Source: Scenedesmus sp. PABB004 | Taxonomy: Eukaryota | Direction of reading: 5' to 3' | Length of the DNA stretch: 64,000 nucleotides | NCBI GenBank assembly: GCA_014905635.1 | Contig: JABVCE010000032.1 | Span: 186,001 to 250,000, forward strand | Shown here: positions 1-64,000 of the stretch, piece after piece | Layout: each line of letters starts with the position of its first letter | How positions within the stretch are numbered: position 1 is the first letter of the stretch | Position numbers and translations under genes: made by a program | Notes under the pieces: generated by a model | Told to the model about the DNA's origin: nothing | The model's database searches: none | The model's input: only the letters and a program-made list of their open reading frames with translations

Positions 1-71
1 GCGGCGGGCTGGTCAGCGGCGCGCACAGCACTCGTCGCGCGTGGGGGCGAGCCGTCCAATTCCCGAGGCGT

Positions 72-93
72 CCGCACGGTGCGCACCGTGCGG
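72..93. repeat. Perfect 22-bp palindrome
   Basis: CCGCACGGTGC|GCACCGTGCGG, about 65 bp upstream of the low-GC ORF at 159. Confidence 0.9.
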
Positions 94-158
94 CGCTCCT
101 GGAGCCAGCCCCACAGCAGCAGGCGGCCGGCGTCGTCCCGCATGAGGTTTGGCGCGTT

Positions 159-743
159 ATGGCTGAAACGGCGTCTAGCATACAGTTTGATTGTGTGCAC
201 CAATGGATTATCGTCTATGATGCAAAGGCGCTGCAAGACGTTGTCCCCGCATTCCCCGACAACCCCAAAGTATTGGAAGTGTTTCACACGTCGCCTGGAA
301 TCTCAGGAAACCCGCAGCGGAACCGTGCGCTGCAGTTGATCAAAGGCGGCATGGTGTACTTTCTTGATGATGACAACGCCATGCACCCAAGCTTTTGGGA
401 GTGGCTTCCTAAAGCCACTGCAGGTCATGTGTACACGTTTGACCAGTTACGTGGCGGTGAGCCCCTGCTTTTGAAGGGCAGCAATCCACGACCTAATTGC
501 ATTGACACCGCCCAGTTTCTGATCGACCGTGACCTAATCGGCAATACGACTTGGGAGATCAATAACTACGGCGCAGACGGGCCTTTCATCTCACAAATTG
601 TCCACAACCACAAAGCGCAGCATGTTTACGTTCCAAAAGTCCTGTCATTCCACAACTATGTCAAGTTAAAGTTAGCTGGGCAGAGCTGGACGAAGCTTGG
701 GACATGGAATCACTCAACAGCTCGCGGAGTGTGGCCATGCTGA
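159..743 (+). CDS. Intronless low-GC GT-A fold glycosyltransferase, GT43-like, probably N-terminally truncated
   Basis: Motifs WIIVYD, GNPQRNRAL, VYFLDDDN (DxD) and IDTAQF resemble GT43 motifs (WIVVED / QRNxAL / YFADDDN / ID(M/W)A). No introns; abrupt GC drop; no N-terminal ITPT-type strand or TM segment. Confidence 0.65.
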   Translation: MAETASSIQFDCVHQWIIVYDAKALQDVVPAFPDNPKVLEVFHTSPGISGNPQRNRALQLIKGGMVYFLDDDNAMHPSFWEWLPKATAGHVYTFDQLRGGEPLLLKGSNPRPNCIDTAQFLIDRDLIGNTTWEINNYGADGPFISQIVHNHKAQHVYVPKVLSFHNYVKLKLAGQSWTKLGTWNHSTARGVWPC

Positions 744-774
744 CAAGAGCGGGCTCAGTGACGCGGGTTGGGGA

Positions 775-843
775 TGGTTAAACAAAAGGAGCGGGCGTGG
801 TTAAACAAAAGGAGCGGGCGTGGTTAAACAAAAGGAGCGGGCG
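775..843 (+). repeat. Perfect tandem repeat, 23 bp x3
   Basis: TGGTTAAACAAAAGGAGCGGGCG at 775, 798 and 821; no spacers. Confidence 0.95.
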
Positions 844-1000
844 TTCTTGCTGGCGCGATGTGGACTCCCCAGGCTCCGCTGCGCAATTGGCACCCTATGC
901 CTATGGCATTTAAAAAAGAACCCTAACATGAACCCGAGGGGCGTCTGCGCGCACAGCTGTGGCGGTAGCAAAGGCAGCCCGCCTTTCCCTCGCTCGCAGG

Positions 1001-1232
1001 GCCGCGTGCTCGACTTTGACTTTGACGGACGTCGTGGGCCAGCCGCGCGCCAGCTTTCGCTTTGCGGCCACCTTGCCCTCCACACCCCCCCCCCCACAAG
1101 GAAGGCCACAGGGGCTGCAAGGTGGGGCGGTGGCCGGGCTGCGCGGGGCGCGCAGGCAACGAGGGGCACGGCCTGCGGCTCACGCTGCGCACCTGCCTGC
1201 GCGACCGCCAGGTCACGCTCATCCACGAGTAC
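1001..1232 (+). pseudogene. Degenerate internal fragment of the Nudix gene (intron retained)
   Basis: Diverged match to about 52528-52747 (VLDFDVVG... intron ...VTLI.EY), with frameshifts. Confidence 0.8.
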
Positions 1233-1660
1233 GACGATTGAGTTCCCGCTTGCCTGCGGCATCACCGTGGCACGCCGGTGCGGCTGGGGACGTCGGCGGG
1301 CGAGCGCGCGAACTGCCAGCGCCTGCCACCAGCTCGCAGGCTGTTCACCAGCCCCCGCCGCTTTTCTGTTCCTGCATCCGCGGCGTCGCGGTGGACAGCG
1401 TGCCGAGCGTGAAGTCTCGACAAGGCCGACGCTCGTCGAGCTGCGCCTGGGGCTGCGGTGGTTGCACTGCGTGCCCCAGTGCCGCCGATGGCAGCCGCGC
1501 CCGGCACACGGCCTCGGCGCCTGCACACCCACGCCCGCAGGTGATCGATGTGTCGAGCGTCATCCACGGAACAGCGTGGTCCATGCCAACCAGAGCGACC
1601 TCATCGTGGATGCCGCTGAGCCACCTTCACGTGAGCGCCGCGCCGCGCCAGCCGTCGTCG
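1233..1660 (+). pseudogene. TGD2: Degenerate TGD2 fragment (middle exons plus introns) fused to the Nudix fragment
   Basis: TIEFPLACGITV...IRGVAV...NSVVHANQSDLI; matches the reverse complement of about 50600-51063. Confidence 0.8.
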
Positions 1661-1824
1661 GGCAAAGCTAAGGATTCCCATGCAGAGCGCCCAATGCGTG
1701 GGGTTTGCTGGTTTTAGTACATATCAAAAATAGGAGAAAGTTGTAAAAATCGATGTAAAACTGGCCACCTGCACAGTCTCAGCACACTGCCCAGTTGCAC
1801 AGCGTTCCGCTCATTTGCAACCGG

Positions 1825-2166
1825 ATGTCGAATAAACAGCCGGGCTCGCCGGCCAAAAAATCCAGGTCACGGCACAAACAGTATGCCCTGTGCTGGTCGT
1901 TTGTCACTATAATCGTTCTTTTCTCTCACAGATTTCAAAATCCGTCAAAAGTTTCAGTCGTCGTGCCACCTGGAGTTCCAGATGTCGACCCTGAGTTGAC
2001 GAGAGGCGCGAATTTTCAACCATCACCACCACTCACTTCTGTGAACAATCACAGCTTTGACCCAGGCATCACCTACCGCAGCTACTACTCCGACGACGCA
2101 GAGCGCCCGAATGTGTGCAGGCTGATTGGCAGCGGGCGCGCTCCGCCTGCCCTCGCGCCTGGGTGA
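1825..2166 (+). pseudogene. 5' fragment of a low-GC intronless type II membrane protein gene
   Basis: MSNKQPGSPAKKSRSRHKQ (basic), YALCWSFVTIIVLF (TM), then a Pro/Ser stem; low-GC sequence ends near 2100; AT-rich leader at 1710-1760. Confidence 0.55.
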
Positions 2167-2773
2167 ACGAGGCTGGGGCGGTGGCAGGCTGCACGTCTAA
2201 TGTGCCGCCCACACGACGACCCTGTCGTCGTGTGGGCGGCACCCAACGCCCTGCAGGAGGGCGTTGACGAGTTCTTTGAGGCCGTGCAGGCCTAAAAAAG
2301 GCGGCCGCTGAAGGAGGCCGCGCCGCTGCTGGAGGAGGCGGCGCAGCTCACCAAGGAGGTCACGCCCCTGCTGCAGGTCTGGTTGAGGGGAGGGGGGTGG
2401 GGCAAGCGAGGCGCGAGGCACGCGCTGGGCGCTCGCCGCCGCCGCTGCCGCCTGCAGCACGCCGCGCGCTTGCCTGTCTTGCACCCCCCCCCCTAAACAC
2501 AACCAGGAGCTGCGCGCGGGCGGGCTGGTCGCCAACCTGGACCACCTCACCGAGGCGGCGGCGGGCGCCGCGGCCGACATCCAGGCGCTGCAGAGCGCGG
2601 TGCTGACCGACGACAACGTGCGCGCGCTGCGCGCCGCGGTGCTGACGCTGTGCAAGACGCTGGAGCACGTGGAGAGCATCAGCGCCGACGTGAGCGTGTT
2701 CAGCCGCGACACGGGCGTGCAGCGCAACCTCAAGACGCTCATCACCGCGCTCAGCCGCATCATCGAGGAGTAA
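2160..2773 (+). pseudogene. TGD2: TGD2 3' fragment (last intron and exons) with a premature stop
   Basis: EGVDEFFEAVQA* ... ELRAGGLVANLDHL...LITALSRIIEE*; reverse complement of about 49783-50377. Confidence 0.85.
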
Positions 2774-2879
2774 GGGGGGGGGGGGGGGACTGGCGGTGGC
2801 GTCTGCGGGCGGGCGCCGCCGCCCGCCCGGGCGCCCGGCAATGCGCCGCGGGCCGGCGGTGGGCCAGGCTCCTCGCGCG

Positions 2880-3390
2880 ATGGCGGGCGCCGGCCGACAG
2901 CCAGCCGGCGGCGCAGCAACTCCACACTCGCGCAGCGCAGCGCAGGATGCTCCCCGCCACGCGCATCCACACCGCTGACGGCGTCACCGCCCCGCCGCCG
3001 CCCCGCAGCGGTCGCGCTGGCGGCGCGCCAGGACGAGGCGCTGGACGGCATGATGATGAATGAGCTGCAGCCCGTCAGCGACCCCGTGCCCAGGCGTGCG
3101 CACGCGACACGCGCCGCTGGGCCGCCACCGCGGCGCGGCGCCACTGCAGCCACCCGCGCCCGATCCCGCGGCGCGCGCACGTGCCCCACCACGCACCCGT
3201 GCCTCACCCGTGCCTCGCCCGCGCCGCCCACAGGCTGCTGGCCGAGGCGCTCGGCAGCGCGGGCGCGTACGGCGGCGCGCCCACCGCCATACCCACCACC
3301 ACCGCCCCGCCCGCCCAGAGCGGCGCGTCGGCCGCCTCCGCCGGCGTGCAGAGCCTGCTAGCGGCCGCGCTCGCGCTCGGGATGTTCTGA
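2880..3390 (+). pseudogene. Small intron-containing gene or remnant, possibly secreted/GPI-type
   Basis: Exons VALAARQDEALDGMMMNELQPVSDPVPR and LLAEALGSAGAY...PTTTAPP...SLLAAALALGMF*; further copies at about 11410-11800 (-) and 13008-13095 (-). Confidence 0.4.
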
Positions 3391-3836
3391 GCGGCGCCTA
3401 CCTCCAGGGGGTGCCGAGCGCGGGTGCGCGCTGGGCGGCCAGCCGCCGCGCACAGCGGCGCGCAGCACGTGCGCCGCCGCTGGCCCGGCCAGTGCGCCCG
3501 CAGCTCGGCCGCCCGCCGTGCGGCGCAGTCGCTGCGCGGCGCGCGGTTGTGCTGGCGTGTGTCGGCCCGCCCCCCTGACCATTGGCCGGCGTCACGGCTC
3601 CGTGGCTGTGACCGAGGCGTGGGGCGGCCGAGGTCGGGCCGGGCGTCGGGGGCACTCTGCCTGGCTCTGTGCTGGCCCTGCGATTGATTGCCGCAGCAGC
3701 CCAGCGTGCGCCTCGCCACTGCGCGACAGGCCTGAATAATGTCTGTCGAATCGCACTGTGTGACCGGGTGACTCGACTCGCTCGACTCGCTCGCGCGCGC
3801 ACGCCGTCGACGCTCCCCCGCCCTTCACCCGAGAGC

Positions 3837-3970
3837 CCGCAGCGGGTCACGTCTTTGTTGCCTGCGCCTGCAGCTCCGCGCGGCTGTACCACACGATGCC
3901 CGCCATGCGATGTCGCGCACGCCAGCCCGGCGCCCTTTCAGCGACAGCTCGTCCCCGAACAGCACCCCAG
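3837..3970 (-). pseudogene. Copy of the 3' end of the nucleotide-sugar transporter gene
   Basis: Near-identical to 13103-13225 (LFGDELSLK...GIVWY). Confidence 0.8.
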
Positions 3971-4108
3971 CACGCGGCGGCTATCGCCTGCGCGGGGTTG
4001 GCCGCTACAATCGCCGCCACGATAACAAAACCCTGATCACCAGGTATTGAAAAAACGCAAAGGTATTAATAAAGCACTTTGGCACTTGTAATCACCAGAC
4101 CAACCGCT

Positions 4109-5092
4109 ATGGCGACACGTCCGTGCCGCGCTGTGTTCTTTGCAAGCAGCTTATGGCTTTTTTGCATGCTTGTTTTCTACTTTAATAACAATGAACGGAA
4201 AGTGCCTGAATCGAATGAAGCCGTTAACTTTACACAGCAGCGTCCACTGAAGCTGTACGAGCACCTATACCATCAACACTATGACGGCTTAATCAAAGCG
4301 CGGCAACTCGCCAAAGAGTTCTGCGCGGGGCCGCCACCGATAGCAAACACGCCCCATCACACGCACTGCCTGACGGGTGTGCTTGACAGCGAGTTGCTGT
4401 ACTTGCGCATAAGACATTTCCAGCCCAGCACAGTTGTCGAGGTGAGCTCTGCTCACGGGTACTCCACGCTGTGGATCCTTGTTGCGCTGGCTCACAACAA
4501 CAACGGGGGTGTCCTGCACAGCTATGACATTTTCCCCACCCCGTTTCCGCGGGTTTTGCCCGAGGCGCATCGGAAGCACTGGCAGTTTCACGAAGGGGAC
4601 ATGAAGGGGTCTTTTCAAGCTTCCCTTGTCAACACCCATGTCGACTACCTGCACATCGACACTTGCCACGAAGCGCCTTGCGTGCGTTGGTACTTGCGGA
4701 ACGTTCTGGAGTTTGTGGCTGCCAAGGTGACACCGACAAGGCCCACATACGTTTCGATGCACGACATCTACGAGACTTTCTACCAAATGGGCTCCAATGT
4801 GTCCAGCACAGCCGAGAAGGTCATGCCCATGCAGGAGGGCGTGCTGCTGTTTGAGTGGCTCGCTTACTCCGGGACAGCGCGGCACCTGCACAACTTTAAT
4901 CCGGGCGCGAGCACCATGGCTGACCAAATCCAAGCTGTTCGGACCAAGTTGCTCAAGGACGATGCCAACGACCTGTTGCGCATGCCGTGTCCATCCTGCC
5001 AGGGCTGGTCTGGTCGCGACCCAATATTTACCGTGTACTTTGAGCTGATGCCCCTTGAGGCAAACTGCTGCGACGATTGTATTGTCACTTGA
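4109..5092 (+). CDS. Intronless low-GC class I SAM-dependent methyltransferase (Methyltransf_24-like) with N-terminal signal anchor
   Basis: ATG 4109; TM AVFFASSLWLFCMLVFYF; motifs VVEVSSAHGYSTLWI, LHSYDI, FHEGD, VDYLHIDTCH, SMHD; AT-rich leader 4021-4100. Confidence 0.75.
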   Translation: MATRPCRAVFFASSLWLFCMLVFYFNNNERKVPESNEAVNFTQQRPLKLYEHLYHQHYDGLIKARQLAKEFCAGPPPIANTPHHTHCLTGVLDSELLYLRIRHFQPSTVVEVSSAHGYSTLWILVALAHNNNGGVLHSYDIFPTPFPRVLPEAHRKHWQFHEGDMKGSFQASLVNTHVDYLHIDTCHEAPCVRWYLRNVLEFVAAKVTPTRPTYVSMHDIYETFYQMGSNVSSTAEKVMPMQEGVLLFEWLAYSGTARHLHNFNPGASTMADQIQAVRTKLLKDDANDLLRMPCPSCQGWSGRDPIFTVYFELMPLEANCCDDCIVT

Positions 5093-5102
5093 GTAAAAGT
5101 GA

Positions 5103-6120
5103 GAGCACTCTGCCGCACCCAATCGAGCTCTCTGCCGCACCCAATCAAGCTCTCACGAGCAGCACCGCCGATCAACAACTGGGAGCTCGGAGACGCTGTC
5201 TGCGGCGCCCGAGCCGACCACGCCGCACCAGGCGCCCGCGCCGCCGCGCCGGCGCGCGCGGCGGGGGCCCGGCGGCGCCGGCGTAGCGTGCGCGCCGCCG
5301 CTGCGCGATGGGGCTGACGACCCCGACTCCAGCGGCGACGACAGGGACAGCCCGCCGAGCTGGGCGGCTGCGGATGAGGGCGCGCGCCAGCTCGAGGCGG
5401 TCGCGGCGCGCCTGCTCGCACAGTCCCGGCAGGCGATCCAGAGCGCGCAGCAGACGCTGCAGGAGACGGCGACCAACTGCCAGGCCAACCTGCAGAGCCT
5501 CGGCACGCTGCTGCAGGCGGTCAGCCTGCAGCAGACGGCGGCGGGCGAGGTCAGCCTGCAGACGGCGGCGGGCGAGCACGGCCTGCCGCGCAGCAGCAGC
5601 GGCGGCAGCCTGCAGCTCGCGCCCTGGCAGCAGCCGAGCGGCGGCGGCGGCGGCGAGCAGGCGGCGCCGTGGGACTTGGTGCCGCGCGCGTGGCGCGACG
5701 GCGACGAGCAGCAGCAGCCGCCGTCGGCGTCGGGCAGCAGCAACAGCCTGGTGCTCTTTGCGCGCAAGGCCAACGGCGGGCTGCTGCCGGAGCGGCCCGG
5801 CGGCAGCAGCGGCGAGAACGGCACGGGCGGCGAGGGTGGCGGCGGCGGGTACCAGCAGATGGCGGACTACCTGGACCTGCTGCACCGCCGACGGCCCGCC
5901 GCGCGCAGCCTGCGCGACCCGGGGCGCTCCGTGGCGATCGTCACGACCGCGAGCCTGCCCTGGATGACGGGCACGGCGGTCAACCCGCTGCTGCGCGCCG
6001 CGTACCTCGCTAACAACGAGGAGCGCCAGGTCACGCTGCTGCTGCCGCCGTGGTGCGCGCCGCGCCGAGCCGCCGTGCCCGCAGGCGCCAGCCGGCTCCG
6101 CACCTCCGTCTTGACACGCA

Positions 6121-6152
<32 letters not shown>

Positions 6153-8147
6153 AGGCTGTCGCGGCCGGACCAGCAGCTCGTCCTCCCCAACACCGTCACC
6201 TTTGACTCGCCGGCGGACCAGGAGGCGTTTGTGGGGGAGTGGGCGCAGAAGCGCACGGGGCTGGCGTGCGGCTTCAAGGTCCGCTTCTACCCCGGCCGCT
6301 ACGCGCCGGAGAAGGGTGCGGCGCGGCGCGGCGCGGCAGGCGTGTCGCGGCGCCCGCTGCAGGCCGCGCGCTCACGCGCGGCCGCCGCCGCCCGGTGCTG
6401 CAGGCAGCATCCTGCCCGTGGGCGACATCACGCAGTACATCCCCGATGCCGAGGCGGACGTTGCGGTGCTGGAGGAGCCGGAGCACCTCAACTGGTGCGC
6501 GCTCGCAGCGCCCGTCCAGCGCGTGCGCGGGCGTGCCGGCCCTCACTGAGCGCTGCCGCCGCGGCCGCCGCAGGTACCACCACGGGCGGCGCTGGACGGA
6601 CAAGTTCCAGCACGTCGTGGGCGTGATGCACACCAACTACCTCGACTACGCGCGCCGCGAGGAGCGGGGGCACATCAAGGAGGCGCTGCTGCGGTGCGGG
6701 CGCTCGCCACGCGGGGACGGCACCGCATGCACCCTGGCGCCGACGGCGCGCGCCGCGCCCCCGCCGCTGCGTGCAGGCACATCAACGCCTGGGTGTGCCG
6801 CATCTACTGCCATAAGGTCATCAAGCTCAGCGACGCGGTGCAGCCGCTGCCGCGCGAGGAGACCATGTTTGTGCACGGCGTCAGCCCCAACTTCCTGCGC
6901 GTCGGCGAGGCCAAGGCAGCGGCGGCGGCGCAGGGCGCGCGCGCGTGGTCCAAGGCGCGCGCCGGGGGCGCTGGGCGGGGCGGCGCGGGGCCGGGCCGGC
7001 TGGCGCGGCCTGACCGCGGACGTGGCCGGCTCGCCGGCGCAGGGCGCCTATTTTTTGGGCAAGGTGCTGTGGGCCAAGGGCTACACGGAGCTGCTGGAGC
7101 GCCTCAACGAGCACGCCGCGGCGACGGGCGACAACGTGGAGGTGGACGTCTACGGCGCCGGGCCCGACCTGCCGGTGCGCCGCCGCAGGGGCGCACCGTA
7201 GCCCCGCTCCGCAGCCCCGCGCCACCCGCCGACCCGTCGTTGCCGACCCGGCGCCGGCACGCACGCGCCCCTGCGCCGCCGCCGCCGCCGTGGCCCGCGC
7301 AGGCGGTGCAGCAGGAGGCGGCGTCGCGGCGGCTGAACCTGCACTTCAACGGCCCGCGCGACCACGCGGACGCGTCGCTCGCGGACTACAAGGTCTTCAT
7401 CAACCCCAGCCTCAGCGACGTCGTCGCGACGACCACCGCCGAGGCGCTGGCGATGGGCAAGTGGGTCGTGTGCGCGGAGCACCCCAGCAACGAGTTCTTC
7501 GCGCAGTTCCCAAACTGCCTCGTCTACAGGCGCGTTCTGAGCGCCCGCCGGCGCGCCGCCCGTCCCGCGCGCGGCGCCCGCCGCTCAACGCCGCCGCCGG
7601 CGCCCGCCGACGCCCCCCCCCCTTCAGGACGCCGGACGAGTTCAGCCGCTGCCTGCGGCACGCCATGGCGCGCGACCCCGCGCCGCTGTCGGCGGAGCAG
7701 CTGCACCGCCTGACGTGGGAGGACGCGACCGAGCGCTTCCTGCAGGTCGCCGAGCTGGGCCGGCCGCCGCAGCCGCAGGAGCAGCTGCTCGACAACCTGC
7801 TCGCGGCGGCGCACAGCGCGCTCACGGGCGTGGAGGGGCTGCGCGTGCTCGCGGGCGCGGGCGCGGGCACGCGCGACTCGCCCGCGAGCGTGACCGCCTA
7901 CACCCCGAGCGAGTCGGACGTGGGCGGATGGTTCGACGACGCGAGCCGCGCCAAGCGCGCCTACGGCGGCGGGGGCGCCGTCGGTGCCAGCGCGGCGGGC
8001 GAGCAGCCTCGGCGGCGGCAGGCGCAGCAGGCGCAGCAGCAGCAGCAGCAGCAACGGCAGCAGGCACCGCCGGGGCCAGCGCGAGCAGGGGCGGCCGCGC
8101 CCGCCGCGGCCGAGGCTGCGGGGCGGCAGGGCGCGCGGCAGCGCTGA
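5103..8147 (+). CDS. DGD1: Digalactosyldiacylglycerol synthase (GT4), multi-exon, 5' start codon apparently missing
   Basis: [85 protein letters not shown]; about 7 introns; frame open from 5103, first in-frame ATG at 5859. Confidence 0.9.
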
Positions 8148-8387
8148 GTGCACCGCGTGTGCGCCGTGTACCCTAGGGCGTGCACTCTTCATTGATCGCG
8201 TGCTCGCGCGAGCGGAGAGCGAGCGTAACTAGACGTCGCCGCTTGCGGCGGCGCGAGGGTGCGGCGGTTGAACTGCGCCGCCGCTGCCACTCGTTCTGGC
8301 TCTCCGCACGCCGCCCGCTCGCACCCCACACATTCCGGCCTCCGCCGCCGCGTGCGTGTGGCCACCCCGCACATCACCCCCGGCATC

Positions 8388-9712
8388 ATGCGCGCCCCGC
8401 TGCTCGCCGCGATTGGCCTCGCCCTCCTGGCGGCCCGCGCCGCGGCCGCCGACTCCGAGCGGTCCGCGGTCGAGGCGGAGCTCCGCCATGCGAAGGTGGG
8501 AGCGCGGCGGGCGGCCCTGGGGCGCGCCGGAGCACGCGGGCGGGCCCGCCGAGCGCGCGCCCCCCGCAGGCCGATCCGCGCGGCGCCTTCGCGGCCTGGG
8601 CGGCCCGCCACGGCAAGGCCTACGCCAACGATCTGCCGGTGCGCGCCGCGGCGGCGCGCGGGGGGCGCTGCGGGCGGCGGGGGCGGGCCATTTTGATGCG
8701 CTGTCTGCCCGCGTGCGCGCAGGAGGCGCGCTTCCCGGCCTGGGCCGACAACCTGGCGTTCGCCGAGGCCTACAACGCCCGCCACTCCTCGCACTGGGTG
8801 CGGGGACAGGGTAGCGGTGCTGGAGCGCCCCGCGCGCTCCGCTGCTGCCTCACGCGCGCGCCGCCGCCACCCTTTTCGCCGCGCGCAGCTCGGCCTCAAC
8901 TCGCTGGCTGACCTGAGCCACGAGGAGTACAAGGCCAAGTTCGGGCTGGGCGTCTCCAAGTTTGCGCGCCCGCCGGGCGCCGCGCGCAGCGGCGGCTTTG
9001 TCCACGGCGCGCTCGACCCCGCCACGCTGCCGCCCGCCGTCGACTGGCGCGCGCAGCGCGCCGTGGCGGAGGTCAAGAACCAGCAGCAGGTGCGCGCGGC
9101 GGTGATGGTGGCGCATCGTGCGCCGCGCCAAGCGCCGCCCCCGCGGCGCGCCGCCGACGGGGGCCACGCTGCGCCCCACGCAGTGCGGCTCGTGCTGGGC
9201 GTTCAGCACGACCGGCGCGGTGGAGGGCATCAACGCCATCGTCACGGGCGAGCTGGTGTCGCTGAGCGAGCAGGAGCTCGTGGACTGCGACGTCAAAAAG
9301 GACAAGGGTGCGGCCGCAGCAGCGCGCGCGCAGGGCGGCGGGCCGCTGGCTGCGCCGCCGGCTCGCCCGCCCGCGCCCGCCCGCGCCCGCCCGCGCCTGC
9401 CGACGCGCCTGCGCCTGCGTGCACCACCAGGCTGCTCGGGGGGGCTCATGGACTTTGCGTTTGAGTACATCGTCAAGGCCAAGGGCATCCACGCCGAGGC
9501 GGACTACCCCTACACCGGTGCGCGCGCGGCGCCCGCTCGGCCGTGCACACAGCCCCTTCCTCCACTCTTCCTCATCCCCGCGCCGCGCGGCGGCGCAGCG
9601 ACGGACGGCGGTGAGTGCCGCCGCGAGCAGCTCAACACGCGGCCGCTGGTGACGATCGACGGCTTTGAGGACGTCCCGCCGTACGACGAGGTCGCGCTCA
9701 AAAAGGCGGTCT
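8388..9712 (+). pseudogene. Papain-family (C1A) cysteine protease, 3'-truncated
   Basis: Signal peptide, I29 propeptide, LPPAVDWR, QCGSCWAFS, SLSEQELVDCD, GCSGGLMD; breaks after ALKKAVS, so the catalytic His/Asn half is absent. Confidence 0.9.
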
Positions 9713-9996
9713 CGCGGCCGGCCGCCGACGCCGTGGCGGTGAGGCGGCGCAGCCACTCGTCGCGGTCGCGCGCCTTCATGTTGAACGTGATTACGCTGCC
9801 GTACCTGGCGGTGCGGCGCGGCGCTGGAAGGAAGCTGGCGCGGGCTGGCGCAGATGCACCACCGCGCACGCGCCCCACACCTGTAGACGACCATGATCTG
9901 GCGCTCCCCCGGCCCGCCGCCGCCGCCCAGCAGCACCTTGTCCTCGTGCAGGCCGTCAAACTGGGGGCGGCGCGCGGGCTGAAGGGCTGAACCGCG
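9713..9996 (-). pseudogene. Internal fragment copy of the RMND1-like gene
   Basis: Matches about 32295-32587 ([12 protein letters not shown]...ERQIMVVY / YGSVITFNM), intron retained. Confidence 0.85.
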
Positions 9997-10418
9997 CCAG
10001 CAGCAGCGTCACCACCTAGGCGCCTAGCGAGGGCCAGCGCCTTCTGGCGGCAGTGCGGCCGGGTCGCGGCAGCACCGGCGACCGCTGCCCGGCTGCTGGG
10101 CACGCCTGGTGTGCGGCCAGGACGCGGCCTCGCGCGGCGCGAGCACGAGGCGCTGCGCCAGCGTCACCACCATCGCCTGCTGGCGCTCCGGCTGCTGCGC
10201 CGCGCCCGCGTCAGCCGCGCCGCCGCGCTTGGCCGCCCGCTGCTGGCGCCGAGCTCTGCAGCGAGAAAGGCCACCAGGCCTGTAGCAGCCGGCAGGTGAA
10301 CCCTAAACCCTTGACCAGTGTCGGAGGAATAAGGGCATTGGGCTCCTCTGGCGGCAGAGCGGCGGCGCATGGCGGCGGCGGGCTCATCGAGCCGGCACGA
10401 GGACATGCTGACCCGGCG

Positions 10419-11261
10419 TTACGGGCATGTTTTCAAATAATCGTGGTCATGCACAACTGGTGAGAGGTCGCCCCGGACGCGACATTCGCCCTTTTGCCGC
10501 GTGTGCGGCAACCACCGGTCGCGCCCACTCACGACAATTGAGCGAAACATGGCCGTGGCTTTGCTTTCTGCGTGCTTTATGGTGGAAATGTTGGGGTCAA
10601 ATACAATTGCATCTGGCCGGACGGCAAAGAAATCCGTATTTATAAGGGCTGTTGCGCAGTTCTTCTCATCAGGGCAGGGCGTGTCCCCGCAATCGGCAAA
10701 GATGCCGTCCACGTCAGCATTGTGCATCGCTTCCAGCAGCCACGTGTCGTTGCGAATGATGACGTCAGGGTTGAGCCGGATCACCCAGTCAAACCCGTCA
10801 AACCACCCTCTCGCGAGCGCCACATCCAAAGCCAGGATGGCACCTTGCTGGTAGCCCGGGTTGGTGTACTCGTGCAGAGTGACGGTGGTGTTGGGAAACG
10901 TGCGCGCCAGCAGCTCTGCCCGCTCCGAGTAGCCGCAGCCGGTGGAAAAGACGGTCACCTGTTCCACAGAGCGCAGCAGCGCTGACCGCACGATGGCTCC
11001 GGGCCAGCAGCGCTGCAAGAACTGGACGTGGGAATCCGAGAATTGGGAGGTGATGAAGAGCGCAACGCGAGGGCTGCTGCTGTTTGTGAGATTGTTGGTA
11101 GTGTTGGTCGCGCGTGAGCCGAGCTTCCATGCCGTGACTTTAAAAGACCAGGAAGCCTCTGCGGGAGTCCTGAGAACGTGCCACACCGCATCCGTTGAGA
11201 GCAAGGCGAATCCGAGCACGACAGCTAAGACCGTCGCCCTTGTGCTGGCGTCCGTGGACAT
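10419..11261 (-). CDS. Intronless low-GC type II membrane protein, putative GT-A-like glycosyltransferase of unknown family
   Basis: TM VLAVVLGFALL; stem with N-x-T/S sequons; NPGYQQGAILAL, FDGFDWVIRLNPDVIIR; clean 280-aa ORF. Confidence 0.6.
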   Translation of the reverse strand: MSTDASTRATVLAVVLGFALLSTDAVWHVLRTPAEASWSFKVTAWKLGSRATNTTNNLTNSSSPRVALFITSQFSDSHVQFLQRCWPGAIVRSALLRSVEQVTVFSTGCGYSERAELLARTFPNTTVTLHEYTNPGYQQGAILALDVALARGWFDGFDWVIRLNPDVIIRNDTWLLEAMHNADVDGIFADCGDTPCPDEKNCATALINTDFFAVRPDAIVFDPNISTIKHAESKATAMFRSIVVSGRDRWLPHTRQKGECRVRGDLSPVVHDHDYLKTCP

Positions 11262-11362
11262 TTTTTAATTTATATTTATCCTCCACTCCACTAACATTTT
11301 TAGTTTTGTCTGCGTTTTTCAGTCCAGTGCGCTAACAATTCACAACAAATAAAATAACCCTT
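11262..11362 (-). promoter_or_regulatory. AT-rich leader / putative promoter of the 10419-11261 gene
   Basis: Minus strand reads ...GTTATTTTATTTGTTGT...TGAAAAACGCA...GATAAATATAAATTAAAAA-ATG; motifs shared with other insert leaders. Confidence 0.5.
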
Positions 11363-11409
11363 AGCTCACTCAGGCAGCCGGCGCTGCTGCGTGGGTGGCG
11401 CCGCTTTTT

Positions 11410-11800
11410 TTGGTGGGGGCACGTCCCACGTGTGCGCGCGCCGCGGGAACCCGCGGGCGCGGGCGCCCGCGGGCCGGCGGGCGCCTGCAGCGTTGGCGCG
11501 CCGCGGCGGCGGCCCAGCGGCGCGTGTCGCGCGCGCCTGGGCACGGGGTCACTGACTGGCTGCAGCTCGTTCATCGTCATGCTGTCCAGCGCCTCGTCCT
11601 GGCGCGCCGCCAGCGCGACCGCTGCGGGGCGGCGGCGGGGCGGTGACGCCGTCAGCGGCGCGCGGCGGGGACGCGCACGGTGGCAGGCGCCGTCCCGCAG
11701 TCCGGGCGGGAGGAGCGCTCGCTGCGCCGCGCTCGCTGGGTGCGGGCCGGCGCCCGCCATCGCGGCGAGAGGGGCCCCGGGCGGCCGCGGCGCGCGTGGG
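11410..11800 (-). pseudogene. Inverted diverged copy of the small gene at 2880-3200
   Basis: VALAARQDEALDSMTMNELQPVSDPVPR exon plus flanking introns. Confidence 0.75.
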
Positions 11801-12055
11801 CAGCCAGGCGCGCGGGGCCCGCGCCCGATCGCGGGCCGCAGCGGCTGACGGCAGCGTGTGGCTCTGGGCACGACTCAGGGCTCGCCGCAGCATAACCGTT
11901 GCGCCGCTGCGCCGCGAAGGCGGCGCTGCGCCGCGAAGGCGGCGCTGCGCCGCCGCTCGCCGACGCCCCTTCAGCGCCGCCCCGCCCCGGCTCGCTCACC
12001 GCTCAGCGCGCACGCTGTCCCCGGTGGCCGCACCAGCGACGGCGCCTGCCGCGCG

Positions 12056-13277
12056 ATGCTGCGCGCCGCGCTGCTCTACGGCGGCGCCAACCTCGTGAGC
12101 GTCGTGCTCATCGTCGTCGCCAACAAGGTCGTCCTGGGGACGCTGGGCTTCCGCTTCCCCATCTGCCTGACCTGGCTGCACAGCGCCGTGACGTGGGCGG
12201 GCCTGCAGGCGATGGCGCGGGGCGGCGTGTTTGAGCCGCAGCACGTGCCGCTGCAGCACTCGCTGCCCATCGCGGCCGCGTACACCGGGTTCATCGCCTT
12301 CAGCAACATCAGGTGCGGGCGCGTGCGTGCGCAGGCGCGGCGGCGGCCGCGGCGTCGATGGCACGCGTCTGCACTGGTAGCGCCAGCCGGCGGCGCCAGC
12401 GGGACAGGGCACGCGGCGGCACCCGCCCGCCCGCCCGCAAGCGCCAACACCCGCCGCACCGCCGCGCCACCGCCGCCCCGCTCCCGCGCCAGCATCCACA
12501 TCAACACCGTCGGCTTCTTCCAGATCACCAAGATCGTCTGCACGCCCGCCGTCGCCGCGGCGGAGTACGTGCTGTACGGCAAGCCCGTGGGCGCGCAAAA
12601 GGCGGGCGCCATCGCCGTGCTCGTGCTCGGCATCTGCGTCGCGACGGCGACTGACAGCGCGGTCGCCAGCAACCTGCTCGGCTGCCTCGTGGCCGCCGCG
12701 CAGGTCGTCAGCAGCGTCATGTACGCCGTGTGGGCGGGGCACAAGCAGAAGCAGCTCGGCGTGAGCGCCAACGCGCTGCTGCACCAGGTCTCGCCGCTCG
12801 CGGTGCTCCTGCTCGCGGCGCTGGTCGCGGCGCTGGAGCCGGTCGGCTGGCGCGCGCGCGCGGCCCCGCGTCCATCCTCGGCTACGACTACACGCCCTGC
12901 GCGGTCGGCTGGATCGGCCTGAGCTCGGCACTGGGGCTCGCGGTGACGCTGAGCACGTACCTCTTCATCGGCGCGACGTCCCCCACGACCTACAGCCCTG
13001 GCGCCCCGCAGCCTGCGGGCGGCGCGGGCGAGGCACGGGCGAGGCACGGGTGAGGCACGGGTGCGTGGTGGTGCACGTGCGCGCGCCGTGGGATGTTCAT
13101 GTCCGCAGCGGGTCACGTCTTTGTGGCCTGCGCCTGCAGCTCCGCGCGGCTGTACCACACGATGCCCGCCATCGCGCACGCCAGCCCGGCGCCCTTTCAG
13201 CGACAGCTCGTCCCCGAACAGCAGCACGCCCGCCGCGAGGATGCAGAGCGTCTTGAGGTTGCCCACCACGTTGTACG
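12056..13277 (+). pseudogene. Nucleotide-sugar transporter (TPT/UXT-like), frameshifted and broken, with its 3' end inverted
   Basis: NLVSVVLIVVANK, GFRFPICLTWLH, NTVGFFQITKI, FIGATSPTTY on + to about 12993; continuation YNVVGNLKTLCILAAGVLLFGDEL on the - strand at 13277->13110. Confidence 0.85.
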
Positions 13278-14437
13278 CGCCAGGGCACAGATTTTTACGC
13301 CATTGGAATACTATGGTCACTTCGGGTGACGCTCCGCGTAGCTATGAACACGCGCCTCGCCGGGCCTCGCCCGCGCCGCGTGGCGATCGTGCCGGCGGCT
13401 CGACGGGGCCGGGGCGCCCGCGCGCGGCGGCTGCTGCCGCTGCCTCCGCCGCCGCCTACGGGCCGCCGCGGGCCGCGTCGCCCGTCGCGAAGGGCGCGCG
13501 GGGGGCGCCAGCGGTCTCGGGGGGCGCGCCGCGGCCCAGCGGGCCCCTGCCGCGACCGGGTGACCCCCGCCAGGTCAGCTGCTGTTGCCCCGCCGGCCCC
13601 GCGAGCGCCCACGGTCTATGCGGATGGCCTCCGGGGGCCCCGCGCGCCGCGCACGGCCCCTCCGGCCGGCCGCCCAGCACGGCCGCGAAGAGCAGCACCA
13701 GGCTGCCAGCGACGCCGGGCTGCTGCGCCGCGGCGCAGCGCCGCGGCGCGCCCCTCGCCGCGCGCGCCCGCCCTGTGGCTCTGGGCAGGCAGGCCGCGAG
13801 CCTGCCTGCTGTCGGCCAGGCCTTGCGCACCGCGCCGCGCCCCAGCATCGCGCGCCGCACGCGCGCGGCGCGGCCGCGGCGGCCCCGCCACGCCGCGAAA
13901 CGCTGCCGCGCGCCGCCTAGCCAGCCGCCCGCCCCGCCCAGCCGCGCGTTGCCGCAGCAAGGGGGCAGCTCACCGCCGCGTGCGCGGGCCCGCAACGCCG
14001 CACCGGGCCCCAACGCTGCGCCTTGCCACCTCCTCCGCAGGCCGCGCGACGCGGCCCCTCGCAGCTCAACGGGCTCAGCCTCGGCCTCTACCCTCGCCCC
14101 CGGCCGGCCGCAGCAAGGGGCTCAGCCGCCACGCGCCGCCCGCCCTGCGCCAAGAGGGCCACCCCTTGCACACGTGTGCCCGGCACTGCGCGCGCGTGCT
14201 GTTGCCCGGGGCCTCGCCCCGCCGCACCGCACGAGCCCGGAGCCACGCGCCAGGCCCCGCCTCGGCGCCCCCTGCTCAAGCCGCAGCGGCGGCAAGGCGC
14301 TCCGCTGCTCCGCCGTCCACACCCCCGGCCCTGAGCCCTGCAAAAAACCCTGACGGTCCCTGTAAGGGCGGCGCCAATGGCGACGCCCTTTGGTTACAGA
14401 TTTTTTTCGACAAACCGGCCTGCCGGTTTCGTAGGTT

Positions 14438-15617
14438 CGCTGCCCGCCTCTGCCGCTGCATGCGCCCTGGCATGCGTCCGCAGGGAGCGTTGAGCCACCG
14501 ACCGGGCCGCCTGCGCAGCCCACGCAGCAGCACCCGGCGCCCGACGGCCGCCAGCTGCACCCGCAGCCGGCGCTGCAGGTCGCGCCGATGCAGCAGTACG
14601 AGCTCGTGTCGGAGGCGCTGCACAGCCGCTACCTGACCGTACCTGACCTGACCTGACCTGACCGTACCTGACCGTACGACCGCCGCGTGCGCTTCTGCGC
14701 CCGGCAGCCCCGCCGAGGTGCGGCCAGCGAGGGGGGCTGGACGGGCACGCACACACCTGGCCGGCGCTGACCGCAGCCCGCGCGACCGCCGTGCCACCCC
14801 GGCAAACAGTGCCGCGTGCTCGACTTGACGTCATGGGCCACCCGCGCGCCAACTTCTGCTTCGCGGTCACCTTTCCCTTCCACCCCTACAAGGACGGCCG
14901 CAGGGGCGGCGAAGTGCGGCGGTGGCCGGGCTGCGCGGGGCGCGCAGGCGACAGGGGGGCACCGCCTGGGGCTCACGCCGCACGCCTGCCTGCGCGGCCG
15001 CCAGGTCACGCTCGTCCGCGAGTACGCGCAGGGCCCGCACGCGCTGGCCTACTGCCTGCCCACGGGCGGGCTGGACCCGGGGCGCCACGCGGACGTCGCC
15101 GAGTGCGCCGCGCGCGAGCTGAGCGAGGAGGTGCGCGGCGGCCGTCGCGCGGGGCGGGTGCGGGCAGCGGCTCTGTGGCGCTTTTTCGAGGCTGGCCGTG
15201 TGCCGCGCCGCCAGGTGCCGCGTCAAATCGCGCGCGCAGGCCTGGCTGGCGGGCGGTCAGTGGCACCGCCTGCTGGCGCCGGAGCACCCGGGGCTGCCCG
15301 AGGTCAAGTGGTGCATGAACCGCTTCGTGCCGTTCCTGGTGGTCGACCCGGGCACCGACCCCCAGCCGGGCAGCCGGGACGCGGAGGAGGCGAGCATGGA
15401 GGCGCGTGCAGATGCTGCCGGGCGGGCGCTGCAGCCGGGTGCCGCGCCGCCCGCTCACCGCCGCCGCCGCCCGCCCGCTCGCTTGCCGCAGGTGCTGCGG
15501 CTGCCGCTGGACGAGTTTCGGTGGCTGATGGTGTCGGGCGAGATGCTGCTGCCCTCCATCACCACCGCCTACATGGCGCTCGACAGGCTGCGCGAGCTGG
15601 GCCTGCTGGACGACTAG
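14438..15617 (+). pseudogene. 5'-truncated Nudix hydrolase duplicate with frameshifts
   Basis: Copy of about 52197-53321 with introns; ACCTG stutter at 14631-14680; indels near 14823 and 15255. Confidence 0.9.
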
Positions 15618-15856
15618 CGGGCGGTCAGGGCTGCCCATGCGCAGCAGGTGTGTGTAACCTCGTGCTCCCACCGGGCGGTGCAGCGTGCAACGCTCGTCGC
15701 CAGCACCAGGCCTGCGTGAGCGCCGCGGCAGCCAGCAGCAGCAAGCCACGCCGGCGCTTGCGCTGAGCATCGCTGGGCCCGGCCAGCAAGGCACGCGTGC
15801 GCGGCGCCCGCCAGTGCCCCAGCCACAGCGCCGCCAGCTTCACAGCGCCGCCAGCT

Positions 15857-16215
15857 TCACTTGGCGGGCGCGATGACCACGGGCCGCTTGCTGTGGTGTG
15901 TGCAGTACTGGCTCACGCTGCCGAGGAAGAACTCGGCAACACGGTCCTTGTTGTGGCTGGCCATGACGATCGCCGCCGCGTCCAGCTCCTCTGCCTTTTT
16001 GCACAGCACGTGGCCCACGCTCTCGGTGTCGACCTCGCACTGCGCGCGGCGGCAGCGGCAGCGGTGCTGTGAGGGCGTGCTGCGAGCAGCACGCGGTCGT
16101 GGGGTGCGGTCAACGATGCTGCGCGCCGCCGACAGGACGGCTTGACGATGTGCACGACCGGCGCCCTGATCGCCGCTGGCAGCGCGCGCACGAAGCGGTC
16201 GATGAACTGCTCCGC
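15857..16215 (-). pseudogene. Partial (3') USP duplicate
   Basis: EVDTESVGHVLCKKAEELDAAAIVMASHNK...FFLGSVSQYC; copy of about 53547-53910. Confidence 0.85.
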
Positions 16216-16496
16216 ACGCTGCGAGGCGACGGCGACAGGGGTCACTGCGGACTCGTGCGCGCTGCCCGCCGACGCTCGCGCAGGCTGACGCCGAGCCCAA
16301 GCACAAGGTGTCGTGCGCGCGCTGCCGGCGGCGAGTGCCGAGATGGCCGTGCTGTTTTACAGCACGGCCATTTTTGCAGAAACAACAACACAGTTTTTTT
16401 TGCTGAGAACACGTGTTGTCAGGTGGGCTTTTGTACCGCCACTGCTATATCCGCCATGCTACTTCGCGTGTTTGTGGAGAAATTGTCCCATCGTCA

Positions 16497-17549
16497 ATGC
16501 GCCCCCGAGCTGTTATGTTGAGCCTCGCCACGATTTCTTCATCAGTCATTTTAATTGTTGGCAGCCTTTTGTTCAATGGATCGAACAGTCATTCAACCTG
16601 GCGACCACCTACCAAGGAGGCTCACCTGCCAGTAGTGTGGGTACTACCAAACTCAGAAACTCTTGTTTCAGGCTTGTGGGAGGTGGAGTGGGTGCCGGAG
16701 CTGCTCGCCCACAGCGGCCTCAGCGTTGATGTGCGATTTTCCCCCCCAAACAGCACCGAGCGCATCGTATGCGCCCCACACAATGTCGTGGTTGTGCATG
16801 CGTCAGATAGCTTGGCTAAACTTCCAGAGAGCTTCAGAAATGGATCCTGCAGCTTCGGTTTGATTCATTTGTCAGATGAAAGCTATACTCACAATCTGAG
16901 CTTGTACACTACACCAGGCATTCGTTTTATTCTACGCAATTACTACCTTCCAGTTAACGGGCCTGTGTACACGTTCGGTCTCGGCTACAAGCAGGGCTTC
17001 TGGCGCAACTATTCTGGCAAACCACCTGTTGATGTTGGGTCTCATGCCCGGACCATGGTGTGGAGCTTCGCTGGCTCCCCGCACCATTCAGATCGCAGAG
17101 ATGCAATCGCAGCCTTTTCAAAGCTTACACCGCACAAGATCGTGGTGACGAGTCATTTTGGTGCCAAAGATGGCTTGTCAACAACGGCGTATCGCGACCT
17201 GCTTCTCGACTCAGTGTTTGTCATCTGTCCTGTTGGGCAAGTCAACCTCGACACTTTCAGGCATTATGAGGCCATGGAGGCAGGGGCAATCCCAGTGACG
17301 CTTTCGCGCAACCCGCTCCTGGCAAACAAATACAATATCAATGACTCTTACTGGCCGTACGTGTTCGGCAACAAGACAATCCCGTTTGTAGTTGGGCGCT
17401 CCTGGGATGAGGCGTACGAGCAGGTAGTAGAGCTCCTCAAACACCCAGCCCAACTCGAGCTGAAACGCCAAGCGGTGTACGCGTTTTGGAAACAGCATAA
17501 ACAGGACATTGGAAACTTTGTGCGGTCAAAAGTGTTACAGAGGCAGTGA
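16497..17549 (+). CDS. Intronless low-GC exostosin/GT47-like glycosyltransferase (RXYLT1-like) with signal anchor
   Basis: ATG 16497; TM AVMLSLATISSSVILIVGSLLF; LIHLSDE, ILRNY, WSFAGS, YRDLLLDSVFVICPVG, DTFRHYEAMEAGAIPV. Confidence 0.8.
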   Translation: MRPRAVMLSLATISSSVILIVGSLLFNGSNSHSTWRPPTKEAHLPVVWVLPNSETLVSGLWEVEWVPELLAHSGLSVDVRFSPPNSTERIVCAPHNVVVVHASDSLAKLPESFRNGSCSFGLIHLSDESYTHNLSLYTTPGIRFILRNYYLPVNGPVYTFGLGYKQGFWRNYSGKPPVDVGSHARTMVWSFAGSPHHSDRRDAIAAFSKLTPHKIVVTSHFGAKDGLSTTAYRDLLLDSVFVICPVGQVNLDTFRHYEAMEAGAIPVTLSRNPLLANKYNINDSYWPYVFGNKTIPFVVGRSWDEAYEQVVELLKHPAQLELKRQAVYAFWKQHKQDIGNFVRSKVLQRQ

Positions 17550-17558
17550 CCAGCGAAC

Positions 17559-18750
17559 CTGGGCCGCGCGCCGGGGCGTCCGCCGCGGTGGGCGTGCCGT
17601 CGTCCGGGGCCTCCTCAAGGGCCTTGACCAGGCCGCCCGCCGCGAACCAGGGGCTGCGGCAGCGCACCTGCGCGGCGGTGCAGCGCGGCGTCAGCGGGCG
17701 CAAGTGCTTGCGAGGCGTGCTGCACCAGACTGCCGCGCGCCGCCGCCCCGCGCTCCGCCGACCTGCACGCCGTCCGAGAAGTGGCCCTTGCGGTGCCAGG
17801 TTGCGATCTTGGCCGCCGTCACGGGGCCGTGCTCCTCGCCGGCGGGGGTCGACGTAAAACCACTCGCAGGCCCGCGCAAACGCCGCCGCGCTCCCCGCCA
17901 GCGGCGGCGATCGGGCAAAGCCGAGCGGCTGGTCGTCGCCCTGGCTCGCCGCAGGGCCGGGCAGGCTGGGGTTGGAGGTCAGCGAGCCGCCGCGCTCCAG
18001 GGGGTCCGGCGCCGCCTTGCCGCGTGCGCCGCGCTTGACCACAAACCCGGGCGGCGCCGCCGCCTCCATGGCGTGATGCGCTGCCCAGTCTCAGCTGCGG
18101 GCGGGGGAGCACGCGGGCGACCCGGCAGGCGCAGGATCGGCGGCGCGGCGGGCGAGCAGCGGCGGCGGCAGCGCGCTCCCTGCGGCGCGCTTGCTTCTGC
18201 CGCCCCCAGAGCTCGCCTCGCCTCGCAGAGCTCGCCTCACTGAGCTCGCCTCGCTGGCCGCGCGGCTTCCCGCTCAACGCCGGCAGCGCACCTGGCAGGC
18301 ACGCAGAGAGTGGCTCGGCTGGAGGGCGCGCGCTGCTGTGGCCGCCGCCTGCTTGCAGCGCGCGCGGCGCCGGCGCCCCGCTGGCCTGATCAACGGGAGG
18401 AGCCCAGCCGTGCGCCAACCGCCTGCTGTGGGCGGCAGGGCCGCCAGCACCAAACAAGGCGGCGCCGTCGCGTGCGGTTCACCGCTCACAAGCCCCGCCC
18501 GCGGCCCCGCGCCGCCAGTCTCGCTTGCCGCTCCTCGCTGCCGCCCGTCCCCCCCCCCCTCAATCCTCGATGATGCGGCTGAGCGCGGTGATGAGCGTCT
18601 TGAGGTTGCGCTGCACGCCCGTGTCGCGGCTGAACACGCACACGTCGGCGCTGATGCTCTCCACGTGCTCCAGCGTCTTGCACAGCGTCAGCACCGCGGC
18701 GCGCAGCGCGCGCACGTTGTCGTCGGTCAGCACCGCGCTCTGCAGCGCCG
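17559..18750 (-). pseudogene. Segmental copy of GYF-gene 5' part, intergenic region and TGD2 3' end
   Basis: Same-orientation diverged copy of about 48709-49972 (MEAAAPPGFVVKRG...EWFYVDP; LQSAVLTDDNV...SRIIED*). Confidence 0.9.
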
Positions 18751-18766
18751 CAGCACCGTGCGGCTC

Positions 18767-21700
18767 CGGCCGACAGCAGCAGCTTGCGCAGCGTGAGGTG
18801 ACGCAGCTCGTAGGCGTGCACCAGCGCGGTGCCCAGGTAGTTGCGCAGCACGCCCACGCGCGCCGCGTGCCGCCCGCGCAGCGGCGGGCGCTGCGAGGTG
18901 CCCAGCAGACCCGCGGCCGCGCCCGCCCGCTCACGCAGCTGCAACGGCGCGGACGCCCCGCCCCCTCTGGCCGCTGCCTCGCTGCCGGCGCCGCAGGTAG
19001 CGGCCGCGGGCGTGCCGAACAGTTTGGCGTGCGCCGCCAGCGCTAGCCGCGTGCTGAGGCCCGCCTCGAAGTGGGGCGCCGGCCAGGGTAGCGGCGCGCC
19101 CTGCGTGAGGTAGGCCGCCAGCTGCTGCAGCTGCTGCGGCGTGAGGACGGCCACCTCCGCCACGCCCAGCGGCAGCGACGTGGCGCGCGCCGGCGCGCTG
19201 CGGCCGCCGCCGCTGGACGGCGGCGCCGCCGCCTGGCTGAGCTGCAGCAGCGCTCGCGCCGTGGTATCACGGACCGCGACGCCGTCGCTAGACAGCGCCC
19301 TGAACTCCACCTGCGCCCCGCCCGCCAGCAGCCCCGGCGGGTTGACGAGGCGGTGGCAGTGCCACATCAGCGCCGCCAGCGGGCTGACGCGCTGCGGCAC
19401 CGCCGCCGAGCCGCCGCTGCTGCCTCCGGCAGAGCCGCACGCGCCAGCACCGCCCGCGCGCGCCGCAGCTGCCGCGGCTGCCGCGCCGGCGGTGCCGGGC
19501 GGCGCGGACAGCACTGCCGCCGCGTCGAGCGACTCGCGCGTCCACGCCGCCGGCCCCGCGCTGGGGTCGATCAGCGCGGCCACGAGCGCGTCCGCCCACT
19601 GCTGAATGAACATGTGCACCACGCGGCTGCGCTGCCGGCCGTCGCCGGTGAGGATGAGGCGGCGCAGGCTGTACAGGTTGCGGCGGTACGCCTCGAGCAC
19701 CTCGTCGTACTTTTTGGTCTCCAGGCGCGCCATCTGCCACTGGTTCTCCAGGCCCTTTTGCACCTCGCGGTGCAGCAGGTCCACGACCACGCTCTCCTGA
19801 TACGGCGCGAGCTGCCCGCTCGACAGCAGGCTGCCGGCGAGCTGCTGGAAGGCTGCGGCCGGCGCGGGGGCGGCGGTCAGCTCTCAGCGCGCGGCGGCGG
19901 CCGGTGGCGGCGGTGTCGCACGGCAGCGCGCAGCGCAGCGTGCGGCCGCCCTGCCTCTACTGCGCGCCCGCTCGGCCGTGCGGCGCACTCTGCATGCCAA
20001 AGTTGGCGATGAGCGGGTCGGACACGTCAAACAGCAGCTGCGTGGTGCCTGGGTCGCCCTGCCGTCCCGCGCGGCCGCGCAGCTGCTGCTCGATGCGCTC
20101 GCCCTCCTGCAGCGACGTGCCCAGCACCAGCAGCCCGCCCGCAGCCACCACCTGGCGGCAGCCCGTGTGTGTGTGTGTGTGTGTGGGGGGGGGCTTCTGG
20201 CGGTCCGCTGCCGGGAGGCGCGGCGCGCTGCCTGCACCGCCGGGTGCTGTGCATGCTGAGCAGACACCAGACCCCTGCCAGCCCACCTTCTCGGCCATGG
20301 CCTCGCACTGCTGGTCGAACCACAGCCACAGCAGCAGCGCCGCCTTGGAGCCGAACACCTGCAGCTGCTCCAGTGCCGGGCCGAGCCGGCCCAGGGGGCC
20401 GGCCGCAGGGCTGCTGCCGCCGCGCGGCGCGCTGTCGGCGCCGTCCTCCTCTGCGCAGCGCGCGCAGACCGACGGCGCGCGCGTCAGGGCGCCGGCCACG
20501 CGCGCGTCCACCAGCGCGCGCGTGCACCACGCAGCCCCCCGCCGCACCCGGTGTGGCGCCCGCCAGCGAAGCAGTGCGGCCCATGTACAAGGCTGCCAGC
20601 GTGTGCTGCAGCTCGTCAAACACCGCCTCGGCGCGCGGCGCCACCACGGACGAGAAGTCCAGCTCCTGCGACGCGCGGCGGCATGCTGGCCACCAGCGCA
20701 GTGCCGCAGGCTGCGGCGGGGTGCGGACTCAACAGGGCGCTGCCCGACCCCCAACAATTCACAGCGCACCTGCAGCTTTGCGTGTCCGTGGCTCTCGCGC
20801 AGCCGCCGCAGCGTCGTGCGCCGCACCACATCGGCGGCCGACAGCGCAGCGGACGCGAGCTGGCGCAGGTCGTCGTGGCTCACCCTGGGCGGGGCACCGC
20901 GACATGGGGGCCGGTGAGGCGCAGCACTGGCGCCAGGCCGCGCCTGCTGCGCCGTGCGCCGAAGGCGCACCCGTCCAGCTGCAGCCCCGCGCCGCCCAGC
21001 TCGGCCAGCATCATTGCCGCCAGCAGCGCGAGGTGCAGCTCGCGCGGCAGGCCGCCTGTGCCGCGCTGCGAGGCTGGATGTCCGCCACCGCCGCCGCGTC
21101 GCAGGCGGCAAACACGTCCAGCGGCAGCGCGGGGCACAGCGCGTCCAGCTCGCACGTCGCGGCGCGCGCCTCGGCGCCGCCCGCCGCATCGACGCGGCAC
21201 GGCGCCAGGCGCGGCAGCAGCCGCCTGCGGGCGCGGCGGGCAGGGTGGACGGCTGCCGTCGCTCGCGATTGCGCAACTGGGCCTGCTGTGTTCCCCCTCT
21301 GGTCCCACCTCCCGCACGCGCGTGCCTGTAGACCATGCGCAGCAGGCCCATGCGCGTGAGGCCCTCGGGGTTGCCGCCGAGGATGATGTCGGTGCCACGG
21401 CCCGCCATGTTGGTCGCGATGGTCACCGCCGCCGGCAGGCCCGCCTGCGCCACGACCTGCGCGGCGCCGGCGGCGCGCAGCCTCGGCCCTGCAGCGGCTC
21501 GGCAGGCGCCGCCACGCGCGCCGCGCCTGCGCCTCCAGGCGAACGTTCTCGGGCTTGGCGTTGAGCAGCTGCACGCGCGCCGCGAGCTGCCGGAACGGGG
21601 GCCGGCACCAGCCCTGCAGCACGTCGAGCACCGCCTCGCTCTCGTTCACGCTCGACGTGCCGATCAGCACTGGCCTGCCCTCGGCCCAGCACGACTCCAC

Positions 21701-23283
21701 CACCGACACGACGTACGCAAGCTTGTCCTGCAACGGCAGCCGCCGTGCGGCGTGTGGGCGGTGGGGACGGCTGCCCGCGCCTGGCGAGACGCACGTGCAG
21801 CCGCACCGTTCCGGTGTAGTACAGCCGCAGCGGCAGGTCGGTGCGGCGCGGCGGCTTGTTGGTGGGAATGGGCACCACGCGCAGGCCGTAGATCTCGTAA
21901 AACTCTGCCGCCGCGGAGCGCGCGGTCCCGGTCATGCCCGCGAGCTTGGCGTAAAACCTGCGGCGGCGCGTGGCGGCGGCTCAGCAACGCTCCGAGCCGA
22001 GGGAGGGCCAACGTGTGCCGCGCGCGCGCACCGCCCACCCCACCTGAAGAACAGCTGGAACGTGACGCTCGCGGTGGCGTGGCTGTCGGGCCTCCACGCC
22101 CTCCTTGGCCTCCAGCGCCTGGTGCAGGCCGCCCGAGTAGCGGCTGATGGGGCGCACGCGGCCGGTGGACTCATCCACGATCACCACGCCGCCGCCCCGC
22201 ACGATGTACTGCACGCCCGCAGCAAAGTACTGGTACGCCTGCGCACGAGCACACGCGGCCGTGTGGCGGCGCAGCGCAGCGGGGCGCAGCGCGCCGTGCA
22301 CGCCACGCCAGGCCCGCTGACGCCCCCCGCACCTTCAGCGCGGTGACCGCCATGTTGCCCCAGGGCACGTCGTCCTCCCAGAGGTCCATGACGGTCGGCG
22401 CGCGGCCCTCGCGCGCAGCGGCCCTGGCATGGCGCAGGTGCGGAGGCGGCAGCGGCGCCCGCGTCGCGCACACACCACGTAGGCAGGCGGGCGCGGAGGC
22501 CACTACCTGCCCCCCCCCCCCCCCCCCGCGCCGAGCGCCGCGCCTGAACGCCACGCCCGGCTGCTCGGACAGCAGCACGAACAGCAGCGCCATGCCCTCC
22601 TGGCTGAGGCTGAGGCTGCGCTGCTTCGTGTCCAGCACCAGGTACCTGCGACACGCGCGCGGCAGGCGCAAGGTGAGCGCGGCCAACCCCGCCAGCGTCG
22701 CCAGAGCACACCAGCACGCGGGCCGCACCGCGCCTTGACCTCCGCCTCCACCGCGGCGCGGGGCTGGGCTGGCTGGCGCGCCGCTGCCGCCTCCACGGCG
22801 CGCGTGATGCGGCCCCACAGCCGCCGCACGGCCTGCGGGGCGGCGGGCGTGGGGCGCGTGTTAGAGCAGCCGCGACAGCACCCCCGAGCGTGCGCGTGCT
22901 AGCACGCCGCGCCTGGTCGACGGTGGCGACGAGGGCGCAGGTGTCGCCGCGCGGCTGGCTGATGATCATGGGGTTGCGGCTCTCGTCGATCAGGATCGAG
23001 TCCGCCTCGTCCACAATCGCAAAGCCCAGCGCATCCGGCAGCATCTGCGGCACGGGGCGGGCGGTATTGCCCTCGCGCGAAAGACCCGCCGACCGCCGCC
23101 GGGCCCACCGCAGGCCGCGTCGCCACGCCGCCGCCGCACCAGCTCGCCCGCGCTGTGCGCAATGTTGTCTATGAGGTAGTTGAAGCACAGCTCCTGCCCC
23201 GTCACGTACGTCACGTGCACGCGTACGCCGCGCGCGCACCGTCCGCGGGGCTGCTGCTCTGCACCGCGCCCACGGTCAGGCCC
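18767..23283 (-). pseudogene. SECA2: Inverted 4.5-kb internal duplicate of SecA2 with frameshifts
   Basis: Reverse-complement copy of about 34497-39075 with introns; 5-bp deletion near 22093 (EVRPD) and 1-bp deletion near 23217; both ends missing. Confidence 0.9.
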
Positions 23284-23319
23284 ACACTCTGCCCGAGTCC
23301 GGGCACGGCACAGCCGATC

Positions 23320-26300
23320 CACGCAAGCCAGCAGCAGCAGCAGCGGCGGCAGCACCACCAGCGCGCGCCATGCTGCGGGGCGCGCGGCCCGCCGCGCCCG
23401 GCCAGCGGCAGGCGCGACGCCGCGCTGGAGCTCCGTTGCTGCCCCGCCCGGGGGCTGCGGCGCCCGAGCAGCGGCAGCGCTGCGTGGATGCGGCCGCGCG
23501 CTGCTGGCCCCGCTGCCGGGGCGGCGCTGTGCGCCAGTCGTTGCCTGCGGCCTGGGAAGGTGCGTTGCGGGCCGGCGGGCGCGCCCAATGCGCGGGCGCG
23601 GCGGCTGGGGCGCGCAATGATTCACGCGGCCGCCCCGGCGCATGCGCGGCCCTGATCGCCCGCCGCGCACGCCCGGCGTGATGGTCCGCCCGGGCACCCA
23701 CGCGTCGCGCCCGCCGGGCGCAGGGGCGCGCCGGCGTGCCGCGGCGGGGAGCAGCAGCCAGCGCCGGCGCGCGGGCAGCAGCGCTGGGGCCCGCTGGCGC
23801 CGGGCCCGCGCCCGGCGGGCCCCCACATCGCCGCCTCGCTGCACGTGCGCGGTCGGCGCGTGGTGGTGTGCGCCGCGCTGGTGAGCGGCCGGTGGGCTCG
23901 CGGCGGCCGGCGCGGCAGGCCGCCATGCGCCATGCGCGCGCCGCCGTCGACCGCGTGCTCCACCGTCCGCCACCCGCACGCCGCCGCCAGGCCGGTGTCG
24001 CCGACAGCGCCGCGGAGGCTGCAGCCAGCGGCGGCACCGAGGCGCTGGCGCAGCGCGTCAAGGGCAACGCCGCGCTCGTGACGGGCCAGCTCGCCAACGG
24101 GCTCCGCTACGTGCTGCTGCCCAACCGCACGCCGCCGCAGCGCTTTGAGGCGCACCTGGAGGTGCACGCGGGCAGCGTGGACGAGCGCGAGCACGAGCAG
24201 GTGTGCGCCGGTGTCTGTCGGAGCAGCGCGCGCTCGCCGCGCGCCGGCCCCGGCTCATTGCGCCCGCCGCCGCTGCGCGCAGGGCGTGGCGCACCTGGTC
24301 GAGCACGTGACGTTCCTGGGCAGCAAGCGGCGCGAGAGCCTGCTGGGCACGGGCGCGCGGGCCAACGCGTACACCGACTTCCACCACACCGTGTTCCACG
24401 TGCACGCGCCGCTCACCAACTGCATCACTGGCACGCCCATGCTGCCCCAGGTGGGGACGGTTGGCCGCGCGCGCCGCCTCGCTGCCTTTCTGCACTCCAC
24501 AGCTGGCTGTGCCGCCGCCGGCGCCGCGCTGCCCAGGTGCTGGAGGCGCTGGCGGAGATTGCGTTCGAGCCGCAGTTCCTGCCGATGCGCATCGAGAAGG
24601 AGCGCAAGGCGGTGCTGGCCGAGGCGCAGATGATGAACACCATCGAGTACCGCATCGACTGCCAGCTGCTCACCTACCTCCACGCGGAGAACAACCTCGG
24701 CTGCAGGCGCGGCGCTGCGACGCGGCGCGGCCGCCGCCAGGCGCATGCGTGCGTGCGAGCGCTCCCCCTGACCGCTGCACCGCACCGCCGCCGTCGCGAC
24801 TGCGGCCGCAGGTTCCCGATCGGCAAGACAGAGCAGGTCAAGTCGTGGGGGCACGACGCGGTGCAGGCGTTCTGGCGCACCTGGTATTTTCCCGCCAACG
24901 TCACGCTCTACATCGTGGGCGACCTCGACCGCACCAACGACGAGGTCGTCGCGCTCATCAGCGCCGCGTTTGGCAAGTTCCCCGCCGGCCGCCTCGCCGA
25001 TCACGGGCCCGCCGCGGCGGCGGCGCTGCCAGGCGCCGACGACAGCGGCAACGGTAGCGGCGCCAACGGCAACGGCGCGGGCGCGCTCGCAGTCGCGCCG
25101 CCCGTGGGCGTGGTGGGCGGCGAGCTGTGCGGCGGCTGGGCGTCGCGCGTGACGATCAACGGCGACGCCGGCAGCGTGCTCGGCGAGGGCGTGCTCGCGG
25201 TCGCGGCCGACGGCGCCAAGCTGCGCCACCCCGTGCGGCCGCCCGTGGTGCACCGCCACGGCTGCGGCCCGCTCGCGCCGGGCGAGCTCGGCACGCCGCC
25301 TGTGAGCATCTTCCGTCACCCCCTGCTGCAGCACTTCATGCTGACCGTGTTCTGCAAGCTCCCCGTGGTCAGCCTCGCGCGCATGAGCGACCTCAAGTAC
25401 AGCTTCATGGTGCGCGTCATCCTGTCGGCCTTCCAGTTCAGGATCAACCAGCGGTGCGGGGCGCGGGGGCAGCGCCGTGGCAGCGTGGCGCAGCGCAGCA
25501 GGCGCGGCGCAGGCACCGGCCGGCCGCCGACCACGCCGCCGCGCCGCGCGTGCAGGTACGTGCGCGCCGACCCGCCCTTCATCGGCATCGACCTGGACAT
25601 CAGCGACAGCGGGCGCGAGGGCTGCAGCGTCAGCATGCTCACCATCACCGCGCAGCCGCTGCACTGGCGAGACACCGTGCGGGTGCGGGGGCGGCGCAGT
25701 GGGCGGGCGCCGCGGCGGTGCGCGTGGCGGCCGTGCGCGGGCGCCGTTCCAGCAACCGCCGCTGACGCGCGCGCGCAGGCGGCGGTGGAGGAGATGCGAC
25801 GCCTTCAGCGCTTCGGCCTGACGCCGAGCGAGCTCGAGCGCTACAGCCTGGCCATCATGCGCGACAGCGCGCAGCTCGCGGAGCAGGCCAACTCCATCCC
25901 CTCCATCAACAGCCTCGACTTTGTGATGGAGAGCCTCGCGCTGGGCCACACGGTCATGAGCCACAGGTGCGGGGGAGCCGGCGGGGGCCCGCTGACGCTG
26001 CACGCGCTCACGGCGCGCCCTGTGCGCCCGTCGCGCCCGCAGCGAGGCGCACGAGGCGATGGAGGCGGTGGCGGGCACGATTACGCTGGAGGAGGTCAAC
26101 GCCGTGGCGGCCAGCCTGCTCACGTTTGCCAGCGACGTGGGGCGCGAACAGGAGGTGCTGGACCTGGCGGCGCAGCCCGACCAGGCGGGCAAGTGGGCGC
26201 GCCCGGGGCCGACGAGGTGCGCGCGCGAGGTCCCCTTGGCAGGCGCGAGGCGTGCGGGCTGCGCAGCTGGCTCGCCCTGCGCCCACCTCAGGCGGCGGCG

Positions 26301-29300
26301 GCGCGCGCAGGGCCACGTCGGTGGTCGCGTGCATCCCCGCCTACGTGAGCGCCGCGGGCGACGCGGTGTCGGTGGGCGGCGCGGTGGGGCCGCTGGACGC
26401 GCGCGCGGGGCTGGGCGCGAGCGGGCACCTCGACGCGGACGCCATCAACCTGGAGGAACTGGAGGCGCGCGGCGCGGCGGTGGAGGCGCTCGCCGAGATG
26501 GAGGCCCCCGAGGGCGCCGTGCGGTGAGGGCGGCGGGGGTGCGGCAACGGCAGCACGAGCCCGGCACGAGGGTGGACCGGGCCTGTGTGCGCCGAGTCGG
26601 TGGTGCCGCTGCCGCTGCAGCTGACCACGCACTGCCGTCGCCGGCGCCGCGCGCAGGTTTGACCTGAGCCCCGACGAGATCCTGGACGCGCTCGCCAGCC
26701 CCGAGCTGGACATCCAGCCCCTGCCGGACGTGGAGCTGCCCGCGCACCTGGTGGACCCGGCGGTGATCGCGGGCGCGGTGGCGGCGCGCGCGCCGCGCTT
26801 TGTGCCGCTGGAGGGCGAGCTGCAGCAGCTGCTGGCCGACCCGGCCGGGCTCGCCGACGAGGCGCGCTGCCGGCCGCCCACCAATCCCGACACGGGCATC
26901 ACGCAGCGCCGCCTCAGCAACGGCATCCGCATCAACTACAGGTGCCGCTTGTGCGCGGGCCACGGGCCGTGCTGCGCAAGCGTGGCGCCGCGCCGCGGCG
27001 CCGCCTGCCTGCTCGCACGCACGAGCCCCCGACCCCTGCCGCAGGCACACCGACAACGAGCCCAAGGCCGGGCTGCTGCGCATCGTGGCCGCCGGCGGGC
27101 GTGCGAGCGAGCCTCGCGAGCCCGGCCCTGGCGGCGTGGGCGCGGTGGCAGTGGGCACGCGCACGCTGAGCGAGGGCGGCGCCGTGGGCGAATGGAGCAG
27201 GGAGCAGGTGGGGTGGCGGTGGCGGTGACAGCAGTGGCGGCGGCCGCCGTGCTGGGGCCTCGTCGTCGACCCTGGCGCACGCGCGCCGCCGCCTGCCGCG
27301 TGTGCAGGTCGAGGCGTTTTGCATCGCCAACCTCATCCAGAGCGTGATGGACAGCAACGACGAGTTCCTGGTCCTCGACGTGCACTTTGCCGCGACCAAC
27401 GGCGGTCTGCAGTGCGCGTTCGAGATGCTGCACCAGGTGCTCGCGGCGCCGCGGTGGGAGGCGGCGGCGTTTGAGCGCAGCAAGCTCGCGTTTGTCAACA
27501 ACGTGCAGAGTGTGGGCAAGAGCCTCGAGCGCGCGAGCTGCGCGCGGATCATGGAGGCCATTCTGGGCGACGACATGCGCTTCAGGTGTGGGGGTGGCCG
27601 CAGCGTGCGGCGCGGGGGGCGCAGCACCCCGGGCGCAGCGCGGCCAGCGCTTCGGCAGCGCGCGGCCGCCCACTCCGCCGCCGCATGCGTAGGGACCCCT
27701 CGCCCGAAACGCTGGAGGCGCTGACGCTGGAGGGCGTCCGGGGCGTGCTGCAGGAGCAGCTGCACCCCACCAACCTCGAGCTGAACGTCGCCGGCGACTT
27801 TGACGCCGCCGAACTCGAGGACCTGGTGCTGCGCTACCTCGGTGAGACATGGCGGCCGCCGTGCCTCGCGCTGCCGCAGTGCGCGCACGGGCTGCGCTCA
27901 CCCCCCCCCCCCCCCCCCCGCGCTCCGCAGGCACAGTGCACGCGGACACCCCGCCGCCGAGCCGCGCGGCGCTGATGGGGCCGGCCGTGGTGTTTGAGCA
28001 GCCGCCGCCGGAGCGCCGCCACATCACGTGGCACCTGCGCGACAGCGACGAGCGCGCAGCGGCGTACATCGCCGGGCCCGCGCCCTGCAGGTGGCCCGCA
28101 GGGGGGGGGGCAGCTCTTCGCACAGCGGCGCCTTCTCTGCACCCGCCCCGTCTCACTCCGCCCCCTCTCGCCGCCGCCACCACTCACACCCATGCGCGCG
28201 TGCCCGCCGCGCAGGTGGGGGCCATTTGGCAGCCGCGAGCCGCTCGCGCCCCTGCCGGGCCCACCCAGCCCGCCGCCCGCGCCGGCGACCAACCCCGCGG
28301 CGGCGGCGGCGGCCACGGCGGCGCGGCGCGCGCACCCGCTGTACGCGACGGTGTCGCTGCAGCTACTCGCGGAGGTCATCAACAGCCGCCTGTTCACCAC
28401 CGTGCGCGACAGCCTCGGCCTCACGTACGACGTCAGCTTCGAGGTGCGCGGTTGCTCGCTGGCTGTGCTGCGGAGGCAGCGGCGCACGTAGGCGCGCTCG
28501 CGCCGTCATCGCCTGCCGCTGCGCGCGCCGTCCCCGCAGGTCACCACGTACGACCGGCTGCGCACGGGCTGGTTCAGCGTGCTCGTCACGTCCTACCCCG
28601 ACAAGATCCACGAGGCGCTCGCCGCCAGCCTCGCGGTGCTGCGCGACGTGGGCGTGAGCCCCATCACGCCGCGCGAGCTCATGCGCGCCAAGCGCACCCT
28701 CCTCACGCGGTGCGTGCGGGGTCGGCGCTGGCCCCCGCCCGCCGTTGCGCGCACCGCGCCTCGCGCGCCACCACCGCCGCCGCGCCGCCTCGGCTAGGCA
28801 CGAGAGCGACCTCAAGGACAACAACTACTGGCTCGGCCTGCTCACGCACCTGCAGAGCCCCGACGTGCCGCACAAGCGCGTCGAGTGCCTGCGCGACCTG
28901 CGCGCGATGTACGAGACCGCGACCATCGACGACCTCTATAACGCGTTTGCGCACTTTGACTTCTCCGACGCCGGCGTCTTCACCTGCGTCGGCACGAGCG
29001 GCCGCGCGCCGCCGCCGCCGCCCGACCGCGCGCGCCTGGACGCCGTCGTCGCCGCGCTCGACGGCGGCGCCGGCGGCGGCGGTGCGGCGGCGCCAGTGCA
29101 GCGCGGCGCGCCCGCCAGCATGGCGCCCAAGGACTGGGCGGCCGCGTTCAGCAAGGCGTTTGGCGGCGCAGCGGCGCAGGCGTCGCAGGCGGCGGCGGGC
29201 GCGCAGCAGCAGCCGGCGGCCGGCGGTGCGGACCCGATGGCGATGCTCACGGCGATGCTGGCGGCGGCGCAGGGCGCCAAGCTCGCGGCCGCGCTCGGCA

Positions 29301-29401
29301 AGGGCGAGGGGCAGCAGCAGGGGCAGCAGGGGCAGCAGGGGCAGCAGGGGCAGCAGGGGCAGCAGGGGCAGCAGGGGTCGGCGCCGCCCGGTGAGCGCTG
29401 A
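23320..29401 (+). CDS. SPP: Chloroplast stromal processing peptidase (M16), multi-exon; start uncertain
   Basis: GQLANGLRYVLLPN, FEAHLEVHAGSVDE, GVAHLVEHVTFLGS (HxxEH), NAYTDFHHTVFH, RFPIG, INSRLFTTVRDSLGLTYDVSFE. Confidence 0.9.
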
Positions 29402-29689
29402 GGCGCTGCGCCGCAGCGGCAAAGTAACCGGTCGCCCTTAAGCTCCTTTCCACGGTGGAAATTCCTTTCCACGGTGGAATTTCCACCAGAACACGACCAG
29501 ACCCCTGGCCTGTGCTGCAGCCCGGCCCGCCCAGCACCTGACCGAGCGCCAGGCCTCCGCAGTGGTTGCCGCGCCGTGGCGGCGCCGGCAGGCCGCCATC
29601 GCTGCCCCACGGCACGGGCGGGCGTCCCGGACTGCCCAGTACCTTGAGCGCGCCGCGGCCCGCGTGCGCGGCGCGCCGCCGGAGCTATG

Positions 29690-31279
29690 GCGTTTGAGTG
29701 CGGTCGCGCCAGCCGCTGCTGGAGTGCGGGCATACGTTTTGCCGGCACTGCGTGCTCACCGCACTGGGCGGCGGCGCCGCTGCCCATACTGCACGGTGCG
29801 GGCCGCCAACGACGCGCAGCCGCCGCCGCCGCGGCGGAGCGCGCAGGCAGCACCCACGGTGCGCCCGCCGCAGGTGGGGCTCGCCAACGCGGAGCGCATG
29901 ATGGTCCGCCCTGAGCAGCTTACGCTGGCGGGCCTCACCTTGCGCTGCCGCTGTCGCTCAAGTACGGCGCTGACGTGGTCGCTGCCGGAGGGCCTGGTGG
30001 AGCTGGTCCGCCGCCGTCACGTCCGCCGCAACTGGCTCCGGCGCTGGAGCGGCCGCAGCTGCTGGCCGCGACCGGCCACCTGCCGCGCGACGAAGGTGAG
30101 GTGCCCAGCGCCGAATTGCAGCTGGGTGGCAAGCAGGCGCGTGCGTCGGTGCTGTGCTGCGGCCGCTGCTGCTGCGGCCGCTGCGTTGCCGCCCACGCTC
30201 ACGCGGCCGCCCGGTCGCCCCTGCTTACCCGGGGCTGCACGCAGGGCCTGGCGCCAGGCCTCGGCCAGCAGGTGCTGGCCTCAGCGGCAGGCTCGTCCTG
30301 CAGGGGCCACCAGCGCAGCGCGTCGGACGTGCCAGGCGTGGGGCGGCAGCAGGGAGCACCCAGGACAGGTTGAGAGTCTGGCGCACAGCGCCGCCTGCAG
30401 CAGCAGTGCTAGTGGTGAGCGCCAGCCCCGAGCGTCAGCGCAAGCAGCCCCGAGCGTCAGCGCAAGCAGTGGAGGATCCCAGCAGCGCGGGGGGGGGGGG
30501 GGGGGGGGGGCTCGCCCCGGACCAGCAGGCTGAGCTGCGTGCAGGCCAGGACGACTGGCGGAGAGCAGCCGCGGGCGGCGGCGGCGACGATGGCGACAGT
30601 GTGGCCTTAAAGGACCGCGGAGTCGCTGGGCGGCAGCTGGACGCAGGTGTGACCTGCGAGGCGGGCAGCCCTAGCAGCTTCGGGGGCAGCGGTGCGAGCG
30701 GCAGCATACTGGCGCAATGCCAGGCGCGGTGGCATTGCCGGCCTTGCGCTTCAGTGGGAGCGGCGGCGGTGGCGGTGGCGGCTGCACAGCTGGCGCTTTG
30801 CCACTGCAGGCGGGGGCGGTGGGCCGAGGCGGAGCCGCTGCTGCGCGAGGCGCTCGGCGTGCGCCGCGGCGCTGGGGCCCGGCCACCGCGCACGCGTTGG
30901 GCCAGGCGCTGTCGCAGCTGGGGCGCCCCGCCGAGGCGCTGCCGTGCTTCACGCAGAGCCTGCAGGCGCGGCAACACGCTGTCCAGGCTGGCGGGTCGCC
31001 GCCAGCCTGGGCGGCAACGACGGGCAGCTGGAGGAGGGCGGCGTGCAGCTCAGCGCCACGCAGGCCGATGCGCTGCTGGCCGCGGCCGCGTCGCACGAGC
31101 TCGCAGCCTGCTGCAGCCGCCAGGGCCGGCACGGCGCGGCGGAGGAGCTCTTTTGGAGCGCGCTGGAGGCGCACAGCCGGTGTCTGGGCGCGCAACACGG
31201 GCTGGTGGCGGCGACCGAGGGCGCGCTGCGCGCGTGCCTCGCGCGGCAGTGCGGTGGCGGTGGCGGCGGGGGCACTTAG
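29690..31279 (+). pseudogene. RING-finger plus kinesin-light-chain-type TPR protein, frameshifted
   Basis: LECGHTFCRHC...CPYC split across frames; TPR-like GRWAEAEPLLREAL, LGRPAEALPCF, QGRHGAAEELF in different frames. Confidence 0.55.
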
Positions 31280-31319
31280 GTGGCGATGAATTTGCCGAGC
31301 AACAGAGGCTTGGCAACCG

Positions 31320-33124
31320 TCACAGCACGAAGTGCCCGTACGTGTTGACCACGACCTCGAGGCAGATGAGGGCGATGATGATCCACTCCGCCTCGGCGCT
31401 CTTCTTCTCGGCGCGGATGTCGAGCAGGAACTTTGCGTTCTCCAGCATCGGGCCCAGCTGCGGCGGTCAGAGCGGGGCATTGCGTCAGGCGCGCGCGAGT
31501 CGGCACCGACCGCTGCCTCGCCCCACACTCGCAAACCTTGCGGTTGATGGCGTCAAAGCGGCGCTCCAGCTCATAGTCCACGCGCAGCGACTGCCACAGC
31601 TCGTGGTACCTGCGCCGCGTGTCGGCGAGCAGGGAGGTCCGTCAGCGCACGAGCGCAGCGTGCGCGGCACGGGCACGCACAACTGCTGCGCCGCGCGGCT
31701 CCGCACTTGTCCTGCGTCCACGCGGTCTGGCTGATATCGAGCAGGCCGATCTTGGTGACGACGTCGGTGTAGAGCAGCGAGTTCTCCGCAATAAGCTGCA
31801 GCAGCCGGCCCTCGCGCAGGTCGCTGCACTTGCCCGTCTGCGCGACCTCCAGCAGGTACGGCGTGAACGTGCGGATCGCCTCGTCCACCTTGCTGCGGCG
31901 GCGGCGGCAGCGGGCGTGGCGGGGAGTGGGGCGCTACGTACGCCGCAGGAGGACCCACGCGCGCCCCCGCCCAGCCCGCAGCCGCACGAGTTGTAGTAGT
32001 CGAGCGCGACGCTCTGGCCCAGCACGTGGCTGATGACACGCGCGTTGCCCACGTCCAGCGTGCGCACGACGATCTTGTCGGGCTCGAGCGCGGACCAGGG
32101 CTGCAGGTCGCGGCGCACCACGACCGACGTCTCTGTGCGCAGCAAAAACAAGGGGGGGGGGATGGGCGCCGCTGCCGCCGCTGCAGAGCGCGGCATGCCG
32201 CGCGCCGCGCGCCGGCGCTCACCGTCGTGGCGCAGCCCGCCCAGCACGGCCGGCGCGGCGGCGGTGCCGCTGCCGCCGCCACCTCCGCCGCTCCCGCGGC
32301 CGGCCGCCGGCGCGGTGGCGGTGAGGCGGCGCAGCCACTCGTCGCGGTCGCGTGCCTTCATGTTGAACGTGATCACGCTGCCGTACCTGCGGCGGCGCGG
32401 CGCTGGGAGGCATGAGCGGGCGCGGGCTGGCGCGGATGCACCACCGCGCACGCGCCGCGCACCTGTAGACCACCATGATTTGGCGCTCGCCCGGCCCGCC
32501 GCCGCCGGCGCCGCCGCCCAGCAGCACCTTGTCCTCGTGCAGGCCGTCAAACTGGGGGGCAGCGCGCGGGCTCAAGGGCTGAACCGCGACAGGGGGGCAC
32601 CCGTGCCAGCAGCAGCGGCCGCGCCGCACCTCGAGCAGCACGTGGTCGCGCGTGATGGAGGTCGTGCCGGGCGTGAACTCGCGGCAAAACGCCTGCAGGT
32701 CGACCTCCGCGCCCAGATGGCACGCGTACACCTGCAGCGGCTGCTGTGGCGGGGGCCGGGCCGGCGGCCCCGCCGCGTGCTGCTGCTGAGCCACAGGTGG
32801 GCCGGCGCCGCTGCCGGCCGCTCCTGCGTCTGCCGCCGAGTGAGCGGGGCGGTGCTGCTGCTGCTCCAGCGCGGCGGCGGCGCGCGGGAGGCAGCAGGCC
32901 GGCCGCTGCGGCGGCCAGGGCTGCGGGCACGCGCTGCTGCTGCGAACAGCGGCAGCCCGCATGCGCGGCCGCCGCACGCCGGTGCTGCCGCCGTCGCAGG
33001 CCGTCCCAGCGCCAGCGGCCGCGCTGCACTCTTCGGCGAGCAGGCCGGCCGCGCGCAGCGCCGCCGCGAGCGCCGGCGGCGGGCGCTGCAGCAGCAGGCG
33101 GGCGCGCGCTGCGGCGCCCTGCAT
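31320..33124 (-). CDS. RMND1/Sif2/Rmd1 (DUF155) family protein, multi-exon
   Basis: [53 protein letters not shown]-terminal TM. Confidence 0.85.
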
Positions 33125-33329
33125 CGCGCTCTGGACGTCGGCTGCGCTGTGTGGAGCGGGGTGTGGAGGGCGCGTTGAGTGGGGGGACGACGTCGCGGCG
33201 CCGGAGCCGCGGTTGATCGGGACCTGCGCCGCCGGCGGCCGCGCTCCAGCGCCCGACCTCCCACTGCAGGGCTCAGCCCTCCCACTTCGCAGCCAGCCGC
33301 TGCAGGAGGTGGCCAAGATCGCAGCGGCC

Positions 33330-36300
33330 ATGTGGCGCTGCGCAGCAGCCCCGGCGACGGCGCGCGGCAGCGGCAGCGGCGCCACTGCCGCTCGAGCCGC
33401 GGCGGCGGCGCCCCCGGGGCGCCGTTCAGGCCCGTCACGGGCCGGCGCATGCGCCCTGGTGCGGCGGACGTCCCAGGTCGTGGCGGCGGCGACAGACGGC
33501 GGCGGCGCGGCAGCTGCGCAAGCGGAGCTGCTGCGCGGCGCGGCGTCCGACGACGAGCAGCAGCGCGGCGCAGCGGCGGCCATCCCCCCGCACTGGGAGC
33601 AGCAGATCCGCACCGCGCCGCTGGGCCGGCGGCGCGTGCTGCAGCGGTGGGCTGGGCGCGCGCGGGGCCGCGGCGGCGGCTGGCCGCCGCTCACGCGCGC
33701 CCCTGCGCCGCCCGCTCAGGTACGTGCGCGCGGTGACGGCCATCAACGCGCTGGAGCCGGGCCTGCGCGCGCTGAGCGACGCGCAGCTGGCGGCGCAGAC
33801 GCTGCGCTTCCGCGACGCGCTCTCGCGCAACACGCACAGGTGAGGGGCGCGCGCAGCGCCCGCGGCGGGCCAAACCGCACGCAACAATCCCTCCCCGCTT
33901 GCCCGCTCGTGCGCACAAACACCGATTGCGACCAGGCTGGCCGCCGCGCTGGACGAGCTGCTGCCCGAGGCGTTTGCCACGGTGCGCGAGGCGTCGCGGC
34001 GCGTGCTGGGGCTGCGGCACTACGACTCGCAGCTCGTCGGTGCGGCGCGGCGGCTGCGGCGCGCGCCCCGGCGCCCGCAGGCGCGCTGCCCCTGCCTGAC
34101 CGCATTCGTCGCCGCTGGCGGACGGCCCGCGCCCTAGGCGGCATGGTGCTGCACGAGGGCCAGGTTGCGGAGATGGCCACGGGCGAGGGCAAGACGCTGG
34201 TGGCGGTGCTCGCCGCGTACCTCAACGCGCTGCCCAGCACGCTCGCCAACCCGCCCGCGCTGCCCGGCGCCGGCGCCGGCGCTGCCGATGCGGCGCGCGG
34301 CGGCGGCCCGCGGCGGCGCGCGGGTGGCGTGCACGTGATCACCGTGAACGACTACCTTGCGGCCCGCGACGCCGAGTGGATGGGCAAGATCTACCGGTGC
34401 GCCGTGTCACGCAGAGGGGCGGAGTGCGCCGCCGCGCCGCGCCCACCCACCGTCCGACCCCTCGCCGCCTGCGCCGCGTCCGGACCGCAGCTTCCTCGGC
34501 CTGACCGTGGGCGCGGTGCAGAGCAGCAGCCCTGCAGATGCGGCGCGCGGCGCGTACGCGTGCCACGTGACGTACGTGACGGGGCAGGAGCTGTGCTTCA
34601 ACTACCTCAAAGACAACACCGCACACAGCGCGGCCGAGCTGGTGAGGTGGCCGCGTTGGCGGGCCTGGGGACGGGGCCGGGCGCCCAGCGGCAGCTCATT
34701 GGCGCGAGGGCCCCGCCGCCGCCGGCCGCCGCAGATGCTGCCGGATGCGCTGGGCTTTGCGATCGTGGACGAGGCGGACTCGATCCTGATCGACGAGAGC
34801 CGCAACCCCATGATCATCAGCCAGCCGCGCGGCGACACCTGCGCCCTCGTCGCCACCGTGGACCAGGCGCGGCGCGGCGGTGCTAGCACGCGCACGCTTG
34901 GGGTGCTGTCGCGGCTGCTATCACACGCGGCTCTCCGCCCGCCGCCCCGCAGGCCGTGCGGCGGCTGTGGGGCCGCATTACGCGCGCCGTGGACGCGGCG
35001 GCGGCGCGCCAGCCAGCCCGGCCCCGCGCGGCGGTGGAAGCGGAGGTCAAGGCGCGGTACGGCCCGCGCGCGCTGGTGTGCTCTGGCGCCGCGCGCTGGC
35101 GGGGTTGGCCGCGCCCACTTTGCGCCTGCCACGCTCCCGTCGCAGGTACCTGGTGCTGGACGCGAAGCAGCGCAGCCTCAGCCTCAGCCAGGAGGGCATG
35201 GCGCTACTGTTCGTGCTGCTGTCCGAGCAGCCGGGCGTGGCGTTCAGGCGCGGCGCCCGACGTGGGGCAGGGCGGTGGCCGCGCGCGCCTGTCTGTGTGT
35301 GACGCGGGCGCCGCTGCCGCCGCCGACCTGCACCGCCAGGGCCGCTGCGCGCGAGGGCCGCGCGCCGACCATCATGGACCTCTGGGAGGACGACGTGCCC
35401 TGGGGCAACATGGCAATCACCGCCCTCAAGGTGCGCCGGCCCCGGCGGGCCTGGCGTGGCGTGGACGGCGTGCGCTGCGCCCCCCTGCGCCGCCGCCAGA
35501 CGGCGCGCACGCGCCCGTGCGCAGGCGTACCAGTACTTTGCCGCGGGCGTGCAGTACATCGTGCGGGGCGGCGGCGTGGTGATCGTGGACGAGTCCACCG
35601 GCCGCGTGCGCCCCATCAGCCGCTACTCGGGCGGCCTGCACCAGGCGCTGGAGGCCAAGGAGGGCGTGGAGGTCAGGCCCGACAGCCACGCCACCGCGAG
35701 CATCACGTTCCAGGTGTTCTTCAGGTGGTGACCGAGCGGAGCGCGTCTGGCGACACACTCGGGCCCCTCCCCTGGCTCAGAATGCTGTTGAGCCGCCGCG
35801 TCGCACCGCCGCAGGTTTTACGCCAAGCTCGCGGGCATGACCGGCACCGCGCGCTCCGCGGCGGCTGAGTTTTACGAAATCTACGGCCTGCGCGTGGTGC
35901 CGATTCCCACCAACAAGCCGCCGCGCCGCGCCGACCTGCCGCTGCGGCTGTACTACACCGAAACGGTGCGGCGGCGCACGCGCGTCAGGTTGACAGGCAC
36001 GAGCAGCCCCCCCCCTCCCTCCCACATGTCGCGCGTCGCGGCCACCTCCGCAGGACAAGCTCGCGTACATGGTGTCGGTGGTGGAGTCGTGCTGGGCGGA
36101 GGGCCGGCCAGTGCTGATCGGCACGTCGAGCGTGAACGAGAGCGAGGCGGTGCTCGACGTGCTGCAGGGCTGGTGCCGGCCCGCGTTCCGGCAGCTCGCG
36201 GCGCGCGTGCAGCTGCTCAACGCCAAGCCCGAGAACGTCCGCCTGGAGGCGCAGGCGCGGCGCGCATAGCGGGCGCGCAGCCGCCTGCCGCGCTGGCCGC

Positions 36301-39300
36301 TGAGGTGCCGCGGCTGCGCGCCGCCGGCGCCGCGCAGGTCGTGGCGCAGGCGGGCCTGCCGGCGGCGGTGACCATCGCGACCAACATGGCGGGCCGCGGC
36401 ACCGACATCATCCTCGGCGGCAACCCCGAGGGCCTCACGCGCATGGGCCTGCTGCGCATGGTCTACAGGCACGCGCGCGGGAGGCGGGGGGGGGGGGGGG
36501 GTTGACCACAGCAGGCCCCCCAGTTGCGCAATCGCGAGCGGCAACTGCCGCCAGACCCGCAGCTGCGGCGCCCGCCGCACGTACGTGCGCCCACAGGCGG
36601 CTGCTGCCGCGCCTGGCGCCGTGCCGCGTCGATGCGGCGGGAGGCGCCGAGGCGCGCGCCGCGTCGTGCGAGCTGGACGCGCTGTGCCCCGCGCTGCCGC
36701 TGGACGTGTTTGCCGCCTACGACGCGGCGGCAGTGGCGGACATCCAGCCTCGCAGCGCGGCACAGGCTGCCGCGGGCCTGCCGCGCGAGCTGCATCTCGC
36801 GCTGCTGGCGGCAATGATGCTGGCCGAGCTGGGCGGCGCGGGGCTGCAGCAGGACGGGTACGCGCCTCAGCGCACGGCGCGGCGCGCGGCAACCCAGTGC
36901 CAGCGCTGCGCCTCACCGGCCCCCATGTCGCGGTGCCCCGCCCAGGGTGAGCCACGACGACCTGCGCCAGCTCGCGTCCGCTGCGCTGTCGGCCGCTGAC
37001 GTGGTGCGGCGCACGACGCTGCGGGGGCTGCGCGAGAGCCACGGACACGCAAAGCTGCAGGTGCGCTGTGACTTGTTGGGGGTCAGGCAGCGTCCTGTTG
37101 AGTCCGCACCCCGCCGCAGCCTGCGGCACTGCGCTGGTGGCCAGCATGCCGCCGCGCGTCGCAGGAGCTGGACTTCTCGTCCGTGGTGGCGCCGCGCGCC
37201 GAGGCGGTGTTTGACGAGCTGCAGCACACGCTGGCAGCCTTGTACATGGGCCGCACTGCTTCGCTGGCGGGTGCCACACCGGGTGCGGCGGGGGGCTGCG
37301 TGGTGCACGCGCGCGCTGGTGGACACGCGCGTGGCCGGCGCCCTGACGCGCGCGCCGTCGGTCTGCGCGCGCTGCGCAGAGGAGGACGGCGCCGACGGCG
37401 CGCCGCGCGGCGGCAGCAGCCCTGCGGGCGGCCCGCTGGGCCGGCTCGGCCCGGCGCTGGAGCAGCTGCAGGTTTTCGGCTCCAAGGCGGCGCTGCTGCT
37501 GTGGCTGTGGTTCGACCAGCAGTGCGAGGCCATGGCCGAGCAGGTGGGCTGGCAGGGGTCTGGTGTCTGCTCAGCATGCACAGCACCGGCGGTGCAGGCA
37601 GCGCGCCGCGCCTCCCGGCAGCGGACCGCCAGAAGCCGCGCCCTCCCCCCCCCAAACACACACGGGCTGCCGCCAGGTGGTGGCTGCGGGCGGGCTGTTG
37701 GTGCTGGGCACGTCGCTGCAGGAGGGCGAGCGCATCGAGCTGCAGCTGCGTGGCCGCGCCGGGCGGCAGGGCGACCCGGGCACCACGCAGCTGCTGTTCG
37801 ACGTGTCCGACCCGCTCATCGCAAACTTTGGCATGCAGAGTGAGCCGCACGGCCGAGCGGGCGGCAGAGAGGGCGTCGCGGCCGCACGCTGCCGCCCGCG
37901 TGCGCGCGCTGCCGCCGCCCGCGGCCGCCGCCGCGCATCGAGAGCTGACCGCCGCCCTCGCGCCGGCCGCAGCCTTCCAGCAGCTCGCCGGCAGCCTGCT
38001 ATCGAGCGGGCAGCTCGCGCCGTACCAGGAGAGCGTGGTCGTGGACCTGCTGCACCGCGAGGTGCAGAAGGGCCTGGAGAACCAGTGGCAGATGGCGCGC
38101 CTGGAGACCAAAAAGTACGACGAGGTGCTCGAGGCGTACCGCCGCAACCTCTACAGCCTGCGCCGCCTCATCCTCACCGGCGACGGCCGGCAGCGCAGCC
38201 GCGTGGTGAACATGTTCATCCAGCAGTGGGCGGACGCGCTCGTGGCCGCGTTGATTGACCCCGGCGCGGGGCCGGCGGCGTGGACGCGCGAGTCGCTCGA
38301 CGCGGCGGCAGTGCTGTCCGCGCCGCCCAGCGCCGCCGGCGCGGCAGCCGCGGCAGCTGCGGCGCGCGCGGGCGGTGCTGGCGCGTGCGGCTCTGCCGGA
38401 GGCAGCAGCGGCGGCTCGGCGATGGCGCCGCAGCGCGTAAGCCCGCTGGCGGCGCTGATGTGGCACTGCCACCGCCTCGTCAACCCGCCGGAGCTGCTGG
38501 CGGGCGGGGCGCAGGTGGAGTTCAGGGCGCGGGCCGATGACGACGCCGTGGCCCATGACGCCACGGCGCGGGCGCTGTTCCAACTGAGCCAGGCGGCGGC
38601 GCCGTCGTCCAGCGGCGTCGGCGGCGCCCACCGCAGCGCGGCGGCGCGCGCCGCGCCGCTGCCGCTGGGTGTGGCGGAGGTGGCCGTCCTCACGCCGCAA
38701 CAGCTGCAGCAGCTGGCGGCCTACCTCACGCAGGGCGCGCCGCTGCCCTGGCCCGAGCCCCACTTGGAGGGGGGCCTCAGCACGCGGCTGGCGCTGGCGG
38801 CGCATGCCAAACTGTTCGGCACGCCCGCGGCCGCGGCCTGCGGCGCCGGCAGCGAGGCGGCGGCCGGCCGGGGCGGGGACGTCGGCGTGTCCGCGCCGCT
38901 GCAGCTGCACGAGCAGGCGGGCGCGGCCGCTGGCTTGCTCGGCACCTCACAGCGCCCACCGCTGCGGGGCCGGCACGCGGCGCGCGCGGGCGTGCTGCGC
39001 AACTACCTGGGCACCGCGCTGGTGCACGCCTACGAGCTGCGCCACCTCTCGCTGCGCAAGCTGCTGCTGTCGGCCCGCACGGCGGGCGGCGGCGGCGGCG
39101 GCGCGCTGCTGGACCTGGACGCGGAGCTCTACCTGAGCGGGTACTGCCGCAGCGTCATGCTGGAGTGGATCGACGCGCTCTGGAGCTGCTTCCTCGAGGT
39201 GCGGCCGCGCCCGGGGCGGCGCGGCGCGCGTGCTGCGGCCCTGGCGGGTCGCACGCGCGCCGCGCGGTCAATCGAGCCCCTTGCTCGCCCTCCGTCTTGC

Positions 39301-39633
39301 CCGCAGGACGTCGACAAGATGCGCCATGCGGTGGGGCTGAAGGCCTACAGCAGCCAGCAGCCGCTCGACGAGTTCCGGCTGGAGGCCAACCGCGCGTTCC
39401 TGGTGCTGCTGGACAGCTACCGCGATGCCGTGGTCGGCCGGCTCATGGCGCCCGACCTCAGCTTTGGCCTGCTGCTGGACCCCGGGCAGCCGCCGGCAGC
39501 GGCGGGCGAGGCGCCGGGCGGCGGCGGGGGCGCCGTCGGCGCGAGCAGCGTCGCCGGCTCGCCCCTGGAGCACGCAGCCACCGCTGCCGACGACGCGCTG
39601 CGGGCGGCCGGCGCGGCGAGGGGTGGCGGCTGA
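33330..39633 (+). CDS. SECA2: Plastid SecA-family translocase ATPase (SecA2-like), multi-exon
   Basis: [82 protein letters not shown]; transit-peptide-like N-terminus. Confidence 0.9.
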
Positions 39634-39963
39634 CCGCAGCGGCGGTCACTCACCGTCAGTCGGGGCCGCTGGTGGCCCAACACAGGCGGTGACGCAGTAA
39701 CACAGCAGCCGGGCCGCGACGCCTGCTGCGGCCGCAGCGGGCGCTGCCACGCGCTGCCCAGCTCGGCATGGCCGCCAGCGTGCAGCCTTGAGCTCGCTTG
39801 CAAGACCTGTCGCAGCTGCCAACACCGGGCCTGGGCGCGCGCTGCGGCCGCCAGCAGCAGCAAGCCAACAACGTCGGAACTGGGCATCGCTGGGCCCCGC
39901 CTGCAGGGCACGCGTGCGCGGCACGCGGCCGGTGCCCCACAGCCACAGCGCAGCCCGCCAGCT

Positions 39964-40766
39964 TCACTTGGCGGGCACGATGACCACGGGCCGCTTGCTG
40001 TGGTGCGTGCAGTACTGGCTCACGCTGCCGAGGAAGAACTCGGCGACGCGGCCCTTGTTGTGGCTGGCCATGACGATCGCCGCCGTGTCCAGCTCCTCCG
40101 CCTTTTTGCACAGCACGTGGCCCACGCTCTCGGTGTCGACCTCGGACTGCGCGCGGCCGCGGCGGCGGCGGCGGCGGTACTGTCAGGTCGCTTCGAGCAG
40201 AGCGCGGCCGTGGGTGCGGTCGACGCTTCGCGCCCGCCGGCCTCACCTTGACGATGTGCACGACCGGCGCCCTGATCGCCGCCGGCAGCGCGCGTAGGAA
40301 GCGGTCGATGATGAACTGCTCCGCGCGCTGCACACGCGGCAAGGGCAGAGGGGGCGACGGCGCCAGGGGGCTGGTCAGCGCGCCCGCAGCGCGTCAGCGG
40401 CGTGCACCCCCAGCGAGGCAAGCGCGCGCACCTGCACCGCGGACTCGTACGCGCTGCTCTCCGCAGCGGGCACAAAGTCCACCGGCGGCACGCCGTACTG
40501 CGGGCGGTGCGCGCCGCGGCGCGTGGGGCAGGGCAGGAGAGGGGCGGCGGCGCTGACGCACTGCCGCGCCTCTGCTGCCGCCGCACCTGCGCCGCGAACG
40601 CGAGGCGCGGCACCACGTGCACGAGGTGCAGCTGGTCGCCGGCGCGGTGCAGCTGCTCCAGCGCCCAGGCGAACGCGCGGGCGCTGTCGTCGCTGTCGTC
40701 GACCGCGATGAGCAGCACGCGCTGCTGCTGCTGCTCCGCGGGCGGCGGTGATACGAGCTCCGCCAT
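39964..40766 (-). CDS. Universal stress protein A-like, second apparently intact copy
   Basis: RVLLIAVDDSDDSARAFAWAL...IVMASHNKGRVAEFFLGSVSQYC; lies within duplication 39820-41082 of about 53406-54652. Confidence 0.85.
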
Positions 40767-41195
40767 CAGCTCGCAGCACAGCGCAGAGTGCTGCTGAGCG
40801 GGCGTGGCTCGGGCGGCGCGCGGACCAGGGCTGGTGGCGTTCGTGCGCGCCGCTGCTGCCGATCGCGCAGTGCGGCAGGCGAGGGCGGTGGGCGTCGGGG
40901 AGAGCGAGACGGAGGGGCGGCCGTTGCACCACGGCTTTCTGGACGACCGGCCGGCAACTCACAAGCACCCCTCCAACCGCGCGGGGCTCTGCGAGCCCGT
41001 CACGACGCGCCGCCGCCCGCGCGCACGGGCGGCGGCGGCGCGGCGTCAAAGCGCTGCGGCGGGCGCGCGGCGTGCAGCCACACGCATCTCTGACCCCCTG
41101 TGCAGTCAGCCGCCCCCAGACGCCCGCGTCGCCAGCAGCAGCGGCTGCGACGGCAGCGGCGCCAGCTCGCACAGCGCCCCCGCGCCCTTCCAGCC

Positions 41196-44107
41196 ATGGC
41201 CGACGACGCGGGAGCGCCCGCAGCGCCGCCAGCGCCCGAGGCCGCGCCCGGTGCGCGCCGGGAGCGCTCGGGGCGACGGCATCAGCACCTCGCACCCTGC
41301 CGCGCCTGCTGGGCCCCTGCCGCGCCGCAGCGCCCATATCCACCGCTCCCGTCCCGTCCCGCAGGCGCCCCGCCCGCCCCCGCGGCCGCCGGCGCCGCGC
41401 CCGCCCCCGCTGCAGCGGCTGCGCCCCAGGAGGCCGCGCCCGCTGCGGCCCCGGACGCCTCGCGCGAGCGCAGCAGGTGCGTGGGGCGAGGGCGTGGGCG
41501 CCGCAGCGAGTGGATCAGCTCTCCGCCCGCGCTCACGCGCCTCGCTCACGCTCCCGCAGGAGCCGGGAGCGCCGCCGCGAGCGCAGCCGCTCTCGCTCGC
41601 GCTCGCACGGGCGGCGCAGCAGGTGCGGCAGCGGCAGCGGCGGCGGGCGGCGGCAGCGGCGCCGGCGGCGCACGCCCCCACCTCGTCGCCTCTGCCCTCC
41701 CGCCAGGTCGCGCAGCCGCGAGCGGCGCCGCCGGAGCCGCTCCCGAAGCCACAGCCGCGAGCGCCACCACCGGCCGCGGCGCAGCCGCTTCGAGGAGGAG
41801 AGCGAGAGCGAGCGGTGCGGCGGCGCCGGCCCGCCGCCTGCTGCCCGCACATGCCCTGCCCGCTGATGGTGCGATGCCGCTCGGCGCAGGGAGGAGCGGC
41901 GCAAGCGCGCGGCCGCGGCGGCGGCGGGCGGCGCGGCGGCGCCCGCCTTCCCTGGGCCGCCCGGCGCCGGCGGCGCGGCGGTCGGCGGCATGGACCCCGC
42001 GACCGGTGGGTGGAGAGGGGGGGGGGACAGCCGTGCGGTGGGGCCCCAGCGGGCGCTCGCTCGGCTACGCTGAGCGCTGCGCGTGCCCCTCCCCCCCCCC
42101 CCCCCTCGCCGCACTCCCACGCGCAGCGCAACTGATGATGCGCCAGCAGATGCTGCTCCAGCAGCAGCTGCTGCTGCAGCAGCAGGCCGCCCTCCAGGCG
42201 CAGCAGGTCATGAGCAAGGCGCAGACCGGGGTGAGCGCGCGCGGAGGGTGGCCGGGCGCCGCCGCTGCGCAGGGCGCAATCGCTGAGCGCCCCGCCGCGC
42301 CCGCGGCGCGTGCGGCACAGCTGTCGCGGCAGGCGGAGAAGCACGCCAAGGCGGCGCGCGAGCTCTTCATCGGCAACCTCGCGCCCGGCGTGGTGACCGA
42401 GGCCAGCCTTTACCAGGCGCGCGGCGCAGCGGCGGCTGCGGCGGCAGGCCAGGCGCGGCATCGCCCACGGCGGGCGCCGACTCCCCCCCCCCCCCCCTTG
42501 CGCACGCACGCGCGCCGCAGGTGTTCCACTCCGCCCTGATCGCGGCCTACCCCAACGCGGCCGCGCCGGGCCAGGAGCCCGTGCTCAAGGCGCGCCGCCT
42601 TGCGCCGCGGGGGCCGCAGCAGCGTGCTCGCACGTGCGTGCCCGGCGGGGCCTCTCCTCACCGCACTGCCTGCGCCGCGTGCAGGTGGCGATCAACGGGC
42701 GCTTTGCGTTTGTCGAGTTCCGGCTGCCCGAGTACGCGACCGCCGCGCTGCAGCTCAACGGCCAGATCGCGCTCATGGGCAACACGATCAAGATCGCGCG
42801 CCCCGCGTCGTACCTGGAGTCGCTCAGCGCGGTGAGCCCGAGGGGGTGCGCGCGGGCGGAGGCGGGAGCAGCCGCGGGGCGCGCGGCCGCCACCGCTGAC
42901 CCGCGACGCCGCTCGCCCCGCCGCCGCAGATGGGCGCGGCCGGCATGCCCGGCGCGATGCCGGGGGCCATGCCGGGCGCGCTGCCCGGCGCGATGGCCTA
43001 CGCCGGCGGCCCGCTGCCGCCGCCGCCCGCGCTGCCGGGCCTGCCGGGGCTGCCGGGCTCGACCGGCGGCGGCGTGCCGGGGCTGCCCGGCCTGGGCCTG
43101 GGCGGCGTGCCGGGCGTGAGCGACCCGCTCGCCACGCCGCTGCCGACGCCCTTCCTGTGCGTGACGGGCATGGTGACGGCGGCGGTGCTGAGCAGCGACG
43201 AGGAGTACAAGGAGGTGCGGGCGCGGGCGCGGGGGCTGGGGCGCGTCGCGAGCCAGGGTCGTCGTGCGATCGCGTGCGCGTGTGCGCGTGGGCCTCCAGA
43301 CATGCGGCGGCGGCCGCCCCATTGTCTCAGCAGGCGCCCGGCCGCGCGGCACGCGGCTGTCAGCGGCAGCACCGGCAGGGGCGGCCCGCGGCGGCGCGCC
43401 GGGCTGACGCCGCCTCGCCTGCCGGCCGCCCCGCGCCCGGCTGCCCGCTTCGCACCGCCCGCTGCAGCTGCCCCGCGCCGCCTGCCTGCCTGCCCGCACG
43501 CCGCACGCCCGCTCCGCCCGCACGCCCCTGCGCTGCTGCCCTGTTGCCGCTGCATTGCCCTGCCTGCCGCGCACGCGCGCGCCAGCCGCCACTGCGACCA
43601 CCGAGCGCATCACTTCACGCTGGTGTCGCCCAGGGGCGCGTGTGCCTGCTGGGCTGTGTGCGTGATTGCGCCGCCGCGCTGACCGCGTCGCCGCGCGCAC
43701 TCGTGCTCGTGCGCCCGCCCGCCGCCGCTGCGGCGCGCAGGTGATCGAGGACCTGCACGGCGAGTGCAGCAAGTACGGCGCCGTGCTGGGCGTCAAGGTG
43801 CCGCGCCCGCCGCCCGGCACGGCGGCGCAGCTCGTCGGCACCGACAACTACGGCAAGGTGCGGCGGGCGCGCGTCTTGCTCGTGCGCCGGCCGCTGCCGG
43901 GCTGCGCCCTGCCGCCGCCCGCCCGTGCACTGACGGACGGGCGGCCGCCCCCGGTCGCGCGCCCGCCAGGCGTTTGTGCAGTTTGCAGACGTGCCGTCGG
44001 CGCAGAAGGCGCGTGAGGCCGTCCACGGCCGCATGTTTGCGGGCAACACGGTCAACGCCTTCCACGTGAGCCTCGCGAGCTACAGCGCGGTGCCGGGCAA
44101 CGTGTGA
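41196..44107 (+). CDS. U2AF65-like splicing factor (RS region, RRM, C-terminal UHM)
   Basis: RS repeats; ARELFIGNL, FAFVEFR, IKIARP; DEEYKEVIEDLHGECSKYGAV, HGRMFAGNTV. Confidence 0.8.
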
Positions 44108-44408
44108 GCGGGCGGGGGTGGTGGCTTGCGGGCGGGGCCGCGCGCGGGGCGGGTCGTGGGGGTGGCGCGAACGACACTGGTAACACGGCCGGAGCGAGGG
44201 GCGCGTCGGCCCGCAGCGCCCCGTCGTCAGCCGCGGCGGCGTGTCAGTGCGGCTGGCACTGGGCGCCGCTGGTCCATGCCCCCCCCCCCCCCCCCCGAGT
44301 CCCCGTCAGCGGGCGCGGGCCGCCTCGTTGCACCGCCGCCGCCACTCCCGCCGGCCGCTGGCGCCACACACCCTCTCCCGCGCCCACCGCCCAGCAGCGC
44401 GGCGCGCC

Positions 44409-45020
44409 ATGGCGCCGGCCGTGGAATACCGGGCCGAGCCCGACGGCGTGGCGCTGATCACGCTGTCCAACCCGCCCGTCAACGCGCTGCACCCAGAAGG
44501 TGTGGTGGTGGGAGGGGCGCCGGCGGCCGCCCCGCGCCTGGGGCCCCCGGGCGGCGCGCGGCCATGCCTCTGCCACACCCGAGCCCGCCCACGCGCCTGT
44601 CCCACCCCGCCCCGCCCTGGCGCAGTTCTGTCGGGCCTGATTGACGCGAAGCGCCGCGCGCACGCCGACCCGTCGGTGGCGGCGGTGGTGGTGGCGGGCC
44701 GCGGCGGCACCTTCAGCGCGGGCTTCGACATCGCCCAGTACCGCGCCCGCCCCGCGGGCGGCGGCATCGACGGCACCGTCAACGCGCGCCTCACGGCGCT
44801 GCTGGAGGGCGGGCCCAAGCCCAGCGTCGCGGCGCTCGCCGGCGCGGCGCTCGGCGGCGGGCTGGAGGTCGCGCTCGCCTGCAACGCGCGCGTCGCGGCG
44901 CCCGGCGCGCGCCTGGGCCTGCCGGAGCTGCAGCTCGGCATCATCCCGGGCTTTGGCGGCACGCAGCGCCTGCCGCGCGTGGTGGGGCTGGCGCGTGCGC
45001 TGCCGATGATGCTCACGTCG
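44409..45020 (+). pseudogene. 5' fragment of peroxisomal multifunctional beta-oxidation protein (AIM1/MFP2-like hydratase domain)
   Basis: [57 protein letters not shown]; ends after MMLTS, just before the AT-rich insert. Confidence 0.85.
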
Positions 45021-45069
45021 GCGCCCGACGGTGCGGCTGCGCGGCGGCCCCCACGCCCGGCGGCGCGAA

Positions 45070-45155
45070 CTGAACATAAAGAAGTAAAGAAGTCATGAAA
45101 CATCTCATTCAGTTATTTTTTATTTATTGTTTTAGTATTTATTTACATAAATATA
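45070..45155 (+). promoter_or_regulatory. AT-rich leader / putative promoter of the DUF5672 gene
   Basis: GTTATTTTTTATTTATTGTTTTAGTATTTATTTACATAAATATA-ATG in a background of about 80% GC. Confidence 0.5.
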
Positions 45156-46082
45156 ATGATGCAGTTTGACTGCAAACTTACAGCAACAAGAAGTCAAAAC
45201 ATGAAACATCATTCAACCCGACGGGGTCCACGCGTTATAAAACCAATCCCTTTTCTTCTCTGCGTTTGCCTGCTGTCCATCGTGCTGACCCAGCAGTCTC
45301 GCCTCTACTTCAAGCACCTCAACGCACAGACGACCGTGCCAACCGCCACAGCACGCAATCCTTGGGAGGGGTCTGGCAAGGTTGCGGTGCTTATTGAGCC
45401 GCGCCAGGACAGCCGCATTCTGCCAGTCCTTGAAAATTTCATCACCCACCTCCCGATTGACTGGCAGTTCCAGTTGTTCATTGCTGCAGCGAGCGTGCCC
45501 GCAGTCGAGCGCGTGCCGCTCTTCCGCCATTGGATCGATGCTGGACGGATCGTCTTCTCTCTTCTGCCCACCCCCGAGGCTTTCACCCCTGACATGCGAG
45601 CGTACAACGCGCTGCTGATGTCTGCCGGGTTCTGGATGTCGCTGCTGGCCGACAAGGTCCTCATTTTCCAGACTGACTCGGTGCTGTGCCGCAATAGCCC
45701 CCACACCATCGAAGAGTTTTTGCCCTACGACTACGTTGGCGCCCCGTGGCCGGGCGGCAAGCCCGACGACCCCGGCTGTGGCAACGGGGGGCTGAGCCTG
45801 CGCTCGCGGGACAAAATGCTGGCTGTGATTGCAGCACACCCCCCTGAAGATACAACACACGAAGATGTGTGGTTCTGTCGCTATCTCCCATTTTTCAACA
45901 CATCATTTCCTCGCCTGGACCTGGCTGGCGCGTTCTCAGTGGAGACGTACGTTGAGAGCGTTTATAACGAGCAACCATTTGGTGTTCACAACTTCTGGAA
46001 CTGGATTCACGAGCCGAGAATCACCGAGCAGCTATTCAAAAACTGCCCAGAAGCGTTGCTGGCTGTGCCGCATGGACATTAA
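45156..46082 (+). CDS. Intronless DUF5672-family putative glycosyltransferase with signal anchor
   Basis: TM IPFLLCVCLLSIVL; KVAVLIEPR, YNALLMSAGFW, VLIFQTDS, YDYVGAPW, GNGGLSLR, EDVWF, FSVE, PFGVH. Confidence 0.85.
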   Translation: MMQFDCKLTATRSQNMKHHSTRRGPRVIKPIPFLLCVCLLSIVLTQQSRLYFKHLNAQTTVPTATARNPWEGSGKVAVLIEPRQDSRILPVLENFITHLPIDWQFQLFIAAASVPAVERVPLFRHWIDAGRIVFSLLPTPEAFTPDMRAYNALLMSAGFWMSLLADKVLIFQTDSVLCRNSPHTIEEFLPYDYVGAPWPGGKPDDPGCGNGGLSLRSRDKMLAVIAAHPPEDTTHEDVWFCRYLPFFNTSFPRLDLAGAFSVETYVESVYNEQPFGVHNFWNWIHEPRITEQLFKNCPEALLAVPHGH

Positions 46083-46089
46083 CCAACCG

Positions 46090-46560
46090 CTGGAGCTGCA
46101 GCTCGTGCAGGCCAGGAGCACAGCGAGCCGCCACGAGCACCTGGCCCAGGAGGCGGACGCGAGCCTAGCGGAGGCGCACGCGGCGCTGGCGGCGGCGGAG
46201 CAGCTGACGGCGGCCAAGGCCCGCCTGCTGCGCGCCGCGCGGCCGCCGCCGGCGGAGCGCGCCAGCAGCACGGCGTCTGCTGACAGAGCGTCCGCGGCAG
46301 AGGAGCTGGCACAGGAGCGCGCCGCGCTGCAGGCGCAGCTGCGAGCGCTGCAGGTGCGGCCGCCGCTCGGCGCGAGCGTGGCCCCGGCGCCTGCTCCGCA
46401 GCTCAGCCGCCGCACGCGCGTGTGCAGAACGAACACACAGCCTTCCGTGCCACGAGCGAGGCGGTGCTGGAGGCCAAGAACGGCGAGCTGCTCAGCGCAG
46501 TGCGCCAGAACGCGGCGCTGCGCGAGGAGGCGGCAGCCTGCGCTGGCGCTGTTTGGCTGT
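46090..46560 (+). pseudogene. 3' fragment of a GC-rich coiled-coil protein gene with no 5' end
   Basis: LELQLVQA...LAQERAALQAQLRALQ followed by an intron and a further exon; starts directly after the DUF5672 stop. Confidence 0.4.
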
Positions 46561-46751
46561 GAGTGTTGGATGTGCGGGAGCGGCCGCAGTGGACCGGCTG
46601 TTTGCCCCTGCCTGGATGCGGCAGCTCGTCCGCGACCTCGCGTCCCTGCCGTGACGCGCGGCGGCGCGCTGGGGCCGGGTGTCGCTGGCCGCGATGGGCG
46701 GCTGTGGCGGCTCGGCACGTAACGCTTGCCCTCCCATCCGCCGGCGCCGCT

Positions 46752-48110
46752 CTAAAACCGCTGCTGCTGCGCCGCCACGGGACCGTCGGCACCGCCAGCG
46801 CCACCGCCAGCGCCGCTGCCGCCCGACGGCGGGCCTGACGCCGCGCGCGCCAGGACCGCGCCCGCCTGCTGCAGCGCCGCCAGCTGCTGCTGCAGCGCCC
46901 CCTGCTGCTGCGCCTGCATGGCCGCAGCCGCCTGTTGCTGCTGCTGCTGCTGCTGCTGCAGCGCCGCCACCTGCGACGCCGTCGCCGCCCTGACCTGGCT
47001 CAGGAACGCCGCCACCTGCTGCACCTGGCCCGCCTGCGCCATCTGCTGCAGCTGCTGCTGCACCTGCGGCGGCAGCGACACGAGCGCCGCGGCCTGCTGC
47101 GACGCTGCCAGCGCATGCTGCTGCGCCGCGAGCTGCTGCGCCTGCTGCGCCTGCTGCATCTGCGCCTGGTGCACCGCGGCCGCGGCAGCACCGCCCTGCT
47201 GCCCCGCCAGCGACAGGCCCATCAGGCCGGCGGGCAGCCCGTGCAGGCCGGCCAGGCCGGCGTGAGGGGGCGCCGAGGCGGCGGGCGCCACTGGCCCCAG
47301 CAGCACGCCCGGCGGCGCCACGCTGGGCAGCCCCCCGCCCCCAGGTCCCGTGCCCTGCCTGTGCGTGGCGGCAGCTGTGGCGGCGGCGGCGGCCTGCGCG
47401 CCGAGCAGCTCCTGCAGCTGCGCGGGGCTGATGCCGGCGAGGCCGCCAAACTGCAGCAGCTGGGGCTGCTGCAGGCCCCCGCTGGGGCCTTGCGCTGTGC
47501 TAGCGCCGGCGGCGGCGCCCGGCTGCAGCCCGCCCGCGCCGCCCACGCCGCGCGCGCCGGGCGCCGTGGGCGGCCCGCCGGCCGGCGCGCCGCGGCCGAC
47601 CGCCAGGAGGGCCCCGCCCTCCCTGCCAAAGCCGCGGCCGGGCCCCGGGCCGCGCGGGCCAGGCGGCGGCGCGGGCTGGCGCTGGCGCTTGAAGTCGTCG
47701 CCGTATTCAAAGTCCTGGTCGGGCGCGAGCGCCGCGCGCAGCGCCGCGGCGTTGCTGTCGTGGTAGCTGGCGGCGCGCCCCGCGCCGCCGGCATCGCCGC
47801 CGTCCGCCACCGCGGGGGCGGGCCGCCCGGCGCACCGCCGCCGCCCTCTGGCTCGGCGGGCGCGCCGCCGTCCGTGCTGCCGCGCCGGCTGCTCCGGCCG
47901 CTGCCGGCGGGCGCAGGCGGCGGGACGTCCTTGCGCCACGTGGGCGCGTCGCTGGCGCGGCCCGGCGGGCCGAAGCTGCTGCTGGGCGCGCAGCCGCCAC
48001 CCGCGCCGCCTCCGTCGCCCAGGCTGTCGGCGCGCCGCGGCGGCGGCGGCGGGGGCGGCGGTGGTGGCGGCGGCTGGCCGCCGTAGTTTGGGCCGCAACC
48101 AGCGCCGCCG

Positions 48111-48153
<43 letters not shown>

Positions 48154-49247
48154 TGCGGCGCAGTGTGTCGAGGTTGGCAGGGCGGTAGGGCTCGCCCCGC
48201 CGCACAAGGGCCAGCAGCTCCGCGAGCGGCTGGTAAAGGCTGCGGCCGGGCGGGATCTGCGGCGCACGGCGCGGCGCGGCGCAGCACGGTCGGCGCTCAG
48301 CGAGCGAGGGCGGCGCGCTGGCGTGCAGGCGCGCCGGCCGGCGGCCATGCGGAGGCGCTGGTGCGCGCTCACCCCTAGCTTGGGCTCCGCGCCGCACATC
48401 CTGGTGTCCTCTGCGAGCATGCCGCTGGCCACCCAGCCCACCATCTCGCGCGCGGCAAAGGGGCCCTGCCCAGTGAAAGTGTCAGCACGCGAAGGGACTG
48501 CCGGGAGCGCAGCCTGCCGCGCGCGCACACCTGCACGCTGTCGCTGCGGTCAACGTAGTACCACACCGGCTCCGCGCCGCGGGCGTCGCCGATGAACAGC
48601 GCCGCCAGCTCGCCGTCGGGGCCGACGCCGTCGACACCGCAGGACGCGGCCCGCCGCGGTGGCGGCGGCGGCGGCGGAGGCGGATGCACGCCCGGCCCGG
48701 CGCTGGCGCCTGGGCCGCGCGCCGGGGCGTCCTCCGCGGTGGGCGCGCCGTCGTCCGATGTCTCCTCGAGGGCCTTGACCAGGCCGCCCGCCGCGAACCA
48801 GGGGCTGCGGCAGCGCACCTGCGGCGTGAGCAGCGCGGTGTCAGCAGCGCGGCGTCAGCATGCGCGGCATGCGAGGCGCGCTGCACCAGACTGCCAGGCG
48901 CTGCTGCGCCGCGCTCCGCCGGTGCGCCGCACTCCGCCAACCTGCACGTCGTCCGAGAAGTGGCCCTTGCGGTGCCAGGTCGCGATCTTGGCCGCCGTGA
49001 CGGGGCCGTGCTCCTCGCCGGCGGGGTCGACGTAGAACCACTCGCAGGCCCGCGCAAACGCCGCCGCGCTGCCCGCCAGCGGCGGCGAGCGAGAAAAGCC
49101 GAGCGGCTGGTCATCGCCCTGGCTCGCCGCAGGGCCCGGCAGGCTTGGGTGGGAGGTCAGCGAGCCGCCGCGCTCCAGGGGGTCTGGCGCCGCCTTGCCG
49201 CGCGCGCCGCGCTTGACCACAAACCCAGGCGGCGGCGCCGCCTCCAT
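46752..49247 (-). CDS. Protein with two GYF domains and a Q-rich C-terminus
   Basis: EWFYVDPAGEEHGPVTAAKIATWHRKGHF; VWYYVDRSDSVQ|GPFAAREMVGWVASGML; exon boundaries partly uncertain. Confidence 0.7.
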
Positions 49248-49782
49248 GGCGTGCTGCCTGCCCGGTCTCAGCTGCGGGCGGAGGACCACGCGGGCGGCCC
49301 GGCAGGCGCAGGATCAGCGGCGCGGCGGGCGCAGCGGCGGCGGCGGCAGCGCGCTGCGCCCTGGCGCCCCTGCCGCAGCGACGCGCGCAGAGCTTGCCAC
49401 GCGGGCCGTGCGCTGGCCAGGCGGCGGCCGGAGCTTGCGCAGAGCAGGCCGCGCTGATCGCGCCCGCCCGCAGCACGCCGCTGGCGGCCCCCGCGAGGCG
49501 GCTCCCCACTCAACACCGCCGGCAGCGCACGTGGAGCCGCAGAGAGCGGCTTGCAGGGAAGGCGCGCGCTGCTGTGGCCGCCGCCTGCAGCAGCGCGCTC
49601 GGCGCCGGTGCCCGGCAGCGGCCTAATGAACGGCGAGCACGCTGCTCTCAGCCGTGCGCCAACCGCTGCTGCGTGCCGCCTGCACGAAACAAGGCGCCGC
49701 CGTCGCGTGCGGTTCACCGCTCGCAAGCCCCGCCCGCGGTCGCCGCTGGCCTCTTGCCCATCGCCACCCCCCCCTCCACTCC

Positions 49783-50051
49783 TCACTCCTCGATGATGCG
49801 GCTGAGCGCGGTGATGAGCGTCTTGAGGTTGCGCTGCACGCCCGTGTCGCGGCTGAACACGCTCACGTCGGCGCTGATGCTCTCCACGTGCTCCAGCGTC
49901 TTGCACAGCGTCAGCACCGCGGCGCGCAGCGCGCGCACGTTGTCGTCGGTTAGCACCGCGCTCTGCAGCGCCTGGATGTCGGCCGCGGCGCCCGCCGCCG
50001 CCTCGGTGAGGTGGTCCAGGTTGGCGACCAGCCCGCCCGCGCGCAGCTCCT

Positions 50052-50082
<31 letters not shown>

Positions 50083-51602
50083 GGGGAGACAGGCGAGCGC
50101 TCACGGCGTGCTGTGCAGGCGGCAGCGGCCAGGCGGCGAGCGCCCAGCGCACGCCTCGCCCCCCCCCCCCCCCCTCCCTCAACCGCACCTGCAGCAGGGG
50201 CGTGACCTCCTTGGTGAGCTGCGCCGCCTCCTCCAGCAGCGGCGCGGCCTCCTCCAGCGCCGCCTTGGCGGCCTGCGCAGCCTCAAAGAATTTGTCGACG
50301 CCCTCCTGCGGGGGCGTCATGTGGGCGGCACATCAGACGCGCAGCCTGCCGTGCGCCGCCCCAGCCTCCTCCACCCAGCCGCGCCGCGCCCCGCACCTCC
50401 TCCATCTGGCGCGCCATGCGCGTCATCACGTACACCATGTCGTCCAGCGCCACGCCCTGCTGCCCCCGGATGTGCCCCGCCGCGCACACAATCGCGCCCT
50501 CCGCCTCGCACGCGGCCGCCTCCAGCGGCGACGCACTGTGGCGCGGCGGCGTGCGCGGCGCGGCGGTCGCGCGCGTGGCGGCGCGGGCGCACGGCCGGCG
50601 GCTGGCGCGGCGCGGCACTCACGTGAAGGTGGGCAGCGGCAGCTGGGGCGTGATGTCGACGAGCGGCTCCGCGATGAGGCCGCTCTGGTTGGCCTCGACC
50701 ACGCTGTTGCGCGGGATGACGCTCGACGCGTCGTTCACCTGCGCGGGCGCGGGGCGCGCAGGTGCCGACACCGCGTGGCGGCGGACGCTTCGCGGCGCTG
50801 GGGCGAGGGAGGCAGCGCGCCGCCCTGCAGCCGAGCGCACCTCGACGAGCACGTCGACCTTGTCGAGGCTGGGCTTCACGCTCAGCACGCTGCCCACTGC
50901 GACGCCGCGGATGCGCACCTGCTGGGCGCAGGCACGGGCAAGCGGTGGGGGCCAGATCGGCTGCTGAGCCAGCGACAGGCGCCGACTCAGCTCGCATGCG
51001 CCACTGCCGCGGCGCACCGGAGTGCCCACGGTGATGCCGCAGGCGAGCGGGAACTCGATCGTCGCCGTGTACGGCCGGCCCTTGCGCAGCGCGGTGCCCT
51101 TGGCCCACGCCAGCAGCGCCACGCCCAGCAGGCCGCCGGCGAGCGTGAAGAGGCCGAGCCCCCCCTCCGCCATGCTCGACCGGCCCAGCCCAAAGTCGCG
51201 CAGCGACCTGTGGGCGCGGCAGTCGGGCGCGGGGCGCGGCGCCAGGGCACAGCGCCGCGTGCGGCGGCGGCGGCGGCGGCGTTTGGGCCGCAGGCGCCGC
51301 ACGGCCATGCGAGCGTCGCGCGCGTCCCGTGCCGCCGCTCACTTGTAGAGGCTGCCCAGGAAGCCGCCCTGCCCCGCCGACGACGGCGCCGCCAGAGCGT
51401 CGTCGCCCGGCCCGCCGCCGCCGCCTGCTGCTGCCAGGCGGAGCTGCCTGGTGGGGCTGCTGCCGCCGGGGCTGCCGCGACCTGGACGGCCGCCGCCGCG
51501 CAGCAGCGCCGCCGGCAGCAGCGGCCGGCGAGCGGCGGCTGCGGCTGGCTGCAGCGGGCGAGCGCGGCGCGGCGCTGTCAGCGCGCCGCAGCTGCTGCGC
51601 AT
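49783..51602 (-). CDS. TGD2: TGD2 (MlaD/MCE-domain plastid lipid transport protein), intact, 6 exons
   Basis: SLRDFGLGRSSMAEGGLGLF, EFPLACGITVGTPVRIRGVAVG, IPRNSVVEANQSGLI. Confidence 0.9.
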
Positions 51603-51978
51603 AGTGACGGGGAGCAGCTGCGTCCAGGCAGCCTGCGCGGCCGGTGCTGCTGCTCCCTCTGCTGCGAGCTGGCCAACGCCGGAGATCGCTCGCGCTTTGG
51701 CCCTGGATGGTCAGCGGCCAACGAGCGAGCAGCGGGCTGTGGCAGCCAGAGGCCTGCGCCGCAGCCCGCCGGCCGCAGGCCGCGGTGCGCGACGCCGCGT
51801 TTTTGGCACTGCGCCGCCGGCATGTCCGATCTTGCCCCCCACTCAGCTCAGCTTGGGTGTGCGCGCCCTCATCACGCCACCGCCGGGCCTCACAGCGCTG
51901 CGGCAGCCGCCAACCGCCGCTGCTGCAGCCGCCTCGCGGCGGAGCACGCATCTAGCCAGCCCGTTGCTGGCGCGCTGC

Positions 51979-53321
51979 ATGCGCCTGGCGGTGTCGGGGG
52001 CGCTGCTGGCTCGGCGGGGCGCTGGCCTGGCGGCACGCGGCGCCTGGAGCAGCAGCGGCAGCAGCGCCCGCGGCGGTCGCGCGGCAGCCTCGGCGCGCTG
52101 CTCGCCCGGCGGCCCAGGTGCGGCGCGCGGGCTGTGCCTGGAGAGGCTGCGCGGCCGGCGGCTGGCTTGCGCGTCGCCACCAACGCATGCGCCGCACGCT
52201 GCCCGCCTCTGCCGCCGCCCGCTACCCCCAGGCAGCGCGGAGCCGCCGGCGCAGCCCACGCAGCAGCAGCACGCAGCGCCCGACAACGGCCGCCAGCTGC
52301 ACCCGCAGCCGGCGCTGCAGGTCGCGCCGATGCAGCAGTACGAGCTCGTGTCGGAGGCGCCGCTGCACAGCCGCTACCTGACCGTGTACGACCGCCGCGT
52401 GCGCTTCTGCGCGCCCGGCAACCCCGCCGAGGTGTGCGGAGCGGCGCAGGGGGCCACAGCCAGGCGCGCACATGCGTGGTGCTGACCGCAGCCCGCGGCC
52501 GCCGTGCCACCTCTCGCGGTCGACAGTGCCGCGTGCTCGACTTTGACGTCGTCGGCCACCCGCGCGCCAACTTCTGCTTCGCGGTCACCTTTCCCTTCCA
52601 CCCCTACAAGGACGGCCGCAGGGGCGGCGAGGTGCGGCGGTGGCCGCGCTGCGCGGGGCGCGCAGGCGACAAGAGGGGCGCCGCCTCTGCGGCTCACGCC
52701 CCGCGCCTGCCCGCCGGGCCGCCAGGTGACGCTCATCCGCGAGTACGCGCAGGGCCCGCACGCGCTGGCTTACTGCCTGCCCACGGGCGGGCTGGACCCG
52801 GGGCGCCACGCGGACGTCGCCGAGTGCGCCGCGCGCGAGCTGAGCGAGGAGGTGCGCGGCGGGCGGGCGCGCGGGGGCAGCGGCGGCTCTTTGGTGCTTG
52901 TCCGAGGCTGGCCGTGTGCCGCCACCTCGCGCCTGCCTCTACCTGCGCAGGCCTGGCTGGCGGGCGGCCAGTGGCACCGTCTGCTGGCGCCGGAGCACCC
53001 GGGGCTGCCCGAGGTCAAGTGGTGCATGAACCGCTTCGTGCCGTTCCTGGTGGTCGACCCGGACACCGACCCCCAGCCGGGCAGCCGGGACGCGGAGGAG
53101 GCGAGCATGGAGGCGCGTGCAGATGCTGCCGGGCGCTGCAGTCGGGTGCCGCCGCGCCCGCGCACCGCCGCCGCCCGCCCGCTCGCCTGCCGCAGGTGCT
53201 GCGGCTGCCGCTGGACGAGTTTCGGCGGCTGATGGTGTCGGGCGAGATGCTGCTGCCCTCCATCACCACCGCCTACATGGCGCTCGACAGGCTGCGCGAG
53301 CTGGGCCTGCTGGACGACTAG
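51979..53321 (+). CDS. Nudix hydrolase with organellar targeting peptide, intact
   Basis: Nudix box LPTGGLDPGRHADVAECAARELSEEA; six exons splice in frame. Confidence 0.85.
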
Positions 53322-53357
53322 CGGGCGATCAGGGCGGCCCAGGATGTGCAGCAGGTG

Positions 53358-53362
53358 TGTAA
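53358..53362 (+). terminator. Chlorophyte polyadenylation signal TGTAA
   Basis: 37 bp after the Nudix stop; conserved in the duplicate near 15653. Confidence 0.5.
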
Positions 53363-53546
53363 CCTTGTGGTCCCACCGGGCAGCACGCACTGAACCCTCG
53401 CCGCCAGCACCAGGCCTGCGCGAGCGCCGCGGCCGCCGCCAGCAGCAAGCCATGCCGGCGTTTGCGCTCAGCACCGCTGGGCCCCGCCAGCAACGCACGC
53501 GTGCGCGGCGCGCGCCAGTGCCCGAGCCACAGCGCCGCCGCCAGCT

Positions 53547-54341
53547 TCACTTGGCGGGCACGATGACCACGGGCCGCTTGCTGTGGTGCGTGCAGTACTG
53601 GCTCACGCTGCCGAGGAAGAACTCGGCGACGCGGCCCTTGTTGTGGCTGGCCATGACGATCGCCGCCGCGTCCAGCTCGTCTGCCTTTTTGCACAGCACG
53701 TGGCCCACGCTCTCGGTGTCGACCTCGGACTGCGCGCGGCGGCGGTGGCGGCGGTGGCGCTGTGAGGTGCTGCTGCGAGCAGAGCGCGGTCGTGCGCAGC
53801 GCCTGACGCTGCGCGCCCGCTGCCCTCACCTTGACGATGTGCACGACCGGCGCCCTGATCGCCGGCGGCAGCGCGCGCACGAAGCGGTCGATGATGAACT
53901 GCTCCGCGCGCTGCACACGCGGCAAGGGCAGAGGGGGCGACGGCGCCAGGGCGCTGGTCAGCGCGCCCGCAGCGCGGTGGCAAGCGCCCAGCGAGGGAGC
54001 GCGCGCGCGCACCTGCACCGCGGACTCGTACGCGCTGCTCTCCGCTGCGGGCACAAAGTCCACCGGCGGCACGCCGTACTGCGGCCGGCGCGTGCCGCGG
54101 CGTGAGAGGCAGGGCAGGAGAGGGGCGGCGGCGCTGACGCACTGCCGCGACTCGGCCGCCGCACCTGCGCCGCGAACGCGAGGCGCGGCACCACGTGCAC
54201 GAGGTGCAGCTGGTCGCCGGCGCGGTGCAGCTGCTCCAGCGCCCAGGCGAACGCGCGGGCGCTGTCGTCGCTGTCGTCGACCGCGATGAGCAGCACGCGC
54301 TGCTGCTGCTGCTCCGCGGGCGGCGGTGCGAGCTCAGCCAT
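53547..54341 (-). CDS. Universal stress protein A-like
   Basis: Same USP motifs as 39964-40766; four exons. Confidence 0.85.
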
Positions 54342-54569
54342 CGCCTCGCAGCTCAGCGCAGTGCTGCTGAGCGGGCGTGGCTCGCGCGGCGCGCGGACCA
54401 GGGGTGGTGGCGTTCGTGCGCGCCGCCGCCGCTGCCGATCGCTGTGCGGCTGGCGAGGGCGGCGGCGTCGGGAAGCGAGCGGGAGGGCGGCCGTTGCACC
54501 ACGGCTTTCTGGACGACCGGCCGGCAACTCACAAGCACCCCTCCAACCGCGCGGGGCTTTGCGAGCCCG

Positions 54570-57500
54570 TCACGACGCGCCGCCGCCCGCGCGCACGGGC
54601 GGCGGCGGCGCGGCGTCAAAGCGCTGCGGCGGGCGCGCGGCGTGCAGCCACGCCTGCTGCGGGCCGGCCGCGTGGTCGGGGCAGACAAACTCGTCGTCGC
54701 CCGCCACGCCCGCGCAGCCCGGGTGCATCGCCACGCCGCACCCCGGCGTCTCGCACAGCGCGACCTCGCCGCCGCCGCCGCAGGCGAGGCAGGGCAGCGC
54801 CCACTTGCCGTCCGGCGGCTCGTCCGCGTCGGCGTCGGCACCATCCCCGGCCACGTCCTCGCCTGGCAGGCCCAGCTTGGTGCGCTGGCGCGCCGACACC
54901 TTGCGCTTGGGCTCGGCGGCGTCGGCCTGCGCGCGCGTGGGTGCGGGCGGGCAAGGCATGTGGGCGCTGGCCGCGCTCGTGACTGCACCGACGAGGCCGC
55001 CGCCGGCGACAGCAAAGCCTACGCGCCTTGGCGCTGCGCGCCGCGGCCGCGCGCGCGGCGGCGCCCTTCTTGTCCTCCAGCAGCGCCTCCTCCCACGGCG
55101 CGGGGCCCAGCAGCAGCTCAGACTTGCGCGCCACCGCGGCGCCCCTGCGGGCGCCGTGGCGGGGGCGGGCGGTGCGTGAGGACGCCGCACTGTGCCGCAC
55201 ACAGCCCTCCCCCCCCCCCCGTCCCCGGGGGCTCGCGCGCGCCCCCACCTGTCCTCCGCGATCGCCGCCGCCACGCCGGTGCGGATGCGCGCGAGGGCGA
55301 GGTTGGACATCAGGCGCTGCGGGCGGCGGCGGGAGGGGGCGGTGAGGCCGGCGGCGCGCGCAGGCGGCGCAGGCCCGGCGGCGCAGGCGCGGCTCCGCTC
55401 ACGTGCGCGCGGTCGACGAGCGCCGCCGTCGCGTAGGCGGCGCCGCCGAGCGCGCCCGCGCTGCGCGCGCGCCGCAGGTCCTTGATCCACACCCCCAGCT
55501 CGCGGCTGCTGCGCCACAGCACCACGGGCGGCGGCGGCAGCGGCTCGCCCGCCTTTTCGGCGGCGCGCTTCTCAAGGTAGCGCTTCTCCGCCTCCACGTC
55601 TGCGGCGGCGGGGCGTGCACGCGTGCGCGGTTCAGGGCGTGCGGCACCCGGGCAGAGCGAGACGCCGCCGGCCGCCGCCGCGCCCCCCACGCCTGCACGC
55701 ACCCGAGTCGTCGAGCTCCTCCAGGGGCGCGACCATCTTGGCCACGTCCTCGCCCCCGCCGCCCGGTGTGCCCGCGCGGCCGGCGCCCGCCTTGCGCACG
55801 CGCGTGGCGCCCGAGAAGAGCGTGACGAGCGGGCCCCTGTGCGAGGGGTCAGGGTTGGCACTGTCGTCGTCGCCGCCGCCCTCGTCACCGCCGCCGGCGG
55901 CCGCCGCGCCGCCCTTCTTGGCGCCGCCGCCCTTCTTGCTGCCGCCGCCCTTGCCCTTGGACTTGCTGCCGCCCTTGCCGCCGCCGCCCTTGCCCTTGGC
56001 GCGGCTGCCACCGCGCCCGGCTGGCGCGGCGGGCGGCGCCGGCGCGCCCTTGGCAGCCCCGCCGCCGCCTTCCTCCCCGCCCTCGCCGCCGTCGGCGCCG
56101 TCGCCGCCGTCGCCGCCCTCGCCCGCGGCCGCCTTCTCGGCCGCGGCCGCGGCCGCGGCCGCCGCGGCCGCGGCCGCGGCCGCCGCGGCCGCCTCCTGCT
56201 GCTCCGCGAGCTCCGCCGCCGACACGGGCATCACAAACTCGGCCTCGTACGCGTCGGCCTCGCGCACCGCCTCGTCCAGCAGCTCCTCGGTCGCGCCGGG
56301 TGGGCGGCCGTCGCCGACGCGCGACAGTGCGGCCTCGAGCTCCTCCAGCACCTGGCCTGCGGGCGTGCGCGTGGCCGGGGGGGGGGGGACACCGTGGCGG
56401 ACGAGCGCGTCGTTGCCTGCTCAGCCCGCGCCGCAGCAGGCGGCGCAGGCGGCGCGCGCGACCGCGGCGCGGCGGCGCGGCGCGAGGCGCGCGCGCCGCT
56501 CGCTCACAGAGCTCGTCCACGCTCGTCTTGCCGCGCAGGCGGGCGCGCCAGTGCTTGACGGGCAGGTCGTAGATGCCCGCGCCCACGAGCGTGCTCACGA
56601 GCGCCTCCAGCTCGCTCAGGCACGCCGCCACCGCGGTCGCCTCCGCGCACGCCTGGGCGCGCAGGCGGGAGTGAGGAGGGGCGTGGGCATCAGTGGCGCT
56701 GCAGGCTCGGTGCGCTGGGAGGCTGCACGCGCAGCCGGCGCCGCGCGTCGCACCCGCACCTGCAGCTCCTCGCAGGACGGCGGCGGCGCGCGGGCGCGTC
56801 CTTCCAGCTGCTGCCCGCCGGCCGGCCCCCGCGCGGCCAGCCCGTCGCGTCCAGGGGCGCGCTGGCCGGCATGGCGGCCGCGGCGCGGCGCAGCCAGGCG
56901 GCGCGCTGCCGGCGGCCGCGCGGCACGGAGCGCACGTCGAGCGGCAGCTCCGGCGGGCGCAGGCAGCGGGTAAACTCGTCGCGGCGCCTGTGCAGCGCCT
57001 GGTGCAGCGCGCCCTCGCGTGAGCCGCGCTTGTTGAGCGCCGCCAGCAGCGCGTCGAGCTGCACGCGGCTGGTGATGAGGCCCAGCGAGTCGCCCCCGGC
57101 CGACTCGACAAAGATGACGGACGGGTCGGACTGCAAGCGCGCGGGGCGCGGTGGCGGCGGTAGGGGAAGGGGAGAGGGGCGTCAGAGCGCCCTCTCCTCC
57201 CCCCCGCTCGCCAGCCCCCGCGCCCACCTGCATGTGCCAGTAGCGCTGGTGGTGGCGGTCGGTGCCCAGCGGCTCGGAGCGAATCGCCTGCCGCGCCGCG
57301 TCGGCGGTGAGCGCCTCGGGGTCCTCCGCGCCGCGCCACGCGCTGCTGCCGCCGCCGCCGCCGCCGCCGTGCCAGCCGTCCGCGGCGCTCGACGGGTCGG
57401 GCGTGTCGTCGCGCGCGCTGAAGCCTGCGGGGGGGGGGGGGCACGGGCGCATGGGGCGGCCGGCTGCGCGCCCGCCGCACACACCCCGTGCGCCGGCAGG

Positions 57501-60235
57501 CACCACGCCCCCCTCTCCCAGGCACCCCCCCCACCCACACACACCGTGCGCGCCGTCCGCCAGCTCGCCGCCGTCGCCCGCGAGGGCGCTGCCGCTGCGC
57601 GCGCGCTTGAGCGGCGGCTCCCCGCCGCTGCCCCCGCCGCCGCCCTCGCACGCGCCGCTGGGGCCGCCCGAGTCGCCGGGGCCGGGCGTGGTCGCGGCGG
57701 ACGCCAGCAGCTCGCGCGTGCGCTTGTCCCTGCGTGGCCGGAGGGCGCCCGGCGGCTGTCAGGCCGCACCGCGCCGTGCCCCGCGTCGGCAGCCTCGGCT
57801 GCGCGCACGCCAGAGCGCCCACCGCGCGGCCTGCAGCGCCTCCTTGCGTGCGCGCGCCGCCTCGCGCTCCCTGCGCCGCTCCTCCGCGTTGGCGTGGTAC
57901 TGGCGGGTGGACTGACTGATGGTCGCGTCCAGCCTGGGGGGTGGGCGCGGGTGGGGCACGCGGGGCGCCGGGGGGGGGGGGTCAAGCGACGGTGCAGCGC
58001 AGTGCGGCGCGCACGCCCCACGCGCGCCGCGCCACCCGCCTGCCGCCGATCTCTGTCTTCATGTTGAAGCAGTTGACCACGTCGTTGACCAGCGCGTGCA
58101 GCAGGCGCAGGTGGAACTCGGGCGGCAGCGCCCACACCGCCTGGGCGCGCGGGGGGCAGCGACGTCAGGCACGGCGCTGCGGCGTAGCTCCCGCACGCGC
58201 GGCGGGGCGCCGCACCCGCTTGCCCAGCTCCACCGCGGCGTGCACCATGACCAGGTCGTCGCTGAGGCTCGCGTAGGTCGTGCCGTGCGCCAGCTCGCTC
58301 TCGCGCACGCGCAGGCTGCTACGCGACAGCAGGCAGTACCTGCGAGGGTGAGTGTGTGTGTGTGTGTGGGGGGGGGGGTGAGCGGCTGGCGGCTGCCCCG
58401 CTGTGAGCGCAGCCCCTGCTGCCCCCCCTCCCACACACACCTGCGCAGCAGCTCCTGCCAGGTCGCGTTGCCGTTGGGTGGGAGGCCGTTGTGCGGGCCA
58501 CACCACTCCGGGCGCTGCGCGGCGGCGCCGCGCGACGCGACCGCGCTGCTGCGCTCCAGGCAGCGCGCCCAGCGCTTGACGCGTGCGCCGACGTGCCCCG
58601 ACTCGACGTGGCTCTGCGCGGCAGCGCAGCAGGGCGTGCGCAACGGCACAGAGTGAGCACGGCTCGCGCGCGGCAGTGCCGCACAGCAACCCGTTCTGCG
58701 AGCACGCCCACAAGCAAGCACGCACCCACTGCGCCAGCAGGTACTTGACGAGGCTGACGTAGAGCTCAAACAGCTCGGGGCCGTCCAGCGGCCACGCGGC
58801 CGCCTGCTGCAGCTGGCCCAGGTTGAGGCGCGGCGCGCCGCACACGGGCGCAAAGGTCGCCAGGAACTCGGCCACCGCCAGCGCGTCCATGAGGCTGCGC
58901 AGCTGGCGCTCGTCCTGCAGCGGCGGCGGCGTGTGTGGGCGGTGAGCAGGGGGTGTGGGGGGCTGGGCAGGTGGGGCCGTGCTGAGCAGCGCCCCCACAC
59001 CCGAATCACGTCCTGCAGCGGCGGCGGTCCTGCGCCGGTGGCCTGCAGACGCCGGTCCGCAGTCTGGAGCAGCTGGCCGCCCGCGTGTGCCACGAATGCG
59101 CCGCCGCCGTAGCCGGCGTAGGGCGCGGCCGGAAAGCCGCCGCGCCGGCCGCCGGGCGGCAGCGGCGGCAGGCCTTGCTGCAGGTCGCCGGCGTCCTGCG
59201 TTGGTGGCGCAGCGCGGGGGTGGAATGGCTGGGCGGCACGGGAGCAAGGCCAGAAGCATCGCCCCGACGCTGCGCGCCCTGCTCACGTCAACGCCTCGGG
59301 CGGCGCCCGGCAGCCGCGGCAGCTCCATGTCTTCCGACGCGCCACTGTGTGTGTGTGTGGGGGGGGGGGGGAGGGGGGGGGGGGGAAGGGGGGGCGGTGG
59401 TCAGCGGCCAGCGTGCCAGGCGGCGGTGGCGCCCGCACCGCCGCAACCACCACTCACCGTGCGCCGCGCCTGGCGTCCGGCCCGCCACCGCGGCGCGGAC
59501 CGCCCGGCAGTGGCAGGCAGCTGCGGGGAAACGGCAGCAGCGCGGGTGAGCGCCGCACGGGCAGCGGAGGCGGCGCGGCAGCCCCACCACCGGGCGTGCT
59601 CCCGCTCACCTCGGGCAGGCCCACTCGCCCTCGGGCAGGTCGGCCCAGTCCAGCCCCAGGCAGGAGACGTGGTGCGCGCGCGGGCAAAAGTCACAGAGCA
59701 GCAGCGGGCTGAACGACGCGTGGTGCGCCTGCCCGCACGCGCCACATGCCGCGGCGTTGGCGGCAAACGCCGGCCGCCGCAGCCGGGCGTGCGCGGGGTT
59801 GGGCGCGCCCGGCGTCAGCGGCGCCGCCTGGTCGGGCGCTGCAGCTCCGCCGCCGCCGTCCGGCGCGCCCGCGCGGAACTGTCGCCACAGCTCCGCCGCG
59901 GTCGCGGGCTCCAGGTGCGGCGCGAGCTTGGTCAGCACGTCGGCGATGTGCACGGGCTGCTGAGAGCTGGCCAGCGTCGTCTGCAGCATCTCTGCGGCGC
60001 GTGCGTGGTGGGCGGTGAGCTGAGCGTGTGTGCGTGCATCGCAGCATAAGACCAGCAGCTCGCGGCGGCGCAGCCGGCCCCTGGACACACCCGGCGCCAT
60101 GGACGCGAGCGGCAGCATCTTGCGCGCGTCGTCGTGGTGCTCGAGCAGCCGGATCACCGTCTGCAGCACCCGGCACTGCGCCACGCTCGGAGGTGCTGGA
60201 GGCGGCGCTGCCGAGGCGCCGCCGCCGTTCTCCAT
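54570..60235 (-). CDS. PHD + DDT + WHIM/WSD chromatin protein (BAZ/ACF1-like); start uncertain
   Basis: PHD LLLCDFCPRAHHVSCL..LPEGEWACP; DDT ALAVAEFLATF; WHIM1 LRLLHALVND; WSD IRSEPLGTDRHHQRYW, LLAALNKRGSREGAL; C-terminal PHD-like CLACGGGGEVALCE. Confidence 0.75.
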
Positions 60236-60769
60236 GCTGAGGCCTGCGCAGCGCCGCGGGCGAGCAGCGGCGGCGTCGGCGGGCGGCGGCGGGACCGTGC
60301 GCGCAGCTTCCGCCCATGCGGCGCCGGATCCGTAATTATGGGCATTGAATGCATGCGCACGTGGCATGCCGGGCGGCGGCGCGGGCGCGCGGCGACGGGA
60401 GCGGCCCGCCATCACCGCACCTGCCGTCCAATACTCTCACGCGGGCCGCTCGCAGCCGCCGGTCGTGCTCGGGACCACAGATAAGCAACCTGCGCACGCT
60501 CGCAACGCCAGGAGATCAGGCGCTGCTGCACCAGGGAGGCGGGCGCTGCTTCGCGGCTCCTTGCTGGGCACTGGCCGGCCGTGAGGCGCGCGGGGGCGCC
60601 CAAAGCCTATGCGCCTAAGCTGAGGAGTCCAAAGCCTACGCGCCTAAGCTGAGGACAGCAGGCCAGCGCCGCCGCCACAGGGCTCAGGCCGCTGGGCCCT
60701 GCCGCCAGGCCCTGGCCGCTGCGCCGCCGCTGAAGCGGTCGGGCAGCGGCAGCAGCTCCACCAGGCAGC

Positions 60770-61613
60770 TCTGCCGCGAGGGGGCCCGGCGGCTTCCTGG
60801 GCAGCCTCTACATATGAGCGGCAGCACGCGAGGACACGCACGTCGCTCACACGGCTGTGCGCCGCCGCAGGCCCGACCGCTGGCGCTCGACGCGCAGGTC
60901 GCTGCGCGACTTTGGGCTGGGCCGGTCGAGCGTGGTGGAGGGCGGGATCGGCCTTTTCACGCTCGCCGACGGCCTGCTGGGCGTGGCGCTGCTGGCGTGG
61001 GTCAAGGGCACCGCGCTGCGCAAGGGCCGGCCGTACACGGCGCCGGTCGAGTTCCCACTCGCCTGCGGCATCACCGTGGGCACTCCGGTGCGGCTGTGAG
61101 GCGCCGGCAGGCGCGCGAGTTTTTGCGCGCCTGTCGCCAGCTCAGCAGCCGCTCCAGCCGCCGCCGCTTGCCCGTTTCTGCACCGCTCCCAGGTGCGCAT
61201 CCGCGGCGTTGCGGTGGGCAGCGTGCTGAGCGTCAAGCCCAGCCTCGACAAGGTCGACGTTCTCGTCGAGGTGCGCCGGTGGCGGGGCGGCGCACTGCTC
61301 CCCTCGCCCCAGTGCCGCATCGCGCGTGTCCGACGGCACGCGGCCTCGGCACCTGCACTCGCGCCCCGCGCCTGCTGGTGAACGACGTGACGAGTGTAAT
61401 CCCGCGCAACAGCGTGGTCGAGGCCAACCAGAGCGGCCTCGTCGCAGATCCGCTGGTCGACGTCACGCCCCAGCTGCCACTGCCCACCTTCACGTGAGCG
61501 ACGCGCCGCCAGCCTGCTCGGACAGCACAATCGTGCCGTCACGCCGCCGCGACGCGCGGCACCGCCGGCGCGCTGTGTGCGAGGCGGCCGCGTGCGAGGC
61601 GGAAGACGCGATT
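60770..61613 (+). pseudogene. TGD2: Inverted partial TGD2 duplicate
   Basis: GGFLGSLY / SLRDFGLGRSSVVEGG ... LPLPTF / AACEAEDAI; damaged splice sites; 3' half missing. Confidence 0.9.
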
Positions 61614-62104
61614 GGGGCCCGACATGAGTTTGTCAGCAAACCAGAACGTGTGCGTGAAGGCGTCCAGCACCATGAGCGCGGCCAGGCTGGAGAGCGCCGC
61701 TGTCTCGGCATCAGCGTCGCCGTCGGCCGCGCGTCTGCACGATCAGCTCGCCGCCAAAGCGCACGAGCACATTGGCACCAGCATCTCCACCACGTCATTC
61801 GTGTGCTGCAGCGCAAATAGTCGAGCAGGCCGTGCTAGGCTCCTCCGCCTCCAAGGGTGCAGAGCGCCGCTGCGCCCAGCTGCCCAGCCGCTGCGTGCAG
61901 TGGCACATTGCGCGCACGCGCGCCACCGCTGGCCAGGCTCGTGCGGCCGCGGTGCGATGGCCTGACCGTTGTTGCGGCCCGGCGCCTGTGTTGGCCCGGC
62001 CCGCCCGTGCTCCTGACCATTGTCGGGGCGTTATGGCTCCGTGGCTGTGACTGAGGCATGGCGGGCGGCCGCGGTCGCCGGGTGCGTCTGTCACATGGCT
62101 GGAA

Positions 62105-62361
62105 ACCCCAAGGCTTCAAAACTGACAGTCAAAAAGTCAAAGTGATGTTCCTGCCTCCTGCAGCAACTCTCGCAGAGGACGACACTTGGCAGGGGGGAGA
62201 CTGGTTGCGTCTGCGGCTTTGTGGAAAGTCCAAGTAAAGCCTGGTGGCGCCCCACTATCGACGAAGTGGACGTCGAGATTGTCTGCGCAGACTGCAGCGT
62301 GCACGAGTGTGTATGTCGAGCGGTTGGCTGTGAGCGCTTTGAAATCAACCAGGCTTGCTTC
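62105..62361 (-). pseudogene. Frameshifted FkbM-like (Methyltransf_21) methyltransferase fragment, low GC
   Basis: EASLVDFKALTANR...VHAAVCAD..VHFV...CRPLRELLQEAG, then a frameshift to HFDFLTVSFE (compare HIDFFSLDVEG). Confidence 0.55.
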
Positions 62362-62572
62362 AGCGGCCGCCGCTGGGACGGCGCCCGCAGGTGGCCGCTG
62401 CGGCGCTGGCTGCCACGTGGGCTGGCGCACGTGGCAAAACACATCAAGTGTACAATTATTCAACTGTGCGTAGGACTTGCCGCGAACTTTTTGAGCATGT
62501 CCCGGGCGTCGCCGATGAAGGTGGCGGCGATGCGGGGAGGCGCGGACACGAAAGAAACACTCGTGGCGCGCG

Positions 62573-62792
62573 CAGCACGGCGGTGGAGGCGAGCATGTGC
62601 AGAGCAATGCTGCAAGACGCACACGTGCCGGGCCTGATCGACGAGTTCCTGTTTGGCTACCACGTCACCTTTGCGCCCATGGTGGGAGCGGGCTGGGGTT
62701 TGACGATCGATTCGAATGCGATGCTTGTGGACGCGTTCCAGCTGTTTGCAGAGCTGCGGCGGCACGGCGTGCGCGCGCACTCCTGGGTGTAA
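62573..62792 (+). pseudogene. C-terminal fragment of a different putative FkbM-like methyltransferase
   Basis: LIDEFLFGYHV...WG...DAFQLFAELRRHGVRAHSWV* resembles the C-terminus of algal FkbM-like proteins, recognised from memory. Confidence 0.5.
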
Positions 62793-63387
62793 TGTCTGAC
62801 TGCCTGCTGGATCCGGGCGTCGCGCGTGAGCAGTTGCACGCCAACCATGCCACACGCTCACGAGGCGTGCTGGCGGCCGCGCGCGTGCAGGCATGCCCCC
62901 CCCCCTCCCCAGCCACGCGTGCAGACCACCTGACGAACTCGAGGGGGCCCAGCAGCATCAATCCAGCTGGCTACCAACACAAACTCTCGACTGTGGCCAA
63001 CCCGCGCGCGGAACGTCAGCTGCGCTGGCATCCGCGTGCACTGGCAGCAGCTGCGCAGCTACTGGTGCGTGGAGCCAGCGGGGGGCGTCCTGCCAAGCAT
63101 TCCTGGCCGTCTGCACTTGCACAACCATGCAGGACGCTGCCCTGGGTATGTGGAGGTGTCGCTGGAGGCATCGCTCGACTGAGCCCAGGCTGACCAGAGC
63201 ATAAGAGTGTCGGCACCATTGCCAAGTGCTGGGCCGCCGCCCTGGCCCGAGCTCACCCGACCATCCACTCTGCCCAGCCATGATGCAGGTAATGTGCTGG
63301 CCTGTGGCTGGCATGGGTGAGCGCCGGCATCACACCACGGCGTCCCACTAGGCGGCGAGCAGCCCGCGCAGTAGCCACGGATGACAC

Positions 63388-63920
63388 CGGCCGCCAGCTG
63401 CACCCGCAGCCGGCGCTGCAGGTCGCGTCGATGCAGCAGTACGAGCTCGTGTCGGAGGCGCCGCTGCACAGCCGCTACCTGACCGTGTACGACCGCCGCG
63501 TGCGCTTCTGCGCGCCCGGCAACCCCGCCGAGGTGCGGAGCGGGGCGCAGGGGGCTAGACGGTCGCACCGCGCGCGCACACCCAGGGCCGGCGCTGACCG
63601 CAGCCCGCGGCCGCCGGGCCACCTCGCGCGCGCGACACAGTGCCGCGTGCTCGACTTTGACGTCGTGGGCCACCCGCGCGCCAACTTCTGCTTCGCGGTC
63701 ACCTTTCCCTTCCACCCCTACAAGGACGGCCGCAGCGGCGGCGAGGTGCGGCGGCGGCTGCGCTGCGTGGGGCGCGCAGGTGAGGGGCACCGCCTGCGGC
63801 TCACGCCGCCCGCGCGCCCTCCCGCCCGGCCGCCAGGTCACGCTCATCCGCGAGTACGCGCAGGGCCCGCACGCGCTGGCCTACTGCCTGCCCACGGGCG
63901 GGCTGGACCCGGGGCGCCAC
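63388..63920 (+). pseudogene. Internal Nudix fragment copy (introns retained)
   Basis: Matches about 52287-52809; breaks inside the Nudix box after PGRH. Confidence 0.9.
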
Positions 63921-63929
63921 ACAGCCCTG

Positions 63930-64000
63930 GAACTGCAGCGCCACCATTGACGCAGTGGAAGTCGCGATTGTCGGCGCAGACCGCAGTCGCTCAGCGGCAC
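63930..64000 (-). pseudogene. Second, diverged paralog fragment of the FkbM-like piece, running off the window edge
   Basis: CCACCATTGACGCAGTGGAAGTCGCGATTGTCGGCGCAGAC aligns to 62252-62292; encodes AVCADNRDFHCV. Confidence 0.55.

Follow-up and report, generated by a model that had tools for sequence, protein, structure and literature searches.

The question raised by this locus is how genes that look like those of another genome come to lie, one by one, in the GC-rich DNA of a green alga. The window, that is, the whole stretch analysed, spans 64,000 nt (Scenedesmus sp. PABB004, assembly GCA_014905635.1, contig JABVCE010000032.1, positions 186,001-250,000), and its median GC over 200-bp windows is 0.755, a background of about 75% GC. 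Stretches with GC below 0.62 were taken as islands and their edges were then refined, which gave seven sharply bounded islands with an internal GC of 0.48-0.57, in agreement with the positions of the low-GC coding islands in a preliminary description of this DNA (Table 1). The start of an eighth is seen where the window stops, because positions 63938-63986 are 84% identical to 62249-62297. The transitions are abrupt, with a GC contrast of 0.21-0.61 over 80 bp, and the 100 bp upstream of the island ATGs have 29-49% GC, compared to more than 70% in the adjoining host DNA. Among the ORFs of the window, those of the islands have a GC of 0.51-0.59 and a GC3 of 0.58-0.72, versus 0.75-0.80 and 0.77-0.91 for host ORFs; codon usage in the islands correlates with that of host ORFs at r values of 0.16-0.61, while host ORFs correlate among themselves at 0.84-0.94, and GARP is about 0.24 for island proteins and about 0.5 for host ORFs. 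The islands are compositionally foreign, as had been proposed, set apart from host ORFs by GC3 and codon usage, and the foreign DNA in the window amounts to about 7 kb in total, present as single-gene pieces.

Table 1. Low-GC islands and duplicated host segments, with positions in the window.
Feature	Position	Strand	Description
Island 1	142..932	+	GC 0.52; ORF 159-743, 5'-truncated, possibly GT-A-like protein
Island 2	1704..2089	+	Relic; AT-rich leader 1704-1824; ORF 1825-2166
Island 3	4019..5201	+	ORF 4109-5092, type II-anchored Methyltransf_24 methyltransferase
Island 4	10260..11372	-	ORF 10419-11261, type II-anchored, Pfam-less family with modelled GT-A fold
Island 5	16340..17560	+	ORF 16497-17549, type II-anchored RXYLT1_C/GT47-like transferase
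Island 6	45071..46106	+	ORF 45156-46082, type II-anchored DUF5672, GT8-like GT-A fold
Island 7	62087..c.62800		Two relics
Island 7 relic a	62146-62346	-	FkbM (Methyltransf_21) fragment
Island 7 relic b	62574-62792	+	72-residue C-terminal end of a protein of the multidomain methyltransferase-DUF5672 type
Island 8 start	63930..64000		Paralogue of the island 7 FkbM-like relic; cut short by the window's edge
Host parent block, longest copy	48709..54651		GYF - MlaD/TGD2 - NUDIX - Usp; pieces recur beside islands
Host pieces separating islands 1 and 2	997..1657		NUDIX-exon copy and MlaD-region copy
Mosaic upstream of island 3	2154..3979		At least 5 short host pieces
NUDIX-Usp copy	14506..16222	+	87% to 52242-53914; terminates at island 5 left edge
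Island 5 right flank	17558..23282		GYF copy, then inverted partial SecA copy
Truncated enoyl-CoA hydratase exon	44184..45040	+	ECH_1 profile positions 26-158 of 251; stops at island 6 left edge
MlaD-region copy left of island 7	60781..61614	-	Inverted, 83% to 50489-51375
NUDIX exon region copy	63359..63920	+	88% to 52251-52809; terminates at island 8

All five ORFs of islands 1, 3, 4, 5 and 6 are uninterrupted and without introns, in contrast to the host SecA gene, which is broken into many frame pieces, and the four complete ones carry an N-terminal membrane anchor (a 19-residue stretch with a Kyte-Doolittle hydropathy of 1.8-2.3); intronless genes and type II anchors had both been described beforehand, and both are borne out. 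The broader claim that every assignable island codes for a glycosyltransferase- or methyltransferase-like protein holds for islands 3-6, weakly for island 1, and not for island 2. The island 3 ORF matches Methyltransf_24 at 48.2 bits (cutoff 26.3), that of island 5 matches RXYLT1_C at 35.7 bits (cutoff 27) together with a GT47 match under its cutoff, and that of island 6 matches DUF5672 at 108 bits, with an AF2 model (pLDDT 86) whose structural matches are GT8 glycogenin, LARGE1 and UGGT. For the island 4 ORF the Pfam scan gave no match; its AF2 model (pLDDT 85) has a GT-A fold, the top BFVD structural match is a viral protein (E 1e-19), and as modelled this protein is a member of a new GT-A-fold family. 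In alignments A1 and A2 the window proteins retain all invariant residues and all those conserved at 90% or above. The island 1 ORF has a DDD motif, lacks a membrane anchor, and gives weak glycosyltransferase signals (phrog_8858 at E 0.001, PDB 9jma at E 0.026, and GT43/GT2 matches at E 0.01-0.03, below the Pfam cutoff), a weak indication of a GT-A-like glycosyltransferase. Domain or fold matches and type II topology liken these proteins to RXYLT1/TMEM5, GT47 exostosins, GT8 glycogenin/LARGE and class I SAM methyltransferases, but identity to solved enzymes is 10-19%, and the likeness is at the level of fold or domain and implies no substrate. An AT-rich leader of about 90 bp stands ahead of the island 3 ORF, and GC is 31% in the 100 bp upstream of the island 4 ATG and 17% in the 80 bp upstream of that of island 6. 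Short repeats are found as well, namely a perfect 23-bp x3 tandem repeat at 775-844, 3' of the island 1 ORF, a 22-bp x2.4 repeat at 5103-5154 in island 3, and a perfect hairpin with a 12-bp stem at the 5' edge of island 5 (16343-16371).

Relics had been proposed at both islands 2 and 7. In island 7 they are indeed methyltransferase-related; island 2 offers merely an anchor-like N-terminal piece (hydropathy 1.16) within about 88 low-GC codons at the start of its ORF, for which the Pfam scan found no family. Such relics indicate loss besides gain, which agrees with the turnover suggested for this zone. Among the window ORFs, Pfam scans turned up neither mobility genes (transposase, reverse transcriptase or integrase) nor viral hallmark genes, so the reported absence of mobility genes from the window stands, and no capsid, polymerase or packaging ATPase gene was seen in any scanned window ORF.

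The DNA around the islands is extensively rearranged. Internally duplicated host sequence, taken as self-similar HSPs of 100 bp or longer, makes up 36.9% of the window; an HSP ends no more than 100 bp away from 7 of the 13 island edges, versus 2.6 edges expected (5000 simulations, P 0.005). The islands are associated with duplication breakpoints, and the earlier statement that they abut broken or duplicated host genes was correct. Between islands 1 and 2, positions 997-1233 are one of four NUDIX-exon copies in the window, and 1232-1657 repeat MlaD-region positions 51064-50596 in inverted orientation, with 70% identity; island 2 is itself embedded in an inverted copy of 51064-49758, where about 213 bp are replaced. 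The sources of the mosaic upstream of island 3 are 50383-49758, 18749-18549 (98.5%), 11827-11470, 13094-13002, 61848-62082 and 13103-13237. To the right of island 5 the host copy restarts 8 nt past the stop codon, with 17558-18749 a copy (82%) of 48709-49972 (GYF) and 18728-23282 matching 39111-34498 at 90%, as a partial SecA copy in inverted orientation. No continuation of the enoyl-CoA hydratase exon was found in any of the 22 + strand ORFs of at least 35 residues in the 3.4 kb downstream. Host copies in the window range from 70% to 98.5% identity, and the rearrangements therefore occurred repeatedly over time.

Outside this genome, the same families neighbour each other in compact environmental clusters, on contigs of which some are classed viral, a status that is IMG/VR's own label. 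When 8 window peptides were searched for co-occurrence against 244 loci, one contig (L033) was found to carry a 48%-identical homologue of the island 3 Methyltransf_24 protein 3.5 kb from an island-4-family gene, along with FkbM, GT2, DUF268 and DegT genes; on two others (L001 and L011) the island-4 family adjoins DUF5672, L001 additionally carrying an FkbM and a GT34 gene, and on five IMG/VR contigs GT47-like and DUF5672 genes are 0.4-4.1 kb apart. Confirmed IMG/VR relatives number 339 for DUF5672, 239 for the GT47-like family and 4 for the island-4 family; none was found there for the Methyltransf_24 family, and a capsid gene was not found on the one 22-kb contig fragment tested. Genes of these clusters have a GC of 0.50-0.68, a GC3 of 0.52-0.79 and a mean codon r of 0.48-0.56, and because this spread equals that of GC3 and codon usage among the islands, several donors or events are not required. 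The nearest relatives found are 49-61% identical to the window proteins. The nearest named ones differ by island and come from Raphidocelis, Monoraphidium and Chlorella, with named algal homologues at 43-49% identity; the host is a Selenastraceae-like chlorophycean and not a Mamiellales alga, the setting evoked in the preliminary description. In our trees (FastTree and quick IQ-TREE with midpoint rooting, in which most rows carry no label and compositional unevenness was flagged) island 6 falls within a 10-row clade (support 99) including two Raphidocelis proteins, and island 5 within a 6-row clade (support 100) including a Chlorella vulgaris protein. Islands 5 and 6 thus group with other green algae and outside the sampled virus clades, and the trees point to no particular donor; vertical descent within green algae may account for these genes.

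The explanation we tentatively favour is that glycan genes of giant-virus type, foreign in origin, were domesticated in algal nuclear DNA and scattered through it by duplicative rearrangement. The host is a chlorophycean of Selenastraceae type with very GC-rich DNA, and the acquired set, of Golgi type (type II membrane), would comprise three to four glycosyltransferases plus sugar methyltransferases of two or more kinds. The horizontal donor may have been a genome of lower GC in which glycan genes lie in compact clusters, either that of a giant virus or DNA that such a virus carried. In the most likely history, a cluster of this sort would have integrated once or a few times and then been separated by repeated duplicative rearrangement, with NUDIX-Usp, MlaD/TGD2, GYF and SecA copies landing between the foreign genes; minimal working units, made of a 60-100 bp AT-rich leader and an ORF, would have persisted, and part of them would have decayed to relics. 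That four ORFs are complete and uninterrupted suggests retention driven by selection rather than passive decay. A single-cluster origin needs large rearrangements, because apparently intact host genes for papain, M16 peptidase and SecA separate the islands. Break-up of a single integrated cluster accounts for the data at least as well as gene-by-gene capture.

The latter reading, which we regard as rather doubtful, would have a hotspot capture foreign genes singly during double-strand-break repair, with nearby host copies as filler and continual turnover. Stray genomic fragments are known to co-insert with foreign DNA in Chlamydomonas insertional mutagenesis, and in the window duplication endpoints match island edges: the end of the 52242-53914 copy and the start of the 48709-49972 copy meet precisely at island 5, a flank order expected for a tandem-duplication or circle junction, and island 2 takes the place of part of an inverted host copy. 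The variety of nearest named relatives, the range of GC3 among islands, the unequal age of the flanking copies and the existence of relics all point in the same direction. Eight islands in 64 kb, however, would demand a strong hotspot, and no junction microhomology or templated-insertion signature speaks for it. The earlier proposal that templated repair inserted the genes singly loses further ground to the environmental contigs, where the same families are neighbours and GC3 and codon usage spread as widely within single clusters.

It is unlikely that the genes are native, that is, vertically inherited, fast-evolving Golgi glycan genes whose GC is locally low, for instance in a variable region escaping GC-biased gene conversion. 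The algal homologues that group with the window genes are in line with such an origin, as are the Monoraphidium minutum homologue (P0127), likewise of low-GC-type amino-acid composition (GARP 0.24), and an environmental contig (L042) in which 70% GC DNA joins a block of about 50% GC holding the same family; the Mamiellales outlier chromosome, moreover, holds its lower GC over long periods (PMC5082852). Yet the GC step is no more than tens of bases away from the ORF ends, the interspersed host copies have 75-80% GC, host genes are split where the islands are intronless, and the named algal homologues are distant in sequence. The Raphidocelis homologues, moreover, are host-like in composition (GARP 0.43-0.51), and long residence therefore raises GC. 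An assembly chimera or contaminant, with reads from an organism of lower GC built into the algal contig, is very improbable, given eight separate islands of 0.4-1.2 kb with algal DNA on either side, repeated host segments that are 70-91% identical and not near-identical as in collapsed or misjoined repeats, the prompt restart of the host copy past island 5, and relics decayed in situ.

Dispersed foreign glycan genes of this kind appear to be a variant of a known theme of virus-alga gene transfer and outlier chromosomes, and to call them a new system was an overstatement. Giant-virus-type genes inside an algal nuclear genome recall the giant endogenous viral elements (GEVEs) of algae and protists and their eroded remnants, which Moniruzzaman et al. 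2020 reportedly found to be widespread in green algae. GEVEs have been described in Chlamydomonas (PMC9693826), and those of Euglena are reported to be eroded through duplications and insertions (PMC12455990). Unlike GEVEs, the window has no hallmark gene in its scanned ORFs and holds glycan enzymes only, and unlike eroded ones it has four complete, uninterrupted ORFs. Virus-to-eukaryote glycosyltransferase transfer is said to be a general pattern (Irwin et al. 2022), and giant-virus-type families present as intronless, compositionally odd eukaryote genes resemble it; here, however, several unrelated families occur within 64 kb, each at a host segmental-duplication breakpoint. The Mamiellales small outlier chromosome (SOC; e.g. 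Ostreococcus tauri chromosome 19) is described as lower in GC, enriched in glycosyltransferase, methyltransferase and sugar-metabolism genes, partly of putatively foreign origin, prone to rearrangement, and with a proposed role in prasinovirus resistance (PMC5082852). FkbM, Methyltransf_24, DUF5672 and GT-A families are shared with SOC-like compact clusters on environmental contigs. The differences are a chlorophycean host whose background GC is about 75%, low GC confined to single genes and not to a whole region, and genes dispersed among duplicated host fragments, whereas SOC genes lie close together on one small chromosome.

Addition or methylation of sugars on secreted glycans or those of the cell wall is the probable function of the intact genes, which may be active and have some part in virus resistance. 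The pattern recalls the virus-resistance chromosome of marine picoalgae, yet in another algal class and with another layout.

The low-GC islands of this window are best read as foreign glycan genes of giant-virus type that have been domesticated and that sit at the breakpoints of a region scrambled by duplication. Seven stretches fall below 0.62 GC in 200-bp windows, each only 0.4-1.2 kb long, within host DNA of about 75% GC (median 0.755 in 200-bp windows; 0.70-0.83 in 1-kb bins), and the DNA between them is 70-83% GC. Their edges, placed where GC changes most across 80 bp, match the coordinates of the preliminary description, and the likeness of the last bases of the window to island 7 indicates that an eighth island starts there; apart from this pair, no DNA similarity between islands was found.

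Low-GC islands of the window and their coding content (internal GC of islands 1-7, 0.48-0.57)
Island	Extent	ORF or relic	Assignment
1	142-932	159-743	Sub-threshold glycosyltransferase matches only; DDD motif
2	1704-2089		
3	4019-5201	4109-5092	Methyltransf_24, 48.2 bits (Pfam gathering cutoff 26.3)
4	10260-11372	10419-11261	No match in Pfam, NCBIfam or PHROG
5	16340-17560	16497-17549	RXYLT1_C, 35.7 bits (Pfam gathering cutoff 27)
6	45071-46106	45156-46082	DUF5672, 108.4 bits (Pfam gathering cutoff 24.4)
7	62087-c.62800	62146-62346 (-)	33% identity to an environmental protein, in its FkbM (Methyltransf_21) domain
7		62574-62792 (+)	38-40% identity to the C-terminal 72 residues of a methyltransferase-DUF5672 protein (1189 residues)
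8		63938-63986	In the last 60 bases of the window; 84% identical to 62249-62297 of island 7

Five of the islands each hold a single uninterrupted ORF, with a GC of 0.51-0.59 and a GC3 of 0.58-0.72, against 0.75-0.80 and 0.77-0.91 in host ORFs. Codon usage correlates at 0.16-0.61 between island and host ORFs and at 0.84-0.94 among the host ORFs themselves, and GARP is about 0.24 in island proteins versus about 0.5 in host ORFs; the islands are unlike their host in both composition and codon usage, as expected of horizontally acquired genes. The GC step is abrupt: GC is 29-49% across the 100 bp leading up to the ATG (17% over the last 80 bp in island 6), with host-type DNA of more than 70% GC directly upstream, and GC recovers 0-100 bp past the stop codons. 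Short tandem repeats lie right after the stop codons of island 1 (775-844, 23 bp x3, 100% identical) and island 3 (5103-5154, 22 bp x2.4), and a perfect hairpin with a 12-bp stem and a 5-nt loop (16343-16371) coincides exactly with the GC step on the 5' side of island 5, where it could be the leftover terminator of a neighboring gene of the donor. No shared terminal repeats, including inverted ones at the island leaders, were seen, and a telomere-like motif was not enriched at island edges (6 matches versus 2.9 expected, with as many in 11 of 100 shuffles).

Pfam scans of window ORFs (sets of 5, 22, 47, 150, 6 and 42, partly overlapping) detected no transposase, reverse transcriptase, integrase or giant-virus hallmark family, in keeping with the earlier statement that the window carries no mobility gene. 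The NCLDV hallmarks sought in the scanned ORFs, among them the major capsid protein, PolB, the A32 ATPase and VLTF3, gave no match either, in a scan that can miss small or decayed fragments. A cargo transposon (Helitron, Pack-MULE, Polinton or similar) does not fit, as the scanned ORFs gave no transposase, Rep or integrase family and no shared terminal repeats were seen. A giant endogenous viral element proper does not fit either, since the scanned ORFs gave no hallmark family and the islands are separated by host-type DNA, whereas such elements are contiguous over tens to hundreds of kb. Retroposition was considered and set aside, since the stop codons lack a poly(A) tract behind them and the DNA upstream is AT-rich and promoter-like.

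The preliminary description held that every assignable island encodes a glycosyltransferase or methyltransferase or a relic of one. All five ORFs and the two fragments of island 7 are related to such enzymes, island 1 by sub-threshold matches, an enrichment in glycosyltransferase, methyltransferase and sugar genes that resembles, within the window, that of the small outlier chromosomes (SOC) of Mamiellales; it did not extend to island 2, where an AT-rich leader precedes some 88 low-GC codons that include a weak anchor-like stretch and the Pfam scan gave no family. NCBIfam and PHROG scans added weak matches only, and the resemblance of island 5 to the GT47 exostosin family is no more than that, being below the Pfam gathering cutoff (25.3 versus 33.4 bits). 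Island 1 lacks its first strand and its membrane anchor, and hence appears to be 5'-truncated. In island 7, the plus-strand relic shares its C-terminal octapeptide with the 1189-residue protein. Searching the window by tblastn with all 353 fetched proteins revealed neither additional paralogues nor GC-rich copies of the four families searched.

Two of the proteins were modeled with AlphaFold (AF2). The island 6 model (pLDDT 86; 31 sequences, namely the window protein and 30 of the 120 hits listed) resembles GT8-type GT-A enzymes, with glycogenin (E 2e-7), LARGE1 and UGGT among the matches (Foldseek probability 1.00). The island 4 family numbers at least 55 database proteins, and its model (pLDDT 85; 17 sequences, the window protein and 16 of 55 hits) has a GT-A fold, matched by PcManGT, K4CP and COLGALT1 at E of about 1e-7 (Foldseek probability 1.00); its best viral structural match is an unnamed BFVD protein (E 1e-19, 27% identity). 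The motifs NPD (with D166) and FQTD (with D174) of islands 4 and 6 are invariant, and on the strength of a modeled Rossmann-like fold with an acidic metal or nucleotide-sugar motif both proteins are predicted to be GT-A-fold glycosyltransferases. Probable folds are now given to two poorly known families, GT8-like for DUF5672 and GT-A for the Pfam-less family of island 4. The four complete island proteins retain every invariant and near-invariant residue of their families, and each begins with a hydrophobic 19-residue stretch (hydropathy 1.8-2.3), modeled as a helix in islands 4 and 6, which fits a type II Golgi topology. The folds and the membrane topology suggest a function in the Golgi, where the island enzymes would add and methylate sugars of secreted or wall glycans.

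The host-type, high-GC genes around the islands are broken into many reading-frame pieces. SecA domains follow in order across 33.8-39.6 kb, and MlaD/TGD2, M16 peptidase, papain, Usp, NUDIX, GYF and PHD families are also present; SecA and TGD2 together point to a plastid-bearing eukaryote with introns. The closest named relatives of the island genes belong to Raphidocelis subcapitata, Monoraphidium minutum and Chlorella vulgaris, and Selenastraceae genomes are given as at least 70% GC in the parts available of PMC5966456 and PMC12571836, compared with 48-64% for Mamiellales in the corresponding text of PMC5082852. Based on these relatives and on the background GC, the host is a Selenastraceae-like chlorophycean and not a member of the Mamiellales. 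Between islands 3 and 4, a high-GC ORF (6550-7710, +) with a sub-threshold Glyco_trans_1_4 match (E 3e-5) may be an exon of a native glycosyltransferase. The window also contains a run of 22 G (30489-30510) and, at 48028-48150, a (CGG)n array with some 40 repeats.

What the preliminary description had observed of the islands and their flanks is real and goes beyond chance. Self-similar segments of at least 100 bp cover 36.9% of the window, and of the 13 island edges, 7 are no more than 100 bp away from where a duplication ends, compared with a random expectation of 2.6 (P 0.005, 5000 simulations). The longest copy is the 48.7-54.6 kb block (GYF, MlaD, NUDIX, Usp), pieces of which recur next to islands; a piece of the NUDIX exon occurs four times in the window, and three of these copies adjoin islands 1, 5 and 8. 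Island 2 lies within an inverted copy of 51064-49758, where it takes the place of about 213 bp, and at least five short pieces from other parts of the window are found upstream of island 3. Island 5 sits where copies of 52242-53914 and 48709-49972 meet, with host-copy similarity restarting 8 nt past its stop codon, a flank order that reads as that of a tandem-duplication or circle junction; its right flank is adjoined by an inverted partial copy of the chloroplast-type SecA gene (18728-23282 versus 39111-34498, 4.6 kb, 90%, introns included). To the left of island 6, an enoyl-CoA hydratase exon is cut at profile position 158 of 251, and no continuation appeared in the 22 plus-strand ORFs of the 3.4 kb downstream (42 small plus-strand ORFs were scanned around this island). 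The identities of the host copies range from 70% to 98.5%, and therefore the shuffling has been repeated and is partly recent. Segments 2584-2784 and 18749-18549 are 98.5% identical, yet their identity to a third copy, near 49.8 kb, is just 82-85%, a pattern that suggests recent exchange or duplication between mosaic regions.

Relatives of the island genes occur elsewhere. With family-alignment queries, IMG/VR viral contigs yielded confirmed relatives of DUF5672 (339, a large share of them on giant-virus MAGs), 239 GT47/RXYLT1-like relatives and four members of the island 4 family, and none of the Methyltransf_24 family; single-protein queries returned no relatives from viral contigs. No capsid was seen in the viral records, but only one 22-kb record was covered and control genomes were equally silent, which makes this negative uninformative. 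JGI metagenomes contain 128 relatives of the island 4 family, on gene-dense contigs of 33-63% GC. A tblastn search of all 244 retrieved loci, with eight peptides from the window as queries, shows that these families are neighbors elsewhere. On one environmental contig (L033:1-15244, 15 kb), a Methyltransf_24 gene that shares 48% identity with island 3 lies 3.5 kb from a gene of the island 4 family, in a compact glycan cluster that also holds FkbM, GT2, DUF268 and a DegT aminotransferase, and that may serve as a model of a possible donor type; another (L001) carries FkbM, DUF5672, island 4 family and GT34 genes together, and on five viral contigs GT47-like and DUF5672 genes are 0.4-4.1 kb apart. 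Other neighbors include GT10-Stealth-GT2 and Methyltransf_24-TylF-GT17 fusions, GDP-mannose dehydratase and sugar transporters. The genes of L033, L001 and a third contig, L046, span a GC of 0.50-0.68, a GC3 of 0.52-0.79 and a mean codon-usage r of 0.48-0.56. The window islands show an equal spread, and such a donor would therefore explain them without later GC drift and without several donors. On a 201-kb contig (L020:9824-14373), an island 4 family domain is fused to a GT2 domain, with a tyrosine-recombinase (Phage_integrase) ORF 1 kb downstream, and IMG/VR lists a nearly identical contig of 330 kb as viral.

The island phenomenon may recur in other GC-rich algae. The Raphidocelis homologues are host-like in composition. 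The Monoraphidium minutum homologue of island 4, in contrast, has an island-like amino-acid make-up (GARP 0.24) in a genome reported, in the text available, at more than 70% GC, and this alga may therefore carry similar islands. On an environmental contig (L042:1-6356), DNA of about 70% GC abuts a block of at least 2.3 kb and about 50% GC that contains an island 4 family gene, the same GC step in another GC-rich organism.

Phylogenies were obtained for two families, both midpoint rooted, flagged for uneven composition and with most rows unlabeled. In the DUF5672 tree (FastTree; 105 rows, namely 45 of 80 viral loci, 59 of the 120 hits listed and the window protein), island 6 groups with two proteins of Raphidocelis and seven unlabeled rows in a clade of 10 rows (support 99), nested in a tree otherwise full of viral rows. 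In the GT47-like tree (quick IQ-TREE; 71 rows, made up of the window protein, 25 of 26 hits and 45 of 80 viral loci), island 5 groups with Chlorella vulgaris and four unlabeled rows in a clade of 6 rows (support 100), amid viral and unlabeled lineages. These trees indicate that both families are common to green algae and large viruses; they pinpoint no donor and are compatible with vertical descent as well.

How the islands came to be scattered can be answered only tentatively. The account we favor, while giving it somewhat less than an even chance as a whole, is that one or a few integrations would have brought in a compact glycan cluster, which duplicative rearrangement would later have pulled apart; it is favored because the same families are neighbors elsewhere, the eight islands are all found inside 64 kb, and they vary in composition just as much as the genes of single clusters do. 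Serial capture of single genes at repair junctions, as first proposed, agrees with the junction-like position of island 5 and with closest relatives that differ between islands, and is in our estimate unlikely, though a serious contender. The original interpretation is thus partly right: foreign glycan genes at breakpoints remain, and serial capture is not the history we favor. Less likely still is a native origin with low GC locally protected, which we hold improbable. An assembly artefact is very improbable, and the divergence of the host copies argues against it.

The claim of a new system was overstated as well, since the themes are known ones: transfer of glycan genes between viruses and algae, eroded viral insertions, and the SOC of Mamiellales. 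The gene content of the relatives' clusters is as described for that chromosome in the parts available of PMC5082852. In an SOC, however, the whole region or chromosome is lower in GC, while here only short stretches are, and the layout differs in that single foreign genes lie at duplication breakpoints. An SOC would also be expected to vary strongly from strain to strain and to show expression tied to virus resistance. New in the islands, read as domesticated genes of giant-virus type, is the occurrence of these themes in a different algal class and in this single-gene, breakpoint-associated layout. Our literature search found no paper on such islands in Selenastraceae, and neither "low GC" nor "glycosyltransferase" occurs in the Raphidocelis genome paper.

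An antiviral role of the island genes is a conjecture by analogy with Ostreococcus. Taken further, GC-rich chlorophyceans might own a counterpart of the Mamiellales "viral immunity chromosome", a rearrangement-driven nursery that would capture Golgi glycosyltransferase and methyltransferase genes of giant-virus type at break-repair junctions, as minimal promoter-plus-ORF units escaping GC drive, with fast gain and loss and with diversified surface glycans blocking virus attachment; as a whole, we think this rather doubtful. If it were true, convergent "glycan hypervariability loci" would be a general antiviral strategy of green algae. Should the reading of single foreign genes at duplication breakpoints be right, a freshwater chlorophycean would possess the functional set of the SOC (glycosyltransferases, FkbM and Methyltransf_24 methyltransferases, DUF5672) in another architecture. 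This would suggest that, as algae and viruses coevolve, surface glycans are repeatedly reshaped with enzymes of viral type, and would offer a tractable case for the entry and persistence of foreign genes under extreme GC drive.

Follow-up and report, generated by a model that had tools for sequence, protein, structure and literature searches.

The window, by which we mean the whole stretch of 64,000 bases analysed here, contains copies of its own genes that arose at the DNA level, belong to different ages and have since decayed, and the breakpoints of this mosaic coincide with small low-GC islands, a point that goes beyond the earlier note on this sequence. Self-BLAST of the 64-kb window identified approximately 12.6 kb in 14 copy segments of 0.08 to 4.6 kb each (E-values from 1e-22 to 0, far past chance level); copy and donor segments together comprise 23,122 of the 64,000 bases. 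All copies listed in the earlier note were recovered within about 70 bp of the positions it gave, in both orientations, as it had reported. Identity percentages given below are BLAST identities with gaps counted, and ages were estimated from substitution-only divergence in reliably aligned blocks.

Two intact donor blocks had been proposed. Both are present, but the list was incomplete, as the window holds a third donor region at 11.47-13.24 kb and at least one copy of a copy; all 14 copy segments have relatives inside the same 64 kb. The gene identities were upheld by Pfam (SecA domains, DUF155/RMND1, Usp, NUDIX, MlaD and GYF). The intact SecA donor gene (33330-39630, plus strand, P0001) was mapped exon by exon at 100% identity; it has 20 exons, encodes 1478 aa and contains the Pfam domains SecA_DEAD, PP_bind, P-loop_SecA and SecA_SW. 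An RMND1/DUF155 gene segment (32289-32592, minus strand; Pfam DUF155 in the ORF 31645-32571) is the donor of a fragment at 9707-10000 (89% identity, divergence 0.061). Donor block B (48709-54651, mixed strands) comprises GYF (minus), TGD2/MlaD (minus, 49786-51212 and upstream), Nudix (plus, 52345-53312) and USP (minus, 53400-54651), and tblastn with homologues showed uninterrupted exons in the TGD2 and Nudix donors. The host is a green alga with a compact, repeat-poor and extremely GC-rich genome, for which a repeat content of 1.31% and a gene about every 5.6 kb are given (PMC12571836).

The largest copy is an inverted SecA pseudogene (18728-23282, minus strand), which matches 39111-34498 at 90% over 4.6 kb. 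Its N-terminal 317 aa, with the Walker A motif, are missing, and its exons carry frameshifting indels of -5 bp, -7 bp and net -1 bp; the copy is therefore a pseudogene. Its alignment to the donor is unbroken over 14 donor exons and the intervening introns, and the aligned introns diverged by 9.7%, about equal to dS (0.093; dN 0.026, omega 0.28). The two proteins differ at 56 amino-acid positions: the derived state lies in the copy at 19 of them and in the donor at 7, and the other 30 are ambiguous. Mismatches by codon position (36/24/72), the excess of transitions over transversions (133/76) and the omega of 0.28 indicate real evolutionary divergence, not sequencing error. Introns, whose retention the earlier note had described, are directly visible in the SecA copy and are also kept in the TGD2 and Nudix copies; as intergenic DNA is kept as well, copying took place at the DNA level. 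The Nudix and TGD2 copies are likewise truncated or frameshifted. Given the retained introns, both orientations, and truncation or frameshift, the copies are unprocessed pseudogene fragments.

A public chimeric gene model, P0003 ('SECA2', 1136 aa; 15860-23044, minus strand), corresponds exactly to a 7-kb mosaic. Exact exon mapping assigned its exons to the SecA copy, to a GYF copy (two exons) and to a USP copy (two exons), one intron spans island 5, and its precomputed Pfam list includes Usp.

At the left end of the window lies an old Nudix exon-B fragment (c7, 997-1233, plus strand, divergence 0.126-0.140), which is closest to c5 and has derived states in common with the Nudix copy at 14.8 kb, and is therefore a copy of a copy. 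It is followed by an old, degraded copy of TGD2 exons 2-4 (c3, 1232-1657, plus strand, divergence 0.136-0.151), matching 51064-50596 at 70% and 61041-61455 at 73%. TGD2 exon 5 through the last exon is found in c2 (2154-2799, plus strand; 85% to donor 50383-49758, divergence 0.049), which carries a frameshift and an in-frame stop, yet its last-exon protein is identical to that of the donor and it includes a 166-bp identical run. The match of 2584-2784 to 18749-18549 had gone unmentioned. Also missing from the earlier list were two adjoining inverted fragments at 2806-3244 (2806-3162 from 11827-11470, divergence 0.079; 3163-3244 from 13094-13002, divergence 0.057) and the youngest fragment (3837-3979, divergence 0.018), a copy of 13103-13237 that adjoins island 3. 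Between them, 3401-3643 is an old relative of 61848-62082 (71%, divergence 0.21).

In the middle of the window, c5 (14441-16222, divergence 0.056) contains Nudix and the 3' half of USP from about 52195-53914. Self-BLAST aligned 14506-16222 to 52242-53914 at 87%, and an exact 19-mer match extends the start to about 14441; Nudix exon A is degraded, exon B has a 1-bp deletion, and the USP part is 15699-16222. The neighbouring c1 (17558-18749, minus strand, divergence 0.066) consists of the GYF 3' exons and part of the last TGD2 exon (18549-18749), with the donor at 48709-49972 (82%). Directly after the SecA gene lies USP' (39815-41081, minus strand), a duplicate of the whole USP gene at 53400-54651 (91%, divergence 0.052) with a Pfam Usp N-terminal match and a C-terminal exon at 39967-40143. 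A probable 5' fragment of an enoyl-CoA hydratase gene (44409-45098, plus strand) covers ECH_1 profile positions 26-158 of 251; it stops at island 6, and no donor for it lies within the window. Toward the right end, c4 (60781-61614, plus strand, divergence 0.103) carries TGD2 exons 1-4 together with their introns, in the opposite orientation to its donor (83% to 51375-50489), and c6 (63359-63920, plus strand, divergence 0.034) contains Nudix exons A to C, broken within exon C (88% to 52251-52809).

Substitution divergence defined at least four age classes (about 2%, about 5%, about 10% and 13–21%), and copying over time, as had been suggested, thus covered more than one epoch. The statement that copies differ in divergence holds for these classes, with the other fragments at 0.018, 0.103, 0.13-0.15 and 0.21, but not among the larger pairs: seven of the eight are homogeneous at about 5% (chi2 6.9, dof 6, P=0.33), the eighth being c4 at 0.103, and BLAST identities look lower because of many indels. 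Grouped together at 14.4-23.3 kb, c5, c1 and the SecA copy diverged by 0.056, 0.066 and 0.053, respectively, and three-way site patterns were star-like for Nudix and USP. Differences fall in clusters that leave identical runs of 87-178 bp (permutation P <=0.012 in six of seven pairs). The divergences may thus have been reset by exon constraint or ectopic gene conversion, in which case the '5% burst' could represent several events.

HMM segmentation revealed low-GC islands of 0.6–1.2 kb with 52–60% GC, compared to 77% in the surroundings, and five of them carry intact intronless genes that are glycosyltransferase- or methyltransferase-like. Island 1 (142-932, plus strand) contains a GT-A-like ORF (159-743) with a DDD motif and weak Pfam matches to GT2 and GT43 (E 0.02-0.04). 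Island 2 (1539-2127, plus strand), the 5' part of a membrane-anchored ORF of the island type, stands in place of 213 bp within the left TGD2 copy. Intact intronless genes are present in island 3 (4006-5201, plus strand; Methyltransf_24, 4109-5092), island 5 (16341-17560, plus strand; GT47/RXYLT1-like, 16497-17549), which lies exactly between c5 and c1, and island 6 (45068-46086, plus strand; DUF5672, 45156-46082). Island 4 (10419-11372, minus strand) holds an intact 280-aa ORF; among its nearest Atlas clusters is one of nucleotide-diphospho-sugar transferases, 42% viral. Island 7 (62087-62755), without a long ORF, begins 5 bp past the fragment 61848-62082.

The island genes have no introns and a GC3 of 0.58-0.72, compared to 0.94 in SecA. 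The GT47-like family occurs on 132 IMG/VR contigs, with GVMAG names on 16 of the 80 contigs kept, and three of these 80 viral loci also have a DUF5672 homologue no more than 5 kb from the GT47-like gene. The GT47-like island protein itself clusters with cellular proteins, one of them from Chlorella vulgaris, outside the viral clades. Low GC3, the lack of introns and the viral relatives make the island genes look foreign and a foreign origin plausible, with any transfer possible in either direction. No viral core genes were found among the Pfam matches of the 418 window ORFs.

In 5 of 18 cases, an island edge and a duplication edge were no more than 30 bp apart (random mean 0.92, P=0.0015), and in 10 of 18 no more than 120 bp (P=0.0005), both thresholds having been picked after inspection of the data; in three cases copy ends and island edges were within 1-5 bp of each other. 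Any mechanism for the mosaic must account for breakpoints at low-GC intronless glyco-enzyme genes.

Non-adjacent donor pieces are joined directly, and the junction at 1232 reads as the earlier note had stated, with a 2-bp CG overlap. Microhomology as a sign of an MMBIR/FoSTeS or Pol theta type of process found no backing: the direct joins of two assignable pieces (n=4 only) showed overlaps of 2 bp, 0-1 bp and 0 bp with 6 unassigned bases, and one ambiguous case, and this 0–2 bp is not above chance, since 24% of random junctions in the window overlap by at least 2 bp. The usual MMBIR signature is thus missing. Junctions are hardly readable after 5-20% divergence.

We lean, with modest confidence, towards a locus where breaks were repaired again and again by copy-and-paste, or where DNA synthesis repeatedly switched to nearby templates, and which acquires sugar genes of foreign appearance as well. 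In such a rearrangement-prone locus, DNA-level copying of pieces of neighbour genes would have happened on at least four separate occasions. The copies would have been inserted a short way off in either orientation, frequently as strings of several unrelated pieces, with the originals left intact. Broken or stalled DNA may have been repaired from a nearby template, by synthesis-dependent 'filler' repair or FoSTeS/MMBIR-type template switching. The pasted copies would then have decayed to pseudogene fragments, one mosaic coming to be annotated as a chimeric gene. Breaks may recur at, or may have arisen together with, the small low-GC intronless gene units, which encode glycosyltransferase-/methyltransferase-like enzymes, in part from families also found in giant viruses.

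It is possible, if doubtful, that the mosaic built up step by step: unequal exchange or end joining would have produced ordinary tandem or inverted segmental duplications, numerous deletions and inversions would have reshuffled them, and the low-GC genes would have been inserted later into the resulting junk DNA, where insertions are tolerated. Collinearity is partly kept (c5 over two genes, the 4.6-kb SecA copy, and c3, island 2 and c2 along TGD2), USP' is a clean duplicate of a whole gene, and c5, island 5 and c1 resemble a tandem-duplication junction of block B; with a gene per ~5.6 kb, as given in PMC12571836, insertions would survive mainly in pseudogene DNA. However, the observed orders and orientations require many extra steps, a 9-kb span unites three unrelated pieces of the same age, and the three matches of island and copy ends to 1-5 bp would demand late random insertions that truncated copies exactly there.

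We consider it improbable that free DNA, both host and foreign, possibly viral, was captured at breaks by end joining as gene-sized pieces, or that the mosaic was built on a virus or episome and then integrated. Host pieces do adjoin low-GC units directly, with 0-2 bp overlap and few unassigned bases, island 2 consists of just part of an island-type gene, and the island gene families are present in giant-virus contigs. Nevertheless, free DNA would be expected from anywhere in the genome, whereas every one of the 14 copy segments has a relative in this 64-kb stretch; the host pieces also keep host introns and host GC content, and Pfam matches of the 418 ORFs include no viral core genes.

Intron-bearing gene-fragment mosaics in both orientations are typical cargo of Helitrons and Pack-MULEs, and the window mosaic fits this description. 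Capture by these or another transposon, as the earlier note had offered, is nonetheless very unlikely: Pfam gave no reverse transcriptase, transposase or Rep/helicase match for any of the 418 window ORFs of at least 100 aa. Each of the 25 longest inverted-repeat pairs listed corresponds either to the copies or to a GC-rich match of low complexity, and none of them brackets a copy cluster as terminal inverted repeats; cluster flanks share no similarity in self-BLAST, the search for transposon marks having covered proteins, inverted repeats and cluster flanks. The island-2 insertion deleted 213 bp without a target-site duplication, and the genome's repeats are given as 1.31% (PMC12571836). An assembly artefact or collapsed haplotypes are hardly credible, as artefactual duplicates should be near-identical and haplotigs collinear, while the copies are 2-21% off their donors, truncated and rearranged, with codon-position bias and an omega of 0.28.

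Break repair with filler DNA in plants reportedly moves genes and gene fragments (Wicker et al. in Genome Research, 2010). Such movement is described for maize (PMC2686159) and wheat (PMC3445842), where, as in the window, intron-bearing pieces were copied as DNA without transposon ends, often several together, and then decayed to pseudogene fragments. Unlike these cases, the window comes from a 39.8-Mb alga with 78.5% GC and 1.3% repeats, its donors are no more than 50 kb away, and its pieces are concentrated at low-GC genes of foreign appearance. Human and yeast FoSTeS/MMBIR and chromoanasynthesis, as described in PMC13065848 and PMC11293582, resemble the window in their intact originals, copy gain, several nearby templates per site and mixed orientations, but their defining junction microhomology is not detectable here, and the window events are old (2-21% diverged) and layered rather than a single event. 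In Mamiellales, a small outlier chromosome, for which PMC5082852 uses the name 'viral immunity chromosome' in Ostreococcus tauri, likewise has lower GC and putatively foreign glycosyltransferase/methyltransferase genes and is prone to duplication and rearrangement. The density is similar, with five to six such genes per 64 kb in the window and 8-14 glycosyltransferases per 102-290 kb in Mamiellales (PMC5082852). In the window, by contrast, low GC is limited to single genes inside GC-rich host DNA, the alga is chlorophycean, and the locus is not known to be tied to virus resistance. Finally, although the window has no contiguous viral region or viral core gene (Pfam) and its units are single ~1-kb genes, it shares with the giant endogenous viral elements described in green algae (PMC9693826) the presence of low-GC intronless genes of giant-virus families inside an algal chromosome.

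The patchwork of gene fragments in the window (64,000 bases, 0 N, 74% GC) is real; it is old, arose by copying at the DNA level, and is decaying. Self-BLAST refound all copies that the earlier note had listed, within tens of bases and at E values from 1e-22 to 0. The copies are Nudix pieces at 997-1233 and 63359-63920, TGD2 pieces at 1232-1657, 2154-2799 and 60781-61614, a Nudix-USP piece at 14441-16222, a GYF-TGD2 piece at 17558-18749, an inverted SecA copy at 18728-23282, an RMND1 piece at 9707-10000 and a USP copy at 39815-41081. A Pfam scan of 418 stop-to-stop ORFs of at least 100 aa from the window supported the gene names (SecA domains, DUF155/RMND1, Usp, NUDIX, MlaD for TGD2, and GYF). 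The self-comparison also revealed four matches that had not been listed: 2806-3162 with 11827-11470 and 3163-3244 with 13094-13002, both inverted, 3837-3979 with 13103-13237, and 2584-2784 with 18749-18549. The 14 copy segments sum to about 12.6 kb, and copies and donors together occupy 23,122 of the 64,000 bases. The genome of Scenedesmus sp. PABB004 ranks with the algal genomes that are richest in GC and poorest in repeats; a comparative paper gives 39.8 Mb, 77 contigs, 7,092 genes, 78.5% GC and 1.31% repeats (PMC12571836). With so few repeats genome-wide, a locus with one third of its length in local duplicates is unusual. The stretch 14441-18749, consisting of the Nudix-USP piece, a low-GC island and the GYF-TGD2 piece, is a circular permutation of the donor block at 48709-54651, in that the tail of the block (52242-53914) precedes its head (48709-49972), an order expected from the junction of a tandem duplication or from a circular intermediate.

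Divergence was calculated from substitutions only, in ungapped blocks of at least 20 bp with trimmed ends. BLAST identities ranged from 70 to 98%, and at about 5% substitution the alignments contained 15-40 gap events per kb; because divergence is so rich in indels, these identities mislead and make the copies seem more unlike in age than they are. Seven copy-donor pairs were homogeneous (chi2 6.9, dof 6, P = 0.33): the SecA copy (0.053), the GYF piece with the last TGD2 exon (0.066), the Nudix piece with the 3' half of USP (0.056), the USP copy at 39815-41081 (0.052), the 3' half of TGD2 at 2154-2799 (0.049), the Nudix piece at the right end (0.034) and the RMND1 piece (0.061). Adding the 5' half of TGD2 at the right end (60781-61614; 0.103) led to rejection of homogeneity (P = 5e-5). 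The Nudix and TGD2 pieces at the left end (997-1233 and 1232-1657) had diverged by 0.126-0.151, and 3401-3643 and 61848-62082 differed from each other by 0.21; for the matches at 3837-3979, 2806-3162 and 3163-3244 the values were 0.018, 0.079 and 0.057, respectively. At least four age classes are present, one of them a burst at about 5% divergence. Three-way site patterns were star-like (unique changes 20, 16 and 14 for Nudix; 27, 32 and 16 for USP). The old Nudix piece at 997-1233 has derived states in common with the Nudix piece at 14.4 kb and not with the donor; therefore copies themselves were copied.

Differences between copy and donor were clustered and left identical stretches of 87-178 bp (permutation P ≤ 0.012 in six of seven pairs); some of the distances may have been reset by exon constraint or ectopic gene conversion. 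Despite its 98.5% identity, the pair 2584-2784 / 18749-18549 does not stem from a particularly recent copying event: a three-way comparison with the donor gave roughly equal distances (0.037, 0.037 and 0.056), and the pair represents a last exon that diverges slowly. The left TGD2 pseudo-copy (1232-2799) is collinear with the donor, yet its halves differ from it unequally (0.136 and 0.049). Its last exon equals that of the donor at the protein level, and ectopic gene conversion may account for the unequal halves.

The copies show the architecture of FoSTeS/MMBIR at 14.4-23.3 kb and at 997-3979, where non-adjacent nearby templates are joined in mixed orientation and the originals are kept; the former mosaic consists of the Nudix-USP piece, the GYF-TGD2 piece and the inverted SecA copy. 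Two assignable pieces meet directly at only four junctions. The overlap was 2 bp (CG) at 1232 and 0-1 bp at 3162/3163; at 2799/2806 there was none, with 6 unassigned bases between the pieces, and the junction at about 18749 was ambiguous within a GCC-rich stretch. At these four junctions, a sample of very low power, no microhomology beyond chance was found. Since an overlap of at least 2 bp arose in 24% of trials with junctions drawn at random from the window, the overlaps are evidence neither way. Homopolymer runs had no clear relation to the breakpoints, and a 30-base junction word had no exact match in metagenome contigs. The observation of the earlier note is confirmed and its interpretation partly supported: the repeated template switching on nearby DNA that it proposed agrees with the architecture and draws no support from junction signatures.

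The most economical mechanism would be copy-and-paste repair on nearby templates, either as filler synthesis at breaks or as replicative template switching. Such repair would have recurred at this one locus, with its main episode at about 5% divergence, and that episode would have joined three unrelated pieces of equal age beside the low-GC island at 16341-17560. The pieces joined at 14.4-23.3 kb do have similar divergences (0.056, 0.066 and 0.053), values for which gene conversion or exon constraint could mimic equal ages. A serious rival is a stepwise history, in which ordinary duplications, deletions and inversions built up the arrangement one after another. Duplication of a 22-kb ancestor in one step, whether inverted or in tandem, was also considered and discarded by coordinate reasoning, as it fails to yield the order and orientation of the Nudix-USP piece, the GYF-TGD2 piece and the SecA copy.

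Capture by a Helitron or Pack-type element, which had been put forward as an alternative to template switching, found no support. Pfam detected no transposase, Rep/helicase, integrase or reverse transcriptase among the 418 window ORFs, and no terminal inverted repeats bracket the clusters, the 25 longest inverted-repeat pairs listed being the copies themselves or GC-rich low-complexity matches. Pack-MULE-type capture would also leave a target-site duplication, and at the island site within the left TGD2 copy 213 bp were lost. As for integration-site markers, the window contained no tRNA and no Rfam family.

The donor genes are intact. The database protein P0001 (secA, 1478 aa) mapped to 33330-39630 (+) in 20 exons with 100% identity exon by exon, a full-length donor, and the exons of donor TGD2 and Nudix are uninterrupted; a protein search for TGD2 over the range 131-419 aa returned none at or near 100% identity. 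The inverted SecA copy is alignable to its donor through 14 exons and their intervening introns, and introns are also kept in the TGD2 and Nudix copies. Over 1047 codons, dS between SecA copy and donor was 0.093 and dN 0.026 (omega 0.28), aligned introns were 90.3% identical, so that intron divergence is close to dS, and mismatches at codon positions 1, 2 and 3 numbered 36, 24 and 72. This pattern reflects evolutionary divergence and not sequencing error, and there is strong evidence against the patchwork being an artefact of assembly or haplotypes. A retroposed (processed) origin of the copies is ruled out by the retained introns.

Decay is evident in the SecA copy and in others. The SecA copy lacks the first 317 residues, including the Walker A motif MATGEGKT, carries exon indels of -5 bp, -7 bp and net -1 bp, and has lost about 47 residues elsewhere. 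When 56 amino-acid differences were polarised with three outgroup SecA proteins, the copy accounted for 19 derived states and the donor for 7, with 30 ambiguous. From dN/dS and these counts we infer an omega of about 0.4 on the copy branch, i.e., constraint that is relaxed and not fully neutral. In the Nudix copy at 14.4-16.2 kb the first conserved exon is degraded and the following exon has a 1-bp deletion; the one at 63.36-63.92 kb stops within an exon, 80 bases short of the window end. The left TGD2 copy contains an in-frame stop and a frameshift, and the Nudix-TGD2 junction at 1232, as read off the sequence, is out of frame. The USP copy at 39815-41081 appears to be a whole-gene duplicate. 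With introns and flanking non-coding DNA kept, an intact parent, and lesions and relaxed constraint in the copy, these are unprocessed pseudogene fragments from complex segmental duplication.

A second database protein, P0003 ('SECA2', 1136 aa, with a Usp domain), like P0001 named by its source as Scenedesmus sp. PABB004, mapped to the minus strand from 23044 to 15860, again with 100% identity exon by exon. Its exons comprise those of the truncated SecA copy, two in the GYF copy and two of the USP copy; P0003 is a chimera of three pseudogene pieces. Its intron at 16246-17559 (-) spans a low-GC island with an intact gene on the opposite strand, which encodes a GT47/RXYLT1-like protein of 350 aa (16497-17549, +). 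As the database search gave no protein at or near 100% identity to it, this gene seems to be unannotated. In practical terms, the automatic model conceals an intact glycosyltransferase-like gene within its own intron.

A two-state segmentation by GC content identified nine such islands with 52-60% GC against a background of 76.6%. Five contain intact intronless ORFs, each with an N-terminal membrane anchor. Besides the GT47-like protein, the island genes encode a GT-A-like protein with a DDD motif and weak Pfam matches only (159-743), a Methyltransf_24 protein (4109-5092), a 280-aa protein (10419-11261) and a DUF5672 protein (45156-46082). Among the Atlas clusters nearest to the 280-aa protein is one of nucleotide-diphospho-sugar transferases with 42% viral members, which we regard as a lead only. 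GC3 of the island ORFs was 0.58-0.72, compared to 0.94 for SecA. Upstream of each island ORF lies very AT-rich DNA of 60-110 bp (within 4006-4108, 11262-11372, 16341-16496 and 45068-45155), and in the islands at 10419-11372, 16341-17560 and 45068-46086 low GC stops within 0-10 bp of the stop codon. Judged by composition, the unit of the islands is one promoter-like tract plus one ORF. The island at 1539-2127 holds only the 5' part of an island-type gene and takes the place of 213 bp in the left TGD2 copy. Perfect or near-perfect tandem repeats are located just 3' of the ORFs at 159-743 and 4109-5092 (775-844, 23 bp x 3, 100%; 5103-5154, 22 bp x 2.4). A GC-rich ORF at 6550-7710 (+) gave a sub-threshold Glyco_trans_1_4 match (E 3e-5, 24.7 bits vs a cutoff of 27) and may be a further glycosyltransferase gene.

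The closest database relatives of the GT47-like protein were 45-48% identical (from unnamed contigs and Chlorella vulgaris), and its family profile found relatives on 132 IMG/VR viral contigs. Among the best 80 of these, 16 have names containing GVMAG (giant-virus metagenome-assembled genome), and several are 170-530 kb long. In tblastn searches of these 80 viral loci with six island proteins, the GT47-like protein was found in 80, the DUF5672 protein in 3 and the other four in none. In all three cases the DUF5672 homologue lay within 5 kb of the GT47-like gene (L019, 1848-2588; L030, 4037-4651; L035, 533-904) and was 29-36% identical to the island protein at 45156-46082; some large viral genomes carry the two families side by side. 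Single-protein scans of viral contigs, which covered close relatives only, confirmed none for the DUF5672, methyltransferase and 280-aa proteins. A quick tree of 76 rows was built from the GT47-like protein of the window, 25 database proteins and ORFs from those 50 of the 80 viral loci that passed a length filter. There the window protein grouped with five database proteins, of which one is from Chlorella vulgaris, in a clade of six rows with good support; this clade is one of a set, mostly viral, whose branching is unresolved. Viral relatives and a GC3 unlike that of the host, both also expected of genes in a giant endogenous viral element, are thus present. The family is shared with giant viruses, and transfer may have gone in either direction.

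The islands lie close to the ends of the duplications. The island at 16341-17560 exactly fills the gap between the Nudix-USP and GYF-TGD2 pieces, with its right edge 2 bp from the start of the latter, the island at 62087-62755 begins 5 bp past the fragment 61848-62082, a small low-GC patch begins 1 bp past the donor fragment 13103-13237, and the islands at 1539-2127 and 4006-5201 are 27 bp from copy ends. With thresholds set post hoc, 5 of 18 island edges were within 30 bp of a duplication edge (random mean 0.92, P = 0.0015) and 10 of 18 within 120 bp (P = 0.0005), the latter in seven of the nine islands. The island at 45068-46086 has no neighbouring copy; it adjoins 44409-45098 (+), which matches positions 26-158 of the 251 in the ECH_1 profile and probably represents two-thirds, counted from the 5' end, of the gene for an enoyl-CoA hydratase or multifunctional protein. 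Neither a continuation nor a donor of this fragment was found within the window, and its parent would be located elsewhere. Three explanations, which we do not rank, could link islands and breakpoints: the AT-rich island units might be fragile sites, they might have come in through the repair events that also brought the host fragments, or junk DNA might simply be where they persist most easily.

Plants and animals are known to have patchworks of duplicated gene fragments, and on its own this one is ordinary; what stands out is its setting, with scars clustered at small, compositionally foreign sugar-enzyme genes that have giant-virus relatives. If the link is causal, the locus would record the entry of foreign genes into a streamlined eukaryotic genome together with the damage left behind, and would extend the unstable, virus-related type of glyco-gene region beyond marine picoalgae. 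The finding would become notable if the association between islands and breakpoints holds genome-wide.

The locus is not a giant endogenous viral element: it has no contiguous viral stretch, each island is a single gene (0.6-1.2 kb), and the Pfam matches of the 418 ORFs included none to viral core genes such as capsid, polymerase B or packaging ATPase. Among known biological systems it comes closest to the small outlier chromosome of Mamiellales, characterised in PMC5082852 as low in GC, structurally unstable, linked to virus resistance and rich in putatively foreign glycosyltransferase and methyltransferase genes; the shared features are gene content and local instability only. A far-reaching reading, which we consider improbable, would make the window part of a ~330 kb hypervariable chlorophycean counterpart of this 'viral immunity' chromosome, where genes for glycosyltransferases and methyltransferases, exchanged with giant viruses, are taken up singly and shuffled by break-induced copy-and-paste repair, the mosaic of host fragments being the scar tissue. 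In the way it works the patchwork resembles FoSTeS/MMBIR, but differs in the microhomology of its few, very low-powered junctions, which stays within chance; it works similarly, too, to the 'filler DNA' repair of plants.
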